Assembly: GCA_034420195.1 (NCBI GenBank)
Contig: DAOULO010000052.1
Coordinates: 323-64,322 of the forward strand
Source: Dehalococcoidales bacterium
GTDB lineage: Bacteria; Chloroflexota; Dehalococcoidia; Dehalococcoidales; RBG-16-60-22
Direction of reading: 5' to 3'
DNA length: 64,000 nt
Positions 1-64,000 of this stretch are shown here, piece after piece. The notes beneath the pieces are model-generated. The model saw only the letters and a program-made list of their open reading frames with translations. It did not search any database and had not been told where the DNA came from. Every line of letters begins with the position of its first letter. The first letter of the stretch is position 1. The translations under genes were made by a program, and so were the position numbers.

Positions 1-171
1 CTTCTCGCCGCGGGGCGCCGCCTCCTTGGGGGGGTGGCCGGGGACAATCGTCATTTCTTTTATCTTGATGGCCGGGCTTACGGCGGCAATGCGCTTGATG
101 ATTTTAATATCCGGCCGCGGCATGGACTTATCGAAGATGAAGTTGACCATGAGCACGTTGAGAGATTTCAT
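1..171 (-). CDS. hypothetical protein, 5' fragment running off the window edge
   Basis: ATG at 169-171 (minus) overlaps the pyk stop (ATGA). The frame stays open to position 1 (MKSLNVLMVNFIFDKSMPRPDIKIIKRIAAVSPAIK...). Below the ORF-track length cutoff; no family recognised. Confidence 0.3.
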   Translation of the reverse strand, partial: MKSLNVLMVNFIFDKSMPRPDIKIIKRIAAVSPAIKIKEMTIVPGHPPKEAAPRGEK

Positions 172-1619
172 GTAACGGGCACCTCGCTGATTTTTTCCAC
201 TTTGAGTAAATTGGTCGAGCCGGTGATACCGATGGGCACGCCGCCGGTGATGACAATCAAATCGCCGGGGCGGGTAATCCCCAGCTCCCGGGTTAGCGCC
301 GCCCCGGAGGCGAAAAGCTCCTTCAGGGAAGCGGCCTCGGCGGTGGCGAAGGGGTAGACGCCCCAGTGGAGCCGCAGCTGCCCGGAGACGGCCTCGTCGG
401 GGGTGATGGCCAGGGTGGGCACGCGCGGGCGGTACTTGGCGACGCGCCGCGCCGTGGAGCCGGATTGGGTGAAGGCCACGATGGCCGCCGCCCTCAGCCG
501 GGCGGCGGTATGGCAGGCGCTGTAGCTGATGAGCTCGTCGGTCTCCCGCTCAATCCACTGGCTCCGCTCGGCGAGGAGGTGGTCGTAGGGGAGCTTCTTC
601 TCCGTCTCGCGGGCGATTTTGGCCATCGTCTTCACGGCGGCCACCGGATACTTGCCGATGGACGTCTCCGCCGAGAGCATGGTGGCGTCCGTACCGTCGA
701 AGATGGCGTTGGCCACGTCGGTGACCTCGGCGCGGGTGGGGCGGGCGGCGTTAATCATCGATTCCAGCATCTGCGTGGCCGTGATGACGGGCTTGCCGGC
801 CCGGTTGCACTTGGCGATTATCTCTTTCTGTATCAGGGGCACCTTCTCCAGGGGGATGTCCACGCCCAGGTCGCCCCGCGCCACCATGATGCCGTCGGAG
901 GCCGCCAGGACGGCGTCGAAGTCCCGCACCGCCTGGACGCGCTCAATCTTGGCGATGATGGGGATGGCGGCGTTTTGCTCGCTTAATATCGCCCGCACGC
1001 CTTCGATATCGGCGGCATTACTCACGAAAGAGACCGCCAGGTAGTCCGGCTTGAGCGTCACGGCCAGGCGGATGTGTTCGCGCAGGGCCTCGGTCAGGAA
1101 CGGCGCCGAGCCCCGCATGCCGGGCACCACCAGGCCGCGCCTTTCGGTAATGGTGCCGCCCACCATCACCCGGCCGGTAATGTCGTCGCCGGCCTCGGCG
1201 AGCACGCGGAGCTGCATGGCCCCGTCGTCGAGGAGGACGGTATCGCCCGGCTTGACGTCCTCGGGCAGGTTGGGTAAGTCCACCGGCAGCCGGGTGGCGT
1301 CGCCCTCAATATCGCGGGTGGTCAGCGTGACGGTAGCGCCCTTCTTGAGGACGGCCTGGCCGCCTTTGAGCCGGCCGATGCGGTACTTGGGGCCGGGGAT
1401 GTCCGTAATAATGGCGACGGGCACGCCCCGACGGCGACTGACGCGCCGCACCGTGGCGGCGTACTGCTGGTGATGCTCGGGGGTGCCGTGGGCCAAGTTG
1501 AGGCGGGCGATGTCCAGCCCGGCGCGGATAAGCCGCTCGATGACGGCCGCCGTGGCCGCCGCCGGGCCCAGGGTAACCACTATCTTGGTGCGTCTTTTGA
1601 GGAAGGCGGGCTGTTTCAT
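168..1619 (-). CDS. pyk: pyruvate kinase
   Basis: 483-aa ORF. Shows RRTKIVVTLGPA N-terminus, MVARGDLGV and GKPVITATQMLESM motifs, and a C-terminal regulatory domain. Confidence 0.95.
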   Translation of the reverse strand: MKQPAFLKRRTKIVVTLGPAAATAAVIERLIRAGLDIARLNLAHGTPEHHQQYAATVRRVSRRRGVPVAIITDIPGPKYRIGRLKGGQAVLKKGATVTLTTRDIEGDATRLPVDLPNLPEDVKPGDTVLLDDGAMQLRVLAEAGDDITGRVMVGGTITERRGLVVPGMRGSAPFLTEALREHIRLAVTLKPDYLAVSFVSNAADIEGVRAILSEQNAAIPIIAKIERVQAVRDFDAVLAASDGIMVARGDLGVDIPLEKVPLIQKEIIAKCNRAGKPVITATQMLESMINAARPTRAEVTDVANAIFDGTDATMLSAETSIGKYPVAAVKTMAKIARETEKKLPYDHLLAERSQWIERETDELISYSACHTAARLRAAAIVAFTQSGSTARRVAKYRPRVPTLAITPDEAVSGQLRLHWGVYPFATAEAASLKELFASGAALTRELGITRPGDLIVITGGVPIGITGSTNLLKVEKISEVPVT

Positions 1620-1675
1620 CTTCCGGGGCAGCTCCTTGACGGCCTTACCGCCTCGATTGATAGATACGCTTCGTA

Positions 1676-2122
1676 TTAGGCGGCCAGCTTTTCGCCGAAG
1701 GCCCGGCCGTAGGCCTGGCAGGCGCGCATCCCCTCGTCGGTGTCTGCCTTGACATCCAGCAGATTGAAGGGGCCCAGCTCGAAGGGGTCCATCTTAAAGA
1801 CGTGCTCCATGGTATCGAAGACCATCTTGGCGGCGTTGCCGTCGTGGGTGTAGGAGCCGAAGGCCCCGGCGAGCTTGCCTTTAAGGTCGGCCTGGCGCGC
1901 CCGGAAGAGGAACTGCTTCATCGGCTCCGTCATGTCCAGGTAATAGGTGGGGCAGCCGAAGATATAGCCGTCGTAGCCGGCCAGTTCTCCGGCCTCTTTG
2001 ACTTCGGCCACTTTCTTGACCTTGACTTCCTGCCCGCTGATGCGGACGCCCTCGGCGACATAGTCGGCCATCTGCTGGGTATGGCCGCTCAGGCTGAAAT
2101 AGGCGATGAGTACCTTTTTCAT
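1676..2122 (-). CDS. flavodoxin (short-chain, FMN-binding)
   Basis: KVLIAYFSLSGHTQ FMN-phosphate loop and flavodoxin-like length. Start moved to the second ATG (2122), which has GGAGG 7 nt upstream; the track start at 2128 sits 1 nt from the SD. Confidence 0.8.
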   Translation of the reverse strand: MKKVLIAYFSLSGHTQQMADYVAEGVRISGQEVKVKKVAEVKEAGELAGYDGYIFGCPTYYLDMTEPMKQFLFRARQADLKGKLAGAFGSYTHDGNAAKMVFDTMEHVFKMDPFELGPFNLLDVKADTDEGMRACQAYGRAFGEKLAA

Positions 2123-2176
2123 GGTCATACCTCCGCGTTGTGTTTCGCCCGCGCCGGGCGGGGGTCGTTTGGCTGC

Positions 2177-2569
2177 TTAGACCTTAACGGCCTGCTGCGA
2201 CTGCCACAGACCGTGGATGTTGCAGTAGGCGGCGGCGTAAATCACGCCGGGCTTGGCCGTCTTCAGGCTGAGGCTCACCTCGTGGTGGGTGTAGACGGGC
2301 CCCTGGTTGGGCCCCGCCGCCGACTCTCCGTGGGCGGTGAAATCGGCCCGCCCTACCTGGACGGGGAACTTCTCGCCCTCCGCCTGAAAGTAGACGGCAA
2401 TCCAGCGGATGTGGTGCTCGGTGGTGTTGGGGTGGGCTATCTCCTTACCCAGGCTTACCTTCACCGGAAAGAACTCCCCGGCCTTGACGCTCCCGGCGCA
2501 TTCAATGACGGGGACGTGCTTCTCCGTTTTCCAGTCGGCCGTCTGGTAAAGCTCTCCTAACTGTGTCAT
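2177..2569 (-). CDS. superoxide reductase (1Fe-SOR / neelaredoxin-type desulfoferrodoxin family)
   Basis: 130 aa with KHVPVIE, HPNTTEHHIRW and CNIHGLW iron-ligand motifs. No N-terminal desulforedoxin domain. Confidence 0.85.
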   Translation of the reverse strand: MTQLGELYQTADWKTEKHVPVIECAGSVKAGEFFPVKVSLGKEIAHPNTTEHHIRWIAVYFQAEGEKFPVQVGRADFTAHGESAAGPNQGPVYTHHEVSLSLKTAKPGVIYAAAYCNIHGLWQSQQAVKV

Positions 2570-2611
2570 GGTCTCCTCCTTTGCAGACTTGGCAAAATGC
2601 TCGCCGGCGCC

Positions 2612-3082
2612 CTAGCCGATGGTGCAGCCCGGTGCCCGGATGATGAGGACCGGCACGGGGCTGGCGTTGAGGACCTTATTGGCGACGCTGCCGTGCGTCC
2701 ACCGGCTGGGGCCGGAGCGGCCGTGGCTGGATATGACGATGACATCGCAGCCGGGCTGCTTGGCGTAAATGGTAATTTCCTCGGCAGGATTGCCTAGGAG
2801 CACCTCGGTCGCCACCTTGATGCCCTGTTCCTGGAGGCCTTTGGCCAGCTTATCCAGGTATTTCTGTGCCTGGGCCTCTTCCTTACCGGCGGCCTGGGAT
2901 ATCAGCCGCTGCCCCAGCGGCTGGGCGGGGTCGTCGATGGTGCGGTAGCCCTCGACGCGCTCGGTGACGCTGACGAGGGTGACCTTTTCCGCCTGGCAGC
3001 CGCGGGCCAGGTCCTCGGCGTAGGGCAGGGCGCATTCGGCCAGCTTGGAGCCGTCCAGCGGTACCAGGATTTTCTTAAACAT
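2612..3082 (-). CDS. universal stress protein (UspA family)
   Basis: MFKKILVPLDGS start and C-terminal VISSHGRSG...GSVANKVL ATP-binding motif. Start set at ATG 3082 with AGGAGG 5-10 nt upstream; the 33 codons upstream in the track ORF look non-coding. Confidence 0.85.
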   Translation of the reverse strand: MFKKILVPLDGSKLAECALPYAEDLARGCQAEKVTLVSVTERVEGYRTIDDPAQPLGQRLISQAAGKEEAQAQKYLDKLAKGLQEQGIKVATEVLLGNPAEEITIYAKQPGCDVIVISSHGRSGPSRWTHGSVANKVLNASPVPVLIIRAPGCTIG

Positions 3083-3222
3083 ACTGCCTCCTTTGGCTCG
3101 CTTCTGATTCAGCCTGATTATATGTTTAATCCGGGCAGATTGGTAGTGCGCCGCCAGCGCGGCGGGATGTCCCGGCTCCAATCTTATCTTAGCAGAATTT
3201 TAGGCGGGAGACGATGGAGAAG

Positions 3223-3251
3223 TTATAAAATCGCCGGGGAAAAAGTTACAA
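3223..3251 (-). promoter_or_regulatory. sigma70-like promoter upstream of usp (TTGTAA-N17-TTATAA)
   Basis: On the minus strand, TTGTAA (3246-3251) and TTATAA (3223-3228) with a 17-nt spacer. About 45 nt of this region recurs at 38715-38760 (see findings). Confidence 0.45.
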
Positions 3252-3273
3252 AACTGTGTCATCTGGGCGGCGG

Positions 3274-3582
3274 TCAGTAAATCTCCTCCCCGGTCAGGAT
3301 GACCATGTCGGTGACCATGGGGACGAATTTCTGGAGGAAGCCCTGGTACTCCGCCGTTGGGGCGGCCTTCTCCTCGAACTCAGCGACGCTGGTCAGGTGC
3401 ACGATGCCGGCGTAGTGGTAGGGGGGCTCGCCGGCGGACGACCCGGTTATTTTCACCAGCTCGTACTTCTTCACGGCGGGGAGGCCGGAAATCAGGGGGC
3501 CTTTATCGCTGGTAACGTACTCCTTGAAGGCGGCGTCGGTGACGTGCGGCGCCAGGTTGTAAAGAATGATTCGCTTGGCCAT
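3274..3582 (-). CDS. small hypothetical protein (possibly EthD/Dabb-like alpha+beta barrel)
   Basis: 102-aa ORF with codon usage like its neighbours. Family assignment is by weak resemblance only. Confidence 0.5.
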   Translation of the reverse strand: MAKRIILYNLAPHVTDAAFKEYVTSDKGPLISGLPAVKKYELVKITGSSAGEPPYHYAGIVHLTSVAEFEEKAAPTAEYQGFLQKFVPMVTDMVILTGEEIY

Positions 3583-3655
3583 GGCTTACCTCCGTTTTTT
3601 CTTGTTATCAAGTGCATCTTACTCCCCCCGCGGGATGTGATGCAAGGGCGGGGAA

Positions 3656-3905
3656 TGCCCCTCACCACCCCGCCGGGTTTTTCTTTCCCACCCAGCCTGC
3701 CCTCCGCACGAGGCTTCGGGAGGCGGGCCGCCCTGTGGTATCCTGCCACTACTCGGTGGGGTTTTCTCCCCGCCCCCGGTGGGGTAGGGGTACGTTTCTT
3801 TCCTTTCTGGTGGGGGGTAAAGGGGTGGGGCAACCTACGGCCTAAGCCGCGGATGTGCCGAGGGTGGCCTGGGTGGGAATAGATAACTCAGATGGGGCAG
3901 GATGG
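3656..3905 (+). repeat. intergenic mosaic repeat, long foldback (doublet) copy
   Basis: Left arm TTCTTTCCCACCCAGCC (3681-3697) is inverted relative to right arm GGCCTGGGTGGGAATAGATAAC (core 3871-3887). Has GGCCTAAGCC at 3839 and a G-rich tail. About 200 nt are shared with copies at 8205, 40676 and 59640. Confidence 0.85.
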
Positions 3906-3917
3906 GGGGAAAGTGAG

Positions 3918-3990
3918 TACCCCCAAGCGGATTCGAACCGCTGCTGCCGGCGTGAAAGGCCGGTGTCCTAGTCCTCTAGACGATGGGGGC
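3918..3990 (-). tRNA. tRNA-Glu (anticodon UUC)
   Basis: Minus-strand read GCCCCCATCGTCTAGAGGACTAGGACACCGGCCTTTCACGCCGGCAGCAGCGGTTCGAATCCGCTTGGGGGTA. Cloverleaf with GTTCGAATC T-loop and CTTTCAC anticodon loop. CCA not encoded. Confidence 0.9.
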
Positions 3991-4063
3991 CCACGCCATC
4001 AAGTATACCAGACAAATACCCCCCGGACAATACGCCCACCCGTCCCGCCGGGACGCCTCCGGC

Positions 4064-4092
4064 TTTACTGGCGAAGCCGGCTGGTGTAAAAT
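4064..4092 (+). promoter_or_regulatory. sigma70-like promoter (TTTACT-N17-TAAAAT) for the fmdB-dtd operon
   Basis: TTTACT 4064-4069, 17-nt spacer, TAAAAT 4087-4092, about 35 nt upstream of the 4127 start. Confidence 0.45.
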
Positions 4093-4126
4093 TATAGTAG
4101 CGGATAAACCCACGAGGTGACATAAC

Positions 4127-4390
4127 ATGCCCATCTACGAGTACGAGTGCGGCCAGTGCCAGCATCGCTTTGAGGTCAAGCAGAGCTTCAAGGATAAGCC
4201 CGAGGCGGCCTGCCCCCAGTGCCAGCAAACGGCGCGGCGCATCTTTCACCCCGCGCCGATAATCTTTAAAGGCAAAGGCTTCTACGTTACCGACCACCGC
4301 CCTTCCCCTAAAGATGGGGAGGGCAAAAAGACCCCCGGCGAGTCCAAGCCTGCCGCGGGGAAATCGGAGGCCAGCCAGAGCACCAAGTGA
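4127..4390 (+). CDS. FmdB-family zinc-ribbon protein
   Basis: MPIYEYECGQC...CPQC N-terminal zinc ribbon followed by a low-complexity tail. Confidence 0.8.
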   Translation: MPIYEYECGQCQHRFEVKQSFKDKPEAACPQCQQTARRIFHPAPIIFKGKGFYVTDHRPSPKDGEGKKTPGESKPAAGKSEASQSTK

Positions 4391-4839
4391 AGGCGCTATT
4401 GCAACGGGTCAGCGGCGCTGCCGTCACCGTCGCCGGTGAGGAGGTGGGGCGCATCGGGCGGGGGCTGGTGGTCTTTATCGGGGTGGCTGAAGGTGATACG
4501 GAAAAGGACGCGCAGTATCTGGTGGACAAGACCATCAACCTGCGCATCTTCACCGATGCCGCCGGTAAGTTCAACCTCTCGGCCCTGGATACCGGCGGCG
4601 AGCTGCTGTTGGTGAGCCAGTTTACGCTGCTGGCCGAGACGCGCCGGGGGCGGCGCCCCAGCTTCGTGGCGGCGGCGGCGCCGGGGGAGGCCGAGCGGCT
4701 CTTTAATTATGCCGTGGGGCTGGCCCGCGCCAGCGGCCTTAAGGTGGCCACCGGGCGTTTCCAGCAGCACATGGTGGTGGACATCCAGAACGACGGGCCG
4801 GTCACGGTGATGCTGGACAGCCGCGAGAAGTTCGCTTGA
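4387..4839 (+). CDS. dtd: D-aminoacyl-tRNA deacylase
   Basis: 150 aa with MKALLQRV start, SQFTL and NDGPVT motifs. 4-nt overlap with the upstream gene. Confidence 0.92.
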   Translation: MKALLQRVSGAAVTVAGEEVGRIGRGLVVFIGVAEGDTEKDAQYLVDKTINLRIFTDAAGKFNLSALDTGGELLLVSQFTLLAETRRGRRPSFVAAAAPGEAERLFNYAVGLARASGLKVATGRFQQHMVVDIQNDGPVTVMLDSREKFA

Positions 4840-4859
4840 ATCCGGGCAAGGGGGACGAC

Positions 4860-5072
4860 ATGAGTAATGATGACCGGGCGAAACTCAAGCAGCTCCTGAG
4901 CTACTGGGTGGAGCATAATCAAGAACACAGCGAGGAATTTAAAGAGTGGGCGGAGAAGGCCCGCCGGATGGGCGAGGCCGCGGCTGCCGCCGAAATCCTG
5001 GAGGCGGTAGCGAATATGGACAAGGTCAGCGCCATCCTCTCCGGGACGCTCAAGCGGCTGGGAGGTGCCTAA
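4860..5072 (+). CDS. small helical hypothetical protein (His/Glu-rich WVEHNQEHSEEF segment)
   Basis: ORF directly upstream of cooT. ATG 4860 is preceded by AAGGGGGA; the track start at 4836 is a TTG overlapping the dtd stop. No family recognised. Confidence 0.55.
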   Translation: MSNDDRAKLKQLLSYWVEHNQEHSEEFKEWAEKARRMGEAAAAAEILEAVANMDKVSAILSGTLKRLGGA

Positions 5073-5075
5073 ATT

Positions 5076-5270
5076 ATGTGTCTGGCGAAGGCTTATATCG
5101 GCAGTGGTGGTCAGGAAGAGCTCTTGGCCGAGGAGATTGCCTCGGTCAAGGCCGAGGGCGGCAAGCTCCTGGTGACGACGCTCTTCGGGGAGAAGCGAGA
5201 AGTAGCTGCCACCATCAGAGAGATAGATTTCAAGACGAGCCGAATCCTCCTGGAAAAGACCGCCGCCTAA
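5076..5270 (+). CDS. cooT: CooT-family nickel-binding protein
   Basis: 64 aa with N-terminal Met-Cys (Cys2 is the Ni ligand in characterised CooT). The ...AEGGKLLVTTLFGE... core resembles CooT from Rhodospirillum rubrum. Confidence 0.7.
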   Translation: MCLAKAYIGSGGQEELLAEEIASVKAEGGKLLVTTLFGEKREVAATIREIDFKTSRILLEKTAA

Positions 5271-6178
5271 AGCAGCTTCAGGGTCTGGGCCTCTAACTCC
5301 AGGCTGATGTCCAGCGCCTTGAAGGAGTGCGTCAGCGCCCCCACCGAGATGATATCCACGCCCGTCTCGGCCGCGGCGCGCACGTTAGCCAGCGTTATCC
5401 CCCCCGATGCCTCCAGCTTGGCCTTGCCCGCCACCAGCGCCACGGCGCGGCGCATCTCGTCGGTGGGCATGTTGTCCAGCATGACGATATCGGCGCCGGC
5501 TTTGGCGGCCTCGGCGGCCTCCGGGGCGGAGGTCACCTCTACCTCAATGGTGATGCCCTCGGGGGTGTTGCGGCGGGCCTTGGTGATAATGTCCTTGAGT
5601 TTGAGGCCGGTGGCGCGCAGGGCGGCCAGGTGGTTGTCCTTGATGAGAACGGCGTCGCCCAGGTGGAGGCGGTGATTGTGGCCGCCGCCGGCCCGCACGG
5701 CGTATTTCTCCAGCCGCCGCAGGCCCGGTGTGGTCTTGCGGGTATCCACGATTTTAGCTTTCAGTCCCCCGACCGCTGCCACGTACTGCGCCGTCAGCGA
5801 GGCGATGCCGCTGAGGCGCTGCAGGAAGTTGAGGGCGGTACGCTCCGCCTTGAGGATGCCGGTCAGTCCCCCGCTGATGCTGGCGGCGACGTCGCCCGGC
5901 TTGATGGGCGTGCCGTCCTGAATGAGGATGTCTATCTTCAGCGACGGGTCAACGGTGCTGAAGACGCGCCCGGCCACCCCGATGCCGGCCAGCACGCCGG
6001 CCTCTTTGACGGTTACCTCCGCCTTGCCGGTGAGATAGGGGGGCAGCAGCGCCTGGCTGGTGACGTCGCCGTGGGCGGTGTCCTCGGCCAGGGCGGTATC
6101 GATAATGACCTGGAGATGTTCTGCGGAGAGATAAGCGGCGAGGTCAACGCGGTCTTCCTGCGGAGCGGTAGTTTCCAT
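5267..6178 (-). CDS. nadC: nicotinate-nucleotide diphosphorylase (quinolinate phosphoribosyltransferase)
   Basis: Typical NadC sequence (TRKTTPGLR, NHR, MLDN motifs). Start set at ATG 6178 because the 13 upstream codons of the track ORF are encoded by a repeat copy (6182-6235). Confidence 0.9.
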   Translation of the reverse strand: METTAPQEDRVDLAAYLSAEHLQVIIDTALAEDTAHGDVTSQALLPPYLTGKAEVTVKEAGVLAGIGVAGRVFSTVDPSLKIDILIQDGTPIKPGDVAASISGGLTGILKAERTALNFLQRLSGIASLTAQYVAAVGGLKAKIVDTRKTTPGLRRLEKYAVRAGGGHNHRLHLGDAVLIKDNHLAALRATGLKLKDIITKARRNTPEGITIEVEVTSAPEAAEAAKAGADIVMLDNMPTDEMRRAVALVAGKAKLEASGGITLANVRAAAETGVDIISVGALTHSFKALDISLELEAQTLKLL

Positions 6179-6181
6179 GAT

Positions 6182-6235
6182 ATCTTTTCCCACCCTAGCC
6201 ACCCTCGCGGCATTCACGGCTTAGCCCGTAGTTCG
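6182..6235 (-). repeat. intergenic repeat, degenerate singlet
   Basis: ATCTTTTCCCACCCTAGCCACCC...CACGGCTTAGCCCGTAG aligns with the minus-orientation short module seen at 10930, 46368 and 56400. Confidence 0.65.
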
Positions 6236-6273
6236 GTCGCCCCACTCCACTGATAGATATAAGAAGCCTGTCG

Positions 6274-6323
6274 GTTATCTATTTCCGCCCAACCTTGCCG
6301 GGAGTTGCCGGGGGCTCGGCTAC
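6274..6323 (-). repeat. intergenic repeat, degenerate singlet
   Basis: GTTATCTATTTCCGCCC (2 mismatches to the core) followed by a decayed ...CTCGGCTACC tail. In tandem with the copy at 6182. Confidence 0.55.
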
Positions 6324-6689
6324 CTACTTCTCCTGGCGGAAGACGACGCTGCCCCGGGCGACGCGCAGGGTAGCCCCGGACTCCACCTTGATGACAACAC
6401 TGTCCTCGGAGACGCTCTCAATCGTCCCGTAGATGCCCCCGGCGGTCATGACGCGGTCGCCCCTTTGCATGGCCTGCATCATCTCTTCCTGCTTCTTCTG
6501 ACGCCGGCGCTGTGGCCTTATCATGACGAAGTAGAAGAGCGCGAAGATGGCCACCAGGAAGGCCAGCATGTACCAGGTGGCGTTGGGGTCGGCCTCCTGC
6601 CCCTCGGCGGTGGGAAAGCAACCGCTGAAAAACACCAGGATTGCGACGAGCAGCCCGGCGATGAGAGCGATTCTCAATACCTTGTTCAT
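6324..6689 (-). CDS. yajC: preprotein translocase subunit YajC (with extra N-terminal hydrophobic/lipobox-like segment)
   Basis: [16 protein letters not shown]...[14 protein letters not shown] YajC core, preceded by [24 protein letters not shown]. Confidence 0.85.
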
Positions 6690-7951
6690 TTTTCCTCCCG
6701 ATTTGTCCGGCCGGTTTCTATTTTACCCTGCAACGCCCAGGGGCTGGTCTTAGTTATCCTCACCTTTACCAGCTGCCCCAGATAATCGGCGCTGCCGCCG
6801 AAAAACACTAATTTATTGGTACGGGTTCGTCCGTACCACCTGCCGCGCTGCCGGCCCTCCACCAGTATTTCTGCCGTCGTGCTCCGCAGGGTGGCGTTCA
6901 ACTCCGCCTGGAGGCGCTCCTGGAGCGCCTCGGTCTCGGCCAGCCGGGCCTTCTTTACCTCCGGCGGCACATCGTCGGTAAGCTCCCGGGCGGCGACTGT
7001 CCCCGCCCGCGGCGAGTAAGCGGCTATATGAACTGTAGCAAACTTTAGGTCGCTAAGCAAGTCTAAGGTGGCGCGGAACTGCGCTTCGGTCTCGCCGGGG
7101 AAGCCGACGATGACGTCAGTGCTGAGGGCCACGCCGGGTATTTTCTCCTGTATTCTCGCCACCAGGTCGCGGTACTGCGCCACGGTGTAGCCGCGCCGCA
7201 TGGCGCGCAGGATGTCATCGCTGCCCGCCTGCACCGGCAGGCTGATTTGCTCGCAGACCTTATCCAGCCCGGCGATGGCCGCAATGAGTCGGTCGCTCAT
7301 GTCCTTGGGGTGGTTGGTGAGGAAGCGCAGGCGCTTGAGCTCCGCGATGCCGTTGAGCGCGGTGAGCAGGTCGGCCAGGTCGGGCTGGCCGGACAGGTCG
7401 CGGCCGTAGGAGTCGACGTTCTGCCCCAGCAGGGTGATTTCTTTGACCCCCCGCCCCACCAGTGCTTCAACCTCGCAAACGATTTCGTCCGTCGGGCGGC
7501 TGCGCTCCCGCCCGCGCCGGTAGGGGACGATGCAGTAGCTGCAGAAGTTATCGCACCCCTGGCTGATGGTGACGAAGGCGGTGGGGCCGGGGTTATCGGG
7601 CAGCGCAAGCGTGTTAGTGGCCTCCAGCCACGGCGCGGCCGCGCCGGGCTTGAAGAAGTAGTCCACGTGCGGGTAGCTTTTCTGCAGACCGGCCGTATCG
7701 GAATCTACCAGGCAGCCGGTCAGCGCCAGGGTCATCTCCGGGCGCGCCTTTTTCAGCGTCTTGAGGTTAGCCAGCTTGTTGACGACACGGCTCTCGGCGC
7801 TCTGGCGCACCACGCAGGAGTTGAGCACGATGAGGTCGGCCTCGTCGAGGCTGGCGGCCTGATAGCCCAGCTCCTCGAAGCGGGCGGCCAGCCGGGCGGA
7901 CTCGGCCTGGTTCATCTGGCAGCCGATGGTCCAGATATGGTATTTGGGCAT
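6686..7951 (-). CDS. miaB: tRNA-2-methylthio-N6-dimethylallyladenosine synthase (radical SAM methylthiotransferase)
   Basis: N-terminal MTTase Cys triad (GCQMN...NSC...TGC), radical-SAM CDNFCSYC, and C-terminal TRAM domain. Confidence 0.9.
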
Positions 7952-8026
7952 GGCGATTTATCTTTCCGGGACAAAGGGATGATACCGGGAGTAAAATCGG
8001 GACTCTTTGAGCTTAAGGCGGTTTGG

Positions 8027-8118
8027 TGGCGGAGGGGGAGGGATTCGAACCCTCGACCCCAGTTACCCAGGGTAAGCACTTAGCAGGCGCCCGCACTAGA
8101 CCACTATGCGACCCCTCC
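8027..8118 (-). tRNA. tRNA-Ser (anticodon GCU)
   Basis: Minus-strand read GGAGGGGTCGCATAGTGGTCTAGTGCGGGCGCCTGCTAAGTGC...long variable arm...GGGTTCGAATCCCTCCCCCTCCGCCA. CCA is encoded. Confidence 0.9.
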
Positions 8119-8204
8119 CCGGCCAGTTAAAAAGAGTATTTTTAACAGTTTTATGATAACATAATCCGCCTTGGTGCTCAATGGGATGGGTTTTTTTATT
8201 GAGT

Positions 8205-8468
8205 AACCTCACCCCCTTTGCCCCGCCCCGCCGCAGAAATATTCTTTCCCACCCAGCCCTGCCCTCCGCACGACCTGCCCGCCGCTCCTTCAGAGCTATG
8301 GCAGGCGGGGGCTTCGGGAGGCGGGCCGCCCGGTGGCATCCTGCCACGACTCGGTGGGGTTTTCTCCCCACCCCGCCGGGGGTAATGGGGAGGGAAACAA
8401 CGGGCTAAGCCGCCGAGGCTACGAGGGTGGTTTGGGTGGGAATAGATAACACTGATTGGGGTGGGGGG
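8205..8468 (+). repeat. intergenic mosaic repeat, long foldback copy
   Basis: Left arm TTCTTTCCCACCCAGCC, internal CTTCGGGAGGCGGGCCGCC..TGG.ATCCTGCCAC.ACTCGGTGGGGTTTTCTCCCC shared with copy 3656, GGGCTAAGCC at 8402, and core at 8434-8450. Confidence 0.85.
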
Positions 8469-8469
8469 C

Positions 8470-9399
8470 TTATTTACGGGCGCAGCCGATAATCTCGCCG
8501 AGGGATTTGATACCCTCCTTGACCAGGAACGCCTCGATGCCCTCCAGTATGTCCAGGGCGGCGCGTGGGTTGGCGAACGTGGCCGAGCCCACCTGCACGG
8601 CGCTGGCCCCGGCCATGAAGAACTCCAAGGCGTCGGCAGCGCACGTAATACCCCCGACCCCGATGACGGGCACGTCCACCGCCCCGGCCACCTCGTAGAC
8701 CATCGCCAGGGCTATCGGCTTGATGGCCGGGCCGGAGAGACCGCCGGTGATATTACCGATGATCGGGCGGCGCCGGGCGATATCGATGGCCATGCCCTTG
8801 ACGGAGTTAATCAGTGAGACGGCATCAGCCCCGGCGCTGGCCACGGCTTGAGCCACGGCGGCGATATCGCCGGTGTTGGGCGTCAGCTTGACGATGACCG
8901 GCAGGGTGGTGGCCTTACGCACGGCGGCCATCACGGCGGCGGCCGTGTCCGGCCGGGCGCCGCAGGCGGCCCCGCCTTCGTTCACGTTGGGGCAGGAGAT
9001 ATTGACCTCCAGGCCGCTGACCCCCTTGACGCCATCCAGCTTCGTGGCCAGTTCGGCGTAGTCGGCGACGCTGTTCCCGGCGATATTGACGATGACCGGC
9101 ACCCGCCATTGCGCCCAGAGGGGCGCTTTTTCCCTGATAACGGCCGCCACGCCGATATTCTGCAGCCCGATGGAATTTACGACGCCGCTGGCCGTCTCCA
9201 CCAGGCGTGGCTGAGGGTTCCCCTCCCGTGGCGTCAGCGTCGTCCCCTTGCAGACGATAGCCCCGAGCTTCTGAATATCAAAGGTATCGGCGTACTCCGT
9301 GCCGTAGCCGAAGGTACCGGCGGCGGTCATCACCGGATTGGCCAGCGTCAGGCCCGGCTTGCCTTTAGGGGCCAGTTTTACCGCTAGGTCTGGGGGCAT
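8470..9399 (-). CDS. pyrD: dihydroorotate dehydrogenase, class 1 catalytic subunit
   Basis: 309 aa with NPVMTAAGTFGYG, GLQN and NISCPN motifs. No pyrK is adjacent. Confidence 0.9.
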   Translation of the reverse strand: MPPDLAVKLAPKGKPGLTLANPVMTAAGTFGYGTEYADTFDIQKLGAIVCKGTTLTPREGNPQPRLVETASGVVNSIGLQNIGVAAVIREKAPLWAQWRVPVIVNIAGNSVADYAELATKLDGVKGVSGLEVNISCPNVNEGGAACGARPDTAAAVMAAVRKATTLPVIVKLTPNTGDIAAVAQAVASAGADAVSLINSVKGMAIDIARRRPIIGNITGGLSGPAIKPIALAMVYEVAGAVDVPVIGVGGITCAADALEFFMAGASAVQVGSATFANPRAALDILEGIEAFLVKEGIKSLGEIIGCARK

Positions 9400-9552
9400 T
9401 TGGCCTCCCTGCGGGTGCGTTCTGGCAGAAGCTTAGCAGACGGCGCGCCGTGAATGCAAGTCGTCTGGGGGCTAACCCCCAGGCGAAAGGGGTGGTGGTA
9501 TCGTTGAGGGCCTTCCGGCGGGCGTGTATCCTTGGGGGGAAGGAAGAGAGCT

Positions 9553-9771
9553 ATGCCACAGGTCAACACGGTTAAATTATCGCCCGGTGAGCGGGTGCAG
9601 CAACTCCGCATCGCCTGCGACCTCACCGCCCAGGAGCTGGCCGAGCTCGCCGGTGTACCCACCGAGCACGTTGCCAGGTTCGAAGGCGGCCTGCCCCTGC
9701 CGCTGGACAGCAAGCGCCGCATCCTCCGGGAGCTCTGGGGACGCCGGGCGCGGCAGAACGGCGGCGCTTAG
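9553..9771 (+). CDS. XRE-family helix-turn-helix protein
   Basis: LSPGERVQQLRIACDLTAQELAELAGVPTEHVARFE HTH. ATG 9553 is preferred over TTG 9532. Confidence 0.65.
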   Translation: MPQVNTVKLSPGERVQQLRIACDLTAQELAELAGVPTEHVARFEGGLPLPLDSKRRILRELWGRRARQNGGA

Positions 9772-9790
9772 GTCGCCTCCGCCTGCCTTT

Positions 9791-10390
9791 TTATCCCCCG
9801 AACTTATTCCGGTGCCGCACGTCGCTGAGCTCGCGCTTGGGGACATGGCGCACCAGTTTCTCGTCCACCCAGCCGGTCGTGGATTTTTCTGCCACCTCGG
9901 CCACGGGGTGTTCCTCCGGGTAGCCCATAGCGATGACCAGGGCGATATCGCGGCTGTCGGGGATGTCCAGAATCGGCTTGAGGCTGGCCTCGTCGTACAT
10001 CAGTATCGGGCAGGCGCCGATACCCTGTTCCCAGGCCACCAAAATAATGTTCGCCGCTGCCAGACCGACGTCGTAATGGGTGACGCGGCGGCGGTTGATG
10101 TCTTGCTCCCAATCCTTGTTGATGAGCACGATGATGTAGGCCCGGGGGGTGTTTTCCGGGCGCGGGCCGCCCTTTTCCGGGGGCAGCTTTATCGAGCCGC
10201 CGATGTGCTCGTAGACCCCCGGCAGCACGGCGCTATCGTTGATGGCGATGTACTCGCAGACCTGGTCGTTGCGCCCTGAGGGCGCCAGCCGGGCGGCGTC
10301 GACGCACTTCTCCAGGGCGGCGTCGGGGACGGGCTTATCTAAAAACCTCCGTATCGAGCGACGGGTGGTCGCGGCTTCGTAGACGTTCAT
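9791..10390 (-). CDS. nitroreductase family protein
   Basis: MNVYEAATTRRSIRRF N-terminus. Start at ATG 10390 with AAGGAGGT upstream; the longer track ORF is rejected. Confidence 0.85.
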   Translation of the reverse strand: MNVYEAATTRRSIRRFLDKPVPDAALEKCVDAARLAPSGRNDQVCEYIAINDSAVLPGVYEHIGGSIKLPPEKGGPRPENTPRAYIIVLINKDWEQDINRRRVTHYDVGLAAANIILVAWEQGIGACPILMYDEASLKPILDIPDSRDIALVIAMGYPEEHPVAEVAEKSTTGWVDEKLVRHVPKRELSDVRHRNKFGG

Positions 10391-10410
10391 GGGGCTACCT
10401 CCTTGCGTTG

Positions 10411-10932
10411 TCATCTTTCCCTGGCCGCGGCCAGCTGCTCTAGCCGCCGCATCATGGCCTCCCAGTGGCTGCCCCGCCAGTAGATGCGGCCGCAGGCCGG
10501 GCACTCCATATACTGCTGCTGCGTCTTATAAACATAGGGCGGCACGCGGCCGGCCACCTCCGCCGGGCTCCGGTCTTCCAGCGCCCGGTTACATTCCAGG
10601 CAGAGGGTAAAGGGGTGGTGGGGCACGGCCAGCCCCAGCTTAGCGACGATTTGCCGCATCTGCTGCTCCGGCACCTCGCTCTCAATGAGGACGGCCTTGA
10701 GCCGCCCGCTCTTGACCACCCGCCGCAGCATGATGCCGCTATCGCGGGTGAGCACCACCCGGCCTTCGCTTAGGGCCTGGCGAACCAGGTCGGTATCGTC
10801 ATCACCGGTGAAGAAGGTGCTGTCGTAGCCCATCATGCGCAGCCAGCGGGCTAATTTCCCGACGTTATGGTCAACGATGAATTTTATCTCGCTGATAGGC
10901 TCACTTCTTTCGCTCTTTTTCGCTGCCACCAC
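10411..10932 (-). CDS. Mut7-C (PIN-like) RNase domain protein with C-terminal zinc ribbon
   Basis: FIVDHNVGKLARWLRMMGYD...CLECN...CPACGRIYWRGSHW. The first 13 codons of the track ORF lie inside a repeat copy, so a GTG start at 10932/10929 is proposed. Start is uncertain. Confidence 0.7.
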   Translation of the reverse strand: MVAAKKSERSEPISEIKFIVDHNVGKLARWLRMMGYDSTFFTGDDDTDLVRQALSEGRVVLTRDSGIMLRRVVKSGRLKAVLIESEVPEQQMRQIVAKLGLAVPHHPFTLCLECNRALEDRSPAEVAGRVPPYVYKTQQQYMECPACGRIYWRGSHWEAMMRRLEQLAAARER

Positions 10933-10999
10933 CCCGCCCCTCTCGGAGTAATCTATTCCCACCCAGGCCACCCTGTATCATCCTCGGCTTAGCCCGCAG
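10930..10999 (-). repeat. intergenic repeat, short singlet
   Basis: CTCGGAGTAATCTATTCCCACCCAGGCCACCCTGTATCATCCTCGGCTTAGCCCGCAG; core at 10948-10964. Confidence 0.85.
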
Positions 11000-11007
11000 T
11001 TTTCTCT

Positions 11008-11076
11008 CCGCCCCACCCCCTCAGAGTAATCTATTCCCACCCAGGCCGCCCCGTATCATCCTCGGCTTAGCCCGCA
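11008..11076 (-). repeat. intergenic repeat, short singlet (tandem with 10930)
   Basis: CTCAGAGTAATCTATTCCCACCCAGGCCGCCCCGTATCATCCTCGGCTTAGCCCGCAA; core at 11026-11042. Confidence 0.85.
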
Positions 11077-11093
11077 ATTTTTACCCCGCCCCG

Positions 11094-11864
11094 CTATATC
11101 TCTATCTCCATCCCTTCGTAGCCGGGCTCAATCTCGCTGCCCAGCGAAGCCGCCGCGGCGGCCAGTTCCTCACCTATCACGGTAGCGTCGGGCACGTTCA
11201 TGTGCACCGTCACCACCCGCGGCAGGTAGCCGTGGCGCTGGCGGAAATTTTCCAGTTCCACCCGCAGCTGTCCGGCGGTGAGGTGCCCCGAGGAGCCGAG
11301 GTAATCGGCCCATTTGTTGAGTCCGGTGACCTCGATGACCAGCAGGTCGGGCTTTATTTTTTCAAAGCACTCGCCCAGTCCCGGCCCGGTATCGGCGGTG
11401 TAGAAGAGCCTTTTACCGTCCGGCGCGGTAACCTGGTAGCCCACGGTGGGCACGACGTGGTTCACCGTCAGGGGCAGGACTTTGTAGCCGGCTACGTCTG
11501 CCTCGCGGTCTGACTTGAGCTCTTTGAAGCGCAGCGCCGGGCTTTCCGGGGGTTTCTGGAAAAAGTTGGGGTAGATGCTATCGTTGAGGAGGTGAGCGGT
11601 GAGGGCTTCGTAAACGGGCCGGGTCGTCGCGATGGTAATACTTCGCTCGGCCAGGAAAAAATTCATGGCCAGGGCGGGGACGTCGCGGATATGGTCGTAG
11701 TGCTGGTGGGTTAGGAGTAAGGCCACCAGGCGGTACTGCTCCTCAAGCGTCAGGGCGGTAGCCAGCGACCCGGCGTCGATGGCGAGCCTGCCGTCAACCA
11801 GCAGCGAGATGCCGCCGGTCTGACGCGAGGTGGTGTTGTGTGCCCCCAGAATTTTTACCTTCAA
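11094..11864 (-). CDS. MBL-fold metallo-hydrolase
   Basis: LLTHQHYDH (HxHxDH) motif; 256 aa. Confidence 0.8.
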   Translation of the reverse strand: MKVKILGAHNTTSRQTGGISLLVDGRLAIDAGSLATALTLEEQYRLVALLLTHQHYDHIRDVPALAMNFFLAERSITIATTRPVYEALTAHLLNDSIYPNFFQKPPESPALRFKELKSDREADVAGYKVLPLTVNHVVPTVGYQVTAPDGKRLFYTADTGPGLGECFEKIKPDLLVIEVTGLNKWADYLGSSGHLTAGQLRVELENFRQRHGYLPRVVTVHMNVPDATVIGEELAAAAASLGSEIEPGYEGMEIEI

Positions 11865-11874
11865 GATGGCTCCT

Positions 11875-12540
11875 CTAGCCGGTAATGGTGAAGGGATTGT
11901 ACCTGGTCTGGTAGTCGTAGGTATCGACGCCCTCCTGACGTTTCAGCCAGTTGACCACGGCGTAAGTGACCGGGGTGAAGACGGTCTCGATGAGGGTCTT
12001 GGCCAGCCAGTGGTAGACTATCGTGATGGGCATGAACACCGGCGTGCCGATGAAGGCCAGGGTGAGGAAAACGCCGCTGTCCAGCCCCTCGCCGACCACC
12101 GTGGAGCCGATGGTGCGGCTCCAGAGGAGACGCCCCCGGGTGAGTATCTTCATCCGGGAGAGGACGAAGGAGTTGGCGAACTCGCCGACGAGATAACCAG
12201 CCAGCGAGGCCCCCAGTATGCGGGGCGTCTGCCCCAGGATGCTCACGTAGGCCGCCTGGTTTGTCCAGAAACTGGCCGATGGCAAAATCTGGCCTATCCA
12301 GGCGAAGAAAACAAAGATGAGATTGCAGGCAAAGCCCAGCCAGATGACCCGCCGCGCCACGCGGTAGCCGTAGACCTCGGTGAGGACGTCGCCGATAATA
12401 TAGCTCAGGGGGAAGAGCAGCACCGCCGCCGGCAGGTTGACGATGCCGAAATCGACGAATTTGACGACGACGACATTGGCGGTGATGAAGCAGGTGACAA
12501 AGAGGGCGATGATAATCACCAGGCGGTGGGAGATGTTCAT
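11875..12540 (-). CDS. yhhQ: queuosine precursor transporter (YhhQ/VUT family)
   Basis: Polytopic membrane protein with FPLSYIIGDVLTEVYGY motif. Confidence 0.75.
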   Translation of the reverse strand: MNISHRLVIIIALFVTCFITANVVVVKFVDFGIVNLPAAVLLFPLSYIIGDVLTEVYGYRVARRVIWLGFACNLIFVFFAWIGQILPSASFWTNQAAYVSILGQTPRILGASLAGYLVGEFANSFVLSRMKILTRGRLLWSRTIGSTVVGEGLDSGVFLTLAFIGTPVFMPITIVYHWLAKTLIETVFTPVTYAVVNWLKRQEGVDTYDYQTRYNPFTITG

Positions 12541-12543
12541 GGC

Positions 12544-13545
12544 TTATATCCAGCGGCGGCGGCGGAAGAAGATGAGCATGGCCCCGGCGACGACCCCCAT
12601 GACCACCAGCAGGATGATAAAGGTCTGCAGGCTGCCTATCTGCAGCCCGCCGGGCAGGGTGACGTTCATGCCGTAGAGGCTGGAGATAATCAGGAACGGC
12701 AGCACGATGGTGGAAAAGATGGTTAAAAGCCGTGTCACCCGGTTGATGCGGTAGGTGGCCAGGGTGTAGTCGGTGTCCTTGAACACCTCGATGACCTCTT
12801 TGGCCTCGTCCAGGGTCTCGCATATCTTGTTCATGTGGTCCGTCAGGTCGCCGAAGTAGACGGTCAGGTCAATCTTGGTAAAGCGCTTCAGCCGCCGCTC
12901 CAGGGCCAGCATCAGGGTGCGGGTGGGGAACATGACGCGCCGCTGGGCGATGATGTCCCGTCGCAGGATGCTCAGCTCCTTGGCCGTCTCCACGTCCTCG
13001 TCAAAGACGTTGTCCTCCATGTCCTCCATCAGGCTCAGGATTTTATCCAGGACGGGGAAATAGGAGTCTATGGAGCGGTCGAGGATGCGGTAAAGCAGGT
13101 AGCCGGAGCCGTGGCTGAAATACTCCTGACGGGCCTCCTCGTTGGTCTGGCAGTCGCGGAAGAGGGCCGAAAGGGTGCGCAGCTCGCCGGTGTGCAGCGT
13201 CACCAGGAACTTGTCACCCACGAAGGCCGACCACTGCCGCTTGGTGCTCACCCGCGTCGCCTTATCGAAGACGGGCAGGTGGAAGATGGCAAAGAGATAC
13301 TCCGGGTACTCGTCCACCTTGGGGAGCTGCTTGCGGCTGAGGGTATCGTCCAGGTCGAGGGGGTGGAAGTGATAGTGCTCGGCCAGGTAGTCTATCTCGC
13401 GCTGGGTGGGCGGCGCCACGTTCACCCAGGTCAGGTCGCCCCAGGTAATCGTCTCCACGTGCAGCGGCTCTTCCGGCGGCTGCTCTTCCTTGATTTCCTT
13501 TTTCTTGCGGCCGATTCCCCGCTTGCCGACGTTCAGCCTGGCCAT
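12544..13545 (-). CDS. corA: magnesium/cobalt transporter CorA
   Basis: C-terminal two TM helices with YGMNV signature; 333 aa. Confidence 0.9.
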   Translation of the reverse strand: MARLNVGKRGIGRKKKEIKEEQPPEEPLHVETITWGDLTWVNVAPPTQREIDYLAEHYHFHPLDLDDTLSRKQLPKVDEYPEYLFAIFHLPVFDKATRVSTKRQWSAFVGDKFLVTLHTGELRTLSALFRDCQTNEEARQEYFSHGSGYLLYRILDRSIDSYFPVLDKILSLMEDMEDNVFDEDVETAKELSILRRDIIAQRRVMFPTRTLMLALERRLKRFTKIDLTVYFGDLTDHMNKICETLDEAKEVIEVFKDTDYTLATYRINRVTRLLTIFSTIVLPFLIISSLYGMNVTLPGGLQIGSLQTFIILLVVMGVVAGAMLIFFRRRRWI

Positions 13546-13619
13546 GACGTTTACCTCTCGCTCGCTAGCGCTAAATTATTGTAGCACAATCGCCGCCCGA
13601 TAGCACCCCTTATATGTGA

Positions 13620-13690
13620 GGGTAAGCTGCTGATGCTGCGAGGGCGGAGGGTGGGAATAGATAACATCGACGGGGTGGGGTGGCGGGGGA
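13620..13690 (+). repeat. intergenic repeat, short singlet (degenerate 5' part)
   Basis: GGTAAGCTGCTGATGCTGCGAGGGCGGAGGGTGGGAATAGATAACATCGACGGGGTGGGGTGG; core at 13649-13665. Confidence 0.8.
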
Positions 13691-13701
13691 ATTACACCAA
13701 A

Positions 13702-13730
13702 TTGACATCGCTAACGGTGTTCGTTAAACT
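13702..13730 (+). promoter_or_regulatory. sigma70-like promoter (TTGACA-N17-TAAACT) for tldD-pmbA
   Basis: TTGACA 13702-13707, 17-nt spacer, TAAACT 13725-13730. Confidence 0.5.
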
Positions 13731-13776
13731 TACTTTACTGTAAGCCTTAGTATTTTTCCACCGGGGACGTAATCTT

Positions 13777-15153
13777 ATGCCGGATATCAATGCCATCGCT
13801 CAAAAACTGGCCGCCGCGCTCAAGAAACACTGCGCCGATTACCTGGAAGCGCGCCTGGAAGAGAGCCAGACGAGCCACATCACCTACCGGGGTAAGGCGC
13901 TGGAGTCCGTCGGGCGGGCAACTTCCAGTGGCGGCAACGTGCGGGCGCTGGTCAAGGGGGGCTGGGGCTTCACCAGCTTTAACGAGTTCGGTGACCTCTC
14001 CGGGCGGGTGAGCCTGGCCGCGGCGCAGGCCCGGGCCGCCGGCTCCGGCAAGAGCGCGCTCGCCGAGGTCGCCCCGGCGCGGGACGACGTCCCCAGCGGG
14101 GTGGCCCAGAACCCGGTGGCGATACCCCTGGCCGAGAAGAAGCGCCTGCTGGATGAGTATAACCAGCTTATCTGGAGCGTCCCGCGCATTCAGACCTCTA
14201 CCATTGGCTATAGCGACAGCCGCCGCGGCGTTATCTTCCTGAACTCGGAGGGAGCCTTCGTCACCCAGGAGCGAGCCGACGTCAACCTGCGCCTGACGGC
14301 CATCGCCGCCAAGGACGGTGAGGTACAGCAGGTGGGCCTGAGTCTGGGGAGCCGCGGCGACTTCGACGCCATCCGCGGTCTGCATAAGGATGTTGAGGAA
14401 ATGGCCCGCAACGCCGTGGCCCTGCTCGACGCCCCGCAGGCCAAAGGCGGCGAGTATACCGTCGTCCTCGACCCAATTTTAGCGGGGGTCTTCGTCCACG
14501 AGGCCTTCGGGCATTTATCCGAATCAGACTTCGTATACGAGAACGAGCGCATGCGCCAGATTATGACCCTGGGCAAGGAGTTCGGCGGCAAAAATTTAAA
14601 CGTCGTCGATTCGGCGGCCTGGCCGGGCCTGCGGGGGAGCTACGCCTACGACGATGAGGGCACCCCGGCGCATAAGACCTACCTCATCCGGGAGGGCAAG
14701 CTCGTGGGGCGGCTGCACTCGCGGGAGACGGCCGCCAAGATGGGCGAGCCAGCTACCGGCAACGCCCGCGCCGTGAGCTACCGCTTCCCGCCCATCGTGC
14801 GCATGACCAATACCTACATCGAGCCGGGTAAAACTACTTTCAATGATATGATTAGCGACATCAAAGAGGGCATCTATGCCAAGAACTGGTACGGCGGCAC
14901 GACCAGCATGGAGATGTTCACCTTTTCCGCCGGCGAGGCCTACATGATACGCAACGGCAAGATTGCCGAGGCGCTGCGGCCGGTGATGCTCACCGGCAAC
15001 GTCTTCACGACGCTGGCCAACATCGACGCCATCGGCGACGACCTGGACATGAACCAGGGCGGTGGCTGCGGCAAGGGGGGGCAGATGCCCCTGCCGGTGG
15101 CCAACGGCAGCCCCCACATCCGCATCCGGCGCTGCCTCATCGGAGGGAAATAA
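13777..15153 (+). CDS. tldD: TldD-family metalloprotease
   Basis: 458 aa with VHEAFGHLSE (HExxxH) motif. Coupled to pmbA by a TAATG junction. Confidence 0.9.
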   Translation: MPDINAIAQKLAAALKKHCADYLEARLEESQTSHITYRGKALESVGRATSSGGNVRALVKGGWGFTSFNEFGDLSGRVSLAAAQARAAGSGKSALAEVAPARDDVPSGVAQNPVAIPLAEKKRLLDEYNQLIWSVPRIQTSTIGYSDSRRGVIFLNSEGAFVTQERADVNLRLTAIAAKDGEVQQVGLSLGSRGDFDAIRGLHKDVEEMARNAVALLDAPQAKGGEYTVVLDPILAGVFVHEAFGHLSESDFVYENERMRQIMTLGKEFGGKNLNVVDSAAWPGLRGSYAYDDEGTPAHKTYLIREGKLVGRLHSRETAAKMGEPATGNARAVSYRFPPIVRMTNTYIEPGKTTFNDMISDIKEGIYAKNWYGGTTSMEMFTFSAGEAYMIRNGKIAEALRPVMLTGNVFTTLANIDAIGDDLDMNQGGGCGKGGQMPLPVANGSPHIRIRRCLIGGK

Positions 15154-16454
15154 TGGAAGCCATCCTGGCCGAAGCGAAGAAAGTCGCCCCGGCGGCGGAG
15201 GTCTTCCGCGTCGCCTCCGAGGAGACGCAGGTGCACTTCGAGGCCAACCGCCTCAAGCAGCTCCAGACCAACCAGACCACCAGTTTGGCGCTGCGCATCG
15301 TCAAGGACGGGCGCACCGGCTACGCCACGACGACGGGCGAGGGCGATGCCAAAGCGCTGGTGGCGGCCGCCGTGGAGACGGCCGCCTTCGGCACCGAGGC
15401 CAAGTTCAAGCTCCCCGGCGCGGCGGCCTACCCGAAGGTCGATATTTACGACCCCGCCGTGCCGGATGTCTCCATCGAAGAGATGATAAAACTCGGCGAG
15501 GCGATGGTGGCCGCCGTGACCGGCCACACGCCGGGCATCGTCTGCGAGGCCGGGGTCAGCCGGGGCGTCATCACCATGAGCCTGCTCAACTCGCAGGGCG
15601 GCCGGGCCGACTACCGCAAGAGCTTTTTCAGCCTGGATATTGAGGGTAATTTAATCGAGGGGACGGACATGCTCTTCGTCGGCGAGGGCGAGGCCTCCTG
15701 TCATCCCCTGGCCGATACCAAGACGGTCACTGATTTGGTCTTAAGGCAGCTCGACCTGGCCGCCCGCAAGGCCAAATCGCCAACGAAGCAGCTTCCGGTA
15801 ATTTTCACCCCCAACGGCGTCACCGCCCTCATCATGCCGCTCGTCGCCGCCTGCAACGGCAAGACCGTCCTCGAAGGCGCCTCGCCGCTGGGTGACAAAG
15901 TGGGGAAGACTGTCTTTGACAAAAATTTCAGCCTCTACGACGACGCCACGCTGGCCTACCGCCCCGGCAGCCGCCCCTGCGATGACGAAGGCGTGCCCTC
16001 GCGGCGTACCCCGCTGGTGGAGGAGGGCGTCGTCCGCGGTTTTCTCTACGACCTGCAGACGGCCGCCCTGGCCGGCAAGGAGAGCACCGGCAGCGGCTCC
16101 CGCGCGCGCGGCGGCCTGCCCGCCCCGTCGCCCAGTGCCCTGGTTATTGCCCCCGGTAAGACTACCTTCGACGACATGGTGGCCGATATCAAAGAGGGCC
16201 TCGTCGTCGAGCAGCTCATGGGGGCCGGGCAGGGCAATATTTTGGGCGGGGACTTCTCCGGCAACGTGCTGCTGGGCTACAAGATTGAGAACGGCCAAAT
16301 CGTGGGGCGGGTCAAGGACACGATGGTCTCCGGCAATGTCTACGCTGCCCTCAGGGACATCGCCGCCATCGGCCGCGAGCCGAGGTGGGTCGGCGCTTTC
16401 CTCCACACCCCGCCGATTTATTGTAAGGGGCTGGCGGTTTCCAGCCAGGGGTAG
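15153..16454 (+). CDS. pmbA: PmbA/TldE-family protein
   Basis: 433 aa paralogous to TldD but lacking HExxxH. Position is typical of the TldD partner. Confidence 0.85.
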   Translation: MEAILAEAKKVAPAAEVFRVASEETQVHFEANRLKQLQTNQTTSLALRIVKDGRTGYATTTGEGDAKALVAAAVETAAFGTEAKFKLPGAAAYPKVDIYDPAVPDVSIEEMIKLGEAMVAAVTGHTPGIVCEAGVSRGVITMSLLNSQGGRADYRKSFFSLDIEGNLIEGTDMLFVGEGEASCHPLADTKTVTDLVLRQLDLAARKAKSPTKQLPVIFTPNGVTALIMPLVAACNGKTVLEGASPLGDKVGKTVFDKNFSLYDDATLAYRPGSRPCDDEGVPSRRTPLVEEGVVRGFLYDLQTAALAGKESTGSGSRARGGLPAPSPSALVIAPGKTTFDDMVADIKEGLVVEQLMGAGQGNILGGDFSGNVLLGYKIENGQIVGRVKDTMVSGNVYAALRDIAAIGREPRWVGAFLHTPPIYCKGLAVSSQG

Positions 16455-16480
16455 GGAATAGATTAAAAAGGTGTTGGGTG
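16449..16480 (+). repeat. partial/decayed copy of the intergenic repeat core
   Basis: GGGGTAGGGAATAGATTAAAAAGGTGTTGGGTGG overlapping the pmbA stop. Only about 11 nt of the core are conserved. Confidence 0.35.
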
Positions 16481-16487
16481 GTGAGTA

Positions 16488-17054
16488 ATGTGGAATGAGG
16501 CAAGGAAGGAAAAGGGCGGCTTTCCGGTAGGCTATCTGATAATAACCTGTGCCTTGGCAATCATTGGCATTTTGCTTTACGTTTATCTTAATCCTGACAC
16601 TGGAGGTCAGGTTTACATCCCTTCAAGTGCGGATGCCACGCAACAAACTTCTGAAATATCCCTGGTCGAAGAAAAAATTTATATAAATACCGTACAGGCA
16701 ATAGCCGCGTCCTGCGTTGTTCCCATGCAGGTTTTAGGACAGTTATTGCAGCAATATCAACCTTTCAACGACGAATGGGTATTATCTACATCGCTTGAGA
16801 TTTATAATATTAAGATGGCTGCCGAGGATGCGCGGACGGTTAATCCGCCCGGGTCAATGATACACATCCACGAAAAGTTCATGCTGGGTATGGAAAGTTT
16901 TGATGATGCTATGGATTTACTTGTAGTTGGTATTGATGATGTTGATGCTAACAAAATAGACCAAGCAGGTATAATGATGGAAGCGGGGGCGGATTACATT
17001 TCAGAGGCTTCCGAACTGCTTATTTCATTCAAATCCGCACACGGATTGGAATAA
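16488..17054 (+). CDS. hypothetical membrane-anchored protein (lower-GC gene)
   Basis: 188 aa with one N-terminal TM helix (YLIITCALAIIGILLYVYL). Sampled 60-nt lines are 42-50% GC versus about 63% in neighbours. No family recognised. Confidence 0.6.
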   Translation: MWNEARKEKGGFPVGYLIITCALAIIGILLYVYLNPDTGGQVYIPSSADATQQTSEISLVEEKIYINTVQAIAASCVVPMQVLGQLLQQYQPFNDEWVLSTSLEIYNIKMAAEDARTVNPPGSMIHIHEKFMLGMESFDDAMDLLVVGIDDVDANKIDQAGIMMEAGADYISEASELLISFKSAHGLE

Positions 17055-17138
17055 TATCGGGGAAGCTCTCAGGCCCGGGGACAGTTTTGCTAGGTTTTAG
17101 AACCCTTTGACTGGCAGTCAAAGGGTGTGGCGTACTCC

Positions 17139-17240
17139 GGGCTAAGCCGCGGATGCGCCGGGGGTAGTTTACCCGCCGGAGCTTTAGCGCAGGCGGGGTC
17201 AGGGTGGGAATAGATAACACCGAAGGGGGCAAAAAGGGGG
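17139..17240 (+). repeat. intergenic repeat, medium form with inserted hairpin
   Basis: GGGCTAAGCCGCGGATGCGCC...ACCCGCC-GGAGCTTTAGCGCA-GGCGGGGT...GGGTGGGAATAGATAAC (core 17202-17218). Same architecture as 19861 and 27514. Confidence 0.85.
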
Positions 17241-17349
17241 GGCGGATGGTACTAATTCAAAGACTACCCTGAAAGCCCTTTAATCTGTTATGATTTGGGG
17301 TAGGAATAATCTTTTCCTACCCATTGGCCTTTAAGGAAGGCAAGATAAG

Positions 17350-18150
17350 ATGAGCAATAATATCATCAAGCTGACCGCCCGCCCCAAGCTCCGCGAGCCC
17401 AGCCTGCTGGCGGCCTGGCCGGGCATCGGCAACGTGGCCATGATATGCGCCAGCTACCTCAAGGCCAAGCTGGAATTCAAGGAGCTGGGGCACTTCGAGG
17501 CCGCCCACTTCTTCGACCCCATCGGCGTGCTCGTCCGCGATAACGTCGTCGAGGCGCCCACCTTCCCCCAGAGCCAGTTCTACTACTGGAAGAACGCCGG
17601 CGACGGCGGCGACCTCATCCTCTTCATCGGCGACGACCAGCCCGCCGCCAAGGGCTACGAGCTGGCCAACGCCATCCTCGACCTGGGCCAGAAGTTCAAC
17701 GTGGGGCGCGTCTATACCTGCGCCGCCGCCATGACGCGCATCCACCACACCGAGCCGCCCAAGGTCTGGGGCGTGGCCACCAGCCCTCTCCTCACCGGCG
17801 ACCTGGCCAGCTATAATCTGGAGCAAGCGAACAATCTACAGATTGCCGGGCTCAACGGCCTGCTGCTGGGGGTGGCCAAGGAGCGGGAAATCGACGGCAT
17901 CTGCCTGCTGGGTGAGGTGCCCGTCTACGCCTCGCGCGTGCCCAACCCGATGGCGGCCCTGGCGGTGCTGAAGGTGCTCACCACCATGCTGGAGGTGAGG
18001 GTCGACATGGCCGAGCTGGCCAAGATGGCCGTGGAGGCCCGCGAGCGCATCAAGCAGGTGGCCGCCCAGGCGATGGAAGAGTACATCGACTACTTCACCG
18101 AGCCGATATGGGAAAGCGGCGAGGAGGACGACGAGGAAGATGAAGACTGA
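17350..18150 (+). CDS. PAC2-family protein with acidic C-terminal tail
   Basis: 266 aa; LLAAWPGIGNVA... resembles PAC2 (proteasome-assembly-chaperone-like) family proteins. Ends in SGEEDDEEDED. Confidence 0.6.
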   Translation: MSNNIIKLTARPKLREPSLLAAWPGIGNVAMICASYLKAKLEFKELGHFEAAHFFDPIGVLVRDNVVEAPTFPQSQFYYWKNAGDGGDLILFIGDDQPAAKGYELANAILDLGQKFNVGRVYTCAAAMTRIHHTEPPKVWGVATSPLLTGDLASYNLEQANNLQIAGLNGLLLGVAKEREIDGICLLGEVPVYASRVPNPMAALAVLKVLTTMLEVRVDMAELAKMAVEARERIKQVAAQAMEEYIDYFTEPIWESGEEDDEEDED

Positions 18151-18177
18151 ACCCGGTCTTCATATCCCTGACGAATT

Positions 18178-18747
18178 ATGAAGCTGCGCAAGGCCAGCCG
18201 GGACGTCTTTAAGCCCCTCAAGGGGGAGGTTATTCCCGGCCGGAAAGTCCGCCTCCGCGAAAAGAAGCTCGGCGACGTCCGCAACGACTATCGCTGGCAG
18301 ACGGACGCGGAGCTGGCCCGCCTCGACGCCGCCCCGCTCTTGGCCCTGCCTTTCGCGGTCTACCTGGTGGAATATACCACCGCCCTGCGCCAGGCCAGTC
18401 ACCGCCGCTATCCCCTGGCCGTGGAGACCCTGGAAGGCCGGCACATCGGCAACTGCACCTGCTACGACATCGACGCCAAGCACGGCGAGGCGCAGCTCGG
18501 CATCATGATTGGCGACCGCGACTACTGGGACCAGGGCTACGGCGCCGATACCATCAACACCCTGGTCGGCCACGTCTTCGGTACCACGGAACTGAAGCGG
18601 CTCTACCTCAAGACCCTGGACTGGAACCAGCGGGCGCAGCGCTGCTTTGCCAAGTGCGGCTTCACCCCCTGCGGCAAGATGGCCCAGGGCAATAATTGCT
18701 TCGTCCTCATGGAGCTCACCCGCGAGCGGTGGGAGAAAAATGGATAA
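18178..18747 (+). CDS. GNAT-family N-acetyltransferase
   Basis: QLGIMIGDRDYWDQGYGADTINTLVGHVF...RAQRCFAKCGF acetyl-CoA-binding region. Confidence 0.8.
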   Translation: MKLRKASRDVFKPLKGEVIPGRKVRLREKKLGDVRNDYRWQTDAELARLDAAPLLALPFAVYLVEYTTALRQASHRRYPLAVETLEGRHIGNCTCYDIDAKHGEAQLGIMIGDRDYWDQGYGADTINTLVGHVFGTTELKRLYLKTLDWNQRAQRCFAKCGFTPCGKMAQGNNCFVLMELTRERWEKNG

Positions 18748-19774
18748 CCAGCCTATCGTCTGGCGCGGCGACCACGTCGTCATCATCGACCAGACGCGCC
18801 TCCCCCGCGACGAGGTCTACCTCAAGCTCGCCGACTACCGCGCTATCGCCGCCGCCATCAAGGAGCTTAAAATCCGCGGCGCGCCCGCCATCGGCATCGC
18901 CGGGGCCTACGCCGTCGCCCTGGGGGCGCAGGCCATCCGGACGGCGGACGCGGGCGCTTTCCGTAAAGAGCTTGCCGCCGTCATCGATTTTATCGCCGCC
19001 ACCCGCCCTACCGCCCGTAACCTCTTCCGTGCCCTGGAGCGCCTGAAAAAGGCCGCCGCTGTCGCCGGCAGCGTGGCCAGCATCAAAAAGAAACTCAGCG
19101 ACGAGGCCATCGCCATCCACCGGGAGGAGACTGCCGCCACCGAGGCCATCAGCCGCTTGGGGGCTGAACTCATCCCGGCGGGCGCCACCGTGCTCACCCA
19201 CTGCAACGCCGGCCCGCTGGCCACCACTGGGGCGGGCACGGCCCTGGGGGTGATTATCGCGGCGCACCGGCAGGGTAAGCAGGTCAGAGTCCTCGGCGAC
19301 GAGACCCGCCCCCTCCTGCAGGGGTCGCGCCTGACCGCCTGGGAGCTCAAGCAGGCCGGCGTGCCTGTCAACCTGATTACCGACAGCATGGCCGGGTATT
19401 TCATGAAAGCGGGCAAAGTAACCTGCGTTATCACCGGCGCCGATAGAATCGCCCGCAACGGCGATACGGCCAATAAAATCGGCACCTACACGCTGGCGGT
19501 ACTGGCCCGCGAGAACAAAGTCCCCTTCTATATCGCCGCCCCCACCTCCACCATCGACCCCTCGCTGACGACGGGGGACAAAATCCCCATCGAGGAGAGA
19601 AATCCGCAGGAAGTCACCCACCTCCAGGGCGTGCCCATCGCCCCGGCAGGCGTGGTCGCCGCCAACCCCGCCTTCGACGTGACACCCCACCGCTACATCA
19701 CCGCCATCATCACCGAAAAGGGCGTGGTGCGGCCGCCTTACGGCGCGGGTATAAAAGGGATTTTAGAGGGCTAA
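18740..19774 (+). CDS. mtnA: S-methyl-5-thioribose-1-phosphate isomerase
   Basis: MDNQPIVWRGDHVVIIDQTRLP N-terminus and eIF-2B/MtnA family core (GADRIARNGDTANKIGTY). Start at ATG 18740, not the track start at 18647. Confidence 0.88.
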   Translation: MDNQPIVWRGDHVVIIDQTRLPRDEVYLKLADYRAIAAAIKELKIRGAPAIGIAGAYAVALGAQAIRTADAGAFRKELAAVIDFIAATRPTARNLFRALERLKKAAAVAGSVASIKKKLSDEAIAIHREETAATEAISRLGAELIPAGATVLTHCNAGPLATTGAGTALGVIIAAHRQGKQVRVLGDETRPLLQGSRLTAWELKQAGVPVNLITDSMAGYFMKAGKVTCVITGADRIARNGDTANKIGTYTLAVLARENKVPFYIAAPTSTIDPSLTTGDKIPIEERNPQEVTHLQGVPIAPAGVVAANPAFDVTPHRYITAIITEKGVVRPPYGAGIKGILEG

Positions 19775-19783
19775 AAAGAAAAA

Positions 19784-19815
19784 CCCCTCGGGCGAGGGGG
19801 CAGATTTCTTTTTTG
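19784..19815 (+). terminator. rho-independent terminator after mtnA
   Basis: CCCCTCG-GGC-GAGGGG hairpin followed by TTTCTTTTTT a few nt downstream. An A-run upstream makes it potentially bidirectional. Confidence 0.5.
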
Positions 19816-19860
19816 ATTGTGCATATATTATACCATACTTTGGGGATAACTGTCAAGTTT

Positions 19861-19975
19861 TTCTGAATAATCTATTCCCACCCTGCCCCCGCCTGCGCTA
19901 AAGCTCCGGCGGGTAAACCGCCCTCGCGTCATCCACGGCTTAGCCCGTTAGCGTGTCCCCACTGCCCCGCCTAAT
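19861..19975 (-). repeat. intergenic repeat, medium form
   Basis: AATAATCTATTCCCACCCTGCCCCCGCCTGCGCTAAAGCTCCGGCGGGTAAACCGCCCTCGCGTCATCCACGGCTTAGCCCGTTAG; core at 19867-19883. Confidence 0.85.
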
Positions 19976-20023
19976 GAATAAAGGAAAGTAAATCACTTCT
20001 TACTCCCGTTTCTGCTGTTCGGG

Positions 20024-20032
20024 TGGTATAAT
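20024..20032 (+). promoter_or_regulatory. extended -10 element (TGgTATAAT) upstream of the island gene
   Basis: TGGTATAAT at 20024-20032, 54 nt before ATG 20086. GGAGGA SD at 20075-20080. No good -35. Confidence 0.45.
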
Positions 20033-20085
20033 TAAGTTAGTTTATTCAAAGATGTCTAAAAACTTGCTTTTGATGGAGGATAGTC

Positions 20086-21726
20086 ATGAAGATTAAATCC
20101 TTTCATATCAGTAATTTTAGAAGTCTTGAAAAACTTGACATGGAAGAAATAGGGGAATTAGTAATCCTGATTGGAGCCAATAGCTCTGGTAAAACCAACG
20201 TTATTGATGCATTGACGCTTTTTTTCAATGAGCTAACACCAGAAATTAGGCATAATATCGGAAGTATCCCGGATTATACATGGTTCGACAGGGATCCATC
20301 AAATCCCGTTATCTTTGATATGGCAATAGAGCTTGAAAAAAGAGAATCTAATGGAATAGTCCCTGTTGATTTGGGGAGTAAGATATCCGAAGGACAAAAC
20401 ACCTTATTGCGAATCATAAGAAAGATCAATGGGCCAGCCGATGCAGCTTTCTGGACAACTGAGTTATTGGAAATTAATGGAGAAATTATTTTTCGCCCTT
20501 CTAGTGAAAAACCCGACGCCGAACCCCCTGAAACAATAGGAATTGCTGGTGAAATTCTCAATAAGCTCACAACAAATGTGAAAGATAAATTTGTCTTTAT
20601 CCCAGCTTCTAGAGATTCAATAGCCACATATGCAGGTTTCACCCAAAGACAAACAATCATTAACTCTACGTTATTAGGTGAATTAAAGAGCATGGCACAA
20701 ACAGGTGCTCGCGATGCGCGAAGAAAATGGCAAAAACTTGAAAGGTTACTGCAAAAAGTCTCGCCTGATGTCTCGGATATGCGTGTTCTTGATGGTGACT
20801 TTAATGTGAGGGAGCAAGACTCAGCTAATCCTTTCCCTGTCCACTGGGTTGGTGGTGGCTATCAGGAGCTTATAATGCTAATCTATCAGCTGATTAAATC
20901 ACCCCATTCTGTATTTGGTATAGATGAACCAGAAATACATTTACACCCTGCTCTTATAAGGGGGTTCTTAGACATATTAAGGGATATTGCTACTGATCAA
21001 CAGTTATTCATCACAACTCATTCTTCTGTGTTAGTAGATCGTTCTGAACTGAAGAATGTTTGGTTGGTAAAAAAAGTAGATGACTCATCGCAGATTACCC
21101 GTTTACAGGATATAGCGGACTTAAAACATGTGACTGTTGAATTAGGAGTCCGTCCGAGTGATATTTTCTGTTCTAATGTAGTTGTGTTTGTTGAAGGACC
21201 ATCAGACAAGATAGTATTTCCTATATTCGCCGAGAAGATAGGCGTCAGTTTCGAAGCAGGCGAAGTCTCGTTTATTCCTATATATGGCAAAGACCAAGGG
21301 AAATATCATTTAAGGACGTTTATTGAATCAACAAAAGCAGCAAATATCCCGTTTTTCATGATTCTGGATAAAGGTGCAGAAAAATCGAAGAGAACCTTCG
21401 TGAAGAATGGACAACTGAAACCCAATGATAACCTATTTTTCCTAAATGAAGGCGATATTGAGGATTATTATAATAGAAATGCACTCATTGATGCTGTTTG
21501 CTCTGAGTATAACATTGAGCCTTCTGCAGAGGAAAAGGAAGAGTTAACAAAAGGCTCAGCTGTTAAGGCTATCGAAGTGTTGCTTAAACAAAAGCTCAAA
21601 ACTGTACCCAAAGGGTGGAAGGCTGTTGTTGGGCAAAAAGCAGCTGAATCTACGGGAGAGGGTGAAATTAAAGAAGATTTAAAAAGAATCATTGAAAGAA
21701 TAGACAGAATAGCAAGCCTTGGATAG
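20086..21726 (+). CDS. ABC/SMC-type ATPase fused to a C-terminal TOPRIM nuclease domain (OLD-family / PARIS AriA-AriB-like / GajA-like)
   Basis: 546 aa. Walker A GANSSGKT (20173-20196), Walker B/D-loop VFGIDEPEIHLHP, H-loop FITTHS. C-terminal VVFVEGPSDKIVF...FFMILDKG TOPRIM-like motifs. Strongly AT-rich: sampled lines are 28-35% GC. Confidence 0.75.
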   Translation: MKIKSFHISNFRSLEKLDMEEIGELVILIGANSSGKTNVIDALTLFFNELTPEIRHNIGSIPDYTWFDRDPSNPVIFDMAIELEKRESNGIVPVDLGSKISEGQNTLLRIIRKINGPADAAFWTTELLEINGEIIFRPSSEKPDAEPPETIGIAGEILNKLTTNVKDKFVFIPASRDSIATYAGFTQRQTIINSTLLGELKSMAQTGARDARRKWQKLERLLQKVSPDVSDMRVLDGDFNVREQDSANPFPVHWVGGGYQELIMLIYQLIKSPHSVFGIDEPEIHLHPALIRGFLDILRDIATDQQLFITTHSSVLVDRSELKNVWLVKKVDDSSQITRLQDIADLKHVTVELGVRPSDIFCSNVVVFVEGPSDKIVFPIFAEKIGVSFEAGEVSFIPIYGKDQGKYHLRTFIESTKAANIPFFMILDKGAEKSKRTFVKNGQLKPNDNLFFLNEGDIEDYYNRNALIDAVCSEYNIEPSAEEKEELTKGSAVKAIEVLLKQKLKTVPKGWKAVVGQKAAESTGEGEIKEDLKRIIERIDRIASLG

Positions 21727-21792
21727 TTAGCACTTTGGGACTGCTTAATATCAGTGTAGTATTTAGCATGTAATTATAACAGGAGGCCACCC

Positions 21793-22662
21793 ATGCCTAC
21801 ACCCACCGCTAAACTCGCCGTCATCGGCGGCACCGGCCTTTACGATATCGAGGGCCTGCAAGACGTGCAGGAGGTCAGGCCGGAAACGCCCTTCGGCCCG
21901 CCGTCGGACGCCATCGTGGTGGGCAGGCTGGGCGGGGTGGGCGTGGCCTTCCTGCCGCGGCACGGGCGGGGGCACCGCCTCTCGCCCACCGAGGTGCCCT
22001 ACCGCGCCAATATCTACGCCCTGAAGGCCCTGGGGGTGGAGTTCATCATCTCCTCCAACTCCTGCGGCAGCTTCAAGGAGGAGCTGCGGCCCGGCCACCT
22101 GATGGTGCCCGACCAGATTATCGACCGCACGCGGGGGCGGGTAAGCTCTTTCTTCGGGGAGGGCATCGTCGCCCACGTCCCCTTCGCCGACCCGTTCTGC
22201 CCGGCCCTGAGCCAGGTGGTCTACCAGGCCGCCCTCGACGCCGGGGCGACGGTGCACCGGGGAGGCACCTTCATCGCCATGGAGGGCCCGGCCTTCTCCA
22301 CGCGCGCCGAGTCGCGGCTCTACAAGTCCTGGGGGGCCGATGTCATCGGCATGACGGTGCTGCCCGAGGCCAAGCTGGCCCGCGAGGCGGAAATCTGCTA
22401 CGCAAGTATCGCCTGCGTGACCGACTACGACTCCTGGCGCGAGACCGACGAAGCCGTCACCGTCGCGGCCATCATGACGACGATGCAGCGCAACGTGGAT
22501 CTGGCCAAAAAGACCATTAAGCTGGCGGCGGAGCGCCTGCCCGGCGAGCGCGACTGCGCCTGCGCCACGGCCCTGGCCATCGTCACCGACCCCAAGGCGA
22601 TTCCCACCGCCGCAAAAAAGAAGCTGGCGTTGCTCATCGGGAAATACATCAAGAAAGCGTAG
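21793..22662 (+). CDS. mtnP: S-methyl-5'-thioadenosine phosphorylase
   Basis: 289 aa; AVIGGTGLYD, FLPRHGRGH and GMT..PE motifs of MTAP/PNP family. Confidence 0.9.
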   Translation: MPTPTAKLAVIGGTGLYDIEGLQDVQEVRPETPFGPPSDAIVVGRLGGVGVAFLPRHGRGHRLSPTEVPYRANIYALKALGVEFIISSNSCGSFKEELRPGHLMVPDQIIDRTRGRVSSFFGEGIVAHVPFADPFCPALSQVVYQAALDAGATVHRGGTFIAMEGPAFSTRAESRLYKSWGADVIGMTVLPEAKLAREAEICYASIACVTDYDSWRETDEAVTVAAIMTTMQRNVDLAKKTIKLAAERLPGERDCACATALAIVTDPKAIPTAAKKKLALLIGKYIKKA

Positions 22663-22666
22663 TATC

Positions 22667-23698
22667 ATGCCGAACACAGAATTCAGTTGTTTACCCACGG
22701 TTGTCCAGAGCGTGCCCCATACCGACCCCAAAAAGGCCTGCGCGCTGCTGAACCGCTACCTCAAGGACATCGCCACCTGGCCGCAGTTGCCCAAGAAATC
22801 GTTCCTGGAGAACATGTACGTGCAGTACAGCGAGGGCTTCCCCGGCGTGGTGGTGGAGAAGAACCGCATCTACGTGGATACCGCCGCCGATTACACCAGG
22901 CCGCTGGAAGCGCTCTACCAGGCTTACCTGGAAAACGATGCGTCGGGCTTCACCATGGGGCGGGACCGCGTGGCCGGGCTTTACGCCCTCCTGGAGCAGG
23001 ACGGGCTGTCCCCGCAGGCGGTCAAGGGATGTATTACCGGGCCTTTATCCTGGGGCATTACCGTCACCGACGAAAACAAGCGGTCGATACTCTACCATGA
23101 CGTCCTCGGCGACGCCGTCCCCAAGTTTCTCAAGCTCAAGGCGGCCTGGGAAGAAAACGAACTCAAAAAAATATCCCCCAACACCATTATCTTCGTCGAT
23201 GAGCCGATTATGGCGTCCTACGGGTCAATCGTGGCATCCGGCCCGTTCTCCCGACCGGAGAAAATCATCGAGATGATTAACGAGGTCTTCGACGGCATCA
23301 GCGGGCTCAAGGGGATACACTGCTGCGCCAATACGGACTGGTCGATACTGCTGAAAACGAAGATGGATATCCTCAACTTTGATGCCTACGACTACGCCGA
23401 ATCGGTGGCCCTCTACCCCGATGAAATCAAGCAGTTCATCCAGCGCGGCGGCTGCATCGGCTGGGGCATCGTCCCCAACGCGATGGGTCCGGTCACCAAG
23501 GAGAGCTTGGCCAGTCTGAAGGACCGACTGGAAGAGGCGATGGCGCCCTTTACCCGCCACGGACTATCAATTAAGGACATAATCAAGCAGAGCCTGCTTT
23601 TACCCAGCTGCGGCCTGAATGGCCTGACGGAAGAGGGCGTGGAACAGGCTTTGCAGTTGCTCACCGGCCTCTCGGCGGAGATGCGGAAGAGGCTGTAG
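22667..23698 (+). CDS. MetE C-terminal-domain-like (URO-D/MetE superfamily) methyltransferase; possible core methionine synthase
   Basis: 343 aa. IIFVDEPIM, GIHCCANTDW and LLLPSCGLNGL line up with the IQIDEP / HTHMCY / PDCGLK zinc-site pattern of MetE. Confidence 0.45.
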   Translation: MPNTEFSCLPTVVQSVPHTDPKKACALLNRYLKDIATWPQLPKKSFLENMYVQYSEGFPGVVVEKNRIYVDTAADYTRPLEALYQAYLENDASGFTMGRDRVAGLYALLEQDGLSPQAVKGCITGPLSWGITVTDENKRSILYHDVLGDAVPKFLKLKAAWEENELKKISPNTIIFVDEPIMASYGSIVASGPFSRPEKIIEMINEVFDGISGLKGIHCCANTDWSILLKTKMDILNFDAYDYAESVALYPDEIKQFIQRGGCIGWGIVPNAMGPVTKESLASLKDRLEEAMAPFTRHGLSIKDIIKQSLLLPSCGLNGLTEEGVEQALQLLTGLSAEMRKRL

Positions 23699-23731
23699 CT
23701 TAATCCGGCCGCATCGCGGTATAATATCCCC

Positions 23732-25510
23732 ATGCCCGGTACCGATATGATTTTGGTCGGCGTTATCGTCGTCGCCGCCATGGCCATGTTCGTCTGGGGC
23801 AAGGTGCGCGTCGATGTCGTCGCCCTGTGTGTGCTGGTGCTGCTCTTCGTCTTCCAGCTCATCACCCCGGAGCAGGTGCTCTACGGCTTTGCCAACCAGG
23901 CCACGGTGACCATCGCCGCCATGTTCGTCCTCAGCGCCGGGCTGGTGCGCACCGGCCTGGTGGAGTGGGCCGCCCGCCAGCTTGACCGTATCGCCGGGCG
24001 GACGGAGCTCCGCCTCATGCTTATTCTCAGCCTCACCGCGGCCATCCTCTCGGCCTTCATCATCAACGCCGCCATCGTGGCCATCTTCATCCCGGTGGCC
24101 ATGGTGCTGGCCCGCAGCCGCAAAATCGCCGCCTCGCGCATCCTGATACCGCTTTCCTACGCCAGCCAGTTCGGCGGAGTCTGTACCCTCGTCGGTACAT
24201 CCACCAACCTCATCGTCAACTCAATCGCCATCAACCGGGGTCTGGAGCCCTTTGGTTTCTTCGAGTTCCTGCCCCTGGGGCTGGCCATGGTCGGGGCGGG
24301 GATGGTCTATCTGGCCGCCGTGGGACACTGGCTGCTGCCGGTGCGCAAGGGCGAGGCCGAGCAGGTCGACCGCTACCGCCTGGCCGATTACCTGGCCGAA
24401 ATGCAGGTGGGCGAAAAGTCGAGCTTGGTAGGGCAGACCTGGGACAAGAGCAAGGCCGAGGGCGAGACCAAGGTGGAGCTGGCCAACCTGCTGCGCGGGG
24501 CTAAAGCCGTCTCCCGTCCCGCCCAGACGGTCATCCGGCCCGACGACATCCTGCTGCTGCACGGCAACGTCGAGCAGATAATTGACATGGAAGGCAAGTA
24601 CGGCCTGAAGATACTGAAAGACGCCCGCGTCAGCGACCATGAGCTGAGTGCCCACAACATGAAGCTGAGCGAGGTGCTCATCCCGCCCGACTCCACCCTC
24701 ATCGGTCGCACCCTGCAGGAGGCTACCTTCTTCCGCCGCCATAAGCTCACCGTGCTGGCCATCCAGCGGCGCGGACGCACCCTGCACCACCGCCTGTCCG
24801 AGGTCAAGCTCAACGAGAACGATACGGTGCTCCTCCAGGGGCACCAGGACGACATCGCCCACGTCATGAACTCGCCCAATGCGGTCGTCACCAACGAGCT
24901 GACCGACCTCTACCTGCGCAAGAACCGTGCCTTTCTGGCGCTGGGGGTGCTGCTGGCGGTGGTCATCCTCACCACGCTCAACGTCCTGCCCGTCATGGAG
25001 GCGGCCGTGCTGGGGGCCGTGGCCATGGTGGTCACCCAGTGTCTCAGCATCGAGGAGGCCTATAAGGCCATCGACTGGAAGATAATCTTCCTGCTGGCCG
25101 GCGTCCTGCCGCTGGGTCTGGCCCTGGAAAGCAGCGGCGCAACCTCGTGGCTGGCCGAGCGCGTCCTGGAGCCGCTGGCCGGTAACGGGCCGGTGGTGCT
25201 GCTGGCCATTCTTTATATCGTCACCGCCGTCTTTACCGAGGCCATGTCCAACAACGCCGCCGCCGCCATCCTGGCGCCGATTGCCTTCACCACCGCCGCC
25301 GCTTTGAACATCGACCCCCGACCGCTGCTGGTGGCCATCACCTTCGCCGCCTCCACCAGCTTCGCCACGCCCATCGGCTACAAGACCAACACGATGATAT
25401 TTTCGCCCGGCGGCTATAACTTCACCGACTTCACCAGGGTCGGCGCCCCGCTCAACATCATCTTCTGGGGCATCGCCGTGCTCTTAATCCCCCTTATCTG
25501 GCCTTTTTAA
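23732..25510 (+). CDS. SLC13/DASS-family permease with two central TrkA-C (RCK_C) domains
   Basis: 592 aa. N- and C-terminal polytopic halves flank two soluble repeats (LAEMQV...LLLHG and LSEVLI...VLLQG). Confidence 0.8.
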   Translation: MPGTDMILVGVIVVAAMAMFVWGKVRVDVVALCVLVLLFVFQLITPEQVLYGFANQATVTIAAMFVLSAGLVRTGLVEWAARQLDRIAGRTELRLMLILSLTAAILSAFIINAAIVAIFIPVAMVLARSRKIAASRILIPLSYASQFGGVCTLVGTSTNLIVNSIAINRGLEPFGFFEFLPLGLAMVGAGMVYLAAVGHWLLPVRKGEAEQVDRYRLADYLAEMQVGEKSSLVGQTWDKSKAEGETKVELANLLRGAKAVSRPAQTVIRPDDILLLHGNVEQIIDMEGKYGLKILKDARVSDHELSAHNMKLSEVLIPPDSTLIGRTLQEATFFRRHKLTVLAIQRRGRTLHHRLSEVKLNENDTVLLQGHQDDIAHVMNSPNAVVTNELTDLYLRKNRAFLALGVLLAVVILTTLNVLPVMEAAVLGAVAMVVTQCLSIEEAYKAIDWKIIFLLAGVLPLGLALESSGATSWLAERVLEPLAGNGPVVLLAILYIVTAVFTEAMSNNAAAAILAPIAFTTAAALNIDPRPLLVAITFAASTSFATPIGYKTNTMIFSPGGYNFTDFTRVGAPLNIIFWGIAVLLIPLIWPF

Positions 25511-25529
25511 ATAAAGCAAGGAAAGCGAT

Positions 25530-25724
25530 ATGGAATGTAACCTTGAAGCCAATAAAAGCGCCTGTAACTGCACCTACGAGCCCTGCCCGCGCAAGGGCAA
25601 GTGCTGCGAATGCATCCAGTACCACCTTAAGATGCGTGAGCTGCCCGCCTGTGCCTTCCCGCCGGAGGTGGAGCGGACCTACGACCGCTCTTTCGAGCGG
25701 TTTGCCGCCCTGGTGCGGGGCTAG
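25530..25724 (+). CDS. small Cys-rich protein (DUF6485-like)
   Basis: 64 aa, [21 protein letters not shown] pattern. Confidence 0.55.
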
Positions 25725-25762
25725 GGTGGCGGGAAAAGCCGAATTAGGCTATATTATTAGAG

Positions 25763-25858
25763 ATGAATAAATCAAAAAGGGTCGCCTGGCACAAGCACCT
25801 CAAGGCGGCCAAAAAGCACAAAGAAAAGATGAAGGCCCAGGCCAAGGCGGCCAAGTAG
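25763..25858 (+). CDS. candidate 31-aa lysine-rich small protein
   Basis: ATG...TAG ORF MNKSKRVAWHKHLKAAKKHKEKMKAQAKAAK in an otherwise unassigned 138-nt gap. Below the ORF-track cutoff. No SD seen. Confidence 0.3.
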   Translation: MNKSKRVAWHKHLKAAKKHKEKMKAQAKAAK

Positions 25859-25887
25859 GGCATTTGGTCGTAAGCGACGGCGCCGGC

Positions 25888-26898
25888 ATGTCCGAGCTAC
25901 CGGAACTCATCCAGGCTTTGCTCAATCCGCGGCTCTACCCCGAACCCGCCCGGCAGGTGGAGCTGCTGCAGACCCAGATGTCCTACGTCCTGCTGGCCGG
26001 CGATTACGTCTATAAAATCAAGAAGCCGGTGAACCTGGGCTACCTGGACTACACCACCCTGGAGAAACGCCGGGCCCTCTGTTACAAAGAGACCGAGCTC
26101 AACCGCCGCCTCTGCCCCGATGCCTACCTGGGCGTGGTGGAGATTACCTATCATAACGGGCGCTACGTCCTGGGTGGCGAGGGCAGTATCGCCGAATACG
26201 CCGTTAAGATGCGCCGCCTGCCCGCCGAACGCATGCTGGACTACCTGCTCCCCCGCGGCGAGGTCACCCCCGCCATGCTGGCCGACGTGGCTGTGCTGCT
26301 GGCCGGTTTCCACGCCAGGGCCGCAACGGGCAGGGAAATAAATCGTATCGGCGGGCTGAACGCCGTCATCCAAAATACCGAGGAGAACTTTGCCCAGACC
26401 GAGCCATACTTCGGCGAGATTATCGCGCCGGAAACTTACGAGCGCCTCAAGAGCTACACCCGCAATTTCATCAAGGCTAACGAAGACCTTTTCCGTCAGC
26501 GCGTGGCCGGAGGGCGCATCCGCGACTGCCACGGCGACCTGCACGCCGCCCATATCTGCTTTACCGAGCGAATCTGCATCTACGACTGTATCGAGTTCAA
26601 CGACCGCTTCCGCTACAGCGACGTCGCCGCCGAGGTGGCCTTTCTGGCCATGGACCTGGACCACTACGGCCGCGGCGACCTCTCGCGGGGTTTCGTGACG
26701 GCTTATGTCCAGGCCAGCGGCGACGGGGAACTGATGAAACTGCTCAATTTCTATAAGTGCTACCGCGCCTACGTGCGCGGTAAGGTGGGCTGTTTCCAGT
26801 ACGACGACCCGCAGATACCCGCCGCGGAAAAGGAGAGAATCCGCGATAATGCCCGCGGCTACTTTGAGCTGGCCGAATCCTATACTCACGATTCTTAG
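25888..26898 (+). CDS. phosphotransferase (aminoglycoside/choline kinase-like, APH fold) family protein
   Basis: Kinase-like HGDLHAAHI catalytic loop and DCIEFNDRFRY. ATG 25888 is preferred over TTG 25864. Confidence 0.75.
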   Translation: MSELPELIQALLNPRLYPEPARQVELLQTQMSYVLLAGDYVYKIKKPVNLGYLDYTTLEKRRALCYKETELNRRLCPDAYLGVVEITYHNGRYVLGGEGSIAEYAVKMRRLPAERMLDYLLPRGEVTPAMLADVAVLLAGFHARAATGREINRIGGLNAVIQNTEENFAQTEPYFGEIIAPETYERLKSYTRNFIKANEDLFRQRVAGGRIRDCHGDLHAAHICFTERICIYDCIEFNDRFRYSDVAAEVAFLAMDLDHYGRGDLSRGFVTAYVQASGDGELMKLLNFYKCYRAYVRGKVGCFQYDDPQIPAAEKERIRDNARGYFELAESYTHDS

Positions 26899-26909
26899 GA
26901 GATACTTGC

Positions 26910-27512
26910 TTGCGAGAGACGATTCTGAAGTATATTGAAGATGAGCTCAAGCCGCCTTTCCTGCTCATCACCTGCGGCCTGCCCGCCACGCTGAAGACGA
27001 CCGTGGCCGCGCACGTCGCCGGACTTAAAGGCTGTCAAGTCCTGAGTACCGATGCCGTCCGGCGGGAGCTGCTGCCGGAGGCGGACATTTTCAATGAAAA
27101 GGTCGCTGGCGACGCGGCCCAGCGCCACCGGGTCTACGAGGAGATGTTCCGCCGCGCCGAAAAGGAGTTGTCCGGGGAGGGTTGCCTCATCCTCGACGGC
27201 ACGTTTTATACCCGCACGCTGCGCCAGCAGGCGGCGGCCCTCGCCGCCGGCCACGGTAAGCCCCTCGTCATCCTGGAGACACGGTGCCCGCCGGAGGCGG
27301 CCCTGGCGCGTATCGCCGGGCGCACCCGGGAGGATACTGCCTCCAACGCCCTCACGGTGCGGGCCTACCGGGAAAACGAGCGGAGCTTCGAGCCGGTTGA
27401 TTTAGACGAACTGAAGCGCGATTATCCTGCCCTTGACATAATCCATCTGGTTGTGGATACCACGCAGGTCGAGCCGGAAAGCTGGCGCATTTTGAGCGAG
27501 GAGAAGGTATAG
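26910..27512 (+). CDS. P-loop kinase-like (AAA_33-type) protein with degenerate Walker A
   Basis: 200 aa with TTG start. LLITCGLPATLKTT sits where GxxxxGK[ST] is expected (second Gly replaced by Leu). Homologues are often fused to the preceding APH-like domain. Confidence 0.6.
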   Translation: MRETILKYIEDELKPPFLLITCGLPATLKTTVAAHVAGLKGCQVLSTDAVRRELLPEADIFNEKVAGDAAQRHRVYEEMFRRAEKELSGEGCLILDGTFYTRTLRQQAAALAAGHGKPLVILETRCPPEAALARIAGRTREDTASNALTVRAYRENERSFEPVDLDELKRDYPALDIIHLVVDTTQVEPESWRILSEEKV

Positions 27513-27513
27513 A

Positions 27514-27812
27514 GCCACCCCACCGCCCCATCAGAGTTATCTATTCCCACCCTGGCCACGCCTACGCCAAGGCTTCGGCGGGTAAACCGCCCTCATCATC
27601 CACGGCTTAGGCCGTAGTTTGCGCCCCGCCCTATGGGGTGTTTAAGAGGGGCGAAGCCCCTCTTCTAAAAAATAAATTCCCCCTCTCCAAACAGGATATC
27701 AAAGGCCTTTTCTGATGCCGAGTTTGGAGAGGCCTGCCTGCGCGTAGCCGCTTCGGCGAAGGCAGGGGGATAAAGGGGGAGAGGTAAAAAAACAGGTTGG
27801 GTGAAGCTAAGA
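27514..27812 (-). repeat. intergenic mosaic repeat, long copy with extra hairpin module
   Basis: Perfect core GTTATCTATTCCCACCC at 27536-27552, inserted hairpin, and GGCTTAGGCC at 27603. Then a second module (AAGAGGGG-CGAAG-CCCCTCTT 27644-27664, GGGGGATAAAGGGGGAGAGG) shared with 40676-40770. Confidence 0.85.
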
Positions 27813-27815
27813 AGC

Positions 27816-28325
27816 CTAAATATTCTCCCCCTGATAGACGCCGTTATACCCCTCGGTATCGCCGGAAAGCTCCATAAAGATAAGCTGCGTGATGCGGGCG
27901 TTGTGCTGCACGCGGAAGCCGCGCGGATTATAGACCACCAGCAGCGACTGTGAGCGCCCCTCGTAGCCGGCATCCCAGACGGCCGTGCCCACCGTCACGC
28001 CGCAGCGCAGCAGGCTGGAGCGGGGGCGGCCCAGCGCCATGATATTCTTGGGGAGGTGGACGACCTCGTTATAGCTGACGATGTAGATACCGGCCGGCAG
28101 GTCAATATATCCCAGCGCGTCGAAGACCAGCGGCGAGGTGTCAGAGACGACCCGCCCGGCGTTGTCGGCGGTAAGGCAGCCAGCCGACTGGGGCACGGCC
28201 ACATCGCGCAGGGTGAGGTCGAAGCCGTTGGCCTGAACTTGCGTCTCCAGGTCGAGCCAGCCCGCGACGAGGGGCGGGTCTTGCTCAATCAGGCGGCGGA
28301 TATCATGCCCGGAGAGGACGGCCAC
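27816..28325 (-). CDS. dCTP deaminase/dUTPase-family protein
   Basis: 169 aa; NGFDLTL and ALGRPRSSLLRCGV...WDAGYEGR pattern of the Dcd/Dut trimeric family. Confidence 0.75.
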   Translation of the reverse strand: MAVLSGHDIRRLIEQDPPLVAGWLDLETQVQANGFDLTLRDVAVPQSAGCLTADNAGRVVSDTSPLVFDALGYIDLPAGIYIVSYNEVVHLPKNIMALGRPRSSLLRCGVTVGTAVWDAGYEGRSQSLLVVYNPRGFRVQHNARITQLIFMELSGDTEGYNGVYQGENI

Positions 28326-28344
28326 AGGCTATTCCCCCTTTCCT

Positions 28345-29115
28345 CTATTTGGTCAGGCGCCGCCGCATCGTCACCAGGGAGAGGGAGAAGAAGACGACGA
28401 TGTAGCCGACGATAACGGCCAGCGAGGCGAGCAGCTCCCAGTTGAACTCCCCCCGGAAGATGGCACGGTTGAGCTCCACAGCCGGCGTCAGCGGGATGAA
28501 CCGGCTGATTTTCTCCAGAATGGCCGGGAACGAGTCCAGCGGGAAGAAGACCCCCGCCAGGAAGAACATGGGGCTGATGAAGAGGGTGAAATAGTAGTTG
28601 AAGGTATAGATGGACGGCACGATGGAGGTATAAAAGATAGATATAGAGGCAAACATGATGCCTTCCAGCAGGGCCACCAGCGGGATGAGCAGCGCCCACC
28701 ACGACGGTACCAGCCCGAAGCCGGCGGCCACCGCCAGCACCACCGAGCCGGTCATCGCCGAGCGGGTGGCCCCCCAGAAGATTTCCCCGGCGGTGAGGTC
28801 TTCCACGTTGAGGGGGGTGGCCAGGATGGCGTCGAAGGTGTACTGGTGCTCCATGCGGAAGTAGCTGCCGTAGGTGCACTCGAAGGAGGCGCTGAACATG
28901 GCGTAGGCGGCGATGACGCCGGGGGCGATAAACTCGATGTAGCGCTGGCCGTCGACATTCTCGCCGATCAGGCCGCCCATGCCGATGCCGAAGGCGATGA
29001 GGAGGATAATCGGCTCAATGACCGAGGCCGGGGCCTCCGAGTGCCAGAGACGGAAGAAGACGTCCCGGTTGCGCTGCCAGACGCGGTAAAAACGCCAGGT
29101 AAAGCCCCGTATCAT
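28345..29115 (-). CDS. ABC-2 type transporter permease
   Basis: 256 aa with six hydrophobic segments. 4-nt overlap with the ATPase gene. Confidence 0.8.
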   Translation of the reverse strand: MIRGFTWRFYRVWQRNRDVFFRLWHSEAPASVIEPIILLIAFGIGMGGLIGENVDGQRYIEFIAPGVIAAYAMFSASFECTYGSYFRMEHQYTFDAILATPLNVEDLTAGEIFWGATRSAMTGSVVLAVAAGFGLVPSWWALLIPLVALLEGIMFASISIFYTSIVPSIYTFNYYFTLFISPMFFLAGVFFPLDSFPAILEKISRFIPLTPAVELNRAIFRGEFNWELLASLAVIVGYIVVFFSLSLVTMRRRLTK

Positions 29116-30002
29116 TCCAGCGACCTCCCGGTGAGCTTGAAGAAGACGTCCTCCAGGGTGGCCTCCCGCGTGTAACCGGGCAGACCGGCCACGGCCGCGT
29201 CGGTAAAGTTGAAGATATAAATCGTGTCCGCCGCCTCCTCGAACTCAAGCTGACGCTTTTCCAGCTCGGCGACGAGTTTATCGCGCTCCTCGGGCATAAA
29301 GTCTATCTCCCATATCCGCTTCCCGATGTGCTCGGTCACCAGCTCGCGGGGGCGCCCGGTGACGATGACCCGGCCCTGGTTCATGATGGCCACGCGCTGG
29401 CAGAGGTAGGTCGCCTCGTCCATGTTCTGGGTGCAGAGGAGCAGGGTCACGCCGCGGGCCCTGAGCTCGCGGAGCCGCCGCCAGACCATGTGCTTGGCCT
29501 GGGGGTCGAGGCCGATAGAAGGCTCGTCCAGGATGAGGATGCGGGGGTTATTGATGAGCCCCCGCCCGATGAGCAGGCGGCGCTTCATGCCGCCGGAAAG
29601 CTCGTCTATCTTACTTGTCCGCTTCTCCTCGAGCTGCATCGCCCGGAGAATCTCGGCGGCCCTCTCGCGGGCCACGGCCTTGGGGATGGCGAAGTAGCGG
29701 GCGAAGGTCATCAGGTTCTGGATGACGTTGATGTCTTCGTCCAGGTTGTCTATCTGGGGCACCACCCCCAGGATGGCCTTTACCTGGCGCGGCGACTTGG
29801 CGACGTCCATACCGGCCACCTCGATTTCGCCGTGCGTCGGCGGCGAGACGGCCGTTATCATGCGGATGAGCGAGGTCTTGCCGGCGCCGTTGGGCCCCAG
29901 CAGGCCGAAGCACTCGCCCTCCTCAATGGACAGGCTGACGTCGTCAACCGCCACGAGTTCTCTGAAGCGTTTGGTTAGATTGGTGGTTTTGATGATGGCC
30001 AT
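29112..30002 (-). CDS. ABC transporter ATP-binding protein
   Basis: Walker A GPNGAGKTS, signature LSGGMKRR, Walker B ILILDEPS. Start at ATG 30002 (MAIIKTTNL). Confidence 0.9.
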   Translation of the reverse strand: MAIIKTTNLTKRFRELVAVDDVSLSIEEGECFGLLGPNGAGKTSLIRMITAVSPPTHGEIEVAGMDVAKSPRQVKAILGVVPQIDNLDEDINVIQNLMTFARYFAIPKAVARERAAEILRAMQLEEKRTSKIDELSGGMKRRLLIGRGLINNPRILILDEPSIGLDPQAKHMVWRRLRELRARGVTLLLCTQNMDEATYLCQRVAIMNQGRVIVTGRPRELVTEHIGKRIWEIDFMPEERDKLVAELEKRQLEFEEAADTIYIFNFTDAAVAGLPGYTREATLEDVFFKLTGRSLE

Positions 30003-30191
30003 GGTAGAGGCTCGCCAATGGGGTGCCCCACTATCATAGCAGATTTGGAGTGCCCCCACAATGGATTTGCCGGGTTTTTCAGGGGGAAATTTGCTTGAAT
30101 TCCTGCCCCGGGGGATTTGCCGAAAGGGCCGCCATTGTGGTAAGATTACTCGGTAAAATCACCCGCCCTGGTATTTTAGTCCAATATACTG

Positions 30192-31004
30192 ATGTTAGTC
30201 GTCGCCTGCGTCAAGCAAGTCCCGGACACCACCCAGGTCAAGGTAGACCCGGTGACCGGCACCCTTATCCGGGAAGGCGTCCCCTTCATCATGAACCCCT
30301 ACGATACCCACGCCCTCGAGGAGAGCCTGCGTCTTAAAGATAAATACGGCTTCCGTGTGGCCGTCATCTCCATGGGCCCGCCCAGCGCCGAGGTTACCCT
30401 GCGCAAGACCCAGGCCCTGGGCGCCGACGCGGCCATTCTCCTCTCCGACCGTGTCTTCGGCGGGGCCGATACCCTGGCCACCAGCAAGGTGCTCACCGAG
30501 GCCATCCGCAAGCTGGCGCAAAAAGAAGAATTGGCCGCCGTCATCTGCGGCCGCCAGACCATCGACGGCGATACCGCCCAGGTGGGCCCCGGCATCGCCA
30601 CGCGGCTGGGCTGCACCCAGCTGACCCTGGTCGACCGCATCGAGGCGGTGGACGTGAAAGCCAAGACCATCAAAGTCCGGCGCAAGCTGGAAGGGCGGCA
30701 CGAAATCGTTGAGGCGCCCCTGCCGGCCATGGTGGCCGTGCTGCGCGAAATCAACACCCCCCGCTACCCCACCGTGCCGATGCGCTTGTTCGCTGAGGAC
30801 GCCGCCATCACCCTCTGGGATAATAAGGCGATGGGCATTGACGAGCAGCTCATTGGCCTCAAGGGATCGGCGACACAGGTACGCAAGATATTCTCGCCGG
30901 AGCGCGCCAAGGGCGAAATCATCGGCCACGAGACCGATAAGCCCGAGGACGTCGCCCGCTCCTTAATCGAGAGAATGATAGAAAAGGACTTGCTGTCCTT
31001 ATAA
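30192..31004 (+). CDS. etfB: electron transfer flavoprotein, beta subunit
   Basis: MLVVACVKQVPDT N-terminus; 270 aa. Confidence 0.9.
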   Translation: MLVVACVKQVPDTTQVKVDPVTGTLIREGVPFIMNPYDTHALEESLRLKDKYGFRVAVISMGPPSAEVTLRKTQALGADAAILLSDRVFGGADTLATSKVLTEAIRKLAQKEELAAVICGRQTIDGDTAQVGPGIATRLGCTQLTLVDRIEAVDVKAKTIKVRRKLEGRHEIVEAPLPAMVAVLREINTPRYPTVPMRLFAEDAAITLWDNKAMGIDEQLIGLKGSATQVRKIFSPERAKGEIIGHETDKPEDVARSLIERMIEKDLLSL

Positions 31005-31027
31005 AGAAAGGATAAGACCCGCTTTCA

Positions 31028-32368
31028 ATGGCAGAGCCTCAGAAGATGAAGCGACCCCGCGGCGAGGCCCGGCTGATACCCGGCAAGTGCATCGCCTGCG
31101 GCGCCCGCTGCGAGAGCGAGTGCCCCAAGGGCGCTATCACCATGAACGAGAAGGGCGAGCCCATCATCAACCTGGAGCTCTGCACCCGCTGCCGCCGCTG
31201 CGTCAAGGTCTGCCCCGCCGAGGCCCTCGAGATTTACTACACCCCGGAGGAGCAGAAAATCCTCGACGAGTTGGCCAAGCAGAAGGCCGCCGCCCCGGCA
31301 CCGGAGGCCGAGGCCGCCAAGCCCGACCCCCGTCTGGAGAAGCTCAAGGAATATAAGGGCGTCTGGGTCTTCATCGAGCACACCGAGGGCCAGCCCGCCG
31401 GGGTCTCCTGGGAGCTATTAGGTGTCGGTGCCGAGCTGGCTAAGAAGCGCGGCGTCGAGCTCTGCTCCGTCTGCATCGGCGACAAGGTGGAACACCTCGC
31501 CAAGGAGGCCTTCGCCTACGGGGCGGCCAAGGTCTATCTCGTCGACGACCCCGTCTTTCATTATTACCGCACCGAATCGTATTACAAGGCCTGCTGCCAC
31601 CTGGTGGAGAAATACAAGCCGGAGATTGTCCTCATCGGGGCCACCGGGCTGGGCCGCGACCTGGCCGGGGCTATCGCCACCAGCCTCCAGACCGGCCTCA
31701 CCGCCGACTGCACCGGCCTGGCCATCGACGACGCGGGCTTTCTGTTACAGACGCGCCCGGCCTTCGGCGGCAACATCATGGCCACCATTTTGACCGAGTA
31801 CACCCGCCCCCAGATGGCCACGGTGCGCCCCCACGTCATGCCGCTGCCCCCCCGCGACGACAAGCTCAAGGGCGAGATTATCCGCGAGACCGTCCCCGTC
31901 AAGGAAAAGGACGTCGCCGCCAAGGTGCTGGAAATCATCGCGGACGAGAAGCTGGAGGCCGTTGACGTAGCGGCGGCGGAGATTATTATCTCCGGCGGGC
32001 GGGGCATGTGCAACGCCGAGAACTACGCCATCCTGCAGGAGCTGGCCGACGAGCTGGGTGGGGCGGTGGCCTGCTCGCGCGCCGCCGTCGAGGCGGGCTG
32101 GATGCCGCTGGAGCGGCAGGTCGGCCAGACGGGCAAGACGGTCAGACCCAAGATTTACATTGCCTGCGGTATTTCCGGGGCTATTCAGCACCTGGTGGGG
32201 ATGCAGGACTCGGACACCATCATCGCCATCAACCGCGATAAGCAGGCCCCCATCTTTGAGGTGGCCACCTTCGGCATCGTCGGCGACCTCTTCCAGGTTG
32301 TTCCGGCCATCACGAATTATGTCCGGGCCTTAAAGGCCAAGAAGGCGGGCGCGGCCGCGGTCAAATAA
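31028..32368 (+). CDS. etfA: electron transfer flavoprotein, alpha subunit with N-terminal 2x[4Fe-4S] ferredoxin domain
   Basis: [13 protein letters not shown] and [12 protein letters not shown] motifs, followed by the EtfA core ([14 protein letters not shown] region). Confidence 0.9.
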
Positions 32369-32389
32369 TGCTGTGAGGAATAAGATATT

Positions 32390-34360
32390 TTGACAGCCAA
32401 CCTAATCGCCTTTATCTGCGTCCTGGTGGTGGCTCTCCTCCTCTTCGGCTGGAATAGCTACCGGCGTTTCGGGCTGATTGCCAGGGGCCGACCGGACAAC
32501 CGGTTCAATGCCATCCCTAAGCGTCTCGGGAACATGCTGTTTTACGCCGTCGGGCAGCGACGGGTGGCTACCAGGAAGTATCTTTTTGGCCTGAACCACG
32601 TTATCTTCCACCTCTTTTTCTGGATTATCGTCATTACCAGCATTGAGATTCTGCTGAGCCACCTGTTTCCGGGCGTCGGTTTCTCCAGTCTGCCGGCCGG
32701 GGCCTATCATGTCCTGGCCTTCATCTTTGACCTGGTCTGGGTTCTCATTCTGGTAAGCATCGTCATTGCCCTGATACGGCGGGCCGCCTTTCGCCCCGCC
32801 CACGTGCTGCCGATAGAGCCTAATGCCTTAATCACCATGGGCTTATTCGTGCTGCTCTTTATCGGCTTTTTTGGAATTCATGCCAGCGAGATTGCCCGGG
32901 GGGTGGAAAGCGCGGCTCAATACATGCCGGTATCCAACTCTATCGCCGATGCTTTATTCCCTAGCACTGCCGCGGCCAATCCGGCCTGGTATACCAACCT
33001 CTTCTGGTGGATTTTCGCCATCACACTGCTTGGTTTCCTCAATTATCTGGCGGTGACCAAGCACATGCATATTGTTACCGCCATTCCTAACTGCTTTTTT
33101 AAGAGCCTGGAAAAGGTTAAGACCCAGCCCCGCGAGGAGTTCAAAAAGGGCCATAGCTTCGGCGTCGGGCAGGTGGAGCAGTTCACCTGGAAGGGGCTGT
33201 TCGACTCCTACGCCTGCACCGATTGCGGGCGCTGCTCGGACGCCTGCCCGGCCACCGCTACCGGCAAGCCCCTGGAGCCGCGCCTGGTCATTCACGATAT
33301 TAAGTTGAACCTGCTGGCCAGCCGGAATAAGGACGGCAAGTCGCCCCTGCCCCTTATCGGCGGGGAGGGCGAAGGCTCCGTCGCCGAAGAAGTGCTCTGG
33401 GAATGCACCACCTGCGGCGCCTGCATGGAGGTCTGCCCCGTCTTCATCGAGCACGTCCCCCGCATCGTGGACATGCGCCGCCACCTGGTGGAGATGAAAG
33501 CCAAGTTCCCCGAAGAACTGCTTACCCTCTTCGAGAACATGGAGCAGCGCTCTAACCCTTGGGGCATCGCCCCGGCGGAGCGCACCAAGTGGGCGGCGGA
33601 TACCGAGGTCAAGCCCTTCGAGGCCGGCCAGACGGAGTACCTCTTCTACGTGGGCTGCGCCGGCGCCTTCGACGCCCGTAACCGCCACACCACCCTCGCC
33701 ATCGCCAGAATAATGGATGCCGCCGGTATCTCCTGGGGCATCCTGGGGCGGGACGAGCCCTGCTGCGGCGACAGCCTGCGCCGCCTGGGTAACGAGTATA
33801 TCTTCGATAAGATGGCGCAGGACAACATCAAGCTGTTCAACGAGAAAGGCGTCACCAAGATTATCACCCAGTGCCCCCACTGCTTTAGCACCTTCAAGAA
33901 CGATTACCAGCAGTACGGGGCGAATTTAGAGGTCGTCCATCACGCCGAGTTGATTGATAATTTAATCCAGCAGGGCCGGCTCAAGCTCAGGCCGCAGGCG
34001 GCGGGCAATATCGTCTTTCACGACTCCTGCTACCTGGGCCGCTACAACCAGATTTACGACGCCCCGCGCCGCGTGCTGGCCGCCGCCACCGGGCAGGCCC
34101 CGGCGGAGATGGCGCGGCGGCGCGCCAGCGGCTTCTGCTGCGGGGCCGGCGGCGGGCGGATGTGGATGGAGGAGCAGGAGGGCACCCTCATCAACGTGGC
34201 CCGTGTCGAGGAGGCCCTGGCCGAGCGGCCGGACGCCGTCTGCGTCGGCTGCCCCTACTGCATGACGATGTTCGAAGACGGCCTCAAGGACAAAGAGGCC
34301 ACCGACAAGGTGTCTGTTTTTGACCTGGCCGAAATCGTGGCCCGGGGGCTGGAGGATTAA
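32390..34360 (+). CDS. membrane-bound Fe-S oxidoreductase (HdrD/GlpC-like with two CCG domains); candidate ETF:quinone oxidoreductase
   Basis: 656 aa with TTG start. About 230-aa N-terminal polytopic membrane domain, CTDCGRCSDACP plus CTTCGACMEVCP ferredoxin motifs, and two Cys-rich CCG-type repeats (YVGCAG...CPHC; HDSCYLGRY...CCGAGGG...GCPYC). Confidence 0.8.
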   Translation: MTANLIAFICVLVVALLLFGWNSYRRFGLIARGRPDNRFNAIPKRLGNMLFYAVGQRRVATRKYLFGLNHVIFHLFFWIIVITSIEILLSHLFPGVGFSSLPAGAYHVLAFIFDLVWVLILVSIVIALIRRAAFRPAHVLPIEPNALITMGLFVLLFIGFFGIHASEIARGVESAAQYMPVSNSIADALFPSTAAANPAWYTNLFWWIFAITLLGFLNYLAVTKHMHIVTAIPNCFFKSLEKVKTQPREEFKKGHSFGVGQVEQFTWKGLFDSYACTDCGRCSDACPATATGKPLEPRLVIHDIKLNLLASRNKDGKSPLPLIGGEGEGSVAEEVLWECTTCGACMEVCPVFIEHVPRIVDMRRHLVEMKAKFPEELLTLFENMEQRSNPWGIAPAERTKWAADTEVKPFEAGQTEYLFYVGCAGAFDARNRHTTLAIARIMDAAGISWGILGRDEPCCGDSLRRLGNEYIFDKMAQDNIKLFNEKGVTKIITQCPHCFSTFKNDYQQYGANLEVVHHAELIDNLIQQGRLKLRPQAAGNIVFHDSCYLGRYNQIYDAPRRVLAAATGQAPAEMARRRASGFCCGAGGGRMWMEEQEGTLINVARVEEALAERPDAVCVGCPYCMTMFEDGLKDKEATDKVSVFDLAEIVARGLED

Positions 34361-34370
34361 GCGGCGGGGC

Positions 34371-34399
34371 TGGACTTATCCCCGGCCCCGTAATATAAT
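34371..34399 (+). promoter_or_regulatory. sigma70-like promoter (TGGACT-N17-TATAAT) for the hydrogenase-metVF operon
   Basis: TGGACT 34371-34376, 17-nt spacer, TATAAT 34394-34399. Implies a 5' leader of about 210 nt. Confidence 0.45.
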
Positions 34400-34618
34400 A
34401 ACGAGTGGGAATATCGCCACAGCCCTGAGGCTAGTGGCTATCTACGCGGTAGCAACACCCCGGCAACATCGCGCCGCGTACTAGTGGGAGCCCGGAACTT
34501 ATTGGAACTCTCTAGCGCGCCAGTCAGCCGCCCGTCCGGTAGGCCCATTTCCTGTTTTGACCAGTGTGAACGGGTCGGCGCGTGAATATCGCCAGAACGA
34601 AGAAAGGAGCTGGACCTG

Positions 34619-35509
34619 ATGGTTAAGGAACTTCCCGTTGTCTACCTCCAAACGGCCGCCTGTAGCGGCTGTGCCGTATCGCTGCTGAACACGGCCAGTC
34701 CCACCATTAAAAACGTCCTCATCGACCAGATTGCCCCCGGCGTGCACATCAACCTGCGCTTCCACCCGGTCATTATGGCCGCCGCCGGCGAGCTGGCCAT
34801 CGAGGCGCTGGAGGGCACCGCCCGGGAGAAAAAGGGCGAGTACGTCCTCGTCGTCGATGGGGCCGTCCCCACCGCCGAGGCCGTTTACGGGGCCGTCGGC
34901 GAGCGCAATGGCCAGCCGGTGACGATGCTGCAGCGGGTTATTGAATTAAGCCAGGACGCCCTGGCCGTCATCGCCCTGGGCACCTGCGCCTCCTTCGGCG
35001 GCATACCGGCGGCCAAGCCCAACCCCACCCAGGCCCAGCCGGTGAGCCAGGTGCTGGCCGGTAAGGGCATCAAGAAGCCACTCATCAACATCCCCGGCTG
35101 CCCGCCCCACCCCGACTGGTTCGTGGGGACGGTGGCGGGGATTATTCTTAATGGCCTGCCCACCGCCGACGACCTGGACGACCTGCTCCGCCCCAAGGCC
35201 TTCTACGGCAAGCTCATCCACGAGAACTGCCCCCGCCGCGCCTACTTCGACGAGGGCAAGTTCGCCCAGAAATTCGGCGACGAGGGCTGCCTCTACGAGC
35301 TGGGCTGCAAGGGGCCCATCACCTACGCCGACTGCCCCCTGCGGCGCTGGAACAGCGGCACCAACTGGGTCATCGGGGCCGGGGCGCCCTGCAACGGCTG
35401 CACCCAGCCCGAATTCCCCGACGACACGGCGCCCTTCTACGAGAAGCTCGTCGACGTGGAGCTGCCCGTGGTCGGTGCCTACTGGGCCAACAAGGAGGAG
35501 AAGAAGTAA
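34619..35509 (+). CDS. [NiFe]-hydrogenase small subunit, no Tat signal (cytoplasmic)
   Basis: CSGC...GTCASFGG...PGCPPHP proximal-cluster Cys, then HENCP, GCLYELGCKGP, DCP and PCNGC (10 Cys + 1 His in total). The N-terminus MVKELPVVYLQ lacks RRxF. Confidence 0.9.
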   Translation: MVKELPVVYLQTAACSGCAVSLLNTASPTIKNVLIDQIAPGVHINLRFHPVIMAAAGELAIEALEGTAREKKGEYVLVVDGAVPTAEAVYGAVGERNGQPVTMLQRVIELSQDALAVIALGTCASFGGIPAAKPNPTQAQPVSQVLAGKGIKKPLINIPGCPPHPDWFVGTVAGIILNGLPTADDLDDLLRPKAFYGKLIHENCPRRAYFDEGKFAQKFGDEGCLYELGCKGPITYADCPLRRWNSGTNWVIGAGAPCNGCTQPEFPDDTAPFYEKLVDVELPVVGAYWANKEEKK

Positions 35510-37068
35510 TGGCCAAAATCGTTATCGACCCCGTGACCCGCATCGAGGGGCATCTCAAGGTGGAGTGTACCGTGGAGAACGGCGTCGTCAAGGACGCCCG
35601 CACCACCGGCAACCTCTTCCGGGGCTTTGAAATCATCCTGCGGGGGCGCGACCCCCGGGATGCCCAGGTAATTACCCAGCGCATCTGCGGCGTCTGCCCC
35701 CAGTCGCACGGCATCGCCGCCGCGCTCAGCCTGGACAGCGCCTTCGGCATTGCCGATAAAGTCCCCGATAACGGCCGCATCATCCGCAACCTCATCCAGG
35801 GGGCGCACATCGCCCAGGACCATGTCCTCCACTTCTACCACCTGGCCGCCCTGGATTACGTCAACGTCGCCGACGTCGCCAAGTACGAAGGCAACGACTC
35901 GCAATTGAACTCGGTCAAGGACTTCATCGCCCGCGGGGCGCTGGGCCCGTTCCTGCCCCGCTACGAGGGCGACTACCGCCTGCCGCCGGAGGTCAACCAG
36001 CAGGCGGTGGCCCACTACGTCAAGGCGCTGGAAATCCGCCGCATCGGCCACGAGGCCGTCGCTATCTTCAGCGGCAAGATTCCCCACAGCGTCGGCGTTG
36101 TCCCTGGCGGCGTCACCAGTGTCCCCACCGCCGACAACATCATGGCCTATATCCGGAAGATAAAAATCCTCCAGGACTTCATCGATAACGTCTATATCCC
36201 CGACGTCCTGGCCGTGGCCGGGGCCTACCTGGACTACGCCGAAATCGGCGTGGGCTGCCGCAACCTCCTCTCCTACGGCAGCTTCGACCTGGAGGGCGGC
36301 AGCCCCGACTATACCCGCCGCGCCCGCCTCTTCAAGCAGGGCACCGTCGGCGCCGACCTCAAGCCCGGCGACCTGGACACTAGCAAGGTTACCGAGCACG
36401 TCAAGCACTCCTGGTACGAGGACGCCACCAGCAACCGCCACCCCTCTAAAGGCGATACCAAACCCCAGTACGGCAAGCCGGGGGCCTACTCCTGGACGAA
36501 GTCGCCGCGCTACGCCGGTAAGGTCTACGAGGTGGGCCCGCTGGCCCGGGTGGCCGTCAACTACGCCAGGGGCGATGCCACGGCCCAGGCGCTGGTCAAC
36601 GACTCGTTGAAAAAGCTCAACGCCCCACCGTCAGTCCTCTTCTCGGTGCTGGGGCGGCACCTGGGGCGGGCGCTCTCGGCCAAGATTATCGCCGACTCGC
36701 TGGGTGGCTGGGCGCTCCAGCTCAAACCGGGCGAGCCGGCCTACGTGGAGTACGAAATCCCCGAGGCGGCGTCCGGCATGGGCCTGACCGATGCCGCCCG
36801 CGGCGCCCTGGGGCACTGGATTGAAATCAAAGACAAAAAGATTGCCAACTATCAGGCGGTGGTACCCACCACCTGGAACGTGGGCCCGAGGGATGATAAG
36901 GGGCAGCCCGGCCCCATCGAGCAGGCTCTCATCGGCACCAAGGTCAAGGACGAGAAAAATCCCTTTGAAGTCGTGCGCATCATCCGCTCCTTCGACCCGT
37001 GCCTGGCCTGCTCCATCCACATGGTCACCCCTAAAGGTCGAGACCTGGGTAAGTTCAGGGTCGTGTAA
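35509..37068 (+). CDS. [NiFe]-hydrogenase large subunit
   Basis: VTRIEGH, RICGVCPQSH (L1) and DPCLACSIH (L2), plus a 15-aa C-terminal extension. ATG overlaps the small-subunit stop (TAATG). Confidence 0.95.
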   Translation: MAKIVIDPVTRIEGHLKVECTVENGVVKDARTTGNLFRGFEIILRGRDPRDAQVITQRICGVCPQSHGIAAALSLDSAFGIADKVPDNGRIIRNLIQGAHIAQDHVLHFYHLAALDYVNVADVAKYEGNDSQLNSVKDFIARGALGPFLPRYEGDYRLPPEVNQQAVAHYVKALEIRRIGHEAVAIFSGKIPHSVGVVPGGVTSVPTADNIMAYIRKIKILQDFIDNVYIPDVLAVAGAYLDYAEIGVGCRNLLSYGSFDLEGGSPDYTRRARLFKQGTVGADLKPGDLDTSKVTEHVKHSWYEDATSNRHPSKGDTKPQYGKPGAYSWTKSPRYAGKVYEVGPLARVAVNYARGDATAQALVNDSLKKLNAPPSVLFSVLGRHLGRALSAKIIADSLGGWALQLKPGEPAYVEYEIPEAASGMGLTDAARGALGHWIEIKDKKIANYQAVVPTTWNVGPRDDKGQPGPIEQALIGTKVKDEKNPFEVVRIIRSFDPCLACSIHMVTPKGRDLGKFRVV

Positions 37069-37082
37069 GCAAAGGAGGCCAG

Positions 37083-37769
37083 ATGATATTATCAGAGCCA
37101 AAACCGTTTGAAGAAGTCCTGGGTTATCTCCAAGGCGAAAAGAGCGTCTTTGTCCTGGGCTGCAACGGCTGCGCCCAGTCCTCGGGCAGCGGCGGCCCGG
37201 CGCAGGTGGCCGAAATGAAGCAGAAGCTGGAAGCCGCCGGTAAGAAGGTCACCGGCACCAAGGTCATCGACTTTCTCTGTGAGAAGGCCCTGGTCAAGAG
37301 CGGCCTGCGCGGCCGAGTGGATGAAGTTAAGGCCGCCGATTCCATCCTGGTAATGACCTGCGGTATCGGCGTCCAGGCAGTGGCCGCCGCCCTCAACAAG
37401 GTCTGCCACCCCGCCTGCAATACCGTCAACCTGGGCGGCAGCCGCGGCGAGTGGCCGGGCAGCGAGCGCTGCTACGAGTGCGGCCAGTGCCTGCTGGACT
37501 ATACCGGCGGTATCTGCCCCCTCACCGCCTGCACCAAGAGCCTGGTCAGCGGCGCCTGCGGCGGGGCCAACCACGGCAAGTGCGAGCTTTCGCCGGACAA
37601 GGACTGCGGCTGGGAGCTCATCTACGACCGTCTCAAGGCCAAGGGCCAGCTCGACAAGCTCCAGGTTGCCCTCGACCCACTCGACCAGGGCAAGCTGTCG
37701 GCCCGGCCGGAGATGCTGGCCACCTCCCGCTACGCGCTGGAGAGTCATGACCAGGAGGTGAAAGCGTGA
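37083..37769 (+). CDS. metV: methylene-tetrahydrofolate reductase C-terminal-domain protein (MetV, Fe-S/zinc-finger subunit)
   Basis: CYECGQCLLDYTGGICPLTACTKSLVSGACGG...GKCEL...DCGW pattern typical of MTHFR_C/MetV. Confidence 0.8.
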   Translation: MILSEPKPFEEVLGYLQGEKSVFVLGCNGCAQSSGSGGPAQVAEMKQKLEAAGKKVTGTKVIDFLCEKALVKSGLRGRVDEVKAADSILVMTCGIGVQAVAAALNKVCHPACNTVNLGGSRGEWPGSERCYECGQCLLDYTGGICPLTACTKSLVSGACGGANHGKCELSPDKDCGWELIYDRLKAKGQLDKLQVALDPLDQGKLSARPEMLATSRYALESHDQEVKA

Positions 37770-38647
37770 GCCTGCAATCGAAACTGGAATCGGGGAAGTT
37801 CGCCATATCCTGCGAGTTCGGCCCGCTCAAGGGCACCGATACCAACGAGATTAAAGAGAACATCGAGGTCCTCCGGGGCAAGGTCGACGCCGCCAACGTC
37901 ACCGACCAGCAGAGTTCGGTGATGCGCCTGGGGTCGCTGGTGACCTCCTACCTGGCCGTCGCCGGGGGGCTGGAGCCCATCTTCCAGATGACCTGCCGCG
38001 ACCGTAACCGCATCGCTTTGCAGTCCGACCTGCTCGGCGCCTGGGTGCTGGGCATCAAGAATGTCCTGGCCCTCACCGGCGACCTGCCGCAGCTGGGCGA
38101 CCACCCCGAGGCCAAGGCCGTCTTCGACCTGGACTCGGTCACTCTGCTCAAGGCCATCAGCCGCCTCAACGAGGGCTACGACCTGGCCGGCAATGAGCTG
38201 ATAGGTAAGCCCGCCTTCTACCCCGGGGCGGTGGTCAAGGTGGAGTCCAACACCGAGGCCGCCACCGAGCTCCAGATTGCCAAGATGCAGCGCAAGATAG
38301 CCGCCGGGGCCAAGTTCTTCCAGACCCAGGCCGTCTACGACGCCAAATCGTTCGGTAAGTTTATGAAGCGGGTGGAGAAGTTCAAGGTGCCCGTCATGGC
38401 CGGTATCATCCCCCTCAAGAACGCCGGTATGGCCCGCTACATGAACGCCAACGTGGCCGGCGTGCACGTGCCGGACGATCTCATCCAGAAGATGGCCGAC
38501 GCCACCAAGGAAGACCGCGAAAATACCGGCATCCAGATTGCCGCCGACCTTATCAAGCAGGTTAAGCCCCTCTGCCAGGGGGTGCATATCATGGCCATCA
38601 ATTGGGAGAAGAAGGTGCCGGACATCATCCAGGCCGCCGGACTCTAA
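37766..38647 (+). CDS. metF: 5,10-methylenetetrahydrofolate reductase
   Basis: 293 aa, acetogen-type MetF (ANVTDQ..., TCRDRNR, ALTGD, FFQTQ motifs). 4-nt overlap with metV. Confidence 0.9.
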   Translation: MSLQSKLESGKFAISCEFGPLKGTDTNEIKENIEVLRGKVDAANVTDQQSSVMRLGSLVTSYLAVAGGLEPIFQMTCRDRNRIALQSDLLGAWVLGIKNVLALTGDLPQLGDHPEAKAVFDLDSVTLLKAISRLNEGYDLAGNELIGKPAFYPGAVVKVESNTEAATELQIAKMQRKIAAGAKFFQTQAVYDAKSFGKFMKRVEKFKVPVMAGIIPLKNAGMARYMNANVAGVHVPDDLIQKMADATKEDRENTGIQIAADLIKQVKPLCQGVHIMAINWEKKVPDIIQAAGL

Positions 38648-38670
38648 GCCTAAATTAAGATAGAATACGA

Positions 38671-38709
38671 ATCCCCGGTGTTTTTACGGGCGCCGGGGAT
38701 TTTTCTTTA
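38671..38709 (+). terminator. rho-independent terminator after metF
   Basis: ATCCCCGGTG / CGCCGGGGAT 10-bp stem (one G-U pair), 10-nt loop, then TTTTTCTTT. Confidence 0.8.
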
Positions 38710-38727
38710 TCCTCCAATGTCATAGAA

Positions 38728-38756
38728 TTGTAACTTTTCCCTCCCCAATTTTATAA
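38728..38756 (+). promoter_or_regulatory. sigma70-like promoter (TTGTAA-N17-TTATAA), paralogous to the usp promoter
   Basis: TTGTAA 38728-38733, TTATAA 38751-38756. Flanks are conserved with 3219-3262 in inverted orientation. Confidence 0.45.
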
Positions 38757-38829
38757 CTTCGTAATCGCCGCGGCGCTATTATTTCCATGATAAGCCCGCC
38801 AGCGGGCGGGCGATGCGCAAGGGGGAGAG

Positions 38830-39033
38830 ATGGGTAAGTTAAAAATAGACGGTTGTCCCAAATGCGGCCGGGGTGTGATTACCCTGGATAAAGACGAATA
38901 CGGGTGGTACGAGTACTGCCTGCAGTGCGGCTATACGCACGACCTGGTATCCATGACCGAGCCGGCGGCGCGGCTGGAAGCGGCCAAGACGGCCGTAGAG
39001 CTGCCCGGCCGCGATAAGCCGAACCGGCGCTAA
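38830..39033 (+). CDS. small zinc-ribbon protein
   Basis: 67 aa; CPKCGRG...CLQCGY. Confidence 0.6.
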   Translation: MGKLKIDGCPKCGRGVITLDKDEYGWYEYCLQCGYTHDLVSMTEPAARLEAAKTAVELPGRDKPNRR

Positions 39034-39051
39034 AGGGGAGAATGATGAGCT

Positions 39052-39576
39052 GTGCTGGCAGGTAAGAGAGTCGCCATCCTGGCCGAGGACGACTTCGAGG
39101 ACACCGAGCTGACCGAACCGTTGCGCTCGATGAAGGGCGCCGGTGCCAGGGTGATTGTCGTCGGCAGCGGCTCCCGGGCAACCTATCATGGCAAAAGGGG
39201 TGTGGCTACCGTGAATGTCGATGCCGAAGCCGGAAGGGTGGCGCCCGGGGACTTCGACGCCGTCATTATCCCCGGCGGCCAGGCCCCGGAGAAGATGCGC
39301 CTGTACCCGGAGATGGTCAATCTGGTGCGGCAGGCCCACGAGGCCGGTAAGGTGCTGGCGGCCATCTGTCACGGGCCGCAGCTGCTTATTTCTGCCGGTA
39401 TCGTCAGGGGGCGGCGGGTCACTTCCTGGCCTCCCCTGGCGGTTGACCTCCGCAACGCCGGGGCCGAGTGGGTAGACCTGCCGGTGGTGGTGGACGGCAA
39501 TCTCGTCACGTCGCGCAAGCCCGCCGACCTGCCGCGCTTCAACAAGGCTGTCATCGAGTTGCTGCGCAGCCGCTAG
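39052..39576 (+). CDS. DJ-1/PfpI-family protein (intracellular protease/deglycase type)
   Basis: AAICHGPQLL nucleophile elbow and EDTEL motif. GTG start. Confidence 0.85.
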   Translation: MLAGKRVAILAEDDFEDTELTEPLRSMKGAGARVIVVGSGSRATYHGKRGVATVNVDAEAGRVAPGDFDAVIIPGGQAPEKMRLYPEMVNLVRQAHEAGKVLAAICHGPQLLISAGIVRGRRVTSWPPLAVDLRNAGAEWVDLPVVVDGNLVTSRKPADLPRFNKAVIELLRSR

Positions 39577-39581
39577 TAAGG

Positions 39582-40289
39582 ATGGATGACATGGTAACGG
39601 AAACGCCAGCCCCCGTCAAAACAGTGAGTACGGAGTTGCTCAGGTGCAGCCCTTACTTCGCCGGGTTCGACGAGACCGTCCTGGCGGAGATAGCCCGGCG
39701 GATGAAGCCCCGGCCGGCGGCCCGCCACGAGATCCTCTGGCTGGAGCAGGAACCGGCCGAGACGGTGTACTTCGTGGCCCGCGGGCTCGTCAAGCTGTTC
39801 AAGACCTCCCCCGGCGGCAAGGAGCAGATACTGCGGCTGGTCTATCCCGGCGACTGCTTCGGTCACGCCGGGGCCTTTAACGGGGGCCATCACCCGGAGA
39901 GTGCCCAGGCCCTGGTGGATACCACCCTTTACGGCATCAGCAAAAGTGACCTGGGTGTCCTGCTTACCGAGTACCCGGAGCTAGCCGGCAACATCATCAA
40001 GGCCTTGGCGACGGAGATGCACCACTATATATCCCTGGTCGAAGACCTTTCGCTGCGCCGTGTCCGCAGCCGGCTGGCCCGCCTGCTGCTGGACCAGGGC
40101 GACCGGGGTATCGGTAATACGTCGCTGATGCTCACCCGGGCGGATCTGGCGGCCATGGCCGGGACGGTGCGGGAGGTCATCGGCAAGTCGCTCAAGTCGC
40201 TGGAGGACAGCGGCGCCATCCGCTACGACCGCCGCAACATCGTTATCCGCGACCGGGAAGCTCTCAAGGCCATTATGCGCTCGGCCTAG
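39582..40289 (+). CDS. Crp/Fnr-family transcriptional regulator
   Basis: cNMP-binding-like beta-roll (YFVARGLVKLFK) plus a C-terminal HTH (TRADLAAMAGTVREVIGKSLKSLED). Start at ATG 39582, not 39468. Confidence 0.85.
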   Translation: MDDMVTETPAPVKTVSTELLRCSPYFAGFDETVLAEIARRMKPRPAARHEILWLEQEPAETVYFVARGLVKLFKTSPGGKEQILRLVYPGDCFGHAGAFNGGHHPESAQALVDTTLYGISKSDLGVLLTEYPELAGNIIKALATEMHHYISLVEDLSLRRVRSRLARLLLDQGDRGIGNTSLMLTRADLAAMAGTVREVIGKSLKSLEDSGAIRYDRRNIVIRDREALKAIMRSA

Positions 40290-40339
40290 CTGCCGGGCCG
40301 GTTCCCTTCAGACCCGTGGTATCCTGCCCCCTTGGTCTT

Positions 40340-40591
40340 TTATCCGAGTAAGCTGCCGAAGTTGAGGCCGGTAATCGCCAGCTTCTGAATGGCCATCGCC
40401 AGGAGTACGCCGCCGATGATGAGCAGCGTTATCCTCAGGCCGAAGCGCTCCTCACCCTTCAGCAGGCCGCCCCAGAGGAAGGCCAGAGGTACGATGAAGG
40501 TGCCGATATTGGTGCAGGCCTCAATGTCGGCCCAGCTGCCGGCGACCAGCAACGCCAGCCCCACCGCCGCCGCGATGAATGTCTCTCGCAT
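40340..40591 (-). CDS. small membrane protein (three hydrophobic segments)
   Basis: 83-aa ORF with its own strong promoter and a GGGGAGG SD. Confidence 0.6.
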   Translation of the reverse strand: MRETFIAAAVGLALLVAGSWADIEACTNIGTFIVPLAFLWGGLLKGEERFGLRITLLIIGGVLLAMAIQKLAITGLNFGSLLG

Positions 40592-40620
40592 TTATTCGCC
40601 TCCCCGTGTGATTTACAGCG

Positions 40621-40649
40621 ACTATAATCCTATCGGCTCGTTTTGTCAA
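40621..40649 (-). promoter_or_regulatory. sigma70-like promoter (TTGACA-N17-TATAGT)
   Basis: Minus strand: TTGACA (40644-40649) and TATAGT (40621-40626), 17-nt spacer, about 30 nt upstream of ATG 40591. Confidence 0.6.
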
Positions 40650-40675
40650 TACGGCGTTCGCTCTGTGTATTTATA

Positions 40676-40990
40676 TTACCTCACCCCCTTTATCCCCCTC
40701 TCCTGACGAGGCGTGCCGCAGGAGAGGGGGAATTTAATTAAGAAGAGGGGCTTCGCCCCTCTTAAACACCCGACCCCTCCGCCCCGCCGGTGATGTTCTT
40801 TCCCACCCAGCCCACCCCGGGGCGTTGACGGCCTGTCCGGTAATTCCCTCCCCACCCCCGGTGGGTGGTGGCACACTTTCTTCCCATTCTGGTGGGGGGT
40901 AAAGGGGTGGCAAATTACGGGCTAAGCCGCGGATGATACGGGGTGGCCTGGGTGGGAATAGATAACTCCGCTGGGGTGGGGCAGGGGAAT
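40676..40990 (+). repeat. intergenic mosaic repeat, long foldback copy with extra hairpin module
   Basis: Hairpins TCCCCCTCTCC/GGAGAGGGGGA (40693-40731) and AAGAGGGG-CTTCG-CCCCTCTT (40744-40764). Left arm TTCTTTCCCACCCAGCC, GGGCTAAGCC at 40919, and core at 40950-40966. Confidence 0.85.
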
Positions 40991-40994
40991 AACT

Positions 40995-41882
40995 CTAGAC
41001 GAGCACCTTCTTGGGCCGCCAGAGGCCCGTCTCCGGCTCGTAGACCAGTATCCCCAGCAGGCGCCCGTCCCCGGCGTAGGCGCGCCAGTAGCGGGGTGGG
41101 GGGTCACTCACGGCTATATCCAGCGAGAGGGGGCTGCCGTTCCTCAGGGTAGGCTCATCGGCCTCATCGATGATAGCCACGGGCAGGTCGGTGATGATAG
41201 TGTCTGGAGGCTGGAGGAATTGTTCTGCCGAGCCCTGATTAAATGCCTCCTCCAGCCGCTCCAGCGAAACGGCGTCCTCGATGGTAAAATTGCCGCAGCG
41301 GGTGCGCGTCAGGCTCTTGAGGTGGGCGCCGCAGCCCAGGGACTGCCCCAGGTCGTGGGCCAGCGAGCGGATATAAGTCCCCTTGCCGCACTCGATTTCC
41401 AGGGTAAGAAGCGGCGGCTGGAAGGTGATAAGCTCCAGGCGGTGGATTTTCACGGTGCGGCTGGGCCGGGCCACGGCCAGCCCTGCCCGCGCCAGCTTGT
41501 AGAGCGGGCGGCCCCGGTGCTTGACGGCGCTGTACATCGGCGGGGTCTGGCGGATGGTGCCCCGGAACGTACCGAGGGCGGCTTTCAATTCCTTTTTCGT
41601 AATGGCGGAGGCGTCGCCGCGCTGCGTGACGCGGCCGCTGGCGTCGTAGGTATCGGTAGCGGCGCCCAGCGCGATAACGGCGCGGTAGGTCTTGGTGGTA
41701 TTGACCAGGAACTCGACGAGCCGCGTCGCCCGCCCCAGACAGACGGGCAGGACGCCGGTGGCGTCCGGGTCGAGGGTACCGGCGTGGCCGACGTGCCGCT
41801 CCCCGCTCCAGCGCCGCACGCGGGCGACCACGCCGAAAGAGGTGATGCCGGCGGGCTTAGCGATGTTGAAGATACCGTCCAC
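40995..41882 (-). CDS. truB: tRNA pseudouridine(55) synthase
   Basis: GHAGTLDP catalytic motif; 295 aa with C-terminal PUA-like region. Confidence 0.92.
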   Translation of the reverse strand: MDGIFNIAKPAGITSFGVVARVRRWSGERHVGHAGTLDPDATGVLPVCLGRATRLVEFLVNTTKTYRAVIALGAATDTYDASGRVTQRGDASAITKKELKAALGTFRGTIRQTPPMYSAVKHRGRPLYKLARAGLAVARPSRTVKIHRLELITFQPPLLTLEIECGKGTYIRSLAHDLGQSLGCGAHLKSLTRTRCGNFTIEDAVSLERLEEAFNQGSAEQFLQPPDTIITDLPVAIIDEADEPTLRNGSPLSLDIAVSDPPPRYWRAYAGDGRLLGILVYEPETGLWRPKKVLV

Positions 41883-41884
41883 GG

Positions 41885-42238
41885 TCAGTCCCCGTGTTCC
41901 GCGCTGACCTGGTCGATGAGGCGCAGGATGTGGTCGCCGTGCTCGATGGAGTTGTCCCAGTGGAAGCTCAGTTCGGGGGTGTGGCGCAGCCGCACGTTCT
42001 TGGCCAGCTCCGAGCGCAGGAAACCGGCGGCGGCGTTGAGCACGGCCAGCACCTTCGGCTCCTCCTGCTGGCCGCTCATGGTACTGACGAAGACCTTGGC
42101 GTAATGCAGGTCGGCGGAGGTCTCCACCGCCGTGACGGCAATAAACTCATCGAGGCGCGGGTCGCGGAGGGCGTGCTGAATCAGCTCGCTGATTTCCTTG
42201 CGAATGAGGGTATTCACCCGTTCGATGCGATGTGACAT
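41885..42238 (-). CDS. rbfA: ribosome-binding factor A
   Basis: 117 aa; RVNTLIRKEISELI start and operon position after infB. Confidence 0.9.
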   Translation of the reverse strand: MSHRIERVNTLIRKEISELIQHALRDPRLDEFIAVTAVETSADLHYAKVFVSTMSGQQEEPKVLAVLNAAAGFLRSELAKNVRLRHTPELSFHWDNSIEHGDHILRLIDQVSAEHGD

Positions 42239-42260
42239 GGCCGGAGGCCCGGGTAAGGCC

Positions 42261-44408
42261 CTACCCGGATTTCTCCATTCTGTAGAATTCCAGCCTATCG
42301 CCGACCTGGAAGTCGTTGAAGTCCTTGATGCCCACGCCGCACTCGTAGCCGGCGGCCACCTCGCGGGCGTCGTCCTTGAAGCGCTTGAGGCTGCTCACGG
42401 TACTGTCGGCCAGCACCTCCTCGCCCCGGTGCACCCGCACCGAGACGTTGCGGGTCACCTTGCCTTCGGTAACGTAGCAGCCGGCCGCCTTGTTCCCCTT
42501 GCCGGCCGGGAAGACGGCGCGTACCTCGGCCTGACCTTCGGTGACCTCGGTGTAGGTTGGCTCCAGCATGCCCTTGAGGGCCTTGGCCACGTCGTCGGCC
42601 AGGGTGTAGATGACATTGTAATGGCGTACATCCACCCGGCTGGTGGCGGCCAGTTTGCGGGCCCCTTCGGTGGCGGTGACGTTGAAGCCGATGATAAGCC
42701 CCCGCGAGGCGGTGGCCAGCATGACGTCGCTCTCGGAGATATTGCCGGTGCCGCTGTGGATGACCCTCACCTTGACCTCGTCGGTGCCCAACTGCTCCAG
42801 CTGGTGGCGTATCGGCTCCAGGCTGCCCTGGACGTCCGTCTTGAGGATGACGTTGAGCTCCTTGACTTTGCCGGAGCTTATCTGGTCGTAGAGATTGTTG
42901 AGGTTGACCGCTTCGGCGGCGGCCGCGGCCTTCTCGCGGGCCGCCTTGTGCCGGGCCAGCAGGGCCTGGGCGTGGCGCTCGTCGGCGACGGCCGTCAGGG
43001 TATCCCCCACCTGGGGGACTTTATCCAGGCCGAGGACGGAGACCGGCGCGGACGGCTCGGCCTTCTTGGTGCGCTTGCCGGCATCGTTGAACATGGCGCG
43101 GACGCGGCCCCAGGTGGTGCCCACGACGACGGTATCGCCCTCCTTGAGGGTACCCGCCTGGATGAGCACCGTGGCCAGCGGCCCCATCGTCTTGTCCTTC
43201 TCGGCCTCGATGACGACGCCGGCGGCCGGCTGGTTGGGGTTGGCCTTGAGCTCCTCCATCTCGGCCACGAGCAGGACGCTCTCCAGCAGCTCCTTGATGC
43301 CGCGCTTCTCCTTGGCGGAAATCTCCTGGCTGACGACGGTGCCGCCCCAGTCCTCAATGACCAGGTCGGCCTCGGCCAGTTGCTGCTTCACCCGGTCGAC
43401 GTTGGCGTTGTCCTTATCAATCTTGTTGATGGCCACCACGATGGGCACCTCGGCGGCGCGGGCGTGGTTGATGGCCTCCAGCGTCTGGGGCATGACGCCG
43501 TCGTCGGCGGCCACCACCAGAATGGTGACGTCGGTAATGTTGGCGCCGTGGGCGCGCATGGCGGTAAAGGCCTCGTGGCCAGGGGTGTCCAGAAAGGTAA
43601 TCTTCTGGTCGTCGATGGTGGCCTGGTAAGCGCCGATGTGCTGGGTGATGTTGCCGGCCTCCTGGTCGACGACGTTGGTCTGGCGGATGGCGTCCAATAG
43701 CTTGGTCTTGCCGTGGTCGACGTGCCCCATCACCGTTACCACCGGCGGGCGCGGCAGCAGGTTCTCGGCGTCCTTGCCGTAGCGCCGCTTGAGCTTTTTG
43801 CTCTCCTCGGCGGCGCTGGCCATTTGCTGGGCCCGCAGCGACTTGAGGCGCGCCCGGTGGCCGAAACTGGCGGCCACGGTGGCGGCGGTCTCGAAGTCGA
43901 TGACCTGGTTGATATTGGCCATGATGCCGTTACGCATCAGCTGCTTGATGATGCTGATGGAGTCTTCCTTAATAAGCTCGGCCAGGTTCCGCACGCTGAT
44001 GGAGCGCGGGATATCAATCACCGGCCCCTTGGGGGCGGCCGCTTCCTTGGCGGGAGCGGGCTTGGCGGGCTTGGCGGGAGCGGGCTTGGCGGCCTTGGCG
44101 GCGGCGAGCGCGGCCGCCTTCTCCGCAACCGGTTCCGCGGCTTTTTCAGCGGTGGGTTTGGCCGCCTTTTCCGCCGGGGGCGCGGCGACCTCTGCCGCGG
44201 CGGGCTTGGTAGCTTTGGCCTTCGCGGCGGCCGGTTTGGTCGTCTTTGCCGCGGCCGGTTTGGTCGCCTTCTTCGCCGCCGGTTTAGCGGCCTTGGCGGT
44301 CGGCGTGACGGCCTTGGCCGCGGTGGGCTTGGCGGTCTTCGCCGCCGCCGGTTTCGTCGCCTTGGCGGCTGGTTTGGTGGCTTTTTCCGGTTGACTGGCC
44401 TTGGCCAC
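42261..44408 (-). CDS. infB: translation initiation factor IF-2 (with about 130-aa Ala/Lys/Pro-rich N-terminal region)
   Basis: GHVDHGKT G1 motif, DTPGH and NKID. N-terminus consists of KPAA/AKPA repeats. Confidence 0.95.
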
Positions 44409-44674
44409 TAATTGGCTCCTTTACGTAATTCTTCCCCGTAAGCGGCGAGCCTCTGGCGGCTGTCCGGGGTAAGACGGCCGCGCAGGGTGTGTTCCAGCTG
44501 GTTGCCTTTGAGGCCCTTTTCCCAGCAGGCCGGCTCCGGGCAGAGGTAAGCCCCCCGCCCCGCCTTTTTCCTGGCGCTATCTATCTCAATCTCGCCGCCG
44601 GGGGTGCGTACCAGGCGGACGAGCTCCCGCTGGGGCCTTACCCGTCGGCAGGCCACGCAGGTACGCTGCGGCAC
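44408..44674 (-). CDS. ylxR: YlxR-family (DUF448) RNA-binding protein
   Basis: RTCVACR...GRGAYLC motif; located between nusA and infB. Confidence 0.85.
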
Positions 44675-44688
44675 CGGCCGGGACTTAT

Positions 44689-46182
44689 TTAAAATTCTTC
44701 GTCCTCCTCGATAACGAGGTCCCGGGTGCTCTTTCTGGCCTTGACGCCTTCTTCGCTGGTGTCCTTGGTATAGGCGCCCTTCTTTTTCTTCTTCGTCTTC
44801 GTCTTTGCCTTGCCGGCCTTGGTCGACTTACCGCGGCGGCCGGGCATGATGTCCTCGGCAAAGCGTATCTGCGCCTTGCCTTCGCCTTCGGCGCCTTCCA
44901 GGACGATGGGCGGCACGAAAATCTCGCTTTCGTCGATTACCTCTTCGGCAACGGGTTCCTCGGCCGCCTCGGTCTCGGCCTCCGCCACCACCGGCTCCGG
45001 CAGTTCGCCGGGCAGGGCCAGTTCGGGCGGTATCTCCTCGGGGGCGGGGGCCTCGGCGGCGGCTTCGGCGGCCTCCTCAACGACGGCTTCGGCTTCCTCT
45101 ACGGCCGCGGCGGCCGGGGCGGGCTTGGTGGCCTCGGTCTTTTCCGCCTCGGCCATGGAGGCGCTCTTGATATCAATACGCCAGCCGGTGAGCTTGGCGG
45201 CCAGACGGGCGTTCTGCCCCTCCTTGCCGATGGCCAGGGAGAGCTGACGGTCGGGTACGATGACGGTGGCGGCCTGATCCTCCTCGTTCAGCGATACGCT
45301 GACGATGTGCGCCGGGCTGAGGGCGTTGGCGATGAAGGCGGCCGTATCCGCGTTCCACATGACGACGTCAATCTTCTCGCCATTGAGCTCGCTGACGATG
45401 TTCTGGATGCGGATGCCGCGCAGGCCCACACAGCAGCCGACCGGGTCGATGCCTTCCTGCTTGGCGGCCACGGCAATCTTACTGCGGAAGCCGGCCTCAC
45501 GGGCGATGGATTTAATCTCGACGGTGCCATTGTAGACCTCGGGCACTTCCAGCTCGAAGAGGCGCCGCAGCAGCTCCGGGTGGGAGCGGGAGACGATGAC
45601 CCTGGGGCCTCGGGGGGTAGTGGCCACCTGTAGGAGCACCACCTTGAGCCGCTGGCCGACGCGGTAGCGCTCGGTGCGTACCTGCTCCGAGGGCGGCAGG
45701 ATGGCCTCGGTACGCCCCAGGTCGATGAAGGCCTGCCCGGCCTCGAAGCGCTGGACGACCCCGCTGACCACCTCGCCTTCCTTATCGGCGAATTCCTCAA
45801 AGATGGCGCTGTGCTCGGCCTCGTGGAGGCGCTGCAGAATTACCTGCTTGGCCGTCTGGGCGGCGATGCGCCCGGCATTGGCCGGCGTGGACTCCACCAT
45901 GACCGTCTCGCCCAGTTCGGCGTCTTCCTTGATGGCTTTCGCCTCTTTGAGCGAAATCTCGTTGAGGGGGTCGGCGGGCTTCTCGACGACGGTCTTTTCC
46001 GCCCATACCTCTACCTTGCCGCTGGCCGGGTTAATCTTGACGGCGATGTTCTGGTCGGCGCTGAAGTGGTCTTTCTTATAGGCCGATGCCAGCGCCGCCT
46101 CGACGGCGGTGAGGACGACGTCTTTCGGCAGATTTTTCTCCGCCGAAAGCTGCGTTATGGCGAGCAGGAAATCGCTCTTCAT
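44689..46182 (-). CDS. nusA: transcription termination/antitermination factor NusA (acidic then Lys-rich C-terminal extension)
   Basis: N-terminal domain, S1 and two KH domains. Start is likely ATG 46182 ([24 protein letters not shown] upstream); the track start at 46203 is the alternative. Confidence 0.92.
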
Positions 46183-46220
46183 TTCCGACGCGAACCTCCG
46201 CATAAACTCGGGTTGTAGTA

Positions 46221-46248
46221 ATTAAAAAAGTGGGAATCAAACCCACTT
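46221..46248 (-). terminator. intrinsic-terminator-like hairpin in the nusA leader (candidate attenuator)
   Basis: Minus strand: AAGTGGG-TTTGATT-CCCACTT followed by TTTTAAT. Lies between the promoter (46281-46309) and the nusA start. Confidence 0.5.
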
Positions 46249-46280
46249 CACTACACAGCTATTCTTATCTTGGCAGCTTC

Positions 46281-46309
46281 ATTATAGCACTTTACCCCCG
46301 TTGATGCAA
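46281..46309 (-). promoter_or_regulatory. sigma70-like promoter (TTGCAT-N17-TATAAT) of the nusA operon
   Basis: Minus strand: TTGCAT (46304-46309) and TATAAT (46281-46286), exact 17-nt spacer. Confidence 0.65.
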
Positions 46310-46367
46310 GGAAAATACCATGAAAATTCTTTCATTATGAGGTATCGGTTATTTTACATAAGCTTAC

Positions 46368-46436
46368 ACCCCTCCCCCCTCGGAGATATCTATTCCCACC
46401 CAAGCCGCCCTGTATCATCGGTGGCTTAGCCCGTAG
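46368..46436 (-). repeat. intergenic repeat, short singlet
   Basis: CTCGGAGATATCTATTCCCACCCAAGCCGCCCTGTATCATCGGTGGCTTAGCCCGTAG; core at 46385-46401. Confidence 0.85.
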
Positions 46437-46449
46437 TTTTCCTCCTCTT

Positions 46450-47340
46450 TTATCTCAGCGCCGCATCGAAGAAGGCGGCCACTTTATCCATATACTCGCC
46501 GGGTGCGGTATTATATGCCTGCACGTGGTCGGCGCCGGGGACAATCCAGAGCTCGTCATCGGGATTGGCGGCGGCCTCGTAGAGCTGGTGGGCGTTGGCC
46601 ACCGGGACAAAGGTATCGTCGCCGCCGTGGATGAAGAGGATGGGGCGGGGGGCGATAGCGGCCACCGCCGCCACCGGCTTGACGGCGGCGAAGTCCACGC
46701 CGTAGATTAGCTTAACTCCGAAGAGCACTGGCTTTAAGAGAAACTCGGGGAAGCCGGAACGCTCCTTGAACTCGCGCCCCATGATGCCGGTCAGGTCGGC
46801 AAAGGAGCTGTCGGCCACCACCGCCTCGATGGTGTCGTCGCCGGCGGCGGCCAGGAGCGTCGCGGCGGCCCCCATGGAGAAGCCGAGCACGCCGACGTGC
46901 TCGGCGCCGCGCTCCCGGGCGTAGTCCACCGCCCCCAGCAGGTCGCGCTGCTCGTAGTAGCCGGCGGAAATCCGGTCGCCGTCGGACGCGCCGTGGCCGC
47001 GCAGGTCGAACATGAGGACGTTATAGCCCCGGTCGATAAAGGCCGAAGCGATTGCCAGCATGCCCACGCCGGGGTCGGCGCGGTTGGAGCCGTTACCGTG
47101 CACCATGACCACCGTCCGCCGGCTGTTGCCGGCCGGCAGGAGCCAGCCGCGCAGGGTGAGGTTGTCCTCGCGCGAGACGAACTGCACGTCCTCGTAGTCG
47201 CGGTGCAGGTCGGCGGGGCTGCCCTCTACAGCCACCCGCTCCGCCCGCGTTATCGACGCGCCCAGGTAGACCGAGATGCCCACGAAGGCAATCAGGATGA
47301 CGACGATAAAGGCGATGATTAGCTTGAGCCACCATTTCAT
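46450..47340 (-). CDS. alpha/beta hydrolase with N-terminal membrane anchor
   Basis: GFSMGAA nucleophile elbow, HG oxyanion motif (MVHGNGSN), and an N-terminal TM helix. Confidence 0.8.
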   Translation of the reverse strand: MKWWLKLIIAFIVVILIAFVGISVYLGASITRAERVAVEGSPADLHRDYEDVQFVSREDNLTLRGWLLPAGNSRRTVVMVHGNGSNRADPGVGMLAIASAFIDRGYNVLMFDLRGHGASDGDRISAGYYEQRDLLGAVDYARERGAEHVGVLGFSMGAAATLLAAAGDDTIEAVVADSSFADLTGIMGREFKERSGFPEFLLKPVLFGVKLIYGVDFAAVKPVAAVAAIAPRPILFIHGGDDTFVPVANAHQLYEAAANPDDELWIVPGADHVQAYNTAPGEYMDKVAAFFDAALR

Positions 47341-47520
47341 ACCGAAACTATCCTTACGGAGGATTTTTCACCGGAACGAGCCGGTGAAGAGACCATTTCA
47401 TTATATTATGATTGCGAGCTTTGTCAATAAATGGCGAGACTATTGTCTTTGTCTTTCCTTGCCGTGGCCTGTATAATAAATGATGTGCCCGTAAAACAAT
47501 CGCCCCTCAGGCAAGGTAAA

Positions 47521-48699
47521 ATGGTACGCGATATCGGCAAGCTCAAGGCCGCCGTGGCCGGGGAGGTCGGCGCCCGCTACAAGGCGCTGGCTGACCTGAG
47601 CCGGAAGCTGTACGAAAACCCCGAGACGGCCTTCGAGGAGAAGCAGGCGGCCGCCCGGCTGACGGCGTTCCTGGAGGGGGAGGGGTTTAAGGTTACGCGG
47701 GGAATCTGTAAGCTGCCCACGGCCTTCCGGGCGGACTACGGGCGGGGGAAGCCGGTCATCGCTTACCTGGCCGAGTACGATGCCCTCCCCAAGCTGGGAC
47801 ATGCCTGCGGCCACAACCTCATTGCTGCGGCCTCGGTCGCCGCCGGGGTGGCGGCCAAGCGGGCGGTGGCTGAACTGGGCGGCAGCATCCGCGTCTTCGG
47901 CACGCCCGGCGAGGAGCTTTTCGGCGGCAAGGCCATCATGGCCGAGCGGGGCGCCTTTAAAGACATTGACCTGGCGATGATAACCCATCCCGGCGGGGGC
48001 CACCGTGTCGTGGCCAACACCCTCACCTGCCAGACGCTGGACGTGGCCTTTAAGGGGCGGGCGGCCCACGCTGCCGCCGAGCCGGAGGCGGGCATCAACG
48101 CCCTGGAGGCGATGATTCAGTCCTATAACGCCATCAACTCGCTCAGGCAGCACATCCGGGAGAAGGAGCGTATCCACGGCGTCATCACCGACGGCGGCGA
48201 GGCGGCCAATGTCGTCCCGGCCCATACCGCCGCCACGTTTATCGTCCGCGCCGAGACGGACAGCCATCTGGAAGCGCTCAAGGCAAGGGTGCTGGACTGC
48301 TTCACCGGCGCGGCTGTGGCCACCGGCGCCGAGCTTACGTATAAGTGGGGCGAATACTACGCCGCCATGACGAGTAATCTGACCCTGGCCCGTCTCTTTA
48401 AGAAGAATCTGGAGGCGCTGGGCAGGCGCATCCCCCTGGGCGACGCCAGCCTCTGGGCGGGCAGTACCGACGTCGGTAATGTCTCACGCCTGGCGCCGAC
48501 CATCCAGCCGCTGGTGGCCATCGCCCCGGAGGATGTCATGCTGCACTCCCCCGAGTTTGCCACCGCGGCGGCCACTGATGATGCCCTGGATATCATGCTC
48601 GATGCCGCCCGGGCCATGGCGATGACGGCCGTGGACGTGCTGGCCAGCCCGGAGACATGCGAAAAAGCCCGGGAGGAATTTCGCAGGGCGGATAAATGA
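47521..48699 (+). CDS. M20-family amidohydrolase/peptidase
   Basis: LPKLGHACGHNLIAA metal-binding region. Start at ATG 47521 (MVRDIGKL). Confidence 0.8.
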   Translation: MVRDIGKLKAAVAGEVGARYKALADLSRKLYENPETAFEEKQAAARLTAFLEGEGFKVTRGICKLPTAFRADYGRGKPVIAYLAEYDALPKLGHACGHNLIAAASVAAGVAAKRAVAELGGSIRVFGTPGEELFGGKAIMAERGAFKDIDLAMITHPGGGHRVVANTLTCQTLDVAFKGRAAHAAAEPEAGINALEAMIQSYNAINSLRQHIREKERIHGVITDGGEAANVVPAHTAATFIVRAETDSHLEALKARVLDCFTGAAVATGAELTYKWGEYYAAMTSNLTLARLFKKNLEALGRRIPLGDASLWAGSTDVGNVSRLAPTIQPLVAIAPEDVMLHSPEFATAAATDDALDIMLDAARAMAMTAVDVLASPETCEKAREEFRRADK

Positions 48700-49679
48700 A
48701 AATCTATCTGGGTATCGATGTCGGCTCGGTGACCACCAAGCTCGCCGCCCTCGGCGGGGCGGACGACCTGCTGGCCAGCCTTTACCTGCCGACGGAGGGA
48801 CGCCCGCTGGCCCAGGTTCTGGCGGGGCTGCAGCAAATGGAGGCCGAACTGCCGCCGGAGGCCAGCGTGGCCGGGGTGGCCGCCACCGGCAGTGCCCGCG
48901 ACCTGGCCGGGGCCGTCGTCGGGGCCGATTTAATTAAGAACGAGATTACCTGCCAGGCGGTGGCGGCGTTATCCCGCGTCCCCGCCGTGCGCACCGTCAT
49001 CGAAATCGGCGGGCAGGATAGCAAGATTATCATCATCCGCGACGGTATGGTGGCCGATTTCGGCATGAACACCGTCTGCGCCGCCGGTACCGGCTCCTTC
49101 CTCGACCACCAGGCGGCCCGCCTGGGGATGGCGATTACCGAGCTATCGCGCCGGGCGTTTCAGGCTAAAGCGCCGGTCAATATCGCCGGGCGCTGCACCG
49201 TCTTCGCCGAGTCGGAGATGGTAAGCAAGCAGCAGACCGGCCGCGACGTGGACGGCATTATCTACGGCCTCTGCCGGGCGCTGGTGCGCAATTATTTAAG
49301 CGATGTCGCCGCCGGCAAGGAGCTCGCCCCGCCGGTGGTCTTTCAGGGCGGGGTGGCCTTCAACCGGGGCATGGTGCGGGCCTTTGAGGAAGAGCTGGGC
49401 ACCGAGATAATCGTGCCGCCCCATCACGAGGTCATGGGGGCCATCGGCGCGGCGATGCTGGCCCGTGAGCACGCCGAAGCCGGTGATGTCAGCCGTTTCA
49501 AGGGCTTTGAAATCAGCCAGAGAGACTACCGGACGGTCTCGCTGGAGTGTCGGGTCTGCCCGGCGGGCTGTGAAATCGTCCGCCTTAAAGAAGGCGGGCG
49601 GGCCGTGGCCGCCTGGGGAGGCCGCTGCGACCGCTGGCAGGAAAGTCCGGTTAGCGAGGAAAGTCGTGAGATTGTATGA
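48696..49679 (+). CDS. BadF/BadG/BcrA/BcrD-type ATPase (2-hydroxyacyl-CoA dehydratase activase-like)
   Basis: MKIYLGIDVGSVTTK, NTVCAAGTGSFLD and GRCTVFAESEM motifs. C-terminal CRVCPAGC...C. ATGA overlaps on both sides. Confidence 0.75.
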   Translation: MKIYLGIDVGSVTTKLAALGGADDLLASLYLPTEGRPLAQVLAGLQQMEAELPPEASVAGVAATGSARDLAGAVVGADLIKNEITCQAVAALSRVPAVRTVIEIGGQDSKIIIIRDGMVADFGMNTVCAAGTGSFLDHQAARLGMAITELSRRAFQAKAPVNIAGRCTVFAESEMVSKQQTGRDVDGIIYGLCRALVRNYLSDVAAGKELAPPVVFQGGVAFNRGMVRAFEEELGTEIIVPPHHEVMGAIGAAMLAREHAEAGDVSRFKGFEISQRDYRTVSLECRVCPAGCEIVRLKEGGRAVAAWGGRCDRWQESPVSEESREIV

Positions 49680-50695
49680 AAATCATCGTTGACGCCGCCG
49701 GGGGCGACTACGCCCCCCACGAAACGGTCAAAGGGGCACTCCAGGCCGTCCAGGACTACGGGGTGGAGATTGTCCTGGTAGGGCGCCAGAGCGTCCTGCG
49801 CAAGCTGGCGTCGAAAGCCGTCACCAATACGGGCATCACCATCGTCGACGCCCGTCAGGTGATTGATTTCAACGAGCACCCCAGGAAGGCCCTGCAGCGC
49901 AAGCCGCACTCTTCCATCGTCGTCGGCATCAACCTGCTCAAGGAAGGCGGCGGCGACGCCTTCGTTTCGGCGGGGAACACCGGCGCGGTGGTATTGGCGT
50001 CACTGCTGACCCTGGGCAAGACCAACGGGGTCAGCCGGCCGGCCATCGGCTGCCTGCTGGACGAGCTAACCGCCTACCCGGTGCTGCTGGTGGACGCCGG
50101 AGCCAACGCCGACTGCCGCCCCGAGCACCTGCTGGAGTTCGCCCGGCTGGGCTCGCTCTACAGCCGCTACCTGTTGAAAATCGACAAACCGCGCGTCAGC
50201 CTGCTCTCTAACGGGGTTGAGGAAGGCAAGGGCAACCGCCTGGCCGTGGAAACCTACAAGCTCCTCAAGGAGGCCAAGGACCTGCACTTTACCGGCTATA
50301 TCGAGGGGCAGGAGCTGGCCAAAAAGACGACCGACGTCGTCGTCACCGACGGTTTCACCGGCAATATCGTCCTCAAGACCATCGAAGGTTTCAATGATAA
50401 CTTCCTGGCCTCGGTCAAGCAGATAGGGCACGTCTTTTCCAGCGCCTCGCGCCTGCGCGGCCGCGACCTGCTCCGCGACATCGGGCTGGACTCCTGGGCG
50501 CAGAAGATGGACTATACCGAGTACGGCGGGGCCTGCCTGCTGGGGGTCAACGGTAATGTTGTCATCGCCCACGGGCGGAGCCAGGCCCGCGCTATCCGCA
50601 ACGCCATCGGCCTGGCCAGGGAGACGGTGGAGCGCCGCATTTTAGAGAAACTAAGGAAGGAAGGAAAGCCTCATGAGCAAGCCAGTGGAGATTGA
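49676..50695 (+). CDS. plsX: phosphate acyltransferase PlsX
   Basis: 339 aa; MKIIVDAAGGDYAP start and TDGFTGNIVLK motif. Confidence 0.92.
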   Translation: MKIIVDAAGGDYAPHETVKGALQAVQDYGVEIVLVGRQSVLRKLASKAVTNTGITIVDARQVIDFNEHPRKALQRKPHSSIVVGINLLKEGGGDAFVSAGNTGAVVLASLLTLGKTNGVSRPAIGCLLDELTAYPVLLVDAGANADCRPEHLLEFARLGSLYSRYLLKIDKPRVSLLSNGVEEGKGNRLAVETYKLLKEAKDLHFTGYIEGQELAKKTTDVVVTDGFTGNIVLKTIEGFNDNFLASVKQIGHVFSSASRLRGRDLLRDIGLDSWAQKMDYTEYGGACLLGVNGNVVIAHGRSQARAIRNAIGLARETVERRILEKLRKEGKPHEQASGD

Positions 50696-50996
50696 AGAAG
50701 CCAAATTCAAGGAGAAGGTTCTGGACGAAAAGACGCCGGTGCTGGTCGATTTTTGGGCGCCCTGGTGCGGGCCGTGCCGCATGGTGGCCCCCGTCGTCGA
50801 GGAGCTGGCCGAGGAGTACGACGGTAAGGTCAGCTTCGTCAAGGTCAACGTCGACGATAATCCCAAAATCGCCGGGCAATACGGCGTGATGAGCATCCCC
50901 ACCCTGATTATCTTCAAGGCCGGCCAGCCGGTGGCCAATGTCGTCGGCTTCCGCCCCAAGGCCGAGCTCAAGAAGAGCCTCGACGCCGCGCTTTAA
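50673..50996 (+). CDS. trxA: thioredoxin
   Basis: 107 aa; WAPWCGPC active site. Confidence 0.95.
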   Translation: MSKPVEIEEAKFKEKVLDEKTPVLVDFWAPWCGPCRMVAPVVEELAEEYDGKVSFVKVNVDDNPKIAGQYGVMSIPTLIIFKAGQPVANVVGFRPKAELKKSLDAAL

Positions 50997-51029
50997 CGCC
51001 GGAATAGTCTCCCTTAATAGGGCGTAACC

Positions 51030-51140
51030 CTTTCATTTTCCGGTTGGTGGGGTAAAGGGGTGGTAGCAATCTGTGGGCTAAGCCCTGGATGCACCGAGGG
51101 TGACTTGGGTGGGAATAGATAACTCCGAGGAGGGGAGGGG
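51030..51140 (+). repeat. intergenic repeat between trxA and trxB
   Basis: ...GGTTGGTGGGGTAAAGGGGTGGTAGCAATCTGTGGGCTAAGCCCTGGATGCACCGAGGGTGACTTGGGTGGGAATAGATAACTCCGAGGAGGGGAGGGG; core at 51107-51123. The G-rich tail doubles as the trxB SD. Confidence 0.85.
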
Positions 51141-51146
51141 TATAAA

Positions 51147-52073
51147 ATGAGTGAAACCAAAAAAGAATACGATATCATCATCATCGGCGGCGGGCCGGCG
51201 GGGCTTACCGCCGGTATCTATACCGCCCGCGCCAGGCTGGCCAGCCTCCTCATTGAAAAAGGCGCCATCGGCGGGCAAATCATCAACTCCCTGGCCGTGG
51301 AGAACTACCCCGGCTTTGCCACGGCCGTCAGCGGCATCGACCTCACCCAGGCCATGCACCAGCAGGCGACCAATTTTGGCCTGACGACCGTCTCCGCCGA
51401 GGTCACCGCCGTCAAGACCTCCGGCAAGAAGAAAATCGTGACTACCTCCGATGGCGACTATACCGCCGGGGCGGTCATCATCGCCGGCGGCTCGGAGCGC
51501 CAGAAGCTGGGCATCCCCGGCGAGGCCGAGTTCACCGGCAAGGGCGTCTCCTACTGCGCCACCTGCGACGGCGCCTTCTTCCAGGACAAGGACGTGGCGG
51601 TGGTGGGGGGCGGCAACGCCGCCCTCACCGAGGCCATCGAGCTCACCAAGTTCGCCTCGAAAGTCACCGTTATCCACCGCCGCAACGAGCTGCGCGCCAC
51701 CAAAATCCTCCAGGAAAAGGCCTTTGCCGCAAAGAAGATAACCTTCCTCTGGGACAGCGTGCTGGAGGAAATCAGCGGTGATGACTTCGTGACGGGCCTC
51801 ACCGTGAGCAACGTCAAGACGAAGCAGCGAACCAAGCTGCCCGTGGCCGGGGTCTTTATGGCGGTGGGCTTTAAGCCCAGCACCGGCTATCTCCAGGGGG
51901 TCGTCAAGCTGGACGAACTGGGGACGGTGATTGTCAGCGAGCGGATGGAGACCAGCGTCCCCGGCATCTTTGCCGCCGGGGATATTCGTAGCCAGTCGAT
52001 ACGCCAGGTGGTGGGCGCCACCGGCGATGGGGCTATCGCCGCCATCAGCGCCGAAAAATATCTCGGCGAATAG
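51147..52073 (+). CDS. trxB: thioredoxin-disulfide reductase
   Basis: GGGPAG FAD motif, CATCDG redox centre and GGGNAA NADPH motif. Confidence 0.95.
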   Translation: MSETKKEYDIIIIGGGPAGLTAGIYTARARLASLLIEKGAIGGQIINSLAVENYPGFATAVSGIDLTQAMHQQATNFGLTTVSAEVTAVKTSGKKKIVTTSDGDYTAGAVIIAGGSERQKLGIPGEAEFTGKGVSYCATCDGAFFQDKDVAVVGGGNAALTEAIELTKFASKVTVIHRRNELRATKILQEKAFAAKKITFLWDSVLEEISGDDFVTGLTVSNVKTKQRTKLPVAGVFMAVGFKPSTGYLQGVVKLDELGTVIVSERMETSVPGIFAAGDIRSQSIRQVVGATGDGAIAAISAEKYLGE

Positions 52074-52107
52074 CAAAAATAATTACCTCGCCGAGCCCGT
52101 CGGGGTG

Positions 52108-52138
52108 TTGACGGCAATTCTTGGCGGTTTAGTATAAT
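52108..52138 (+). promoter_or_regulatory. candidate promoter of rplI-dnaB operon
   Basis: TTGACG 52108-52113 and TATAAT 52133-52138. The 19-nt spacer is long; TAGTAT with a 16-nt spacer is the alternative. Confidence 0.4.
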
Positions 52139-52165
52139 GGCAGTAATCACCCAAAGGAGTCACTT

Positions 52166-52966
52166 GTGAAGGTTATTTTTCTCGAAGATGTCGCCGGTAT
52201 CGCCCGGGCCGGGCAGACCCGGACGGTGGCCGATGGCTACGCCCGGAACTACCTCCTGCCGCGCCAGCTGGCCGTTCAGGCCAGTTCCAAGGCCTCGACG
52301 CAGCTTGAGGCGCAGCTACGCCGCATCGCCCAGCGGCAGGCCCAGGAAGAGGTCGAACTGGCCGAGTTGGCCGAAAAGCTCACCGGCACCCAGATTACCG
52401 TTAAGGCCAGGGTCGGCGAGAGCGACAAGCTCTACGGCTCGGTGACCGCCGCCGATATCGCCGCCGCTCTGGAGGGGCCCGCCGGGCGTGAGATAGACAA
52501 GCGCAAGATTGAGATTGCCGAGCCCATCCGCCACCTGGGCACGCATGAGGTGACCGTCCGCTTCCTCCACGATATTACCGCTGCCATTAAGGTGGTCGTT
52601 GAGGCCGAGGCAGTCGCCGAGAAACCCGAAGAGGCGGAGAAGAAACCCAGGGCCAAAGCGGAGGCCGCCGCAGAGGCAATGGCCGAGGAAGCCGTAACCG
52701 AAGCCCCGGTGGAAGAAGCTACTGCGGAAGCCCCGGTTGAAGAAACTGCCGCGGAAGCGACTGCCGAGCCAGCCGCCGCGGAGGAAGCGGCGGCGGAGAA
52801 GAAGACCAAGACGAAATCCAAGGCCGCGGCCAAGCCGGAGAAGAAGACCAAGACCAAAGCCAAGGCCAAGGCCGAAAAGCCGGAGAAAAAGACCAAAGTC
52901 AAGGCGGCCAAGAAGACCAAGAAGGCCGCCGCCAAAGACACGAAAGCAGCCCCAGAGGAGGCCTAA
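52166..52966 (+). CDS. rplI: 50S ribosomal protein L9 with about 118-aa Ala/Glu/Lys-rich C-terminal extension
   Basis: MKVIFLEDV...GYARNYLLP L9 N-domain and a full L9 fold to about aa 148, then AE-rich and KTK-rich low-complexity tail. GTG start. Confidence 0.9.
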   Translation: MKVIFLEDVAGIARAGQTRTVADGYARNYLLPRQLAVQASSKASTQLEAQLRRIAQRQAQEEVELAELAEKLTGTQITVKARVGESDKLYGSVTAADIAAALEGPAGREIDKRKIEIAEPIRHLGTHEVTVRFLHDITAAIKVVVEAEAVAEKPEEAEKKPRAKAEAAAEAMAEEAVTEAPVEEATAEAPVEETAAEATAEPAAAEEAAAEKKTKTKSKAAAKPEKKTKTKAKAKAEKPEKKTKVKAAKKTKKAAAKDTKAAPEEA

Positions 52967-52969
52967 GCG

Positions 52970-54346
52970 GTGAACGACGTCAGGCTGCCGCCCAGCGATA
53001 GTGACGCCGAGGAAGCCGTTATCGGCGCGCTGCTCATTGACGGCACGTCCATCTTTCAGATTGCCGACTTCCTGCAGGCGGCCGATTTCTACGACGAGTC
53101 AAATCGCTGGCTCTACGAGGCTTGCCTGGCCCTCTACCAGCGCGACGAGGCCATCAACCAGGTCACCCTGGCGCAGGAGCTTTCGCGACAGGGGCGCCTG
53201 GAGGCCTGCGGCGGGGCCGCCCGCCTGAGCTATTTGATTTCCGTCTGTCCCACCTCGCTGGACATCGAGCACTACGCCCGCATCGTCTACCGCCTCTCGG
53301 TAATGCGCCAGATGATTGCCGCCGGCGAGCGCATCTCGGCCATCGGCTATGAGGCCGGGCCGGACGTAACCGACAGCCTGGCGCGGGCCGAGGGCGTGCT
53401 CTTCGGGCTGCGGCGCGGGCAGGCCGGCGGTGACCTGCTGCACATCCGCCAGGTGCTGGATAAATATTTCGAGGTGCCGCCGCCCCCGACCGAGGACCGG
53501 CCGGAGCGCCTGCCTTACGTCCTCTCCAGCTTCCCCGGCCTGGATGAGTTCCTGGACGGCTTCCAGCGCGCCGACCTGGTGATTATCGCCGGGCGGCCCA
53601 GCATGGGCAAGACCAGCCTGGCCCTCAATATCGCCCGCAACGCCTCCGTCGACCACCGCGCCTGCGTCGCCCTCTTCAGCCTGGAGATGGCGCGCGACTC
53701 CCTGGTGCAGCGCCTCCTCTCCAGCGAGTCCGGCGTCAATACCCGCCGGATACGCTTCGGGCAGCACACCGAGGACGAGGAGCGGCGGGTCATGGAGGCC
53801 ACCGGCATCCTCTCCGAGGCACCCGTTTACGTCGACGACACGCCGATGCTCCGCGTCGCCGAGATGCGCTCCAAGGCGCTCCGGCTCAACTACGAGCGCG
53901 GCGTCGATATGGTTATTGTCGACTACCTCCAGCTCATGGAGGGGGAGGGCCACCGCGGCGAGAACCGCGTCCAGGAAATCAGCTACATCTCCCGCACCCT
54001 CAAGGCCCTGGCCCGCGAGCTTGACGCCCCGGTGCTGGCGGTCTCCCAGCTCTCCCGTGCCGTGGAGTGGCGCGCCTCCCACGAGCCGCAGCTCTCCGAC
54101 CTCCGCGAGAGCGGCAGCATCGAGCAGGACGCCGACGTCGTCCTCTTTATCTACCGCGACGAGTATTACTACAAGACCGAGGAAGAGTGGCTGACGGCGC
54201 ACCCCGACCGGGAATATCCCCGCGAGGAGGCCGACGTCATTATCGCCAAGCACCGCAACGGCCCCACCGGCCGCATCAAGATGCGCTTCCGGCACAATCT
54301 GGCCCGGTTCGAGAGCCTGGGCAGCGTGGAGCCGACGATGCTATGA
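52970..54346 (+). CDS. dnaB: replicative DNA helicase DnaB
   Basis: AEEAVIGALL N-terminus, Walker A GRPSMGKTS, and IVDYLQLM. GTG start. Confidence 0.95.
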   Translation: MNDVRLPPSDSDAEEAVIGALLIDGTSIFQIADFLQAADFYDESNRWLYEACLALYQRDEAINQVTLAQELSRQGRLEACGGAARLSYLISVCPTSLDIEHYARIVYRLSVMRQMIAAGERISAIGYEAGPDVTDSLARAEGVLFGLRRGQAGGDLLHIRQVLDKYFEVPPPPTEDRPERLPYVLSSFPGLDEFLDGFQRADLVIIAGRPSMGKTSLALNIARNASVDHRACVALFSLEMARDSLVQRLLSSESGVNTRRIRFGQHTEDEERRVMEATGILSEAPVYVDDTPMLRVAEMRSKALRLNYERGVDMVIVDYLQLMEGEGHRGENRVQEISYISRTLKALARELDAPVLAVSQLSRAVEWRASHEPQLSDLRESGSIEQDADVVLFIYRDEYYYKTEEEWLTAHPDREYPREEADVIIAKHRNGPTGRIKMRFRHNLARFESLGSVEPTML

Positions 54347-55053
54347 CCAAGTTTCAGGGTTTTCCCACCCGGATGGAGTTCACCGCCGTCCCCAATCTCT
54401 TCTTCAGCGGCCTGCTCCCCCACGTCGACGACCTGGCCGAGCTGAAGACGACGCTGGCCGTCATCGCCGCCATTTATCGTAAAAAAGGCTCACCGCGCTA
54501 CGTGAGCTTGAGCGAGCTTAGGGGCGACGCCGCCCTGATGCAAGGACTTAAAAGTATCGGGAAAGAGCCGGAGGCGACGCTGGAGGCAGCTTTGAAAATG
54601 GCGGTGGGGCGGGGCACGCTGCTCCGCCTGGGACTGGAGGGGAAAGACGGCGCCGAGGAAGTCTATTTCCTCAACGACGCGCCGGGTAGGCAGGCGGTAG
54701 CTAAAATTGAAAGCGGGGAGATTAAGCTCGGCGGGATGAAGGCGGTGCGGCCGGTAGAAACGACCGGGGAGCCGCCGGATATCTTCACCCTTTATGAGGA
54801 GAACATCGGCCTGCTGACGCCAATGGTGGCCGACGAGCTAAAACTGACCGAAAAGACCTATCCCGCCGCCTGGCTGCGCGATGCCATCAAAGAAGCGGTT
54901 TTACATAACAAGAGAAACATCAGGTATATCACCAAGATTTTAGAGAACTGGTCGGCGGAAGGCCGGAGCGATGGAACACATCAGCGAGATACTCAAAAGG
55001 CAGACCCGGACAAGTACATCAAAGGCAAATACGGGCACATGGTCCGCCGCTGA
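54343..55053 (+). CDS. dnaD: DnaD-domain replication initiation/primosome protein
   Basis: C-terminal FTLYEENIGLLTPMVADEL...IKEAVLHNKRNIRYITKILENW matches the DnaD/DnaB_2 domain. ATG 54343 overlaps the dnaB stop (ATGA); the upstream part of track ORF 54067 is rejected. Confidence 0.75.
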   Translation: MTKFQGFPTRMEFTAVPNLFFSGLLPHVDDLAELKTTLAVIAAIYRKKGSPRYVSLSELRGDAALMQGLKSIGKEPEATLEAALKMAVGRGTLLRLGLEGKDGAEEVYFLNDAPGRQAVAKIESGEIKLGGMKAVRPVETTGEPPDIFTLYEENIGLLTPMVADELKLTEKTYPAAWLRDAIKEAVLHNKRNIRYITKILENWSAEGRSDGTHQRDTQKADPDKYIKGKYGHMVRR

Positions 55054-56386
55054 GGCGGACGAAGCGCCCCCCGCCTCCCCGGAATGCCCCGTCTGCAAGG
55101 GGGCCGGTATCGTGCATCCCCGCCTGCCCTCCGGCGAGCCGGACTACAGCCGGGCCGTCCCCTGCCGCTGCACCAAAAAAGAGCAGAAGGGCGAGCGCCA
55201 GGAGCGGCTGAAACGCTACAGCAATCTTGGCTCCTTGGTGCGCTTTACCTTCGCCAATCTGGAGCCGCGCGGCAAGAGCGGCCATCCCCGCGCCCAGGAG
55301 CAGTTCCAGCGCGCCTGCGAGGCCGCCAAGGCCTTCGCCAGCGAACCCAAAGGCTGGCTGGTGCTGGGCGGCCCCAGCGGCAGCGGCAAGACCCACCTGG
55401 CGGCGGCCATCGTCAACGAGACCATCAGCCGGGGCCAGCCGGCCCTGTATATCACCGCCCCCGACCTGCTCGACCGCCTGCGCGCCTCCTTTGGCCCTGA
55501 CAGCGAGACCCCCTACGACGAGTTCTTCGAATCGGTGCGCGCCGCCCCTCTGCTCGTCCTCGACGACCTGGGGGCGCAGTCGGGCACGCCCTGGGCGCGC
55601 GAGAAGCTCGACCAGCTACTGACCTCGCGCTTCAACAGCGAGCTGCCGACGGTCATCGTCACCGTTAAGCCCGTTGAGGAGATGGAAGAGCGGCTGCGCA
55701 CCCGCCTCACCGACCCGCGCCTCTCGCAGGTATACATCCTCGAAGAAGATAAACCCACCGAGGAGTACGCCTGGGGGCCTGAGTTCGCCCTGCAGAAGGG
55801 GATGACCTTCGCCAGCTTCGACCGGCGACGTAACCTGCCCCCGGAGCAGCAGGAGAACCTGGACTGGGCGCTGGAGGCCGCCCTGAATTTCGCCAAGAAC
55901 CCGGAGGGATGGCTGGTGTTTATGGGCTTTACCGGCAGCGGCAAGACCCACCTGGCGGCGGCCATCGTCAACTACCGCTACGAAGCCGGCCAGCCCGCCC
56001 TCTTCGTGGTGGTGCCTGAGTTCCTCGACCACCTGCGCTCCACCTTCGGCCCGGAGAGCAAGGTCTCCTACGACGAGCTTTTCGAGAGCGTCAAGACGGC
56101 GCCGCTATTGGTGCTGGACGACTTCGGCGAGCAGTCCACCACGCCCTGGGCCAAGGAGAAGCTCTACCAGGTGCTCAACTACCGCTATAACGGGCGGCTG
56201 CCCACGGTGATTACCACCCGGCACTCGCTGGATGAAATCATCGAGAAGTTCGATAGCCCGGTCTCTTCGCGGCTGGCCGATAAGAGCATCAGTGTGCCTT
56301 TCAACATCACCGCGCCCGATTACCGCAGCGACGTGACCCACAACCGCAAGAAGACTTCTTCCAGCCGGAAGAGCAAGAGGTATTAG
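54971..56386 (+). CDS. helicase-loader ATPase with two tandem DnaC/DnaI-type AAA+ modules and an N-terminal Cys4 element
   Basis: Module 1 (about 55223-55744): GGPSGSGKTHLAAAIVN...LLVLDDLG. Module 2 (about 55802-56305): GFTGSGKTHLAAAIVN...LLVLDDFG. N-terminal CPVCKGAG...CRC. The only ATG start overlaps dnaD by 83 nt. Confidence 0.8.
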   Translation: MEHISEILKRQTRTSTSKANTGTWSAAEADEAPPASPECPVCKGAGIVHPRLPSGEPDYSRAVPCRCTKKEQKGERQERLKRYSNLGSLVRFTFANLEPRGKSGHPRAQEQFQRACEAAKAFASEPKGWLVLGGPSGSGKTHLAAAIVNETISRGQPALYITAPDLLDRLRASFGPDSETPYDEFFESVRAAPLLVLDDLGAQSGTPWAREKLDQLLTSRFNSELPTVIVTVKPVEEMEERLRTRLTDPRLSQVYILEEDKPTEEYAWGPEFALQKGMTFASFDRRRNLPPEQQENLDWALEAALNFAKNPEGWLVFMGFTGSGKTHLAAAIVNYRYEAGQPALFVVVPEFLDHLRSTFGPESKVSYDELFESVKTAPLLVLDDFGEQSTTPWAKEKLYQVLNYRYNGRLPTVITTRHSLDEIIEKFDSPVSSRLADKSISVPFNITAPDYRSDVTHNRKKTSSSRKSKRY

Positions 56387-56399
56387 TCAAGGGGAGCTT

Positions 56400-56478
56400 A
56401 GCCACCCCTCTGCCCCGCCTCTCGGAGTAATCTATTCCCACCCAAGCCGCCCTCGGCGCACCCACGGCTTATCCCGGA
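56400..56478 (-). repeat. intergenic repeat, short singlet
   Basis: CTCGGAGTAATCTATTCCCACCCAAGCCGCCCTCGGCGCACCCACGGCTTATCCCGGAG; core at 56427-56443. Lies between convergent genes. Confidence 0.85.
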
Positions 56479-56481
56479 GTT

Positions 56482-57144
56482 CTATCCCTTCCCCTCTTTG
56501 AAAGAGAGCGCCCCGGTCGGGCAGGCCGCCACGCAGACGCTGCAGTCCAGGCAGCGCTCCGCCCCGATGGGCTCGTCGCCGAAGGTGGTCAGCCGCCGCT
56601 CGAAGCCGCGGTGGGCGAACCCCAGCACACCGGACTTTATATCCCGCCGGCAGGCCCAGACGCAGCGCCCGCAGAGGACGCACTTGTTGGGGTCGTAGGT
56701 GAAGAGGGGGTTGGAGTCGTCCACGGGCAGTTCCCGCAGCAGGACGCGGAATTGCTTTGGCTTGAGCTTGCAGCCGAGGACTTGAGCAATCTTCTGTAGC
56801 TCGCATTTTTTATTGGCCGGGCAGTGGGCGCAGTCCAGCGCGTGCGAGGCCATGAGCAGGTCGAAGCCGGTGCGGGCCAGCGCCAGGGCCCTTTCGCCGC
56901 GCGTGTTGACCACCATGCCTTCGCTGACGGTCGCGGTGCAGGCGGTCACCGGTGCTTCCTTCCCGGCTATCTCCACGAAGCAAAGGCGGCAGGAGGCGCT
57001 CGGCTCGGGCTTATCGGCGATATGGCAGAGGTTGGGGATGTAGATACCGTTGGCCAGCGCCGCCGCCAGGACACTCGTGCCCGCGGGCGCGGTGACTTTC
57101 TTCCCGTCGATGGTAAGCGTTATGGTCTCTTTATTTACCGTCAT
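56482..57144 (-). CDS. Fe-S protein resembling only the N-terminal part of NuoG/HydA ([2Fe-2S] + His-ligated and 2x[4Fe-4S]); no catalytic domain
   Basis: 220 aa; TIDGKKVTA...CRLCFVEI...C (2Fe-2S), HALDCAHCPANKKC, CVLCGRCVWAC, CLDCSVCVAACP. Ends directly after the last cluster. Confidence 0.8.
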   Translation of the reverse strand: MTVNKETITLTIDGKKVTAPAGTSVLAAALANGIYIPNLCHIADKPEPSASCRLCFVEIAGKEAPVTACTATVSEGMVVNTRGERALALARTGFDLLMASHALDCAHCPANKKCELQKIAQVLGCKLKPKQFRVLLRELPVDDSNPLFTYDPNKCVLCGRCVWACRRDIKSGVLGFAHRGFERRLTTFGDEPIGAERCLDCSVCVAACPTGALSFKEGKG

Positions 57145-57145
57145 A

Positions 57146-59074
57146 TCACTGTTTTGACTTTTGAGCCTTGACCTTTGAGCCGTTATCCGGCACCTCGCTG
57201 GGCGGCGAGAATTTCATAATGGCGTTATACTGCGGCGGGCAGGCGGCCAGGCAGGTGCCGCACTTGACGCATTTCTCCGGGTCGATGACCTTGATGCGCT
57301 TTTTGTTCGGCGAGATGGCCTCGACGGTGCAGGAGCCGACGCAGGCGTCGCAGGAGCGCTCGCACTTATCGGGCAGGATGTAGTAGGCGATGAGGTGCAG
57401 GCACATCAGGGCCGGGCAGCGCCCCAGCTCGATGTGCTCGCGGTACTCGTCGCGGAAGTAGCGCAGGGTGGTGAGGATGGGGTTGGGGGCCGTCGCGCCG
57501 AACTGGCAGAGCGAGCCGGCCTTGACGTCGGCGGCCAGCTTTTCCAGCGTGTCCAGGTCTTCTATTTTGCCCTGCCCCTGGGTGAATTCGGTGAGGGTCT
57601 CCAGCATCTGCTTGGTGCCCAGGCGGCAGAAGGTGCACTTGCCGCAGGACTCGCGCTGGGTGAACTCCAGGAAATAGCGGGCGATTTCTACCATGCAGTC
57701 GTCCTCGTCGAGCACGACCATGCCGCCGGAGCCCATCATCGCCCCGGCTTCCCGCAGCGACTGGAAATCGACGGGTAAATCCAGGGCGCTTTCGGGCAGG
57801 CAGCCGCCGGAGGGCCCGCCGATTTGCACCGCCTTGAACTTTTTACCCTTGGGGATGCCGCTGCCCGCCTCGAAGATAATCTGCCGCAGGGTGGTGCCCA
57901 TGGGCACCTCCACCAGCCCGGTATTGACTACCTTGCCGGCCAGGGCGAAGACGGCCGTGCCGGGGCTCTCCGGCGTGCCGATGCCTTTAAACCATACTGC
58001 CCCCCGCCCGATGATGTGGCGCACGTAGGCCAGCGTCTTGACGTTATTAACGACGGTGGGCTGGCCGTCGAGGCCGCGTGTGGCCGGGTAGGGCGGGCGG
58101 TGGCGGGGCATGCCCGACCGGCCTTCCAACGAGGCGATGAGGGCCGTCTCCTCGCCGCAGACGAAGGCCCCCGAGCCCTGAAAGAGCGTAATATCAAAGC
58201 TGAAATCCGTCCCCAGGATATTTTCGCCCAGTAGGTTGAGCTTTTCGGCCTGTTCAAGGGCCGTTTCCAGCCTCTCGACCGCTAAGGGGTACTCGGCGCG
58301 GACGTAGATGTAGCCCTGGCGCGCCCCGACAGCGTAAGCGGCGATGATAATCCCCTCGATGACGGAGTGGGGGTCGCTCTCCAGGATGGCGCGGTCCATG
58401 AAGGCGCCGGGGTCGCCTTCGTCGGCGTTGCAGACAATGTACCGGGTATGACCGGGGGCCTCGCGGCAGGTCTGCCATTTCTGGCCGGTGGGGAAACCGG
58501 CCCCGCCCCGGCCGCGTAATCCGGAGTCGGCGACTTCCTTAATAACGGTTTCCGGGGTCGTGTCGAGGGCCTTGGCTAAAGACTCGTAGCCCCCGGTGGC
58601 GATGGCGTGCTCGATATCCGTCGGGTCAATGTGGCCGCAGTTAGCCAGGATGATTTTTTGCTCGTACTGGGCGCGGGGGAAGTCGCCGAAGCTGGGCAGG
58701 AGGTCGTTGGCCTCCAGCGCCGCCAGGACGAACTCGGGGCATGGGTTATCGCCCAGGATGAACTCCTTGACCAATCGCTCGGCGATGACGGGGTTGACGT
58801 AGCCGTAGGCTATCGGCGGGTAGCCGGGCTTGGCGATGATAACGAGGGGCTCAGCGTAGCAGTGGCCGATGCAGCCCACCTCAATGACGGGCACGTCCAG
58901 TTCGCGCTTCTTTATTTCGTCGCGGAAGGCAGCCAGCACCTCTAGGGCCCCGGCGGCCCGCCCGCAGGTGGCGGCCCCCACCATGACCACCGTCCCGTCA
59001 CGGCTCGCTGGCCAGCGGGCCACGGCGTGCTCCTTAAGCGCCGCAAAGGCGGCCGCCGCTTTAGCCTGCTTCAC
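57146..59074 (-). CDS. NuoF/HydB-like NAD(P)H-binding flavoprotein with N-terminal thioredoxin-like and C-terminal 2x[4Fe-4S] domains
   Basis: 642 aa; GRGGAGFPTGQKW (FMN/NADH), SCGKCTFCR (N3 cluster), and C-terminal CDACVGSC...CVKCGTCLAACP. Confidence 0.88.
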   Translation of the reverse strand: MKQAKAAAAFAALKEHAVARWPASRDGTVVMVGAATCGRAAGALEVLAAFRDEIKKRELDVPVIEVGCIGHCYAEPLVIIAKPGYPPIAYGYVNPVIAERLVKEFILGDNPCPEFVLAALEANDLLPSFGDFPRAQYEQKIILANCGHIDPTDIEHAIATGGYESLAKALDTTPETVIKEVADSGLRGRGGAGFPTGQKWQTCREAPGHTRYIVCNADEGDPGAFMDRAILESDPHSVIEGIIIAAYAVGARQGYIYVRAEYPLAVERLETALEQAEKLNLLGENILGTDFSFDITLFQGSGAFVCGEETALIASLEGRSGMPRHRPPYPATRGLDGQPTVVNNVKTLAYVRHIIGRGAVWFKGIGTPESPGTAVFALAGKVVNTGLVEVPMGTTLRQIIFEAGSGIPKGKKFKAVQIGGPSGGCLPESALDLPVDFQSLREAGAMMGSGGMVVLDEDDCMVEIARYFLEFTQRESCGKCTFCRLGTKQMLETLTEFTQGQGKIEDLDTLEKLAADVKAGSLCQFGATAPNPILTTLRYFRDEYREHIELGRCPALMCLHLIAYYILPDKCERSCDACVGSCTVEAISPNKKRIKVIDPEKCVKCGTCLAACPPQYNAIMKFSPPSEVPDNGSKVKAQKSKQ

Positions 59075-59594
59075 CTTTTCCCTTTGCTTTCGCCTGGCGC
59101 TCGTTCTCGAAGGCCAGCAGGATGCCGTCGACGCGGGTAGGTTCCACCTGGCCCTCCGGCTTCTCGTCGACGACGGTCACCGGGGCCATCGTGCAGCAGC
59201 CGACGCAGGCCACCGTGTCCAGGTCGAACTCGCGGTCGGGGGTCGTCTGGCGGGGGTCTATCTTGAGGCGGCGCTTCCAGGCGTCCAGGGTGATGTGGCC
59301 GCCCTTCATATGGCAGGCGGTGCCCAGGCAGACGCGGATGGAGTGGCGGCCCGGCGGGTTGAGGCGGAACTGGTTATAGAAGGTGACCACGCCGTAGACA
59401 TCGATAGCGGGGATATCTAGGTAGGTGGCAATCTCGGTCATGGCCGGGCGCGGCAGGTAGCCGAGCTTGCCCTGGACTTTTTGCAGGATGGGGATGAGGT
59501 TGTGCCGCTTTTTATTGAAGCCGCCGAGAATCCGCCGGGCGGTCCCGGCGAGCTTTTTGCTTTCGTTTTGAGGGGGTTTCTTTGTTTTTGTCAT
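59061..59594 (-). CDS. NuoE/HydC-like [2Fe-2S] thioredoxin-fold subunit
   Basis: 177 aa; CLGTACHMKG...CVGCCTMAP cluster motif. Overlaps the NuoF-like gene by 14 nt. Confidence 0.88.
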   Translation of the reverse strand: MTKTKKPPQNESKKLAGTARRILGGFNKKRHNLIPILQKVQGKLGYLPRPAMTEIATYLDIPAIDVYGVVTFYNQFRLNPPGRHSIRVCLGTACHMKGGHITLDAWKRRLKIDPRQTTPDREFDLDTVACVGCCTMAPVTVVDEKPEGQVEPTRVDGILLAFENERQAKAKGKGEAG

Positions 59595-59620
59595 GGGATT
59601 TTTTAGGGGCTCCTAGTTCA

Positions 59621-59649
59621 ATTCTGGCGAAGCGGGGCGTATTTGTCAA
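59621..59649 (-). promoter_or_regulatory. candidate promoter (TTGACA-N17-CAGAAT) of the nuoEF-like operon
   Basis: Minus strand: TTGACA (59644-59649) and CAGAAT (59621-59626). The -35 sits at the edge of a repeat copy. Confidence 0.4.
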
Positions 59650-59890
59650 GGTATGGATATTAAGGGTGGGGGTTTTCCACCCCGAACCCCACCCCCGGTG
59701 GTTTTATTTCCCGCCCAACCCGCCCCGGGGCGTTTCCGGCTTATCCCGAAGATGAGTACCCCCATCCCCCGGTGGAGTGGGGATATACTTTCCTATGCTG
59801 GTGGGGTAAAGGAGGGATAGCTAGGGGCTAAGCAGTTGATGAGCCGAGGGCGGCAGGGTGGGAATAGATAACCCCGATGGGGTGGGGAGG
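59640..59890 (+). repeat. intergenic mosaic repeat, long foldback copy
   Basis: Left arm TATTTCCCGCCCAACCCGCC...CCGGCTTATCCCGAAG is an inverted short module. Right arm GGGGCTAAGCAGTTGATGAGCCGAGGGCGGCAGGGTGGGAATAGATAAC; core at 59856-59872. Confidence 0.85.
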
Positions 59891-59891
59891 G

Positions 59892-60548
59892 TCAAGCGCG
59901 CGGGCCGAAAATCTTGGAGCCGATTCTAACCAGATTGGCGCCTGCCTCGATGGCGACGCGGTAAGAATCGGTCATGCCCATGGAGAGGTATTGCATCGCC
60001 ACGCCGGGCAGCTTCAGCGCGGCGATTTCGTCGAAGAGCTTCTTCGTCAGGGCAAAGTAGGGTCGGTATTCCTCCGCGGTGGCGAGGAGCGGCCCCATCG
60101 TCATCAGCCCCATGATGCGGATATTGGAGAGCGATGCAATCTCGGCAATCAGCTTGGCGGCGTCCTTCGGCAGGACCCCCGCCTTGGCCGGCTCGCGCCC
60201 GCTGTTGACCTCGATGAGTACCGGCATCTGCTTGCCGATTTGGGCGCACCTTTTATCAATCTCGACGGCGAGGGCGAACGAGTCCACCGTCTCAATCATG
60301 TCGAAGAGGGCGACGGCCTTTTTGACCTTGTTGCGCTGGAGTTGGCCGATAAAGTGCCAGGCGGCCTTATCACCGATGGCGGCGCGGGCCCTTTCCGCCT
60401 CCTGGACGTAGTTCTGGCCGATAATACTGATGCCGGCGGTGATGGCCTCGGCGATTTCACGGGGTTCACGGGTCTTGGCGGCGGCCTCCAGCCGCACACC
60501 AAGAGGCAGCTCATCGAGCAGCCGCCGCACGTTCTGCGTAATCGTCAC
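59892..60548 (-). CDS. yggS: YggS-family pyridoxal-phosphate homeostasis protein
   Basis: 218 aa; AAAKTREP (Lys-PLP region), HFIGQLQRNK and SMGMT motifs. Confidence 0.9.
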   Translation of the reverse strand: MTITQNVRRLLDELPLGVRLEAAAKTREPREIAEAITAGISIIGQNYVQEAERARAAIGDKAAWHFIGQLQRNKVKKAVALFDMIETVDSFALAVEIDKRCAQIGKQMPVLIEVNSGREPAKAGVLPKDAAKLIAEIASLSNIRIMGLMTMGPLLATAEEYRPYFALTKKLFDEIAALKLPGVAMQYLSMGMTDSYRVAIEAGANLVRIGSKIFGPRA

Positions 60549-60564
60549 GGTTGGCCCGGCCCTA

Positions 60565-60840
60565 TTACTGGCCGGCCTGCTCGATGGCCTGGATTTGTTG
60601 CTCCAGGACGCTCTGCTGGTACTCGGCGTATTCCCTCAGATATTGTTCCAGGCTCTCCGCCAGGGCCTGCTGGTATTCTTGCTGCGCCTGTTGATCGGCC
60701 TCGTACACCTGCTGGAGGTACTCGTAATACGCCTCGTTATACTTCTCCTCCTTGGACTTGCCGCCGAAGAGGTTGCAGGCCGATAGCGCCGGCAGGGTCA
60801 CCAGTATCATCGCCAGGACGACCACTTGCCACAATCTCAT
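60565..60840 (-). CDS. small lipoprotein, Gln/Glu/Tyr-rich
   Basis: MRLWQVVVLAMILVTLPALSAC lipobox. Start at ATG 60840 with GGAGG 6 nt upstream; the track start at 60909 is rejected. Confidence 0.65.
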   Translation of the reverse strand: MRLWQVVVLAMILVTLPALSACNLFGGKSKEEKYNEAYYEYLQQVYEADQQAQQEYQQALAESLEQYLREYAEYQQSVLEQQIQAIEQAGQ

Positions 60841-60977
60841 CTCTAGCCTCCTGTTAGTCCGTCTCGGTTTTTCGCCCGGAAAGACGCCCGTACTCCTATT
60901 ATAGACCATTTACCGGCGGTCATTTCAAGGGGGTAAGCGGGTAAAATGGCGGAGATGGCCAAGCGAGGGGGATGCGG

Positions 60978-61346
60978 CTACTGGCGGTTGACGGGCTGCT
61001 CACGGCCCTTGGCGGCGGGTTTGCCGGGCTTCGCTTGGGCCAGCTCCGCCTGGGCGCTGATGCGGATGACGCGGATATCCGCCAGTATCTTTTGTATCTC
61101 GTCGCTGGCCTTGCGGATGAGCTCTTCGATGTCCCGCTGGTTGGCCAGCCGTGTGCGCAGGGTAAGCTGCTGGGCGTCGCTCCCGGCGCCGGTTTCGGGC
61201 CGGTATTTCCGGGCCTCCGCCTTCATCTGGCGGGCCAGCTCCAGCTCGCGCTCGGCGCTCTGGCGCAGCCGCTGCACCCTGGCCGCCGCCTCCTTGAGGC
61301 CGCTGAAGGCTTCCTCAAGGCTGCGCAGGGTGGTCGTCTCTTTCAT
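60978..61346 (-). CDS. hypothetical coiled-coil protein
   Basis: 122 aa, charged heptad-like sequence. No family recognised. Confidence 0.5.
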   Translation of the reverse strand: MKETTTLRSLEEAFSGLKEAAARVQRLRQSAERELELARQMKAEARKYRPETGAGSDAQQLTLRTRLANQRDIEELIRKASDEIQKILADIRVIRISAQAELAQAKPGKPAAKGREQPVNRQ

Positions 61347-61518
61347 ACTATATAGATATTACATCCCCGGGAGACTGGAGCGGAGATAGGTATCACCTAT
61401 TGTTTATGGGTGTCGCCCCCTAACTTTAAGGGCTAGCGGCGCGGCGGTAATTGTAGCGGGTACTGTGTTAAAATTGAACCATGAATCATTGTACCCGCAA
61501 GGAGGAAAAACAAAAGCC

Positions 61519-61779
61519 GTGACCGAATACGTAGGTTATTTTGCCGGTTTCCTGACTACCTTTGCCATGCTGCCGCAGATCATGCGCGTCTACCGGCTCA
61601 AAAGCGCCCGGGAGATAAGCATTCTGTTCAACACCTCGCTGCTGCTGGGCATAAGCCTCTGGCTGGCCTACGGCGCCGTCCTGGGGCTGGTACCCCTCAT
61701 TGTCTGGAACGCCATCGGAGTGTTTCTCGTCAGCTTGCTGCTGCTGGCCAAGCTGAAATACGGCCGGGAACCCGCCTGA
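61519..61779 (+). CDS. SemiSWEET / PQ-loop family transporter
   Basis: Three TM helices with the FAMLPQIMRVYR PQ motif. GTG 61519 (GGAGG upstream) or GTG 61465 are the possible starts. Confidence 0.7.
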   Translation: MTEYVGYFAGFLTTFAMLPQIMRVYRLKSAREISILFNTSLLLGISLWLAYGAVLGLVPLIVWNAIGVFLVSLLLLAKLKYGREPA

Positions 61780-61794
61780 ATTCGGCGCGGGGTA

Positions 61795-61858
61795 TTGACA
61801 AGCGGGCGAAAAGGGTGTACGTTAGATATATATAACGTTAGAAATATACAACGTCAGA
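61795..61858 (+). promoter_or_regulatory. promoter (TTGACA-N17-TACGTT) overlapped by three 16-nt-spaced ACGT(T/C)AGA direct repeats (candidate operator)
   Basis: TTGACA 61795-61800. Repeats at 61819-61826, 61835-61842 and 61851-61858, directly upstream of the membrane protein + HTH gene pair. Confidence 0.5.
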
Positions 61859-61871
61859 CGGGGGTGTGGCC

Positions 61872-62486
61872 ATGAAGAAGCTAGCCTGGGGGATTTTCAT
61901 CGCGGCGCTGGTGATAACGCTGCTCCTGATGGCGCTGGAGGAGCGGTATTACGTGGTGGTCTCGCTGGTGGTGGGCACGGTCATCATGCGCCACCGCGAG
62001 CTGTGGTCGCTGCTTACCCGGCGGCGGCTGCCCCCGCTTGACGAGAGGGTAAAAGCGAACACGAATAAGGCGCTGCGCAACGGGTTCGTCTTTCTGGCCG
62101 GGCTTACCGTCTTTCTGATGCTGCCCCTGGGGAGGATTTTCATCGGCGGCGTGGAAACCCAGTTCGTGCTGGCGGGGATGTTCCTTTCCACCGGGCTGGT
62201 CTATCTCCTCTCGTATATCTATTACGACCGCGCCGCGCCCAAGATGAGCCCGTGGCGGCTGGGGCGCCTGCGGTGGTTCCTCTCGCTGGGCGGGATAGCC
62301 ATCGGGGTGTTTATCATCAGCGTCTTCCTGCATAACGTCATCAGCGGTTACATCGGTTTCGAGGAGCCGGTGTTCTTCGTCGTCGCCGTTATCCTGGCCC
62401 CCCTGGCGCTGGCGGTGAGCCTCATCGGCGGCCTGGTGCTCTTTATCATCGGGCTGGCCGCCCGGCCGCCCGTCAGCGAGCCGTAG
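61872..62486 (+). CDS. polytopic membrane protein (DUF2178-like)
   Basis: Several TM helices. Followed after 3 nt by a small XRE regulator, a recurrent gene pair. Confidence 0.6.
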   Translation: MKKLAWGIFIAALVITLLLMALEERYYVVVSLVVGTVIMRHRELWSLLTRRRLPPLDERVKANTNKALRNGFVFLAGLTVFLMLPLGRIFIGGVETQFVLAGMFLSTGLVYLLSYIYYDRAAPKMSPWRLGRLRWFLSLGGIAIGVFIISVFLHNVISGYIGFEEPVFFVVAVILAPLALAVSLIGGLVLFIIGLAARPPVSEP

Positions 62487-62489
62487 CCT

Positions 62490-62684
62490 ATGAAGACCCG
62501 AATCCGCGAGTACCGCACCCGCCGCCGCCTGACTCAGGAGAAGCTGGCCGATATCGTCGGCGTCCGCCGCGAGACCATCATCTACCTGGAGCAGGGCAAG
62601 TATAACCCGTCGCTGCGGCTGGCCCACCGCGTTGCCCGGGCGCTGGGGGCGACGGTGGACGAGCTATTCCTCTTCGACGACTGA
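62490..62684 (+). CDS. XRE-family HTH transcriptional regulator (YozG-like)
   Basis: 64 aa; [34 protein letters not shown]. Confidence 0.85.
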
Positions 62685-62723
62685 GCCAGCCTAATAATTA
62701 ATGAAAAATCCGACGCTAACCCA

Positions 62724-62752
62724 TTGACCAAACGCCCTAAATGGTTTACACT
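62724..62752 (+). promoter_or_regulatory. sigma70-like promoter (TTGACC-N17-TACACT)
   Basis: TTGACC 62724-62729 and TACACT 62747-62752. Would start a leader or sRNA of about 230 nt before the dksA-like gene. Confidence 0.5.
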
Positions 62753-62822
62753 GTTGGTATGTTTTATCCTCGGGTGACCAGCTGGGAAAGACCTTGCCAC
62801 TTCGCCCCGGGCGGCTGGCGCC

Positions 62823-62886
62823 GGCCAACGGCATCCGCCGTTGGCCATCAGGGTACGTTGCGGTATTAGGACGCAGCTTTTCTCCC
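62823..62886 (+). other. structured leader / candidate small RNA: perfect 10-bp hairpin plus terminator-like hairpin
   Basis: GGCCAACGGC-ATCC-GCCGTTGGCC (62823-62846), then GTTGCG-N9-CGCAGC followed by TTTTCT (62857-62886). Confidence 0.35.
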
Positions 62887-62987
62887 CATTCTCTTCAGTT
62901 TTCAGTGGATAGTAGCCTACATACTCGGGCAGATACGGGGAAGAGCCAGGGCCTTTCGATTCGGTGGAGAGGCGGACGGAGGCAGAA

Positions 62988-63371
62988 ATGGCCACGACTA
63001 AATTCAAGAAGCAGCACGAGCAGCTGGAGAGCGAACACAAGCGCTTGACCGAAGAACTGGCCCAGCTGCATTCCAGCGCGTCCAGCTCCGAGGAGCGCCG
63101 CGAGGGCAGCCCCTTCGGCAAGCGGGAAGAAGAGGCCACCGAGACCCTGGAGCTGGAGAAGCGGCTGGTCCTGGAGAACCGTATCCGTCAGGAGCTGGCC
63201 GGTATCGAGCACGCCCTGGAGAAGTTCGAAAAAGGTACCTACGGGTTGTGTGATAACTGCGGCAAGCCGATAGCACCGGGAAGGCTGGAGGCGCTGCCCC
63301 AGGCGAGCCTGTGCATGGAATGTAAGGCGCTGCTGGCGAAGAATGCAAAAGGCAAACCGCCCGCAGGGTAA
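62988..63371 (+). CDS. DksA/TraR-family C4 zinc-finger protein
   Basis: CDNCGKPI...CMEC zinc finger after a coiled-coil region. ATG 62988 with GGAGG 5 nt upstream. Confidence 0.8.
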   Translation: MATTKFKKQHEQLESEHKRLTEELAQLHSSASSSEERREGSPFGKREEEATETLELEKRLVLENRIRQELAGIEHALEKFEKGTYGLCDNCGKPIAPGRLEALPQASLCMECKALLAKNAKGKPPAG

Positions 63372-63849
63372 GCGCCGGCTGGCGGTCCTGGCCTCCGTGG
63401 CGCTGCTGGTCATCATCGCCGACCAGGTGAGCAAGTGGTGGATAAGGGCCACCCTGGATATCGGCGAGACGCTCACCGATGCCGGATTCTTTCAGGTTAT
63501 CCGTGTCCAGAATACCGGGGCCGCCTTCGGGATATTCCCGGGACACTCCCAGCTACTGATTGCCATCGTTTTCATCGGCATCATCGCCCTGCTGGCACTC
63601 ACCTATTTCCTGCACAAGCGCTGGGCCTTCTTCGACAGCCTGCCGCTGCGCGTGGCCATCGGTCTGGTGTTGGGGGGCACTATCGGCAACCAGATTGACC
63701 GCCTCTTTTACAGCGGCTACGTGACCGATTTCCTCGATTTCAAGGTCTGGCCGGTCTTCAACGTCGCCGACGCCTCGACGACCGTCGGCGCTATCATCGC
63801 CATCTTTTGCATCATCTTCCTGATGGGTAAAGCGGAAAAGAAGGCATGA
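63343..63849 (+). CDS. lspA: lipoprotein signal peptidase II
   Basis: NTGAAFG, GNQIDR and FNVADAS motifs; 168 aa. Confidence 0.92.
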   Translation: MQKANRPQGKRRLAVLASVALLVIIADQVSKWWIRATLDIGETLTDAGFFQVIRVQNTGAAFGIFPGHSQLLIAIVFIGIIALLALTYFLHKRWAFFDSLPLRVAIGLVLGGTIGNQIDRLFYSGYVTDFLDFKVWPVFNVADASTTVGAIIAIFCIIFLMGKAEKKA

Positions 63850-64000
63850 GCCGGGAGTACCATTTTCAGGCGGACACCGCCGGGGCGCGCCTGGATAAAT
63901 TCGTCGGGGAGCGCTGCCCGGAGCTGTCCCGCAGCCACGCCCAGAAGCTCATCGCCGCCGGGCTGGTAACCGTCAACGGCCGGCCCGCCCGCGCCTCCCT
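63846..64000 (+). CDS. rluD: RluA/RluD-family pseudouridine synthase, 5' fragment (S4 domain)
   Basis: ATG overlaps the lspA stop (ATGA). MSREYHFQADTAGARLDKFVGERCPELSRSHAQKLIAAGLVTVNGRPARAS; runs off the window. Confidence 0.75.
   Translation, partial: MSREYHFQADTAGARLDKFVGERCPELSRSHAQKLIAAGLVTVNGRPARAS

Follow-up and report, generated by a model that had tools for sequence, protein, structure and literature searches.

The 64-kb stretch of DNA analysed here (the window) contains numerous copies of a repeat family that is genuine, enriched, intergenic and mosaic, and whose copies have module boundaries in common. No description of this family was found in the literature searched, and it is apparently undescribed. 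We interpret it, with a probability of roughly 0.55, as a clade-specific, long-resident and non-autonomous mosaic repeat of uncultured Dehalococcoidales, which is mobile at the DNA level and would be recognised by its sequence through a putative enzyme acting in trans.

Module anatomy and copies in the window

When up to two mismatches are allowed, the window contains 15 matches to the core 17-mer GGGTGGGAATAGATAAC, compared with 0 matches expected from 100 shuffles. A census with a profile HMM resolved 13 sites, which comprised 15 A modules and three recognisable inverted B arms (Table 1). The core positions listed earlier from the letters of the DNA (referred to as the sequence-only reading) were recovered at exactly those starts with the exception of one degenerate copy, which exists but starts at 6179 instead of 6182. 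A decayed trace reported at 16454 is plausible from its sequence but lies below HMM detection.

The basic unit, module A, is non-palindromic, strand-asymmetric (G-rich) and ~80–95 nt long. It is composed of a G-tract, ACTACGGGCTAAGCC, a variable stretch of ~13 nt with GATG, GAGGGCGG, the near-invariant GGGTGGGAATAGATAAC, and a second G-tract. The module boundaries were defined from 155 copies, and conserved positions extend from about −58 to +37 relative to the start of the core. The short-module consensus proposed previously was correct as far as it went, but had missed the 5′ G-tract. Conservation exceeds 90% at the 17-mer, GAGGGCGG, GATG, and GGGCTAAGC, and drops to ~40% at adjoining positions. 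The cores in the window contain 10 mismatches in 255 positions, and the left half of the module is 61–80% identical among copies.

A singlets form the majority, and their conservation exceeds that of the B arms. Module A also occurs in direct tandems with a period of ~78 nt and in a medium form in which a hairpin interrupts the module at a single fixed position; three unrelated hairpins were found there. The medium form had been proposed before and is present at the cores starting at 17202, 19867, and 27536. The long forms are indeed foldback doublets, although their limits had to be corrected to ~3656–3912, 8195–8470, 40775–40985, and 59683–59890. These doublets of ~210–250 nt consist of a diverged inverted arm B and an A module, and their ends form imperfect inverted repeats of ~45 nt (CCCCRCCCC..TTTCCCACCC versus GGGTGGGAA..GGGGYGGGG). 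They account for a minority of ~10–13% of the sites and are no more frequent than direct tandems. Arm B was never found alone and had an A partner in seven of seven cases. The suggested potential for G-quadruplex formation applies to the B arms, which contain a canonical four-tract motif (loops ≤7 nt), but not to the A singlets.

Table 1 Copies of the repeat and related traces in the 64-kb window, with their parts and surroundings
Feature	Position	Strand	Parts	Surroundings
Foldback doublet	3656..3912	+	B arm with nested hairpin insertion (B-arm HMM match 3663–3704, −), spacer, A module 3827–3902, core 3871–3887	Doublet end ~5 nt from 3′ end of tRNA-Glu
A module	6174..6237	−	Core 6179–6195, 2 mismatches	nadC ATG truncates module directly after core; GGGTGGG 10 nt upstream of nadC start codon
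Degenerate core remnant GGGCGGAAATAGATAAC	6271..6292	−	HMM E = 0.18	Orthologous truncated copy in relative L093
Foldback doublet	8195..8470	+	B arm ~8221–8330 (−) broken up by nested hairpin insertions, spacer, A module 8391–8468, core 8434–8450	Flanked by pyrD and tRNA-Ser
Direct tandem A pair	10931..11086	−	10931–11007 and 11008–11086, period 78 nt; single G-tract common to both A modules	
A singlet	13612..13695	+	Core 13649–13665; no 5′ G-tract	Directly upstream of TTGACA-17-TAAACT promoter-like site of pmbA/tldD
Possible decayed trace GGGTAGGGAATAGATTAA	16449..16466	+	Read from sequence; no HMM detection	
A module with hairpin insertion CCCGCC...GGCGGG	17132..17229	+	Hairpin between GAGGGCGG and core 17202–17218	
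A module with hairpin insertion, same type as 17132 copy	19861..19959	−	Core 19867–19883; no 3′ G-tract	Adjoins perfect TTGACA-18-TATAAT (minus strand) and low-GC island at 20–24 kb
A module with hairpin insertion	27519..27666	−	Core 27536–27552; associated GAGGGGC-loop-GCCCCTC hairpin 27646–27666	Flanking genes convergent
Hairpin and foldback doublet	40745..40985	+	GAGGGGC-loop-GCCCCTC hairpin 40745–40765, then B arm 40777–40850 (−), spacer, A module 40906–40982, core 40950–40966	
A singlet	46367..46444	−	Core 46385–46401	Upstream of nusA promoter and leader; beside hydrolase gene 46450–47340, which is missing in relative L067
A module with long 5′ extension	51003..51140	+	HMM match 51062–51140, core 51107–51123	Between trx and trxB; 3′ G-tract GGGGAGGGG is also the trxB ribosome-binding site
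A singlet	56414..56488	−	Core 56427–56443	Between convergent genes
Foldback doublet	59683..59890	+	B arm 59689–59760 (−), spacer, A module 59815–59890, core 59856–59872	

Gene context was derived from a crude gene map and Pfam annotation of ~60 ORFs in the window. The copies are intergenic, as noted earlier, with sites located between housekeeping genes, and the annotated neighbouring genes have no common function. In a larger sample, called ORFs contained 6 of 114 cores, and these were mostly N-terminal over-extensions or chance matches. The orientation of the modules relative to genes is nearly random and shows no strand bias (n = 108 copies; sense 39, antisense 23, convergent 25, divergent 21). 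Positions between convergent genes or next to tRNAs, which had been described as frequent, do occur, but only 25 of the 108 copies are convergent and adjacency to tRNAs is not enriched.

Distribution and turnover among relatives

At least 90 stretches, almost all of them from Dehalococcoidales MAGs, contained the exact 17-mer, and the family was found in 23 Dehalococcoidales species-level genomes. Six copies were present in 66 kb of close relatives, and no copies were found in 542 kb of distant relatives (CorA ≤66% identical). Divergence among copies was 0.22 within a genome and 0.25 between genomes. These similar values indicate an old, diverse copy population and not a recent burst. No near-identical pairs were seen among the compared copies, which thus gave no direct sign of recent copying.

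Between genomes that are 85–87% identical, occupancy differs at 5 of ~9 comparable sites, and the breakpoints coincide with module boundaries. The ~130 nt at 51003–51131 are absent in relative L067, which has kept GGGGAGGGG in the empty site. A 208-nt block that contains the whole tandem (10887–11095) is absent in L093 and L091, and the stretch 13609–13695 is missing from L092 and L091 but not from L093. The latter also lacks the B arm and spacer at 3657–3815 and at 8186–8403, and has kept only the A module at the second of these sites. Additional modules were observed in L053, which has an extra A module within the doublet spacer at the orthologue of 59683..59890, and in the comparison of L015 with L073 (one copy versus two tandem copies). 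Where B units are present, they adjoin the 5′ G-tract of A. At the few precisely mapped sites, in genomes ~15% diverged, the junctions have neither a common flank nor a common duplication. A target-site duplication was absent at the 13.6-kb site and not consistent across the compared sites, and the 10.9-kb site may have a TA/TAT duplication. The presence/absence differences at module boundaries between close relatives support the interpretation as a mobile element. Deletion or recombination could explain some of them. Some orthologous copies are much more divergent in the variable stretch than in the flanks (40% versus 9% at 13.6 kb), and this excess calls for an additional process, for example gene conversion or re-insertion.

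The statement in the sequence-only reading that the window has no transposase holds for the ~60 ORFs annotated with Pfam, among which no Y1 transposase was seen. The single related match, an IstB/DnaC-like double AAA+ protein, is encoded directly after DnaB, and we read it as a helicase loader. Beside copies in 90 loci, no transposase-like ORF family recurred, and neither a full-length element nor a transposase was found between inverted copies. As these searches gave no candidate enzyme, we infer mobility from presence/absence only.

According to the mechanism that we propose, intergenic DNA would gain and lose copies, and new material would insert preferentially at or next to G-tracts, among them the ones bounding existing copies. 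Landing at G-tracts would explain the direct tandems with one common G-tract, the hairpins nested at a fixed point between two G-tracts, and the joining of an inverted B arm to the 5′ G-tract of A, which forms a foldback doublet. A putative trans-acting enzyme would recognise the conserved blocks, above all the 17-mer, and not a hairpin, and insertion would probably proceed without regular target-site duplication. High turnover and replicative selection may keep the recognition blocks conserved while the remainder varies. Effects on the host look incidental. Some copies provide a ribosome-binding site or a new N-terminus, many are located directly upstream of promoters, and others mark spots of gene-content difference between relatives.

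Alternative origins and functions

The label “REP/REPIN- or MITE-like” used in the sequence-only reading is apt for the behaviour of the repeat, which also resembles that of BOX elements, but the family meets the classical definition of neither a REP nor a MITE, and membership in any of these groups is undemonstrated. In a REPIN-RAYT system, the doublets would replicate, a single-copy HUH tyrosine transposase (RAYT) encoded elsewhere would move single-stranded DNA, and the A singlets would be relics. Such a system is consistent with the strong foldback of the doublet at 40745..40985 (DNA fold −61 kcal/mol, z = −4.2), the lack of an observed target-site duplication, and the CTAC (the complement of GTAG) that adjoins GGGCTAAGCC with 50–70% conservation. 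The tolerance of hairpin insertions at a fixed point also fits, because the geometry of the element is kept only if it is read single-stranded. Furthermore, the family appears to have persisted vertically for a long time in one clade with diverse copies, and long vertical persistence with a diverse population has been described for REPINs (PMC3116915; bioRxiv 10.1101/2021.07.10.451892). We nevertheless consider this origin unlikely. The A singlet lacks the palindrome that defines REPs, as RNAalifold returned 0 consensus pairs on both strands, single-sequence folding was no better than for shuffled sequences (z ~ −0.6), and the lone candidate stem showed almost no covariation. REPINs are pictured as symmetric doublets whose decay leaves singlets, and this does not fit doublets that are asymmetric (A plus B) and in the minority, singlets that are commoner and better conserved than B arms, or direct tandems that are at least equally common. 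On its own strand, GTAG would come 3′ of the GGGCTAAGCC block, the reverse of the geometry in GTAG-tagged REPs (PMC3733652), and the window and the 90 loci yielded no enzyme of the expected kind.

Selection in place on a host DNA site, such as the platform of a clade-specific protein with an architectural role (as proposed for REP/BIME) or a promoter-proximal regulatory role, appears quite unlikely. Host selection on each copy would fit the strongly uneven conservation and a core that changes more slowly than the remainder of the element at orthologous sites, as well as the little concerted evolution among copies. In addition, of 132 copies, 19 are followed directly on their 3′ side by a sigma-70-like promoter in the sense orientation; the corresponding count was 0 for sense promoters 5′ of the element and 9 for each of the antisense controls. 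However, the promoter at 13.6 kb is older than the insertion there, copy density varies ~5-fold among close lineages, and both the differing occupancy between relatives and the functionally heterogeneous neighbour genes argue against sites maintained by the host.

An origin as classical MITEs, with the doublets as deletion derivatives of an insertion sequence with a DDE transposase that retain its terminal inverted repeats and the singlets as solo ends, is likewise quite unlikely. The size and imperfect inverted ends of the doublets, the variable occupancy among close relatives, and the possible TA/TAT duplication at the 10.9-kb site are features expected of such elements, whereas terminal inverted repeats are confined to the doublets, singlets insert alone (for example at 13.6 kb and 51 kb), target-site duplication is not consistent, no parent insertion sequence was found, and plasmid and phage collections contained no match to the family. 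A structured non-coding or cis-regulatory RNA (small RNA genes or leader/3′UTR elements) is highly improbable and already weakly refuted by the structure tests. Random orientation relative to neighbours, hairpins resembling the variable arms of structured RNAs, and a mild sense excess (39 versus 23) are compatible with it. Against it stand an Rfam scan that, in agreement with the earlier failure to name an RNA family, gave no match even at E ≤5, A modules with neither a terminator signal nor an own promoter signature, and a variable stretch that matches nothing else in the window and so gives no hint of a guide function.

Comparison with known repeat systems

Understood as a non-autonomous mobile mosaic repeat, the family has its closest counterparts in the REP/BIME elements of Enterobacteria and Pseudomonas and the RAYT-mobilised REPINs. 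Like these, it is high-copy, strictly intergenic and mosaic, its modules occur as singlets, tandems and inverted pairs, and it has persisted long in its lineage with no obvious target duplication; some of its copies fold back. In contrast to REPs, which are stem-loops of 20–40 nt, its unit is non-palindromic and measures ~80–95 nt. There is a strong G/C asymmetry between its strands, the inverted doublets, which pair the different arms A and B, make up a minority, direct tandems with a common G-tract are frequent, and no RAYT was found in a search that covered the 64-kb window and the loci around copies.

The BOX elements of Streptococcus pneumoniae (boxA-boxB-boxC) are likewise modular and intergenic with optional or repeated internal modules, occasionally affect the expression of neighbouring genes, and have no known mobilising enzyme. 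Their sequence is unrelated, strand composition and host phylum differ, and BOX as a whole is predicted to form a stable RNA structure, whereas the A singlet has none. Correia/NEMIS MITEs of Neisseria are similar in size (~100–250 nt), in the inverted ends that the doublets here possess, in insertion polymorphism among relatives, and in copies that lie beside or supply expression signals. Correia elements duplicate TA, whereas no regular target-site duplication was seen here, where single non-inverted modules spread alone and no parent insertion sequence was found. The small non-coding repeats (SNR/SRE) of Deinococcus radiodurans, which have no known mode of mobilisation, resemble the Dehalococcoidales family as mosaic intergenic repeats of 60–215 nt in a GC-rich genome.

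Copies in the window and anatomy of the module

The 17-mer GGGTGGGAATAGATAAC, the near-invariant core of a G-rich repeat unit of ~80–95 nt (A module), had 15 matches at ≤2 mismatches in the 64-kb window, with 0 expected (100 dinucleotide-preserving shuffles). This search reproduced the copy positions proposed by the sequence-only reading except for the degenerate copy, which starts at 6179 and not at 6182. The decayed trace suggested at 16454 reads GGGTAGGGAATAGATTAA and is plausible, but lies below what a profile HMM of 112 aligned modules detects. The same HMM located 13 sites in the window, and these contained 15 A modules as well as three inverted arms that could still be recognised. The family occupies roughly 2 kb of the window and ~1 intergenic region in 5, and all copies are located between genes, as had been claimed. 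The window has a G+C content of 63% and contains two tRNAs and ~60 ORFs of ordinary housekeeping content, including genes for metabolism (pyruvate kinase, nadC, pyrD, trx/trxB, NiFe hydrogenase, Nuo-like subunits), transport and secretion (yajC, CorA), proteases (PmbA/TldD), and replication and gene expression (TruB, IF2, NusA, L9, DnaB).

Module anatomy was determined from 155 copies in the window and 90 loci fetched by the exact 17-mer. The conserved region began ~58 nt before the core start and ended 37 nt after it, with flat conservation on either side. The consensus consists of a G-tract (GGGGTGGGG-like), aAACTACGGGMTAAGCCG and nnGATGnnnCG in its 5' part, followed by AGGGYGG, cct, the core, nnnGA and a second G-tract. 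The window cores differed at 10 of 255 positions, and the left half of the module was only 61–80% identical between window copies.

A modules occurred (a) singly, (b) as direct tandems with a period of ~78 nt and one G-tract in common, (c) interrupted by a hairpin at the precise junction of GAGGGCGG and GGGTGGG, and (d) in foldback doublets of ~210–250 nt, where a diverged inverted arm (B arm) and a spacer precede the A module. The insertion point of arrangement (c) is occupied by at least three hairpin sequences that are unrelated to each other. The medium and long forms described by the sequence-only reading correspond to arrangements (c) and (d), and single strands of the long forms indeed fold back. 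The reverse complement of the B arm carries ...GCCCCGGGGCGGGCTGGGTGGGAAAGAA..., and the doublet spacer has its own C-tract/G-tract hairpin. Doublets, which join unlike arms, accounted for ~10–13% of the sites; every B arm in the sample had an A partner (7/7), and A singlets were the best conserved form. Of 73 occurrences of a GC-rich hairpin (GAGGGGC-loop-GCCCCTC), 48 lay ≤300 nt from an A core, in most cases 5' of it. A second repeat family, present in related genomes and not in the window, is a hairpin of CTGGATTCCnGC-loop-GCnGGAATGAC with 25 occurrences in 20 loci, 15 of them within 150 nt of an A core and often directly after its 3' G-tract.

Coordinates of repeat copies and other features. 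Positions refer to the window unless a contig is named; L-numbers denote contigs or loci fetched from related genomes.
Feature	Position	Observation
Tandem pair of A modules	10931-11086	tandems also in L013, L038, L053, L067, L073, L075
A modules with inserted hairpin	17202; 19867; 27536	medium form
Foldback doublet	40770-40990	fold -61 kcal/mol, z=-4.2
Foldback doublet	59678-59895	weaker fold, z=-1.2
Second-family hairpin	L028, L039, L042, L052, L089 and 15 other loci	
Element of ~130 nt	51003-51131	missing in L067
Tandem pair, 208 nt	10887-11095	missing in L093 and L091
A singlet	13609-13695	L092 and L091 empty; L093 filled, with identical junctions
Hydrolase gene adjoining an element	46450-47340	absent in L067
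Accessory genes between inverted copies	L029:2363-3434; L058:2137-3831	small, low GC
Low-GC island	20000-24000	52% vs ~63% G+C; directly beside the 19867 copy
Island ORF	20086-21726	OLD-family ATPase with TOPRIM nuclease domain
Island ORF	21793-22662	PNP/UDP-type phosphorylase
Island ORF	22667-23698	343-aa protein without Pfam match
Promoter-like site	19856-19784, minus	perfect TTGACA-18-TATAAT with TG extension, right after the 19867 copy
nusA upstream stretch	46204-46350, minus	TTGCAT-17-TATAAT site; hairpin AAGTGGGTTTGATTCCCACTT, then T run
In-frame repeats	44052-44387; 52604-52922	rich in Lys/Ala/Pro codons
Inverted repeat pair, 51 nt	3212-3262; 38717-38767	GTTATAAAAT...AAGTTACAAAACTGTGTCAT; 76% complementary
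DnaB	52970-54346	
471-aa protein after DnaB	54971-56386	two tandem IstB/DnaC-like AAA+ domains
335-aa ORF family	L082:6514-7521 and relatives	MGQYDKYICTTLQKRHMLPGPGP...
22-mer common to two IMG/VR contigs	L171:3146-3162; L172:6107-6123	GGTGGGTGGGAATAGATAAC

Several further features were observed in the window. About 30 nt past the promoter-like site beside the 19867 copy lies a terminator-like hairpin (CCCCTCGCCCGAGGGG, then a T run), which also serves a convergent mtnA-like gene; the site could be an orphan promoter or yield a very short antisense transcript. The stretch upstream of nusA, judged by eye, is far better conserved between the window and L067 than nearby intergenic DNA, and possibly serves the nusA-infB operon as leader or attenuator. 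One set of in-frame repeats (24-nt period) lies in the N-terminal region of IF2, and the other encodes an extended C-terminal tail of ribosomal protein L9 that is rich in Lys/Ala. The 51-nt inverted pair, located in distant intergenic regions and unrelated to the G-rich family, may represent a common regulatory region.

Distribution and turnover among relatives

The exact 17-mer was found in at least 90 stretches of species-representative genomes, nearly all of them Dehalococcoidales/Dehalococcoidia MAGs (23 accessions), and at least 23 species-level genomes carry the family. The few exact singletons in unrelated phyla occurred at about the chance rate. In an unbiased sample of loci fetched through the CorA protein, relatives whose CorA was ≥83% identical contained six copies in 66 kb, whereas those with CorA ≤66% identical contained no copies in 542 kb. 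Copy density was ~0.23 per kb in the window, 0.33 in L093, and ~0.05 in L094 and L095. A plasmid or phage origin was rejected, as BLAST found no match in plasmid and phage collections. Two AT-rich (36–40% GC) IMG/VR contigs have a 22-mer in common that extends the match beyond chance; its context is unrelated and repeat-rich, and the remainder of the module is missing. The literature searched contained no paper with the motif and none on such repeats in Dehalococcoidia. The family is specific to one lineage, for which it could serve as a marker.

Turnover was assessed by comparison with L067, L091, L092 and L093, which are syntenic with the window at 85–87% identity; comparisons at ~72% identity were too noisy for junction definition. 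These filled and empty sites show that A singlets appear at new sites by themselves. Where L067 lacks the ~130-nt element, it keeps the ribosome-binding site GGGGAGGGG, which in the window is the element's 3' G-tract. At both tRNA-proximal doublets, L093 has the A module only, and the missing B arm and spacer (158 nt and ~200 nt) start exactly at the 5' G-tract of A. The L053 counterpart of the doublet at 59.8 kb has an extra A module inside, and one versus two tandem copies distinguish L015 and L073. Gain and loss follow module boundaries. The junctions had no common flank and no regular duplication among the few filled/empty pairs, which come from genomes ~15% diverged: the 10.9-kb site may have a TA/TAT duplication, and none was seen at 13.6 kb or at two B-unit junctions. 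We infer that insertion proceeds without target duplication.

Divergence between copies was 0.22 within a genome versus 0.25 between genomes. This similarity indicates that the population is old and diverse, that it has not undergone a recent burst, and that concerted evolution is slight. In the orthologue of the 13.6-kb singlet, ~40% of the variable stretch differed compared to 9% in the flanks, and such excess change at some orthologous copies points to replacement by conversion or re-insertion. A look-up of exact proteins for strain-level polymorphism retrieved one contig, arranged as in the window, and a second protein had no record.

The accessory genes bracketed by inverted copies in related MAGs encode a 162-aa protein, which by eye resembles Mrr_N, and unknown proteins. 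Together with the indel of the hydrolase gene, these brackets suggest that the repeats mark spots of gene-content change. The low-GC island beside the 19867 copy, another gene-content difference adjoining an element, looks like an acquired defence island.

Effects on the host appear incidental. At nadC and trxB, the core or 3' G-tract doubles as ribosome-binding site, and the insertion at 10.9 kb supplies a Mut7-C gene with a new N-terminus. Repeat copies also lead to spurious N-terminal extensions of ORFs, now and then alter ribosome-binding sites and the starts of genes, and will break short-read assemblies.

Structure, orientation and the search for a mobilising enzyme

RNAalifold predicted 0 consensus pairs on either strand of the A module (112 modules), and single-sequence folding was ~0.6 sd better than that of shuffles (z ~ -0.6). 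The sole candidate stem of 6 bp (AAGCCG...CGGCTT) was 74% paired versus 73% in shuffles, with ten compensatory cells. With both-strand folding, z-scores and stem pair counts all negative, the singlet was rejected both as a structured RNA and as a DNA hairpin. A known RNA family was likewise rejected: Rfam had no match on the elements at gathering or permissive thresholds, even at E ≤5, and its gathering-threshold matches in the window were the two tRNAs only. A terminator scan found no intrinsic terminators in A modules. The variable stretch was considered as guide-like, but in the rest of the window its matches of ≥10 nt did not exceed chance. The proposal that the conserved G-tracts could form a G-quadruplex applies to the B arms, where the canonical motif gives GGGGCGGGCTGGGTGGG predicted G-quadruplex potential, but not to the family in general.

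Relative to their neighbour genes, 39 of 108 classifiable copies were in sense and 23 in antisense orientation, 25 were convergent and 21 divergent. This orientation is close to random, which favours a DNA-level element over a cis-acting RNA. The sequence-only reading had also placed copies next to tRNAs; only two of the 9 tRNAs in ~390 kb of loci adjoin elements, and there is no enrichment. tRNA-linked integration was rejected, since 9 tRNAs in these loci equal the background density.

No transposase was present among the ~60 window ORFs, in agreement with the earlier observation, and these included no RAYT (Y1 HUH transposase). The sole transposase-related match was an IstB/DnaC-like protein directly 3' of DnaB. 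This 471-aa protein, whose gene contains internal DNA repeats 555 nt apart with 70–78% identity, is probably a duplicated helicase loader and not an IS21 helper. ORF clustering across the 90 loci revealed no recurrent transposase-like family beside the copies. The most recurrent ORF near copies belongs to a 335-aa family with an internal duplication and without Pfam match (12/90 loci); it was rejected as partner, having no fixed geometry and being absent from the window. ORFs between inverted copies, considered as transposases, instead encode an SDR, the Mrr_N-like protein and unknown island genes. An autonomous IS with the same ends was not found in the window, 170 loci, plasmids or phages.

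Proposed mode of spread and comparison with known repeats

In the reading that we favour, with a probability of about 0.55, the family is a mobile mosaic repeat that is non-autonomous and has been resident for a long time. A trans-acting enzyme would recognise the conserved blocks, chiefly the 17-mer, and new material would join preferentially at G-tracts, including those bounding existing copies, with GGGGNGGGG as the putative insertion-site sequence to which insertions may join. Joining at G-tracts would explain why tandems have a G-tract in common, why nested hairpins lie between two of these tracts, and why B arms sit at the 5' G-tract of A. Through high turnover and replicative selection, the recognition blocks would stay conserved.

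A REPIN-RAYT system, with RAYT acting on hairpins, is unlikely. The foldback of the doublets, the lack of visible duplication and the persistence of the family agree with it, as does the tolerance of hairpin insertions, which suggests single-strand recognition, but the dominant singlets are non-palindromic. Still less likely is a putative protein-binding site selected by the host, despite the uneven conservation, the slower-evolving core and a sigma-70-like promoter directly 3' in sense orientation at 19 of 132 copies (0 on the 5' sense side): occupancy is too variable, and the promoter at 13.6 kb is older than the insertion. Lower again we place the classical MITE, moved by a DDE transposase on inverted ends, which the doublets possess, but neither a regular duplication nor, among the sequences searched, a parent IS was seen. 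A structured RNA, against which the folding results speak, is highly improbable.

Neither standard mobilisation model, RAYT on hairpins or DDE transposase on inverted ends, fits cleanly. A bolder reading, which we consider doubtful, is that the A module founds a class of its own among the interspersed elements of prokaryotes, one that is read as a single strand. Recognition of the invariant 17 nt and flanking G-tracts, and not of a palindrome, would fall to a clade-specific protein, which might be a new mobilising enzyme (G-tract-directed, duplication-free) or a domesticated binder marking promoter-proximal intergenic DNA. Unrelated hairpins would be tolerated at one fixed point because the module is read as a single strand. 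The partner protein, once known, could point to another mechanism by which short DNA spreads. To our knowledge, almost all information on uncultured Dehalococcoidales comes from metagenome bins, and their non-coding DNA has hardly been explored.

REP units are imperfect palindromes of 20–40 nt that form stem-loops, which the A singlet is not. In REPINs, two inverted REPs and a short spacer are the main replicating unit and singlets are decayed remnants, and REP/REPIN-RAYT systems include a RAYT gene in the genome flanked by cognate repeats. The invariant REP tetranucleotide GTAG or CGTC stands at the 5' foot of the hairpin (PMC3733652). Here, the complement of GTAG (CTAC) stands before GGGCTAAGCC with only 50–70% conservation; it has no hairpin to flank, and its geometry is opposite to that in PMC3733652. 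The doublets also depart from REPINs as a minority form with unlike arms, alongside a B arm never alone and singlets that are best conserved. MITEs have terminal inverted repeats and a fixed-length target-site duplication, and share their ends with a related autonomous IS. In our family, inverted repeats are confined to imperfect arms of ~45 nt in doublets and absent from the majority of copies (singlets and tandems), and no such duplication was seen at the few sites compared between genomes ~15% diverged. The elements matched no covariance model of a known RNA family, and no conserved covarying structure was found in them.

The label REP/REPIN- or MITE-like given by the sequence-only reading describes the behaviour of the family, but the tested defining features of REPs, REPINs and MITEs fail. 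Unlike MITEs, the copies do not all have inverted ends, and target duplication is not regular. As a bacterial interspersed mosaic repeat in the generic sense, the family is high-copy, intergenic, modular and variable between relatives. It resembles REP/BIME, BOX and MITE elements in its intergenic location, modularity, variation between relatives and lack of coding capacity, and is a well-populated case of an interspersed repeat with a non-palindromic basic unit, not surprising in kind.

Follow-up and report, generated by a model that had tools for sequence, protein, structure and literature searches.

The hydrogen-dependent CO2 reductase (HDCR) of Acetobacterium woodii and Thermoanaerobacter kivui wires a hydrogenase through Fe-S subunits to a reductase of the Wood-Ljungdahl pathway, with no soluble carriers. 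Methylene-tetrahydrofolate (methylene-THF) reductases of the MetFV type occur in acetogens as MetFV (Clostridium ljungdahlii; reduced ferredoxin), MetFV-RnfC2 (A. woodii; NADH) and MetFV-HdrABC-MvhD (Moorella thermoacetica and Sporomusa ovata). MetV reportedly binds two [4Fe-4S] clusters, and purified MetFV enzymes run on soluble reduced ferredoxin; that of C. ljungdahlii reduces methylene-THF with reduced ferredoxin (Km, ~1.5 μM) or viologen dyes, not with NAD(P)H (PMC8515935).

Adjacency of hydrogenase and metF(V) genes was noted in 2018 in "Ca. Syntrophonatronum acetioxidans" (PMC6295475) and in 2023, with a remark on missing signal peptides, in "Ca. Contubernalis alkaliaceticus" (PMC10608574); a 2024 paper noted it in Ca. 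Bipolaricaulia and suggested that a group 1a HysAB supplies the electrons for MTHF reduction (PMC11287216). These reports describe a like gene neighbourhood and propose that it serves MTHF reduction or H2 production. They are genome annotations of one or two sentences from other phyla, with no survey, no link between Tat loss and metVF, and no biochemistry, and our literature search found neither biochemical work nor a systematic survey of the arrangement. The first-pass annotation of the present locus, which did not recognize the arrangement as a described one, was overstated on this point. The proteins reported earlier are likened to ours by neighbourhood only, while a Bipolaricaulia locus in our survey (L068) belongs to the same clade as the operon analyzed here. 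The window is the whole 64,000-nt stretch studied, from a Dehalococcoidales bacterium (GCA_034420195.1, DAOULO010000052.1:323-64322).

Operon layout and gene products

The genes hydS, hydL, metV and metF form one tight operon with a promoter-like site at one end and a strong terminator at the other (Table 1). hydS and hydL meet in TAATG (1-nt overlap), hydL and metV are separated by 14 nt that include AGGAGG, and metV and metF overlap by 4 nt (GTGA), with the GTG start of metF lying over the metV stop. Read off the sequence, these frames and junctions reproduce the first-pass annotation exactly, and the promoter-like element and terminator were both found at the ends where it had placed them. 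The four genes are translationally coupled between a single promoter-like site and a single terminator.

Table 1. Features of the hydSL-metVF locus (window positions)
Feature	Coordinates	Strand	Description
etfB, ferredoxin-domain etfA, membrane protein	30192..34360	+	Membrane protein with two CCG domains and 4Fe-4S clusters (HdrD-like); identified by domain matches
Sigma-70-like promoter of hydSL-metVF	34371..34399	+	TGGACT, 17 nt, TATAAT; 10/12 consensus positions
Putative 5' untranslated region	34400..34618	+	~210 nt; ribosome-binding site AAAGGAG at 34603-34609
hydS	34619..35509	+	[NiFe] hydrogenase small subunit, 296 aa; no Tat signal, no C-terminal membrane anchor
hydL	35509..37068	+	[NiFe] hydrogenase large subunit, 519 aa; 15-aa C-terminal extension past DPCLACSIH
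metV	37083..37769	+	Cys-rich Fe-S subunit of MetFV-type methylene-THF reductase, 228 aa
metF	37766..38647	+	Flavin-binding methylene-THF reductase catalytic subunit, 293 aa; GTG start
Intrinsic terminator closing the operon	38669..38712	+	15-bp stem, 7 G-C pairs, 4-nt loop, then T run; also delimited as 38669-38702

The -35 element overlaps a hairpin (34361-34392) that directly abuts the stop codon of the upstream gene, and both the -35 and the -10 elements are kept at the equivalent position in two relatives (L005 and L008). The ribosome-binding site AGAAAGGAG is invariant in six relatives and lies at the same place in L005 and L008. The 5' region gave no credible match in Rfam (sole hit, a viral element scoring 21.8 bits where the gathering score is 70) and no unusual folding stability (z = +0.74).

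HydS matched PF01058 and PF14720 and scored above the cutoff of TIGR00391 (268.7 versus 179.5 bits); the closest solved structures are [NiFeSe] small subunits (4KL8_S and 1CC1_S, ~262 bits). As in group 1 enzymes, each of the three Fe-S clusters (proximal, medial and distal) has its ligands, a His among those of the distal one. The full set of 10 Cys and one His counted in the first-pass annotation is there (C15, C18, C123, C161; H201, C204, C224, C230; C239, C258, C261), with nine Cys and H201 invariant and C15 98% conserved in 60 homologues. Position 251 is Val, where 41 of the 60 have Cys, leaving three Cys ligands for the medial cluster in this protein. The twin-arginine signal of group 1 small subunits is missing: the frame opens at the first possible start past an in-frame stop, 9 nt 3' of AAAGGAG, leaving no room for a signal upstream, and when its N terminus (MVKELPVVYLQ) is aligned with the periplasmic [NiFeSe] small subunit, residue 3 falls on residue 6 of the mature form. 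With a Tat signal ruled out, the enzyme is expected to be cytoplasmic, as the first-pass annotation had argued.

HydL matched PF00374 (538 bits) and exceeded the NF033181 cutoff (723 versus 600 bits). Both Ni-Fe CxxC motifs typical of group 1, RICGVC (58-63) and DPCLACSIH (496-504), are present, and 58 homologues all keep C60, C63, C498 and C501. Among solved structures, HydL comes closest to periplasmic group 1a/1b enzymes, group 1a [NiFeSe] (450 bits) scoring slightly above group 1b (436 bits); a Bipolaricaulia enzyme of like arrangement was classed as HydDB group 1a by its authors (PMC11287216). Identity with [NiFeSe] HysAB was rejected, with Cys rather than selenocysteine in DPCLAC and both NCBIfam profiles, for HysA and HysB, under cutoff (NF045518, 553 versus 780 bits; NF045520, 318 versus 470 bits). 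The operon encodes no cytochrome b, cytochrome c3 or HybA-type partner. The C-terminal extension on HydL and the lack of maturation genes nearby, both pointed out previously, stand: tblastn found no hyp or HycI homologue anywhere in the 64-kb window. Many relatives carry a PF01750 maturation protease gene between hydL and metV. One locus (L044) has the order hydS-hydL-metV-metF-hycI-hypB-hypF, followed by three more open reading frames (hypCDE by position only), which places metVF inside a hydrogenase operon.

MetV matched PF12225; 11 Cys are invariant and C93 is 88% conserved among 60 hydrogenase-linked homologues. MetF matched PF02219 (150.7 bits), and its N terminus, MSLQSKLESGKF, resembles that of the L001 homologue, MSLRSKLEAGKF. 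A PF02219 metF gene directly after a Cys-rich PF12225 metV gene is the mark of the MetFV type; the hdrABC/mvhD or rnfC-like genes of the Moorella and Acetobacterium types are absent from this operon, and the one protein with CCG domains is encoded in the Etf operon upstream, a separate unit. MetV representatives include natural MetV-RnfC, ferredoxin-MetV and MetV-Rieske fusions which, with the characterized MetFV-RnfC2 and MetFV-HdrABC-MvhD enzymes (PMC8515935), identify MetV as the subunit where electron-input modules attach.

Linkage and accessory genes in relatives

Scanning species-representative genomes yielded 80 related loci. Linkage, taken as metV within 5 kb of hydL, was evaluated on Tat-less loci with enough downstream sequence (n = 61). 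All 61 have metV(F) downstream of hydL, while metVF accompanies none of the 17 Tat-bearing relatives, which carry S/TRRxFLK. Loss of synteny in relatives had been named in the first-pass annotation as grounds for abandoning its proposal; the survey found this very strong linkage instead. The conserved order is hydS-hydL-(hycI)-metV-metF, and these genes, hycI being variable, are the only ones conserved family-wide. By labels taken from record titles, the linked loci span about a dozen phylum-level groups, including Dehalococcoidia, Anaerolineae, Actinomycetota, Desulfobacteraceae, Bipolaricaulia, Pirellulales, Phycisphaerae, Spirochaetota, Aerophobetes, Poribacteria, Fraserbacteria and others. 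Pairwise distances of HydS and of HydL correlate with those of MetV (Pearson r = 0.82-0.84), which indicates that hydS, hydL and metV were inherited together. The module often lies within Wood-Ljungdahl clusters with acs, acsC, acsE, folD, fhs or formate dehydrogenase (FDH) genes (L002, L030 and others). A functional link between the hydrogenase and MetVF is strongly supported.

In or next to the module, some lineages have NuoE/NuoF-like genes, a second MetV paralogue, or genes for a sensor kinase and a response regulator. Genes for histidine kinases and response regulators were seen close to it in 11-12 loci, between hydL and metV in three of them (L036, L039 and L055), and a few HydL homologues (L002 and L010-L012) are without the C-terminal extension, like regulatory hydrogenases. 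HydSL might then be an H2 sensor controlling Wood-Ljungdahl genes rather than a catalytic donor, an idea already raised (PMC6295475). We regard this as highly improbable: the kinase is absent near most loci, including the window operon, the family as a rule has the 15-aa extension together with its own HycI protease, the sequence is nearest to catalytic group 1a/1b enzymes, and metVF would be co-transcribed partners rather than distant targets. Assignment to the group 2b regulatory hydrogenases was rejected on the extension and on the lack of a kinase in or beside the operon. The nearest regulator gene is of the CRP family (39468-40289).

The first-pass annotation saw no acceptor subunit gene downstream. 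This holds, but an Etf/CCG (HdrD-like) operon lies directly upstream and is possibly associated. The same trio directly precedes hydS in L003, L005, L008 and L009, the four closest species-representative loci that reach far enough upstream, and is found near the module in another arrangement, with hdrA and flpD, in L001; it is absent across the wider family. HydSL-MetVF could accordingly be the mere core of a larger energy-coupled complex, bifurcating, confurcating or membrane-tied, in which the energy between H2 and methylene-THF would not be wasted; EtfAB with the membrane CCG protein, NuoEF-like modules and HdrA/MvhD are the candidate extra subunits. NuoE/NuoF-like genes flank the module in 9-11 loci (e.g., L030), the window itself holds a nuoE/nuoF/Fe-S cluster (56482-59594), and in M. 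thermoacetica and S. ovata the characterized enzyme is a complex of several modules (PMC8515935, PMC9430772). We nonetheless consider this reading unlikely, as no accessory gene is conserved family-wide, the Etf/CCG genes and hydS have a conserved promoter between them, and many loci have no such neighbours (e.g., L016, L073 and L075). Given the accessory genes of some lineages and the Etf/CCG operon here, the complex may still be larger or differently regulated.

Proposed electron path and energetics

On sequence evidence, we judge the chances somewhat better than even that the operon encodes a cytoplasmic four-subunit H2:methylene-tetrahydrofolate oxidoreductase. H2 would be split at the Ni-Fe site of HydL, and electrons would run via the proximal, medial and distal Fe-S clusters of HydS into the Fe-S clusters of MetV, which would occupy the position held by cytochrome c3 or cytochrome b in periplasmic group 1 enzymes. 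From MetV they would pass to the MetF flavin and on to methylene-THF, requiring neither NAD(P)H nor soluble ferredoxin. The physical HydSL-MetVF complex, the step from HydS to MetV, the direction and the absence of energy coupling are what we infer for this enzyme.

A soluble carrier could intervene between hydrogenase and MetFV, since purified MetFV works with soluble reduced ferredoxin (PMC8515935). The hydrogenase and MetVF would then be co-expressed and unjoined, linked by ferredoxin or flavodoxin as in C. ljungdahlii, whose enzyme takes reduced ferredoxin at the Km given above. A search of the 150 best MetV representatives for a Rosetta-stone HydS-MetV fusion gave none, and a shared operon alone is no proof of a complex. 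The strict adjacency and order over about a dozen phylum labels point the other way, as do the L044 locus, with metVF between hydL and the hydrogenase maturation genes, and the lack of a conserved ferredoxin gene in the module. Enzymes of the group 1 type usually bind their own protein partner at the distal cluster, and H2 at low partial pressure reduces ferredoxin poorly. An unjoined pair is, in our estimate, distinctly unlikely.

The standard potentials (E0') are -414 mV for H2 and -200 mV for methylene-/methyl-THF. Calculated from these established values, the reduction of methylene-THF by H2 still yields ~-18 kJ/mol at 10 Pa H2, which agrees with the earlier statement that it is downhill. 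A direct reaction with H2 would forgo energy that other acetogens reportedly conserve at the methylene-THF step. A module working mainly in reverse, oxidizing methyl-THF and releasing H2 in syntrophic acetate or methyl-group oxidation, was proposed for "Ca. Syntrophonatronum acetioxidans" and "Ca. Contubernalis alkaliaceticus", both haloalkaliphilic syntrophic acetate oxidizers (PMC6295475, PMC10608574), and [NiFe] enzymes are reversible in principle. At equal substrate ratios, however, H2 release requires H2 below ~0.006 Pa (calculated), far under syntrophic levels, and the limit drops further at high pH; the closest characterized hydrogenases are uptake enzymes, and many carriers are inferred acetogen lineages, such as Bipolaricaulia (PMC11287216). 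Reverse operation is therefore very unlikely as the main mode. For the H2-oxidizing four-subunit enzyme, recurrence in about a dozen phyla suggests that H2 may directly drive one step of CO2 fixation.

Comparison with known systems

With the periplasmic group 1a/1b [NiFe]/[NiFeSe] hydrogenases (Desulfomicrobium baculatum, 1CC1/4KL8; Desulfovibrio vulgaris, 2WPN/5JSU; D. fructosovorans, 1FRF), HydSL shares the small/large heterodimer, the Ni-Fe CxxC motifs, a large-subunit C-terminal tail (putatively cleavable here) and three Fe-S clusters, the distal one His-ligated. It differs from them in having no Tat signal, Cys in place of selenocysteine, Val251, and MetV-MetF in place of a cytochrome c3 or b partner.

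The likeness to HDCR is one of concept, a hydrogenase wired directly to a Wood-Ljungdahl enzyme; HDCR is built from an [FeFe] hydrogenase, a formate dehydrogenase and HycB-type subunits, no component is homologous, and it serves another step of the pathway.

In common with the acetogen MetFV enzymes are the metV-metF pair, the Cys-rich MetV, the flavin-binding MetF, the role in the Wood-Ljungdahl methyl branch and the principle of an input module joined through MetV (PMC8515935). Here, the input would be a group 1-type [NiFe] hydrogenase instead of RnfC, Hdr/MvhD or a free carrier, and the operon has no gene for an NAD(P)H-binding subunit. S. ovata likewise uses H2 as the electron donor for methylene-THF reduction (PMC9430772), but by way of periplasmic cytochrome b-bound hydrogenases, quinone and a membrane-attached MetFV-HdrABC-MvhD, whereas the enzyme proposed here would be wholly cytoplasmic and is encoded in one operon.

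Operon anatomy and the hydrogenase

As the first-pass annotation had described, four co-directional open reading frames, encoding a [NiFe] hydrogenase (HydSL) and a methylene-tetrahydrofolate (methylene-THF) reductase (MetVF), are tightly joined (TAATG at hydS/hydL; a 14-nt gap including AGGAGG at hydL/metV; GTGA at metV/metF) and bounded by a promoter-like site and a strong terminator, both found by consensus scan. The G+C content of the window is 62%, and its source is a Dehalococcoidia-type Chloroflexota genome; those near-identical homologues that have names are labeled Dehalococcoidales, Dehalococcoidia, or Chloroflexota. The -35 and -10 elements of the promoter-like site recur in two relatives (L005 and L008), and all six aligned upstream regions share the ribosome-binding site AGAAAGGAG without change; together with the promoter-like site and terminator, these signals suggest that hydSL-metVF is probably its own transcription unit. 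The hydS leader (about 210 to 258 nt) had no credible Rfam match and does not fold unusually (z = +0.74), leaving a riboswitch-type element unsupported. A G+C-rich hairpin without a T run (34361-34392), right after the stop codon of the upstream CCG gene, overlaps the hydS promoter -35 element and could be a terminator or attenuator between the Etf/CCG and hydS operons.

Features of the hydSL-metVF region and of two redox gene clusters in the window
Feature	Position	Strand	Basis or content
Etf/CCG operon	30192-34360	+	etfB; etfA; 656-aa membrane protein
Promoter-like site	34371-34399	+	consensus scan, 10/12 matches
hydS	34619-35509	+	ORF; Pfam PF01058, PF14720 ([NiFe] small subunit)
hydL	35509-37068	+	ORF; Pfam PF00374, 538 bits (large subunit)
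metV	37083-37769	+	ORF; Pfam PF12225
metF	37766-38647	+	ORF; Pfam PF02219
Terminator	38669-38702	+	15-bp stem, consensus scan
nuoE/nuoF-like cluster	56482-59594	-	NuoE-like PF01257; 642-aa NuoF-like PF01512; 220-aa 2Fe-2S/4Fe-4S protein

HydS begins at the earliest possible start codon past an in-frame stop, 9 nt 3' of the ribosome-binding site, and its residue 3 aligns to residue 6 of the mature Desulfomicrobium [NiFeSe] small subunit. Because there is no earlier start and the alignment begins at the mature N terminus, a twin-arginine (Tat) signal is impossible, in agreement with the earlier annotation; a C-terminal membrane anchor is absent as well. The full three-cluster ligand set noted previously (10 Cys and H201) is present and 98 to 100% conserved in 60 homologues. 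HydS position 251 (about 35369-35371) is Val, the window's subclade having Val or Ile there, and the medial cluster here therefore has a three-Cys ligand set; the same position is Cys, a fourth ligand, in 41 of 60 linked homologues and in [NiFeSe] enzymes, so the clade seems to switch between [3Fe-4S]-type and [4Fe-4S]-type medial clusters.

HydL has both CxxC motifs, with Cys and not selenocysteine, and keeps the C-terminal extension first reported (15 aa past DPCLACSIH). It belongs to NCBIfam NF033181 (723 bits; cut-off, 600) and HydS to TIGR00391; neither protein reaches the cut-offs that NCBIfam sets for selenium-type HysA and HysB, which, with the active-site Cys, rules out a [NiFeSe] enzyme. 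Among solved structures, periplasmic group 1a enzymes are nearest, narrowly ahead of group 1b. A periplasmic location by hitch-hiking was ruled out, because there is no gene for a Tat-bearing partner and MetVF acts on cytoplasmic substrates. The reported lack of nearby hyp or maturation protease (hycI) genes extends to the entire 64-kb window, where none was found. In a HydL subclade of four loci (L002 [10001-11515], L010, L011, and L012), the protein is 504 aa long and ends at the His of DPCxxCxxH, so a maturation protease would be unneeded; nearly all other members retain the 15-aa tail.

Past the terminator (38830-40289) lie a 67-aa zinc-ribbon-like ORF (weak Lar/CPCC matches), a DJ-1/PfpI protein gene, and a CRP/FNR-family regulator gene, whose true start is probably further downstream because its longest ORF overlaps the DJ-1 gene. 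Elsewhere, an IstB/DnaA-like AAA ATPase with a ResIII-like region (54971-56386) and a 546-aa ORF whose N terminus resembles AAA/OLD-type ATPases (20086-21726) may be mobile-element or defense genes.

Conserved linkage across genomes

One genome per species was scanned with the HydL alignment, and the 80 loci returned (54 to 87% identity; the best 80 of 593 confirmed matches) were analyzed with tblastn and ORF scripts. Within this best 80 of 593, every one of the 61 Tat-less loci whose downstream sequence is long enough has metV ≤5 kb from hydL, usually followed by metF, so that the synteny proposed as a check by the first-pass annotation is retained in relatives; five loci look like exceptions, but their contigs stop too soon. 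All 17 of the loci without metVF (again, best 80 of 593) have a clear S/TRRxFLK Tat signal, and their small subunit is longer (326 to 418 aa where the ORF is complete); 16 of the 17 have the order hydL, protease, hydS, which differs from that of linked loci. By record title, linked loci come from Dehalococcoidia, Anaerolineae, Actinomycetota, Desulfobacteraceae, Desulfotignum, Bipolaricaulia, Pirellulales, Phycisphaerae, Spirochaetota, Aerophobetes, Poribacteria, Fraserbacteria, and others, all as metagenome-assembled genomes (isolates, 0). MetV distances correlate with those of HydS and HydL (r = 0.82 to 0.84); the neighbor-joining tree was rough and midpoint rooted and was not used to call the Tat-less state ancestral or derived.

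Two metagenomic contigs with HydL 78 to 79% identical carry these four genes as well, one inside a folD-cdhD-CODH-ACS-acsC-acsE cluster and the other adjoining nickel-related genes. Recurrent neighbors include CODH/ACS subunits, acsE, folD, fhs, a 1354-aa formate dehydrogenase fusion, cooC-like ATPases, and DUF3786. Where hydL and metV lie ~500 nt apart, the additional gene encodes a hydrogenase maturation protease (PF01750), and one locus (L044) reads hydS-hydL-metV-metF-hycI-hypB-hypF, then three ORFs (hypCDE by position only). A role for HydSL as an H2 sensor, to which kinase and regulator genes near 11 to 12 loci and the missing C-terminal tail of a few homologues would point, is opposed by the tail and dedicated protease being the rule. 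The interpretation first offered, a direct H2:methylene-THF reductase, is supported in part: there is a strong functional link between hydrogenase and MetVF, and their direct complex is a candidate.

Variants of the module were also seen. Four loci (L036, 7673-11359; L055, 9964-13878; L033; and L039) have extra genes between hydL and metV: those for a histidine kinase that binds cNMP and for two response regulators, and a second, divergent MTHFR-like gene with about 40% identity to MetF; in L055, hycI follows hydL, ahead of the inserted genes. In L030 (10059-12478), a divergent MetF comes after two MetV paralogues in tandem, of 216 aa and 248 aa (the latter confirmed as PF12225); this MetF subtype, 39 to 43% identical, occurs in nine linked loci (L021, L028, L030, L032, L034, L037, L042, L047, and L054).

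MetV and the proposed electron path

Characterized MetFV enzymes take electrons from ferredoxin, RnfC2 (NADH), or HdrABC-MvhD (PMC8515935). MetV has 11 invariant Cys and one that is 88% conserved. Natural fusions among the 150 best MetV representatives comprise MetV-MetF, MetV-RnfC, MetV-Rieske, and ferredoxin-MetV, and the last three indicate that input modules attach to MetV; a Rosetta-stone search of the same 150 found no hydrogenase-MetV fusion. The fusion proteins in the representative library are P0298, P0352, P0373, P0290, P0372, P0254, and P0251; the MetV-RnfC fusion includes a Nuo51 FMN domain, and artifacts of gene calling probably account for two odd chimeras, one with a cation ATPase and one with Lnt. 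No solved MetV structure was found by sequence search, and the predicted structure (31 close homologues) was of low confidence (pLDDT 51, pTM 0.49).

As the most economical reading, we infer a HydSL-MetVF complex without coupling, in which HydS would dock on MetV and electrons would pass from H2 to the Ni-Fe site, the three HydS clusters, the MetV clusters, the MetF flavin, and methylene-THF. Alternatively, a soluble carrier could link hydrogenase and MetVF, or the module could be part of a larger coupled complex, given the Etf/CCG operon that precedes hydS in the window and its closest relatives and the NuoEF-like genes near the module in other loci; neither set is conserved family-wide. Reverse operation, considered for syntrophic acetate oxidizers (PMC6295475, PMC10608574), would require H2 below ~0.006 Pa (calculated), whereas methylene-THF reduction still yields ~-18 kJ/mol at 10 Pa H2 (calculated; standard yield, ~-41 kJ/mol from standard potentials of -414 mV and -200 mV), and H2 uptake is therefore the likelier direction.

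In the Etf/CCG operon, EtfA has a two-[4Fe-4S] ferredoxin domain at its N terminus, and the membrane protein combines 4Fe-4S with two CCG (HdrD-like) domains. The operon adjoins hydS upstream here and in L003, L005, L008, and L009, is near in L001, and is lacking in the wider family. The nuoE/nuoF-like cluster resembles an NADH-linked module for electron input, and no catalytic partner adjoins it; similar nuoE and nuoF genes flank hydSL-metVF in 9 to 11 other loci.

Significance and comparison with known systems

The electron donor of methylene-THF reductase, and energy conservation at such an exergonic step, is an old question in acetogen bioenergetics. HydSL-MetVF is a well-defined, widely distributed candidate answer, and a hydrogenase in the same operon makes it a concrete, testable one for many uncultured organisms (Dehalococcoidia, Bipolaricaulia, Aerophobetes, Planctomycetota, and others). 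We see roughly even chances that the reading holds in all its parts: a fifth, widespread type of methylene-THF reductase, self-contained, cytoplasmic, and hydrogen dependent, derived from a group 1 [NiFe] hydrogenase through loss of its Tat signal and recruitment of MetV as redox partner, feasible at very low H2, and serving as the main route in uncultured acetogen-like lineages (about a dozen phyla; sediments and subsurface). It would join the hydrogen-dependent CO2 reductase (HDCR) as a second example of a direct H2 input to the Wood-Ljungdahl pathway and, if true, would be the first group 1-type [NiFe] hydrogenase whose partner is cytoplasmic and not a cytochrome. The module is relevant to H2 thresholds and carbon fixation in subsurface communities and, as a compact unit for H2-driven C1 reduction, to engineering.

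Calling the arrangement undescribed, as the first-pass annotation did, was an overstatement. A [NiFe] hydrogenase was noted around the second metF of “Ca. Syntrophonatronum acetioxidans” (PMC6295475), methylene-THF reductase genes adjoin signal-less [NiFe] subunits in “Ca. Contubernalis alkaliaceticus” (PMC10608574), and MetVF is adjoined by group 1a HysAB in Ca. Bipolaricaulia (PMC11287216); the idea is therefore not new, and the system is uncharacterized. Literature searches with phrases describing an H2-dependent MTHFR found nothing. New here are the breadth, the complete association of Tat loss with metVF, and the nesting within hydrogenase maturation genes. Methylene-THF reduction with H2 is known elsewhere only from Sporomusa ovata, where it runs through periplasmic hydrogenases and quinones (PMC9430772). 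HydSL-MetVF differs from both characterized MetFV-type reductases and group 1 hydrogenases, as a variant of each.
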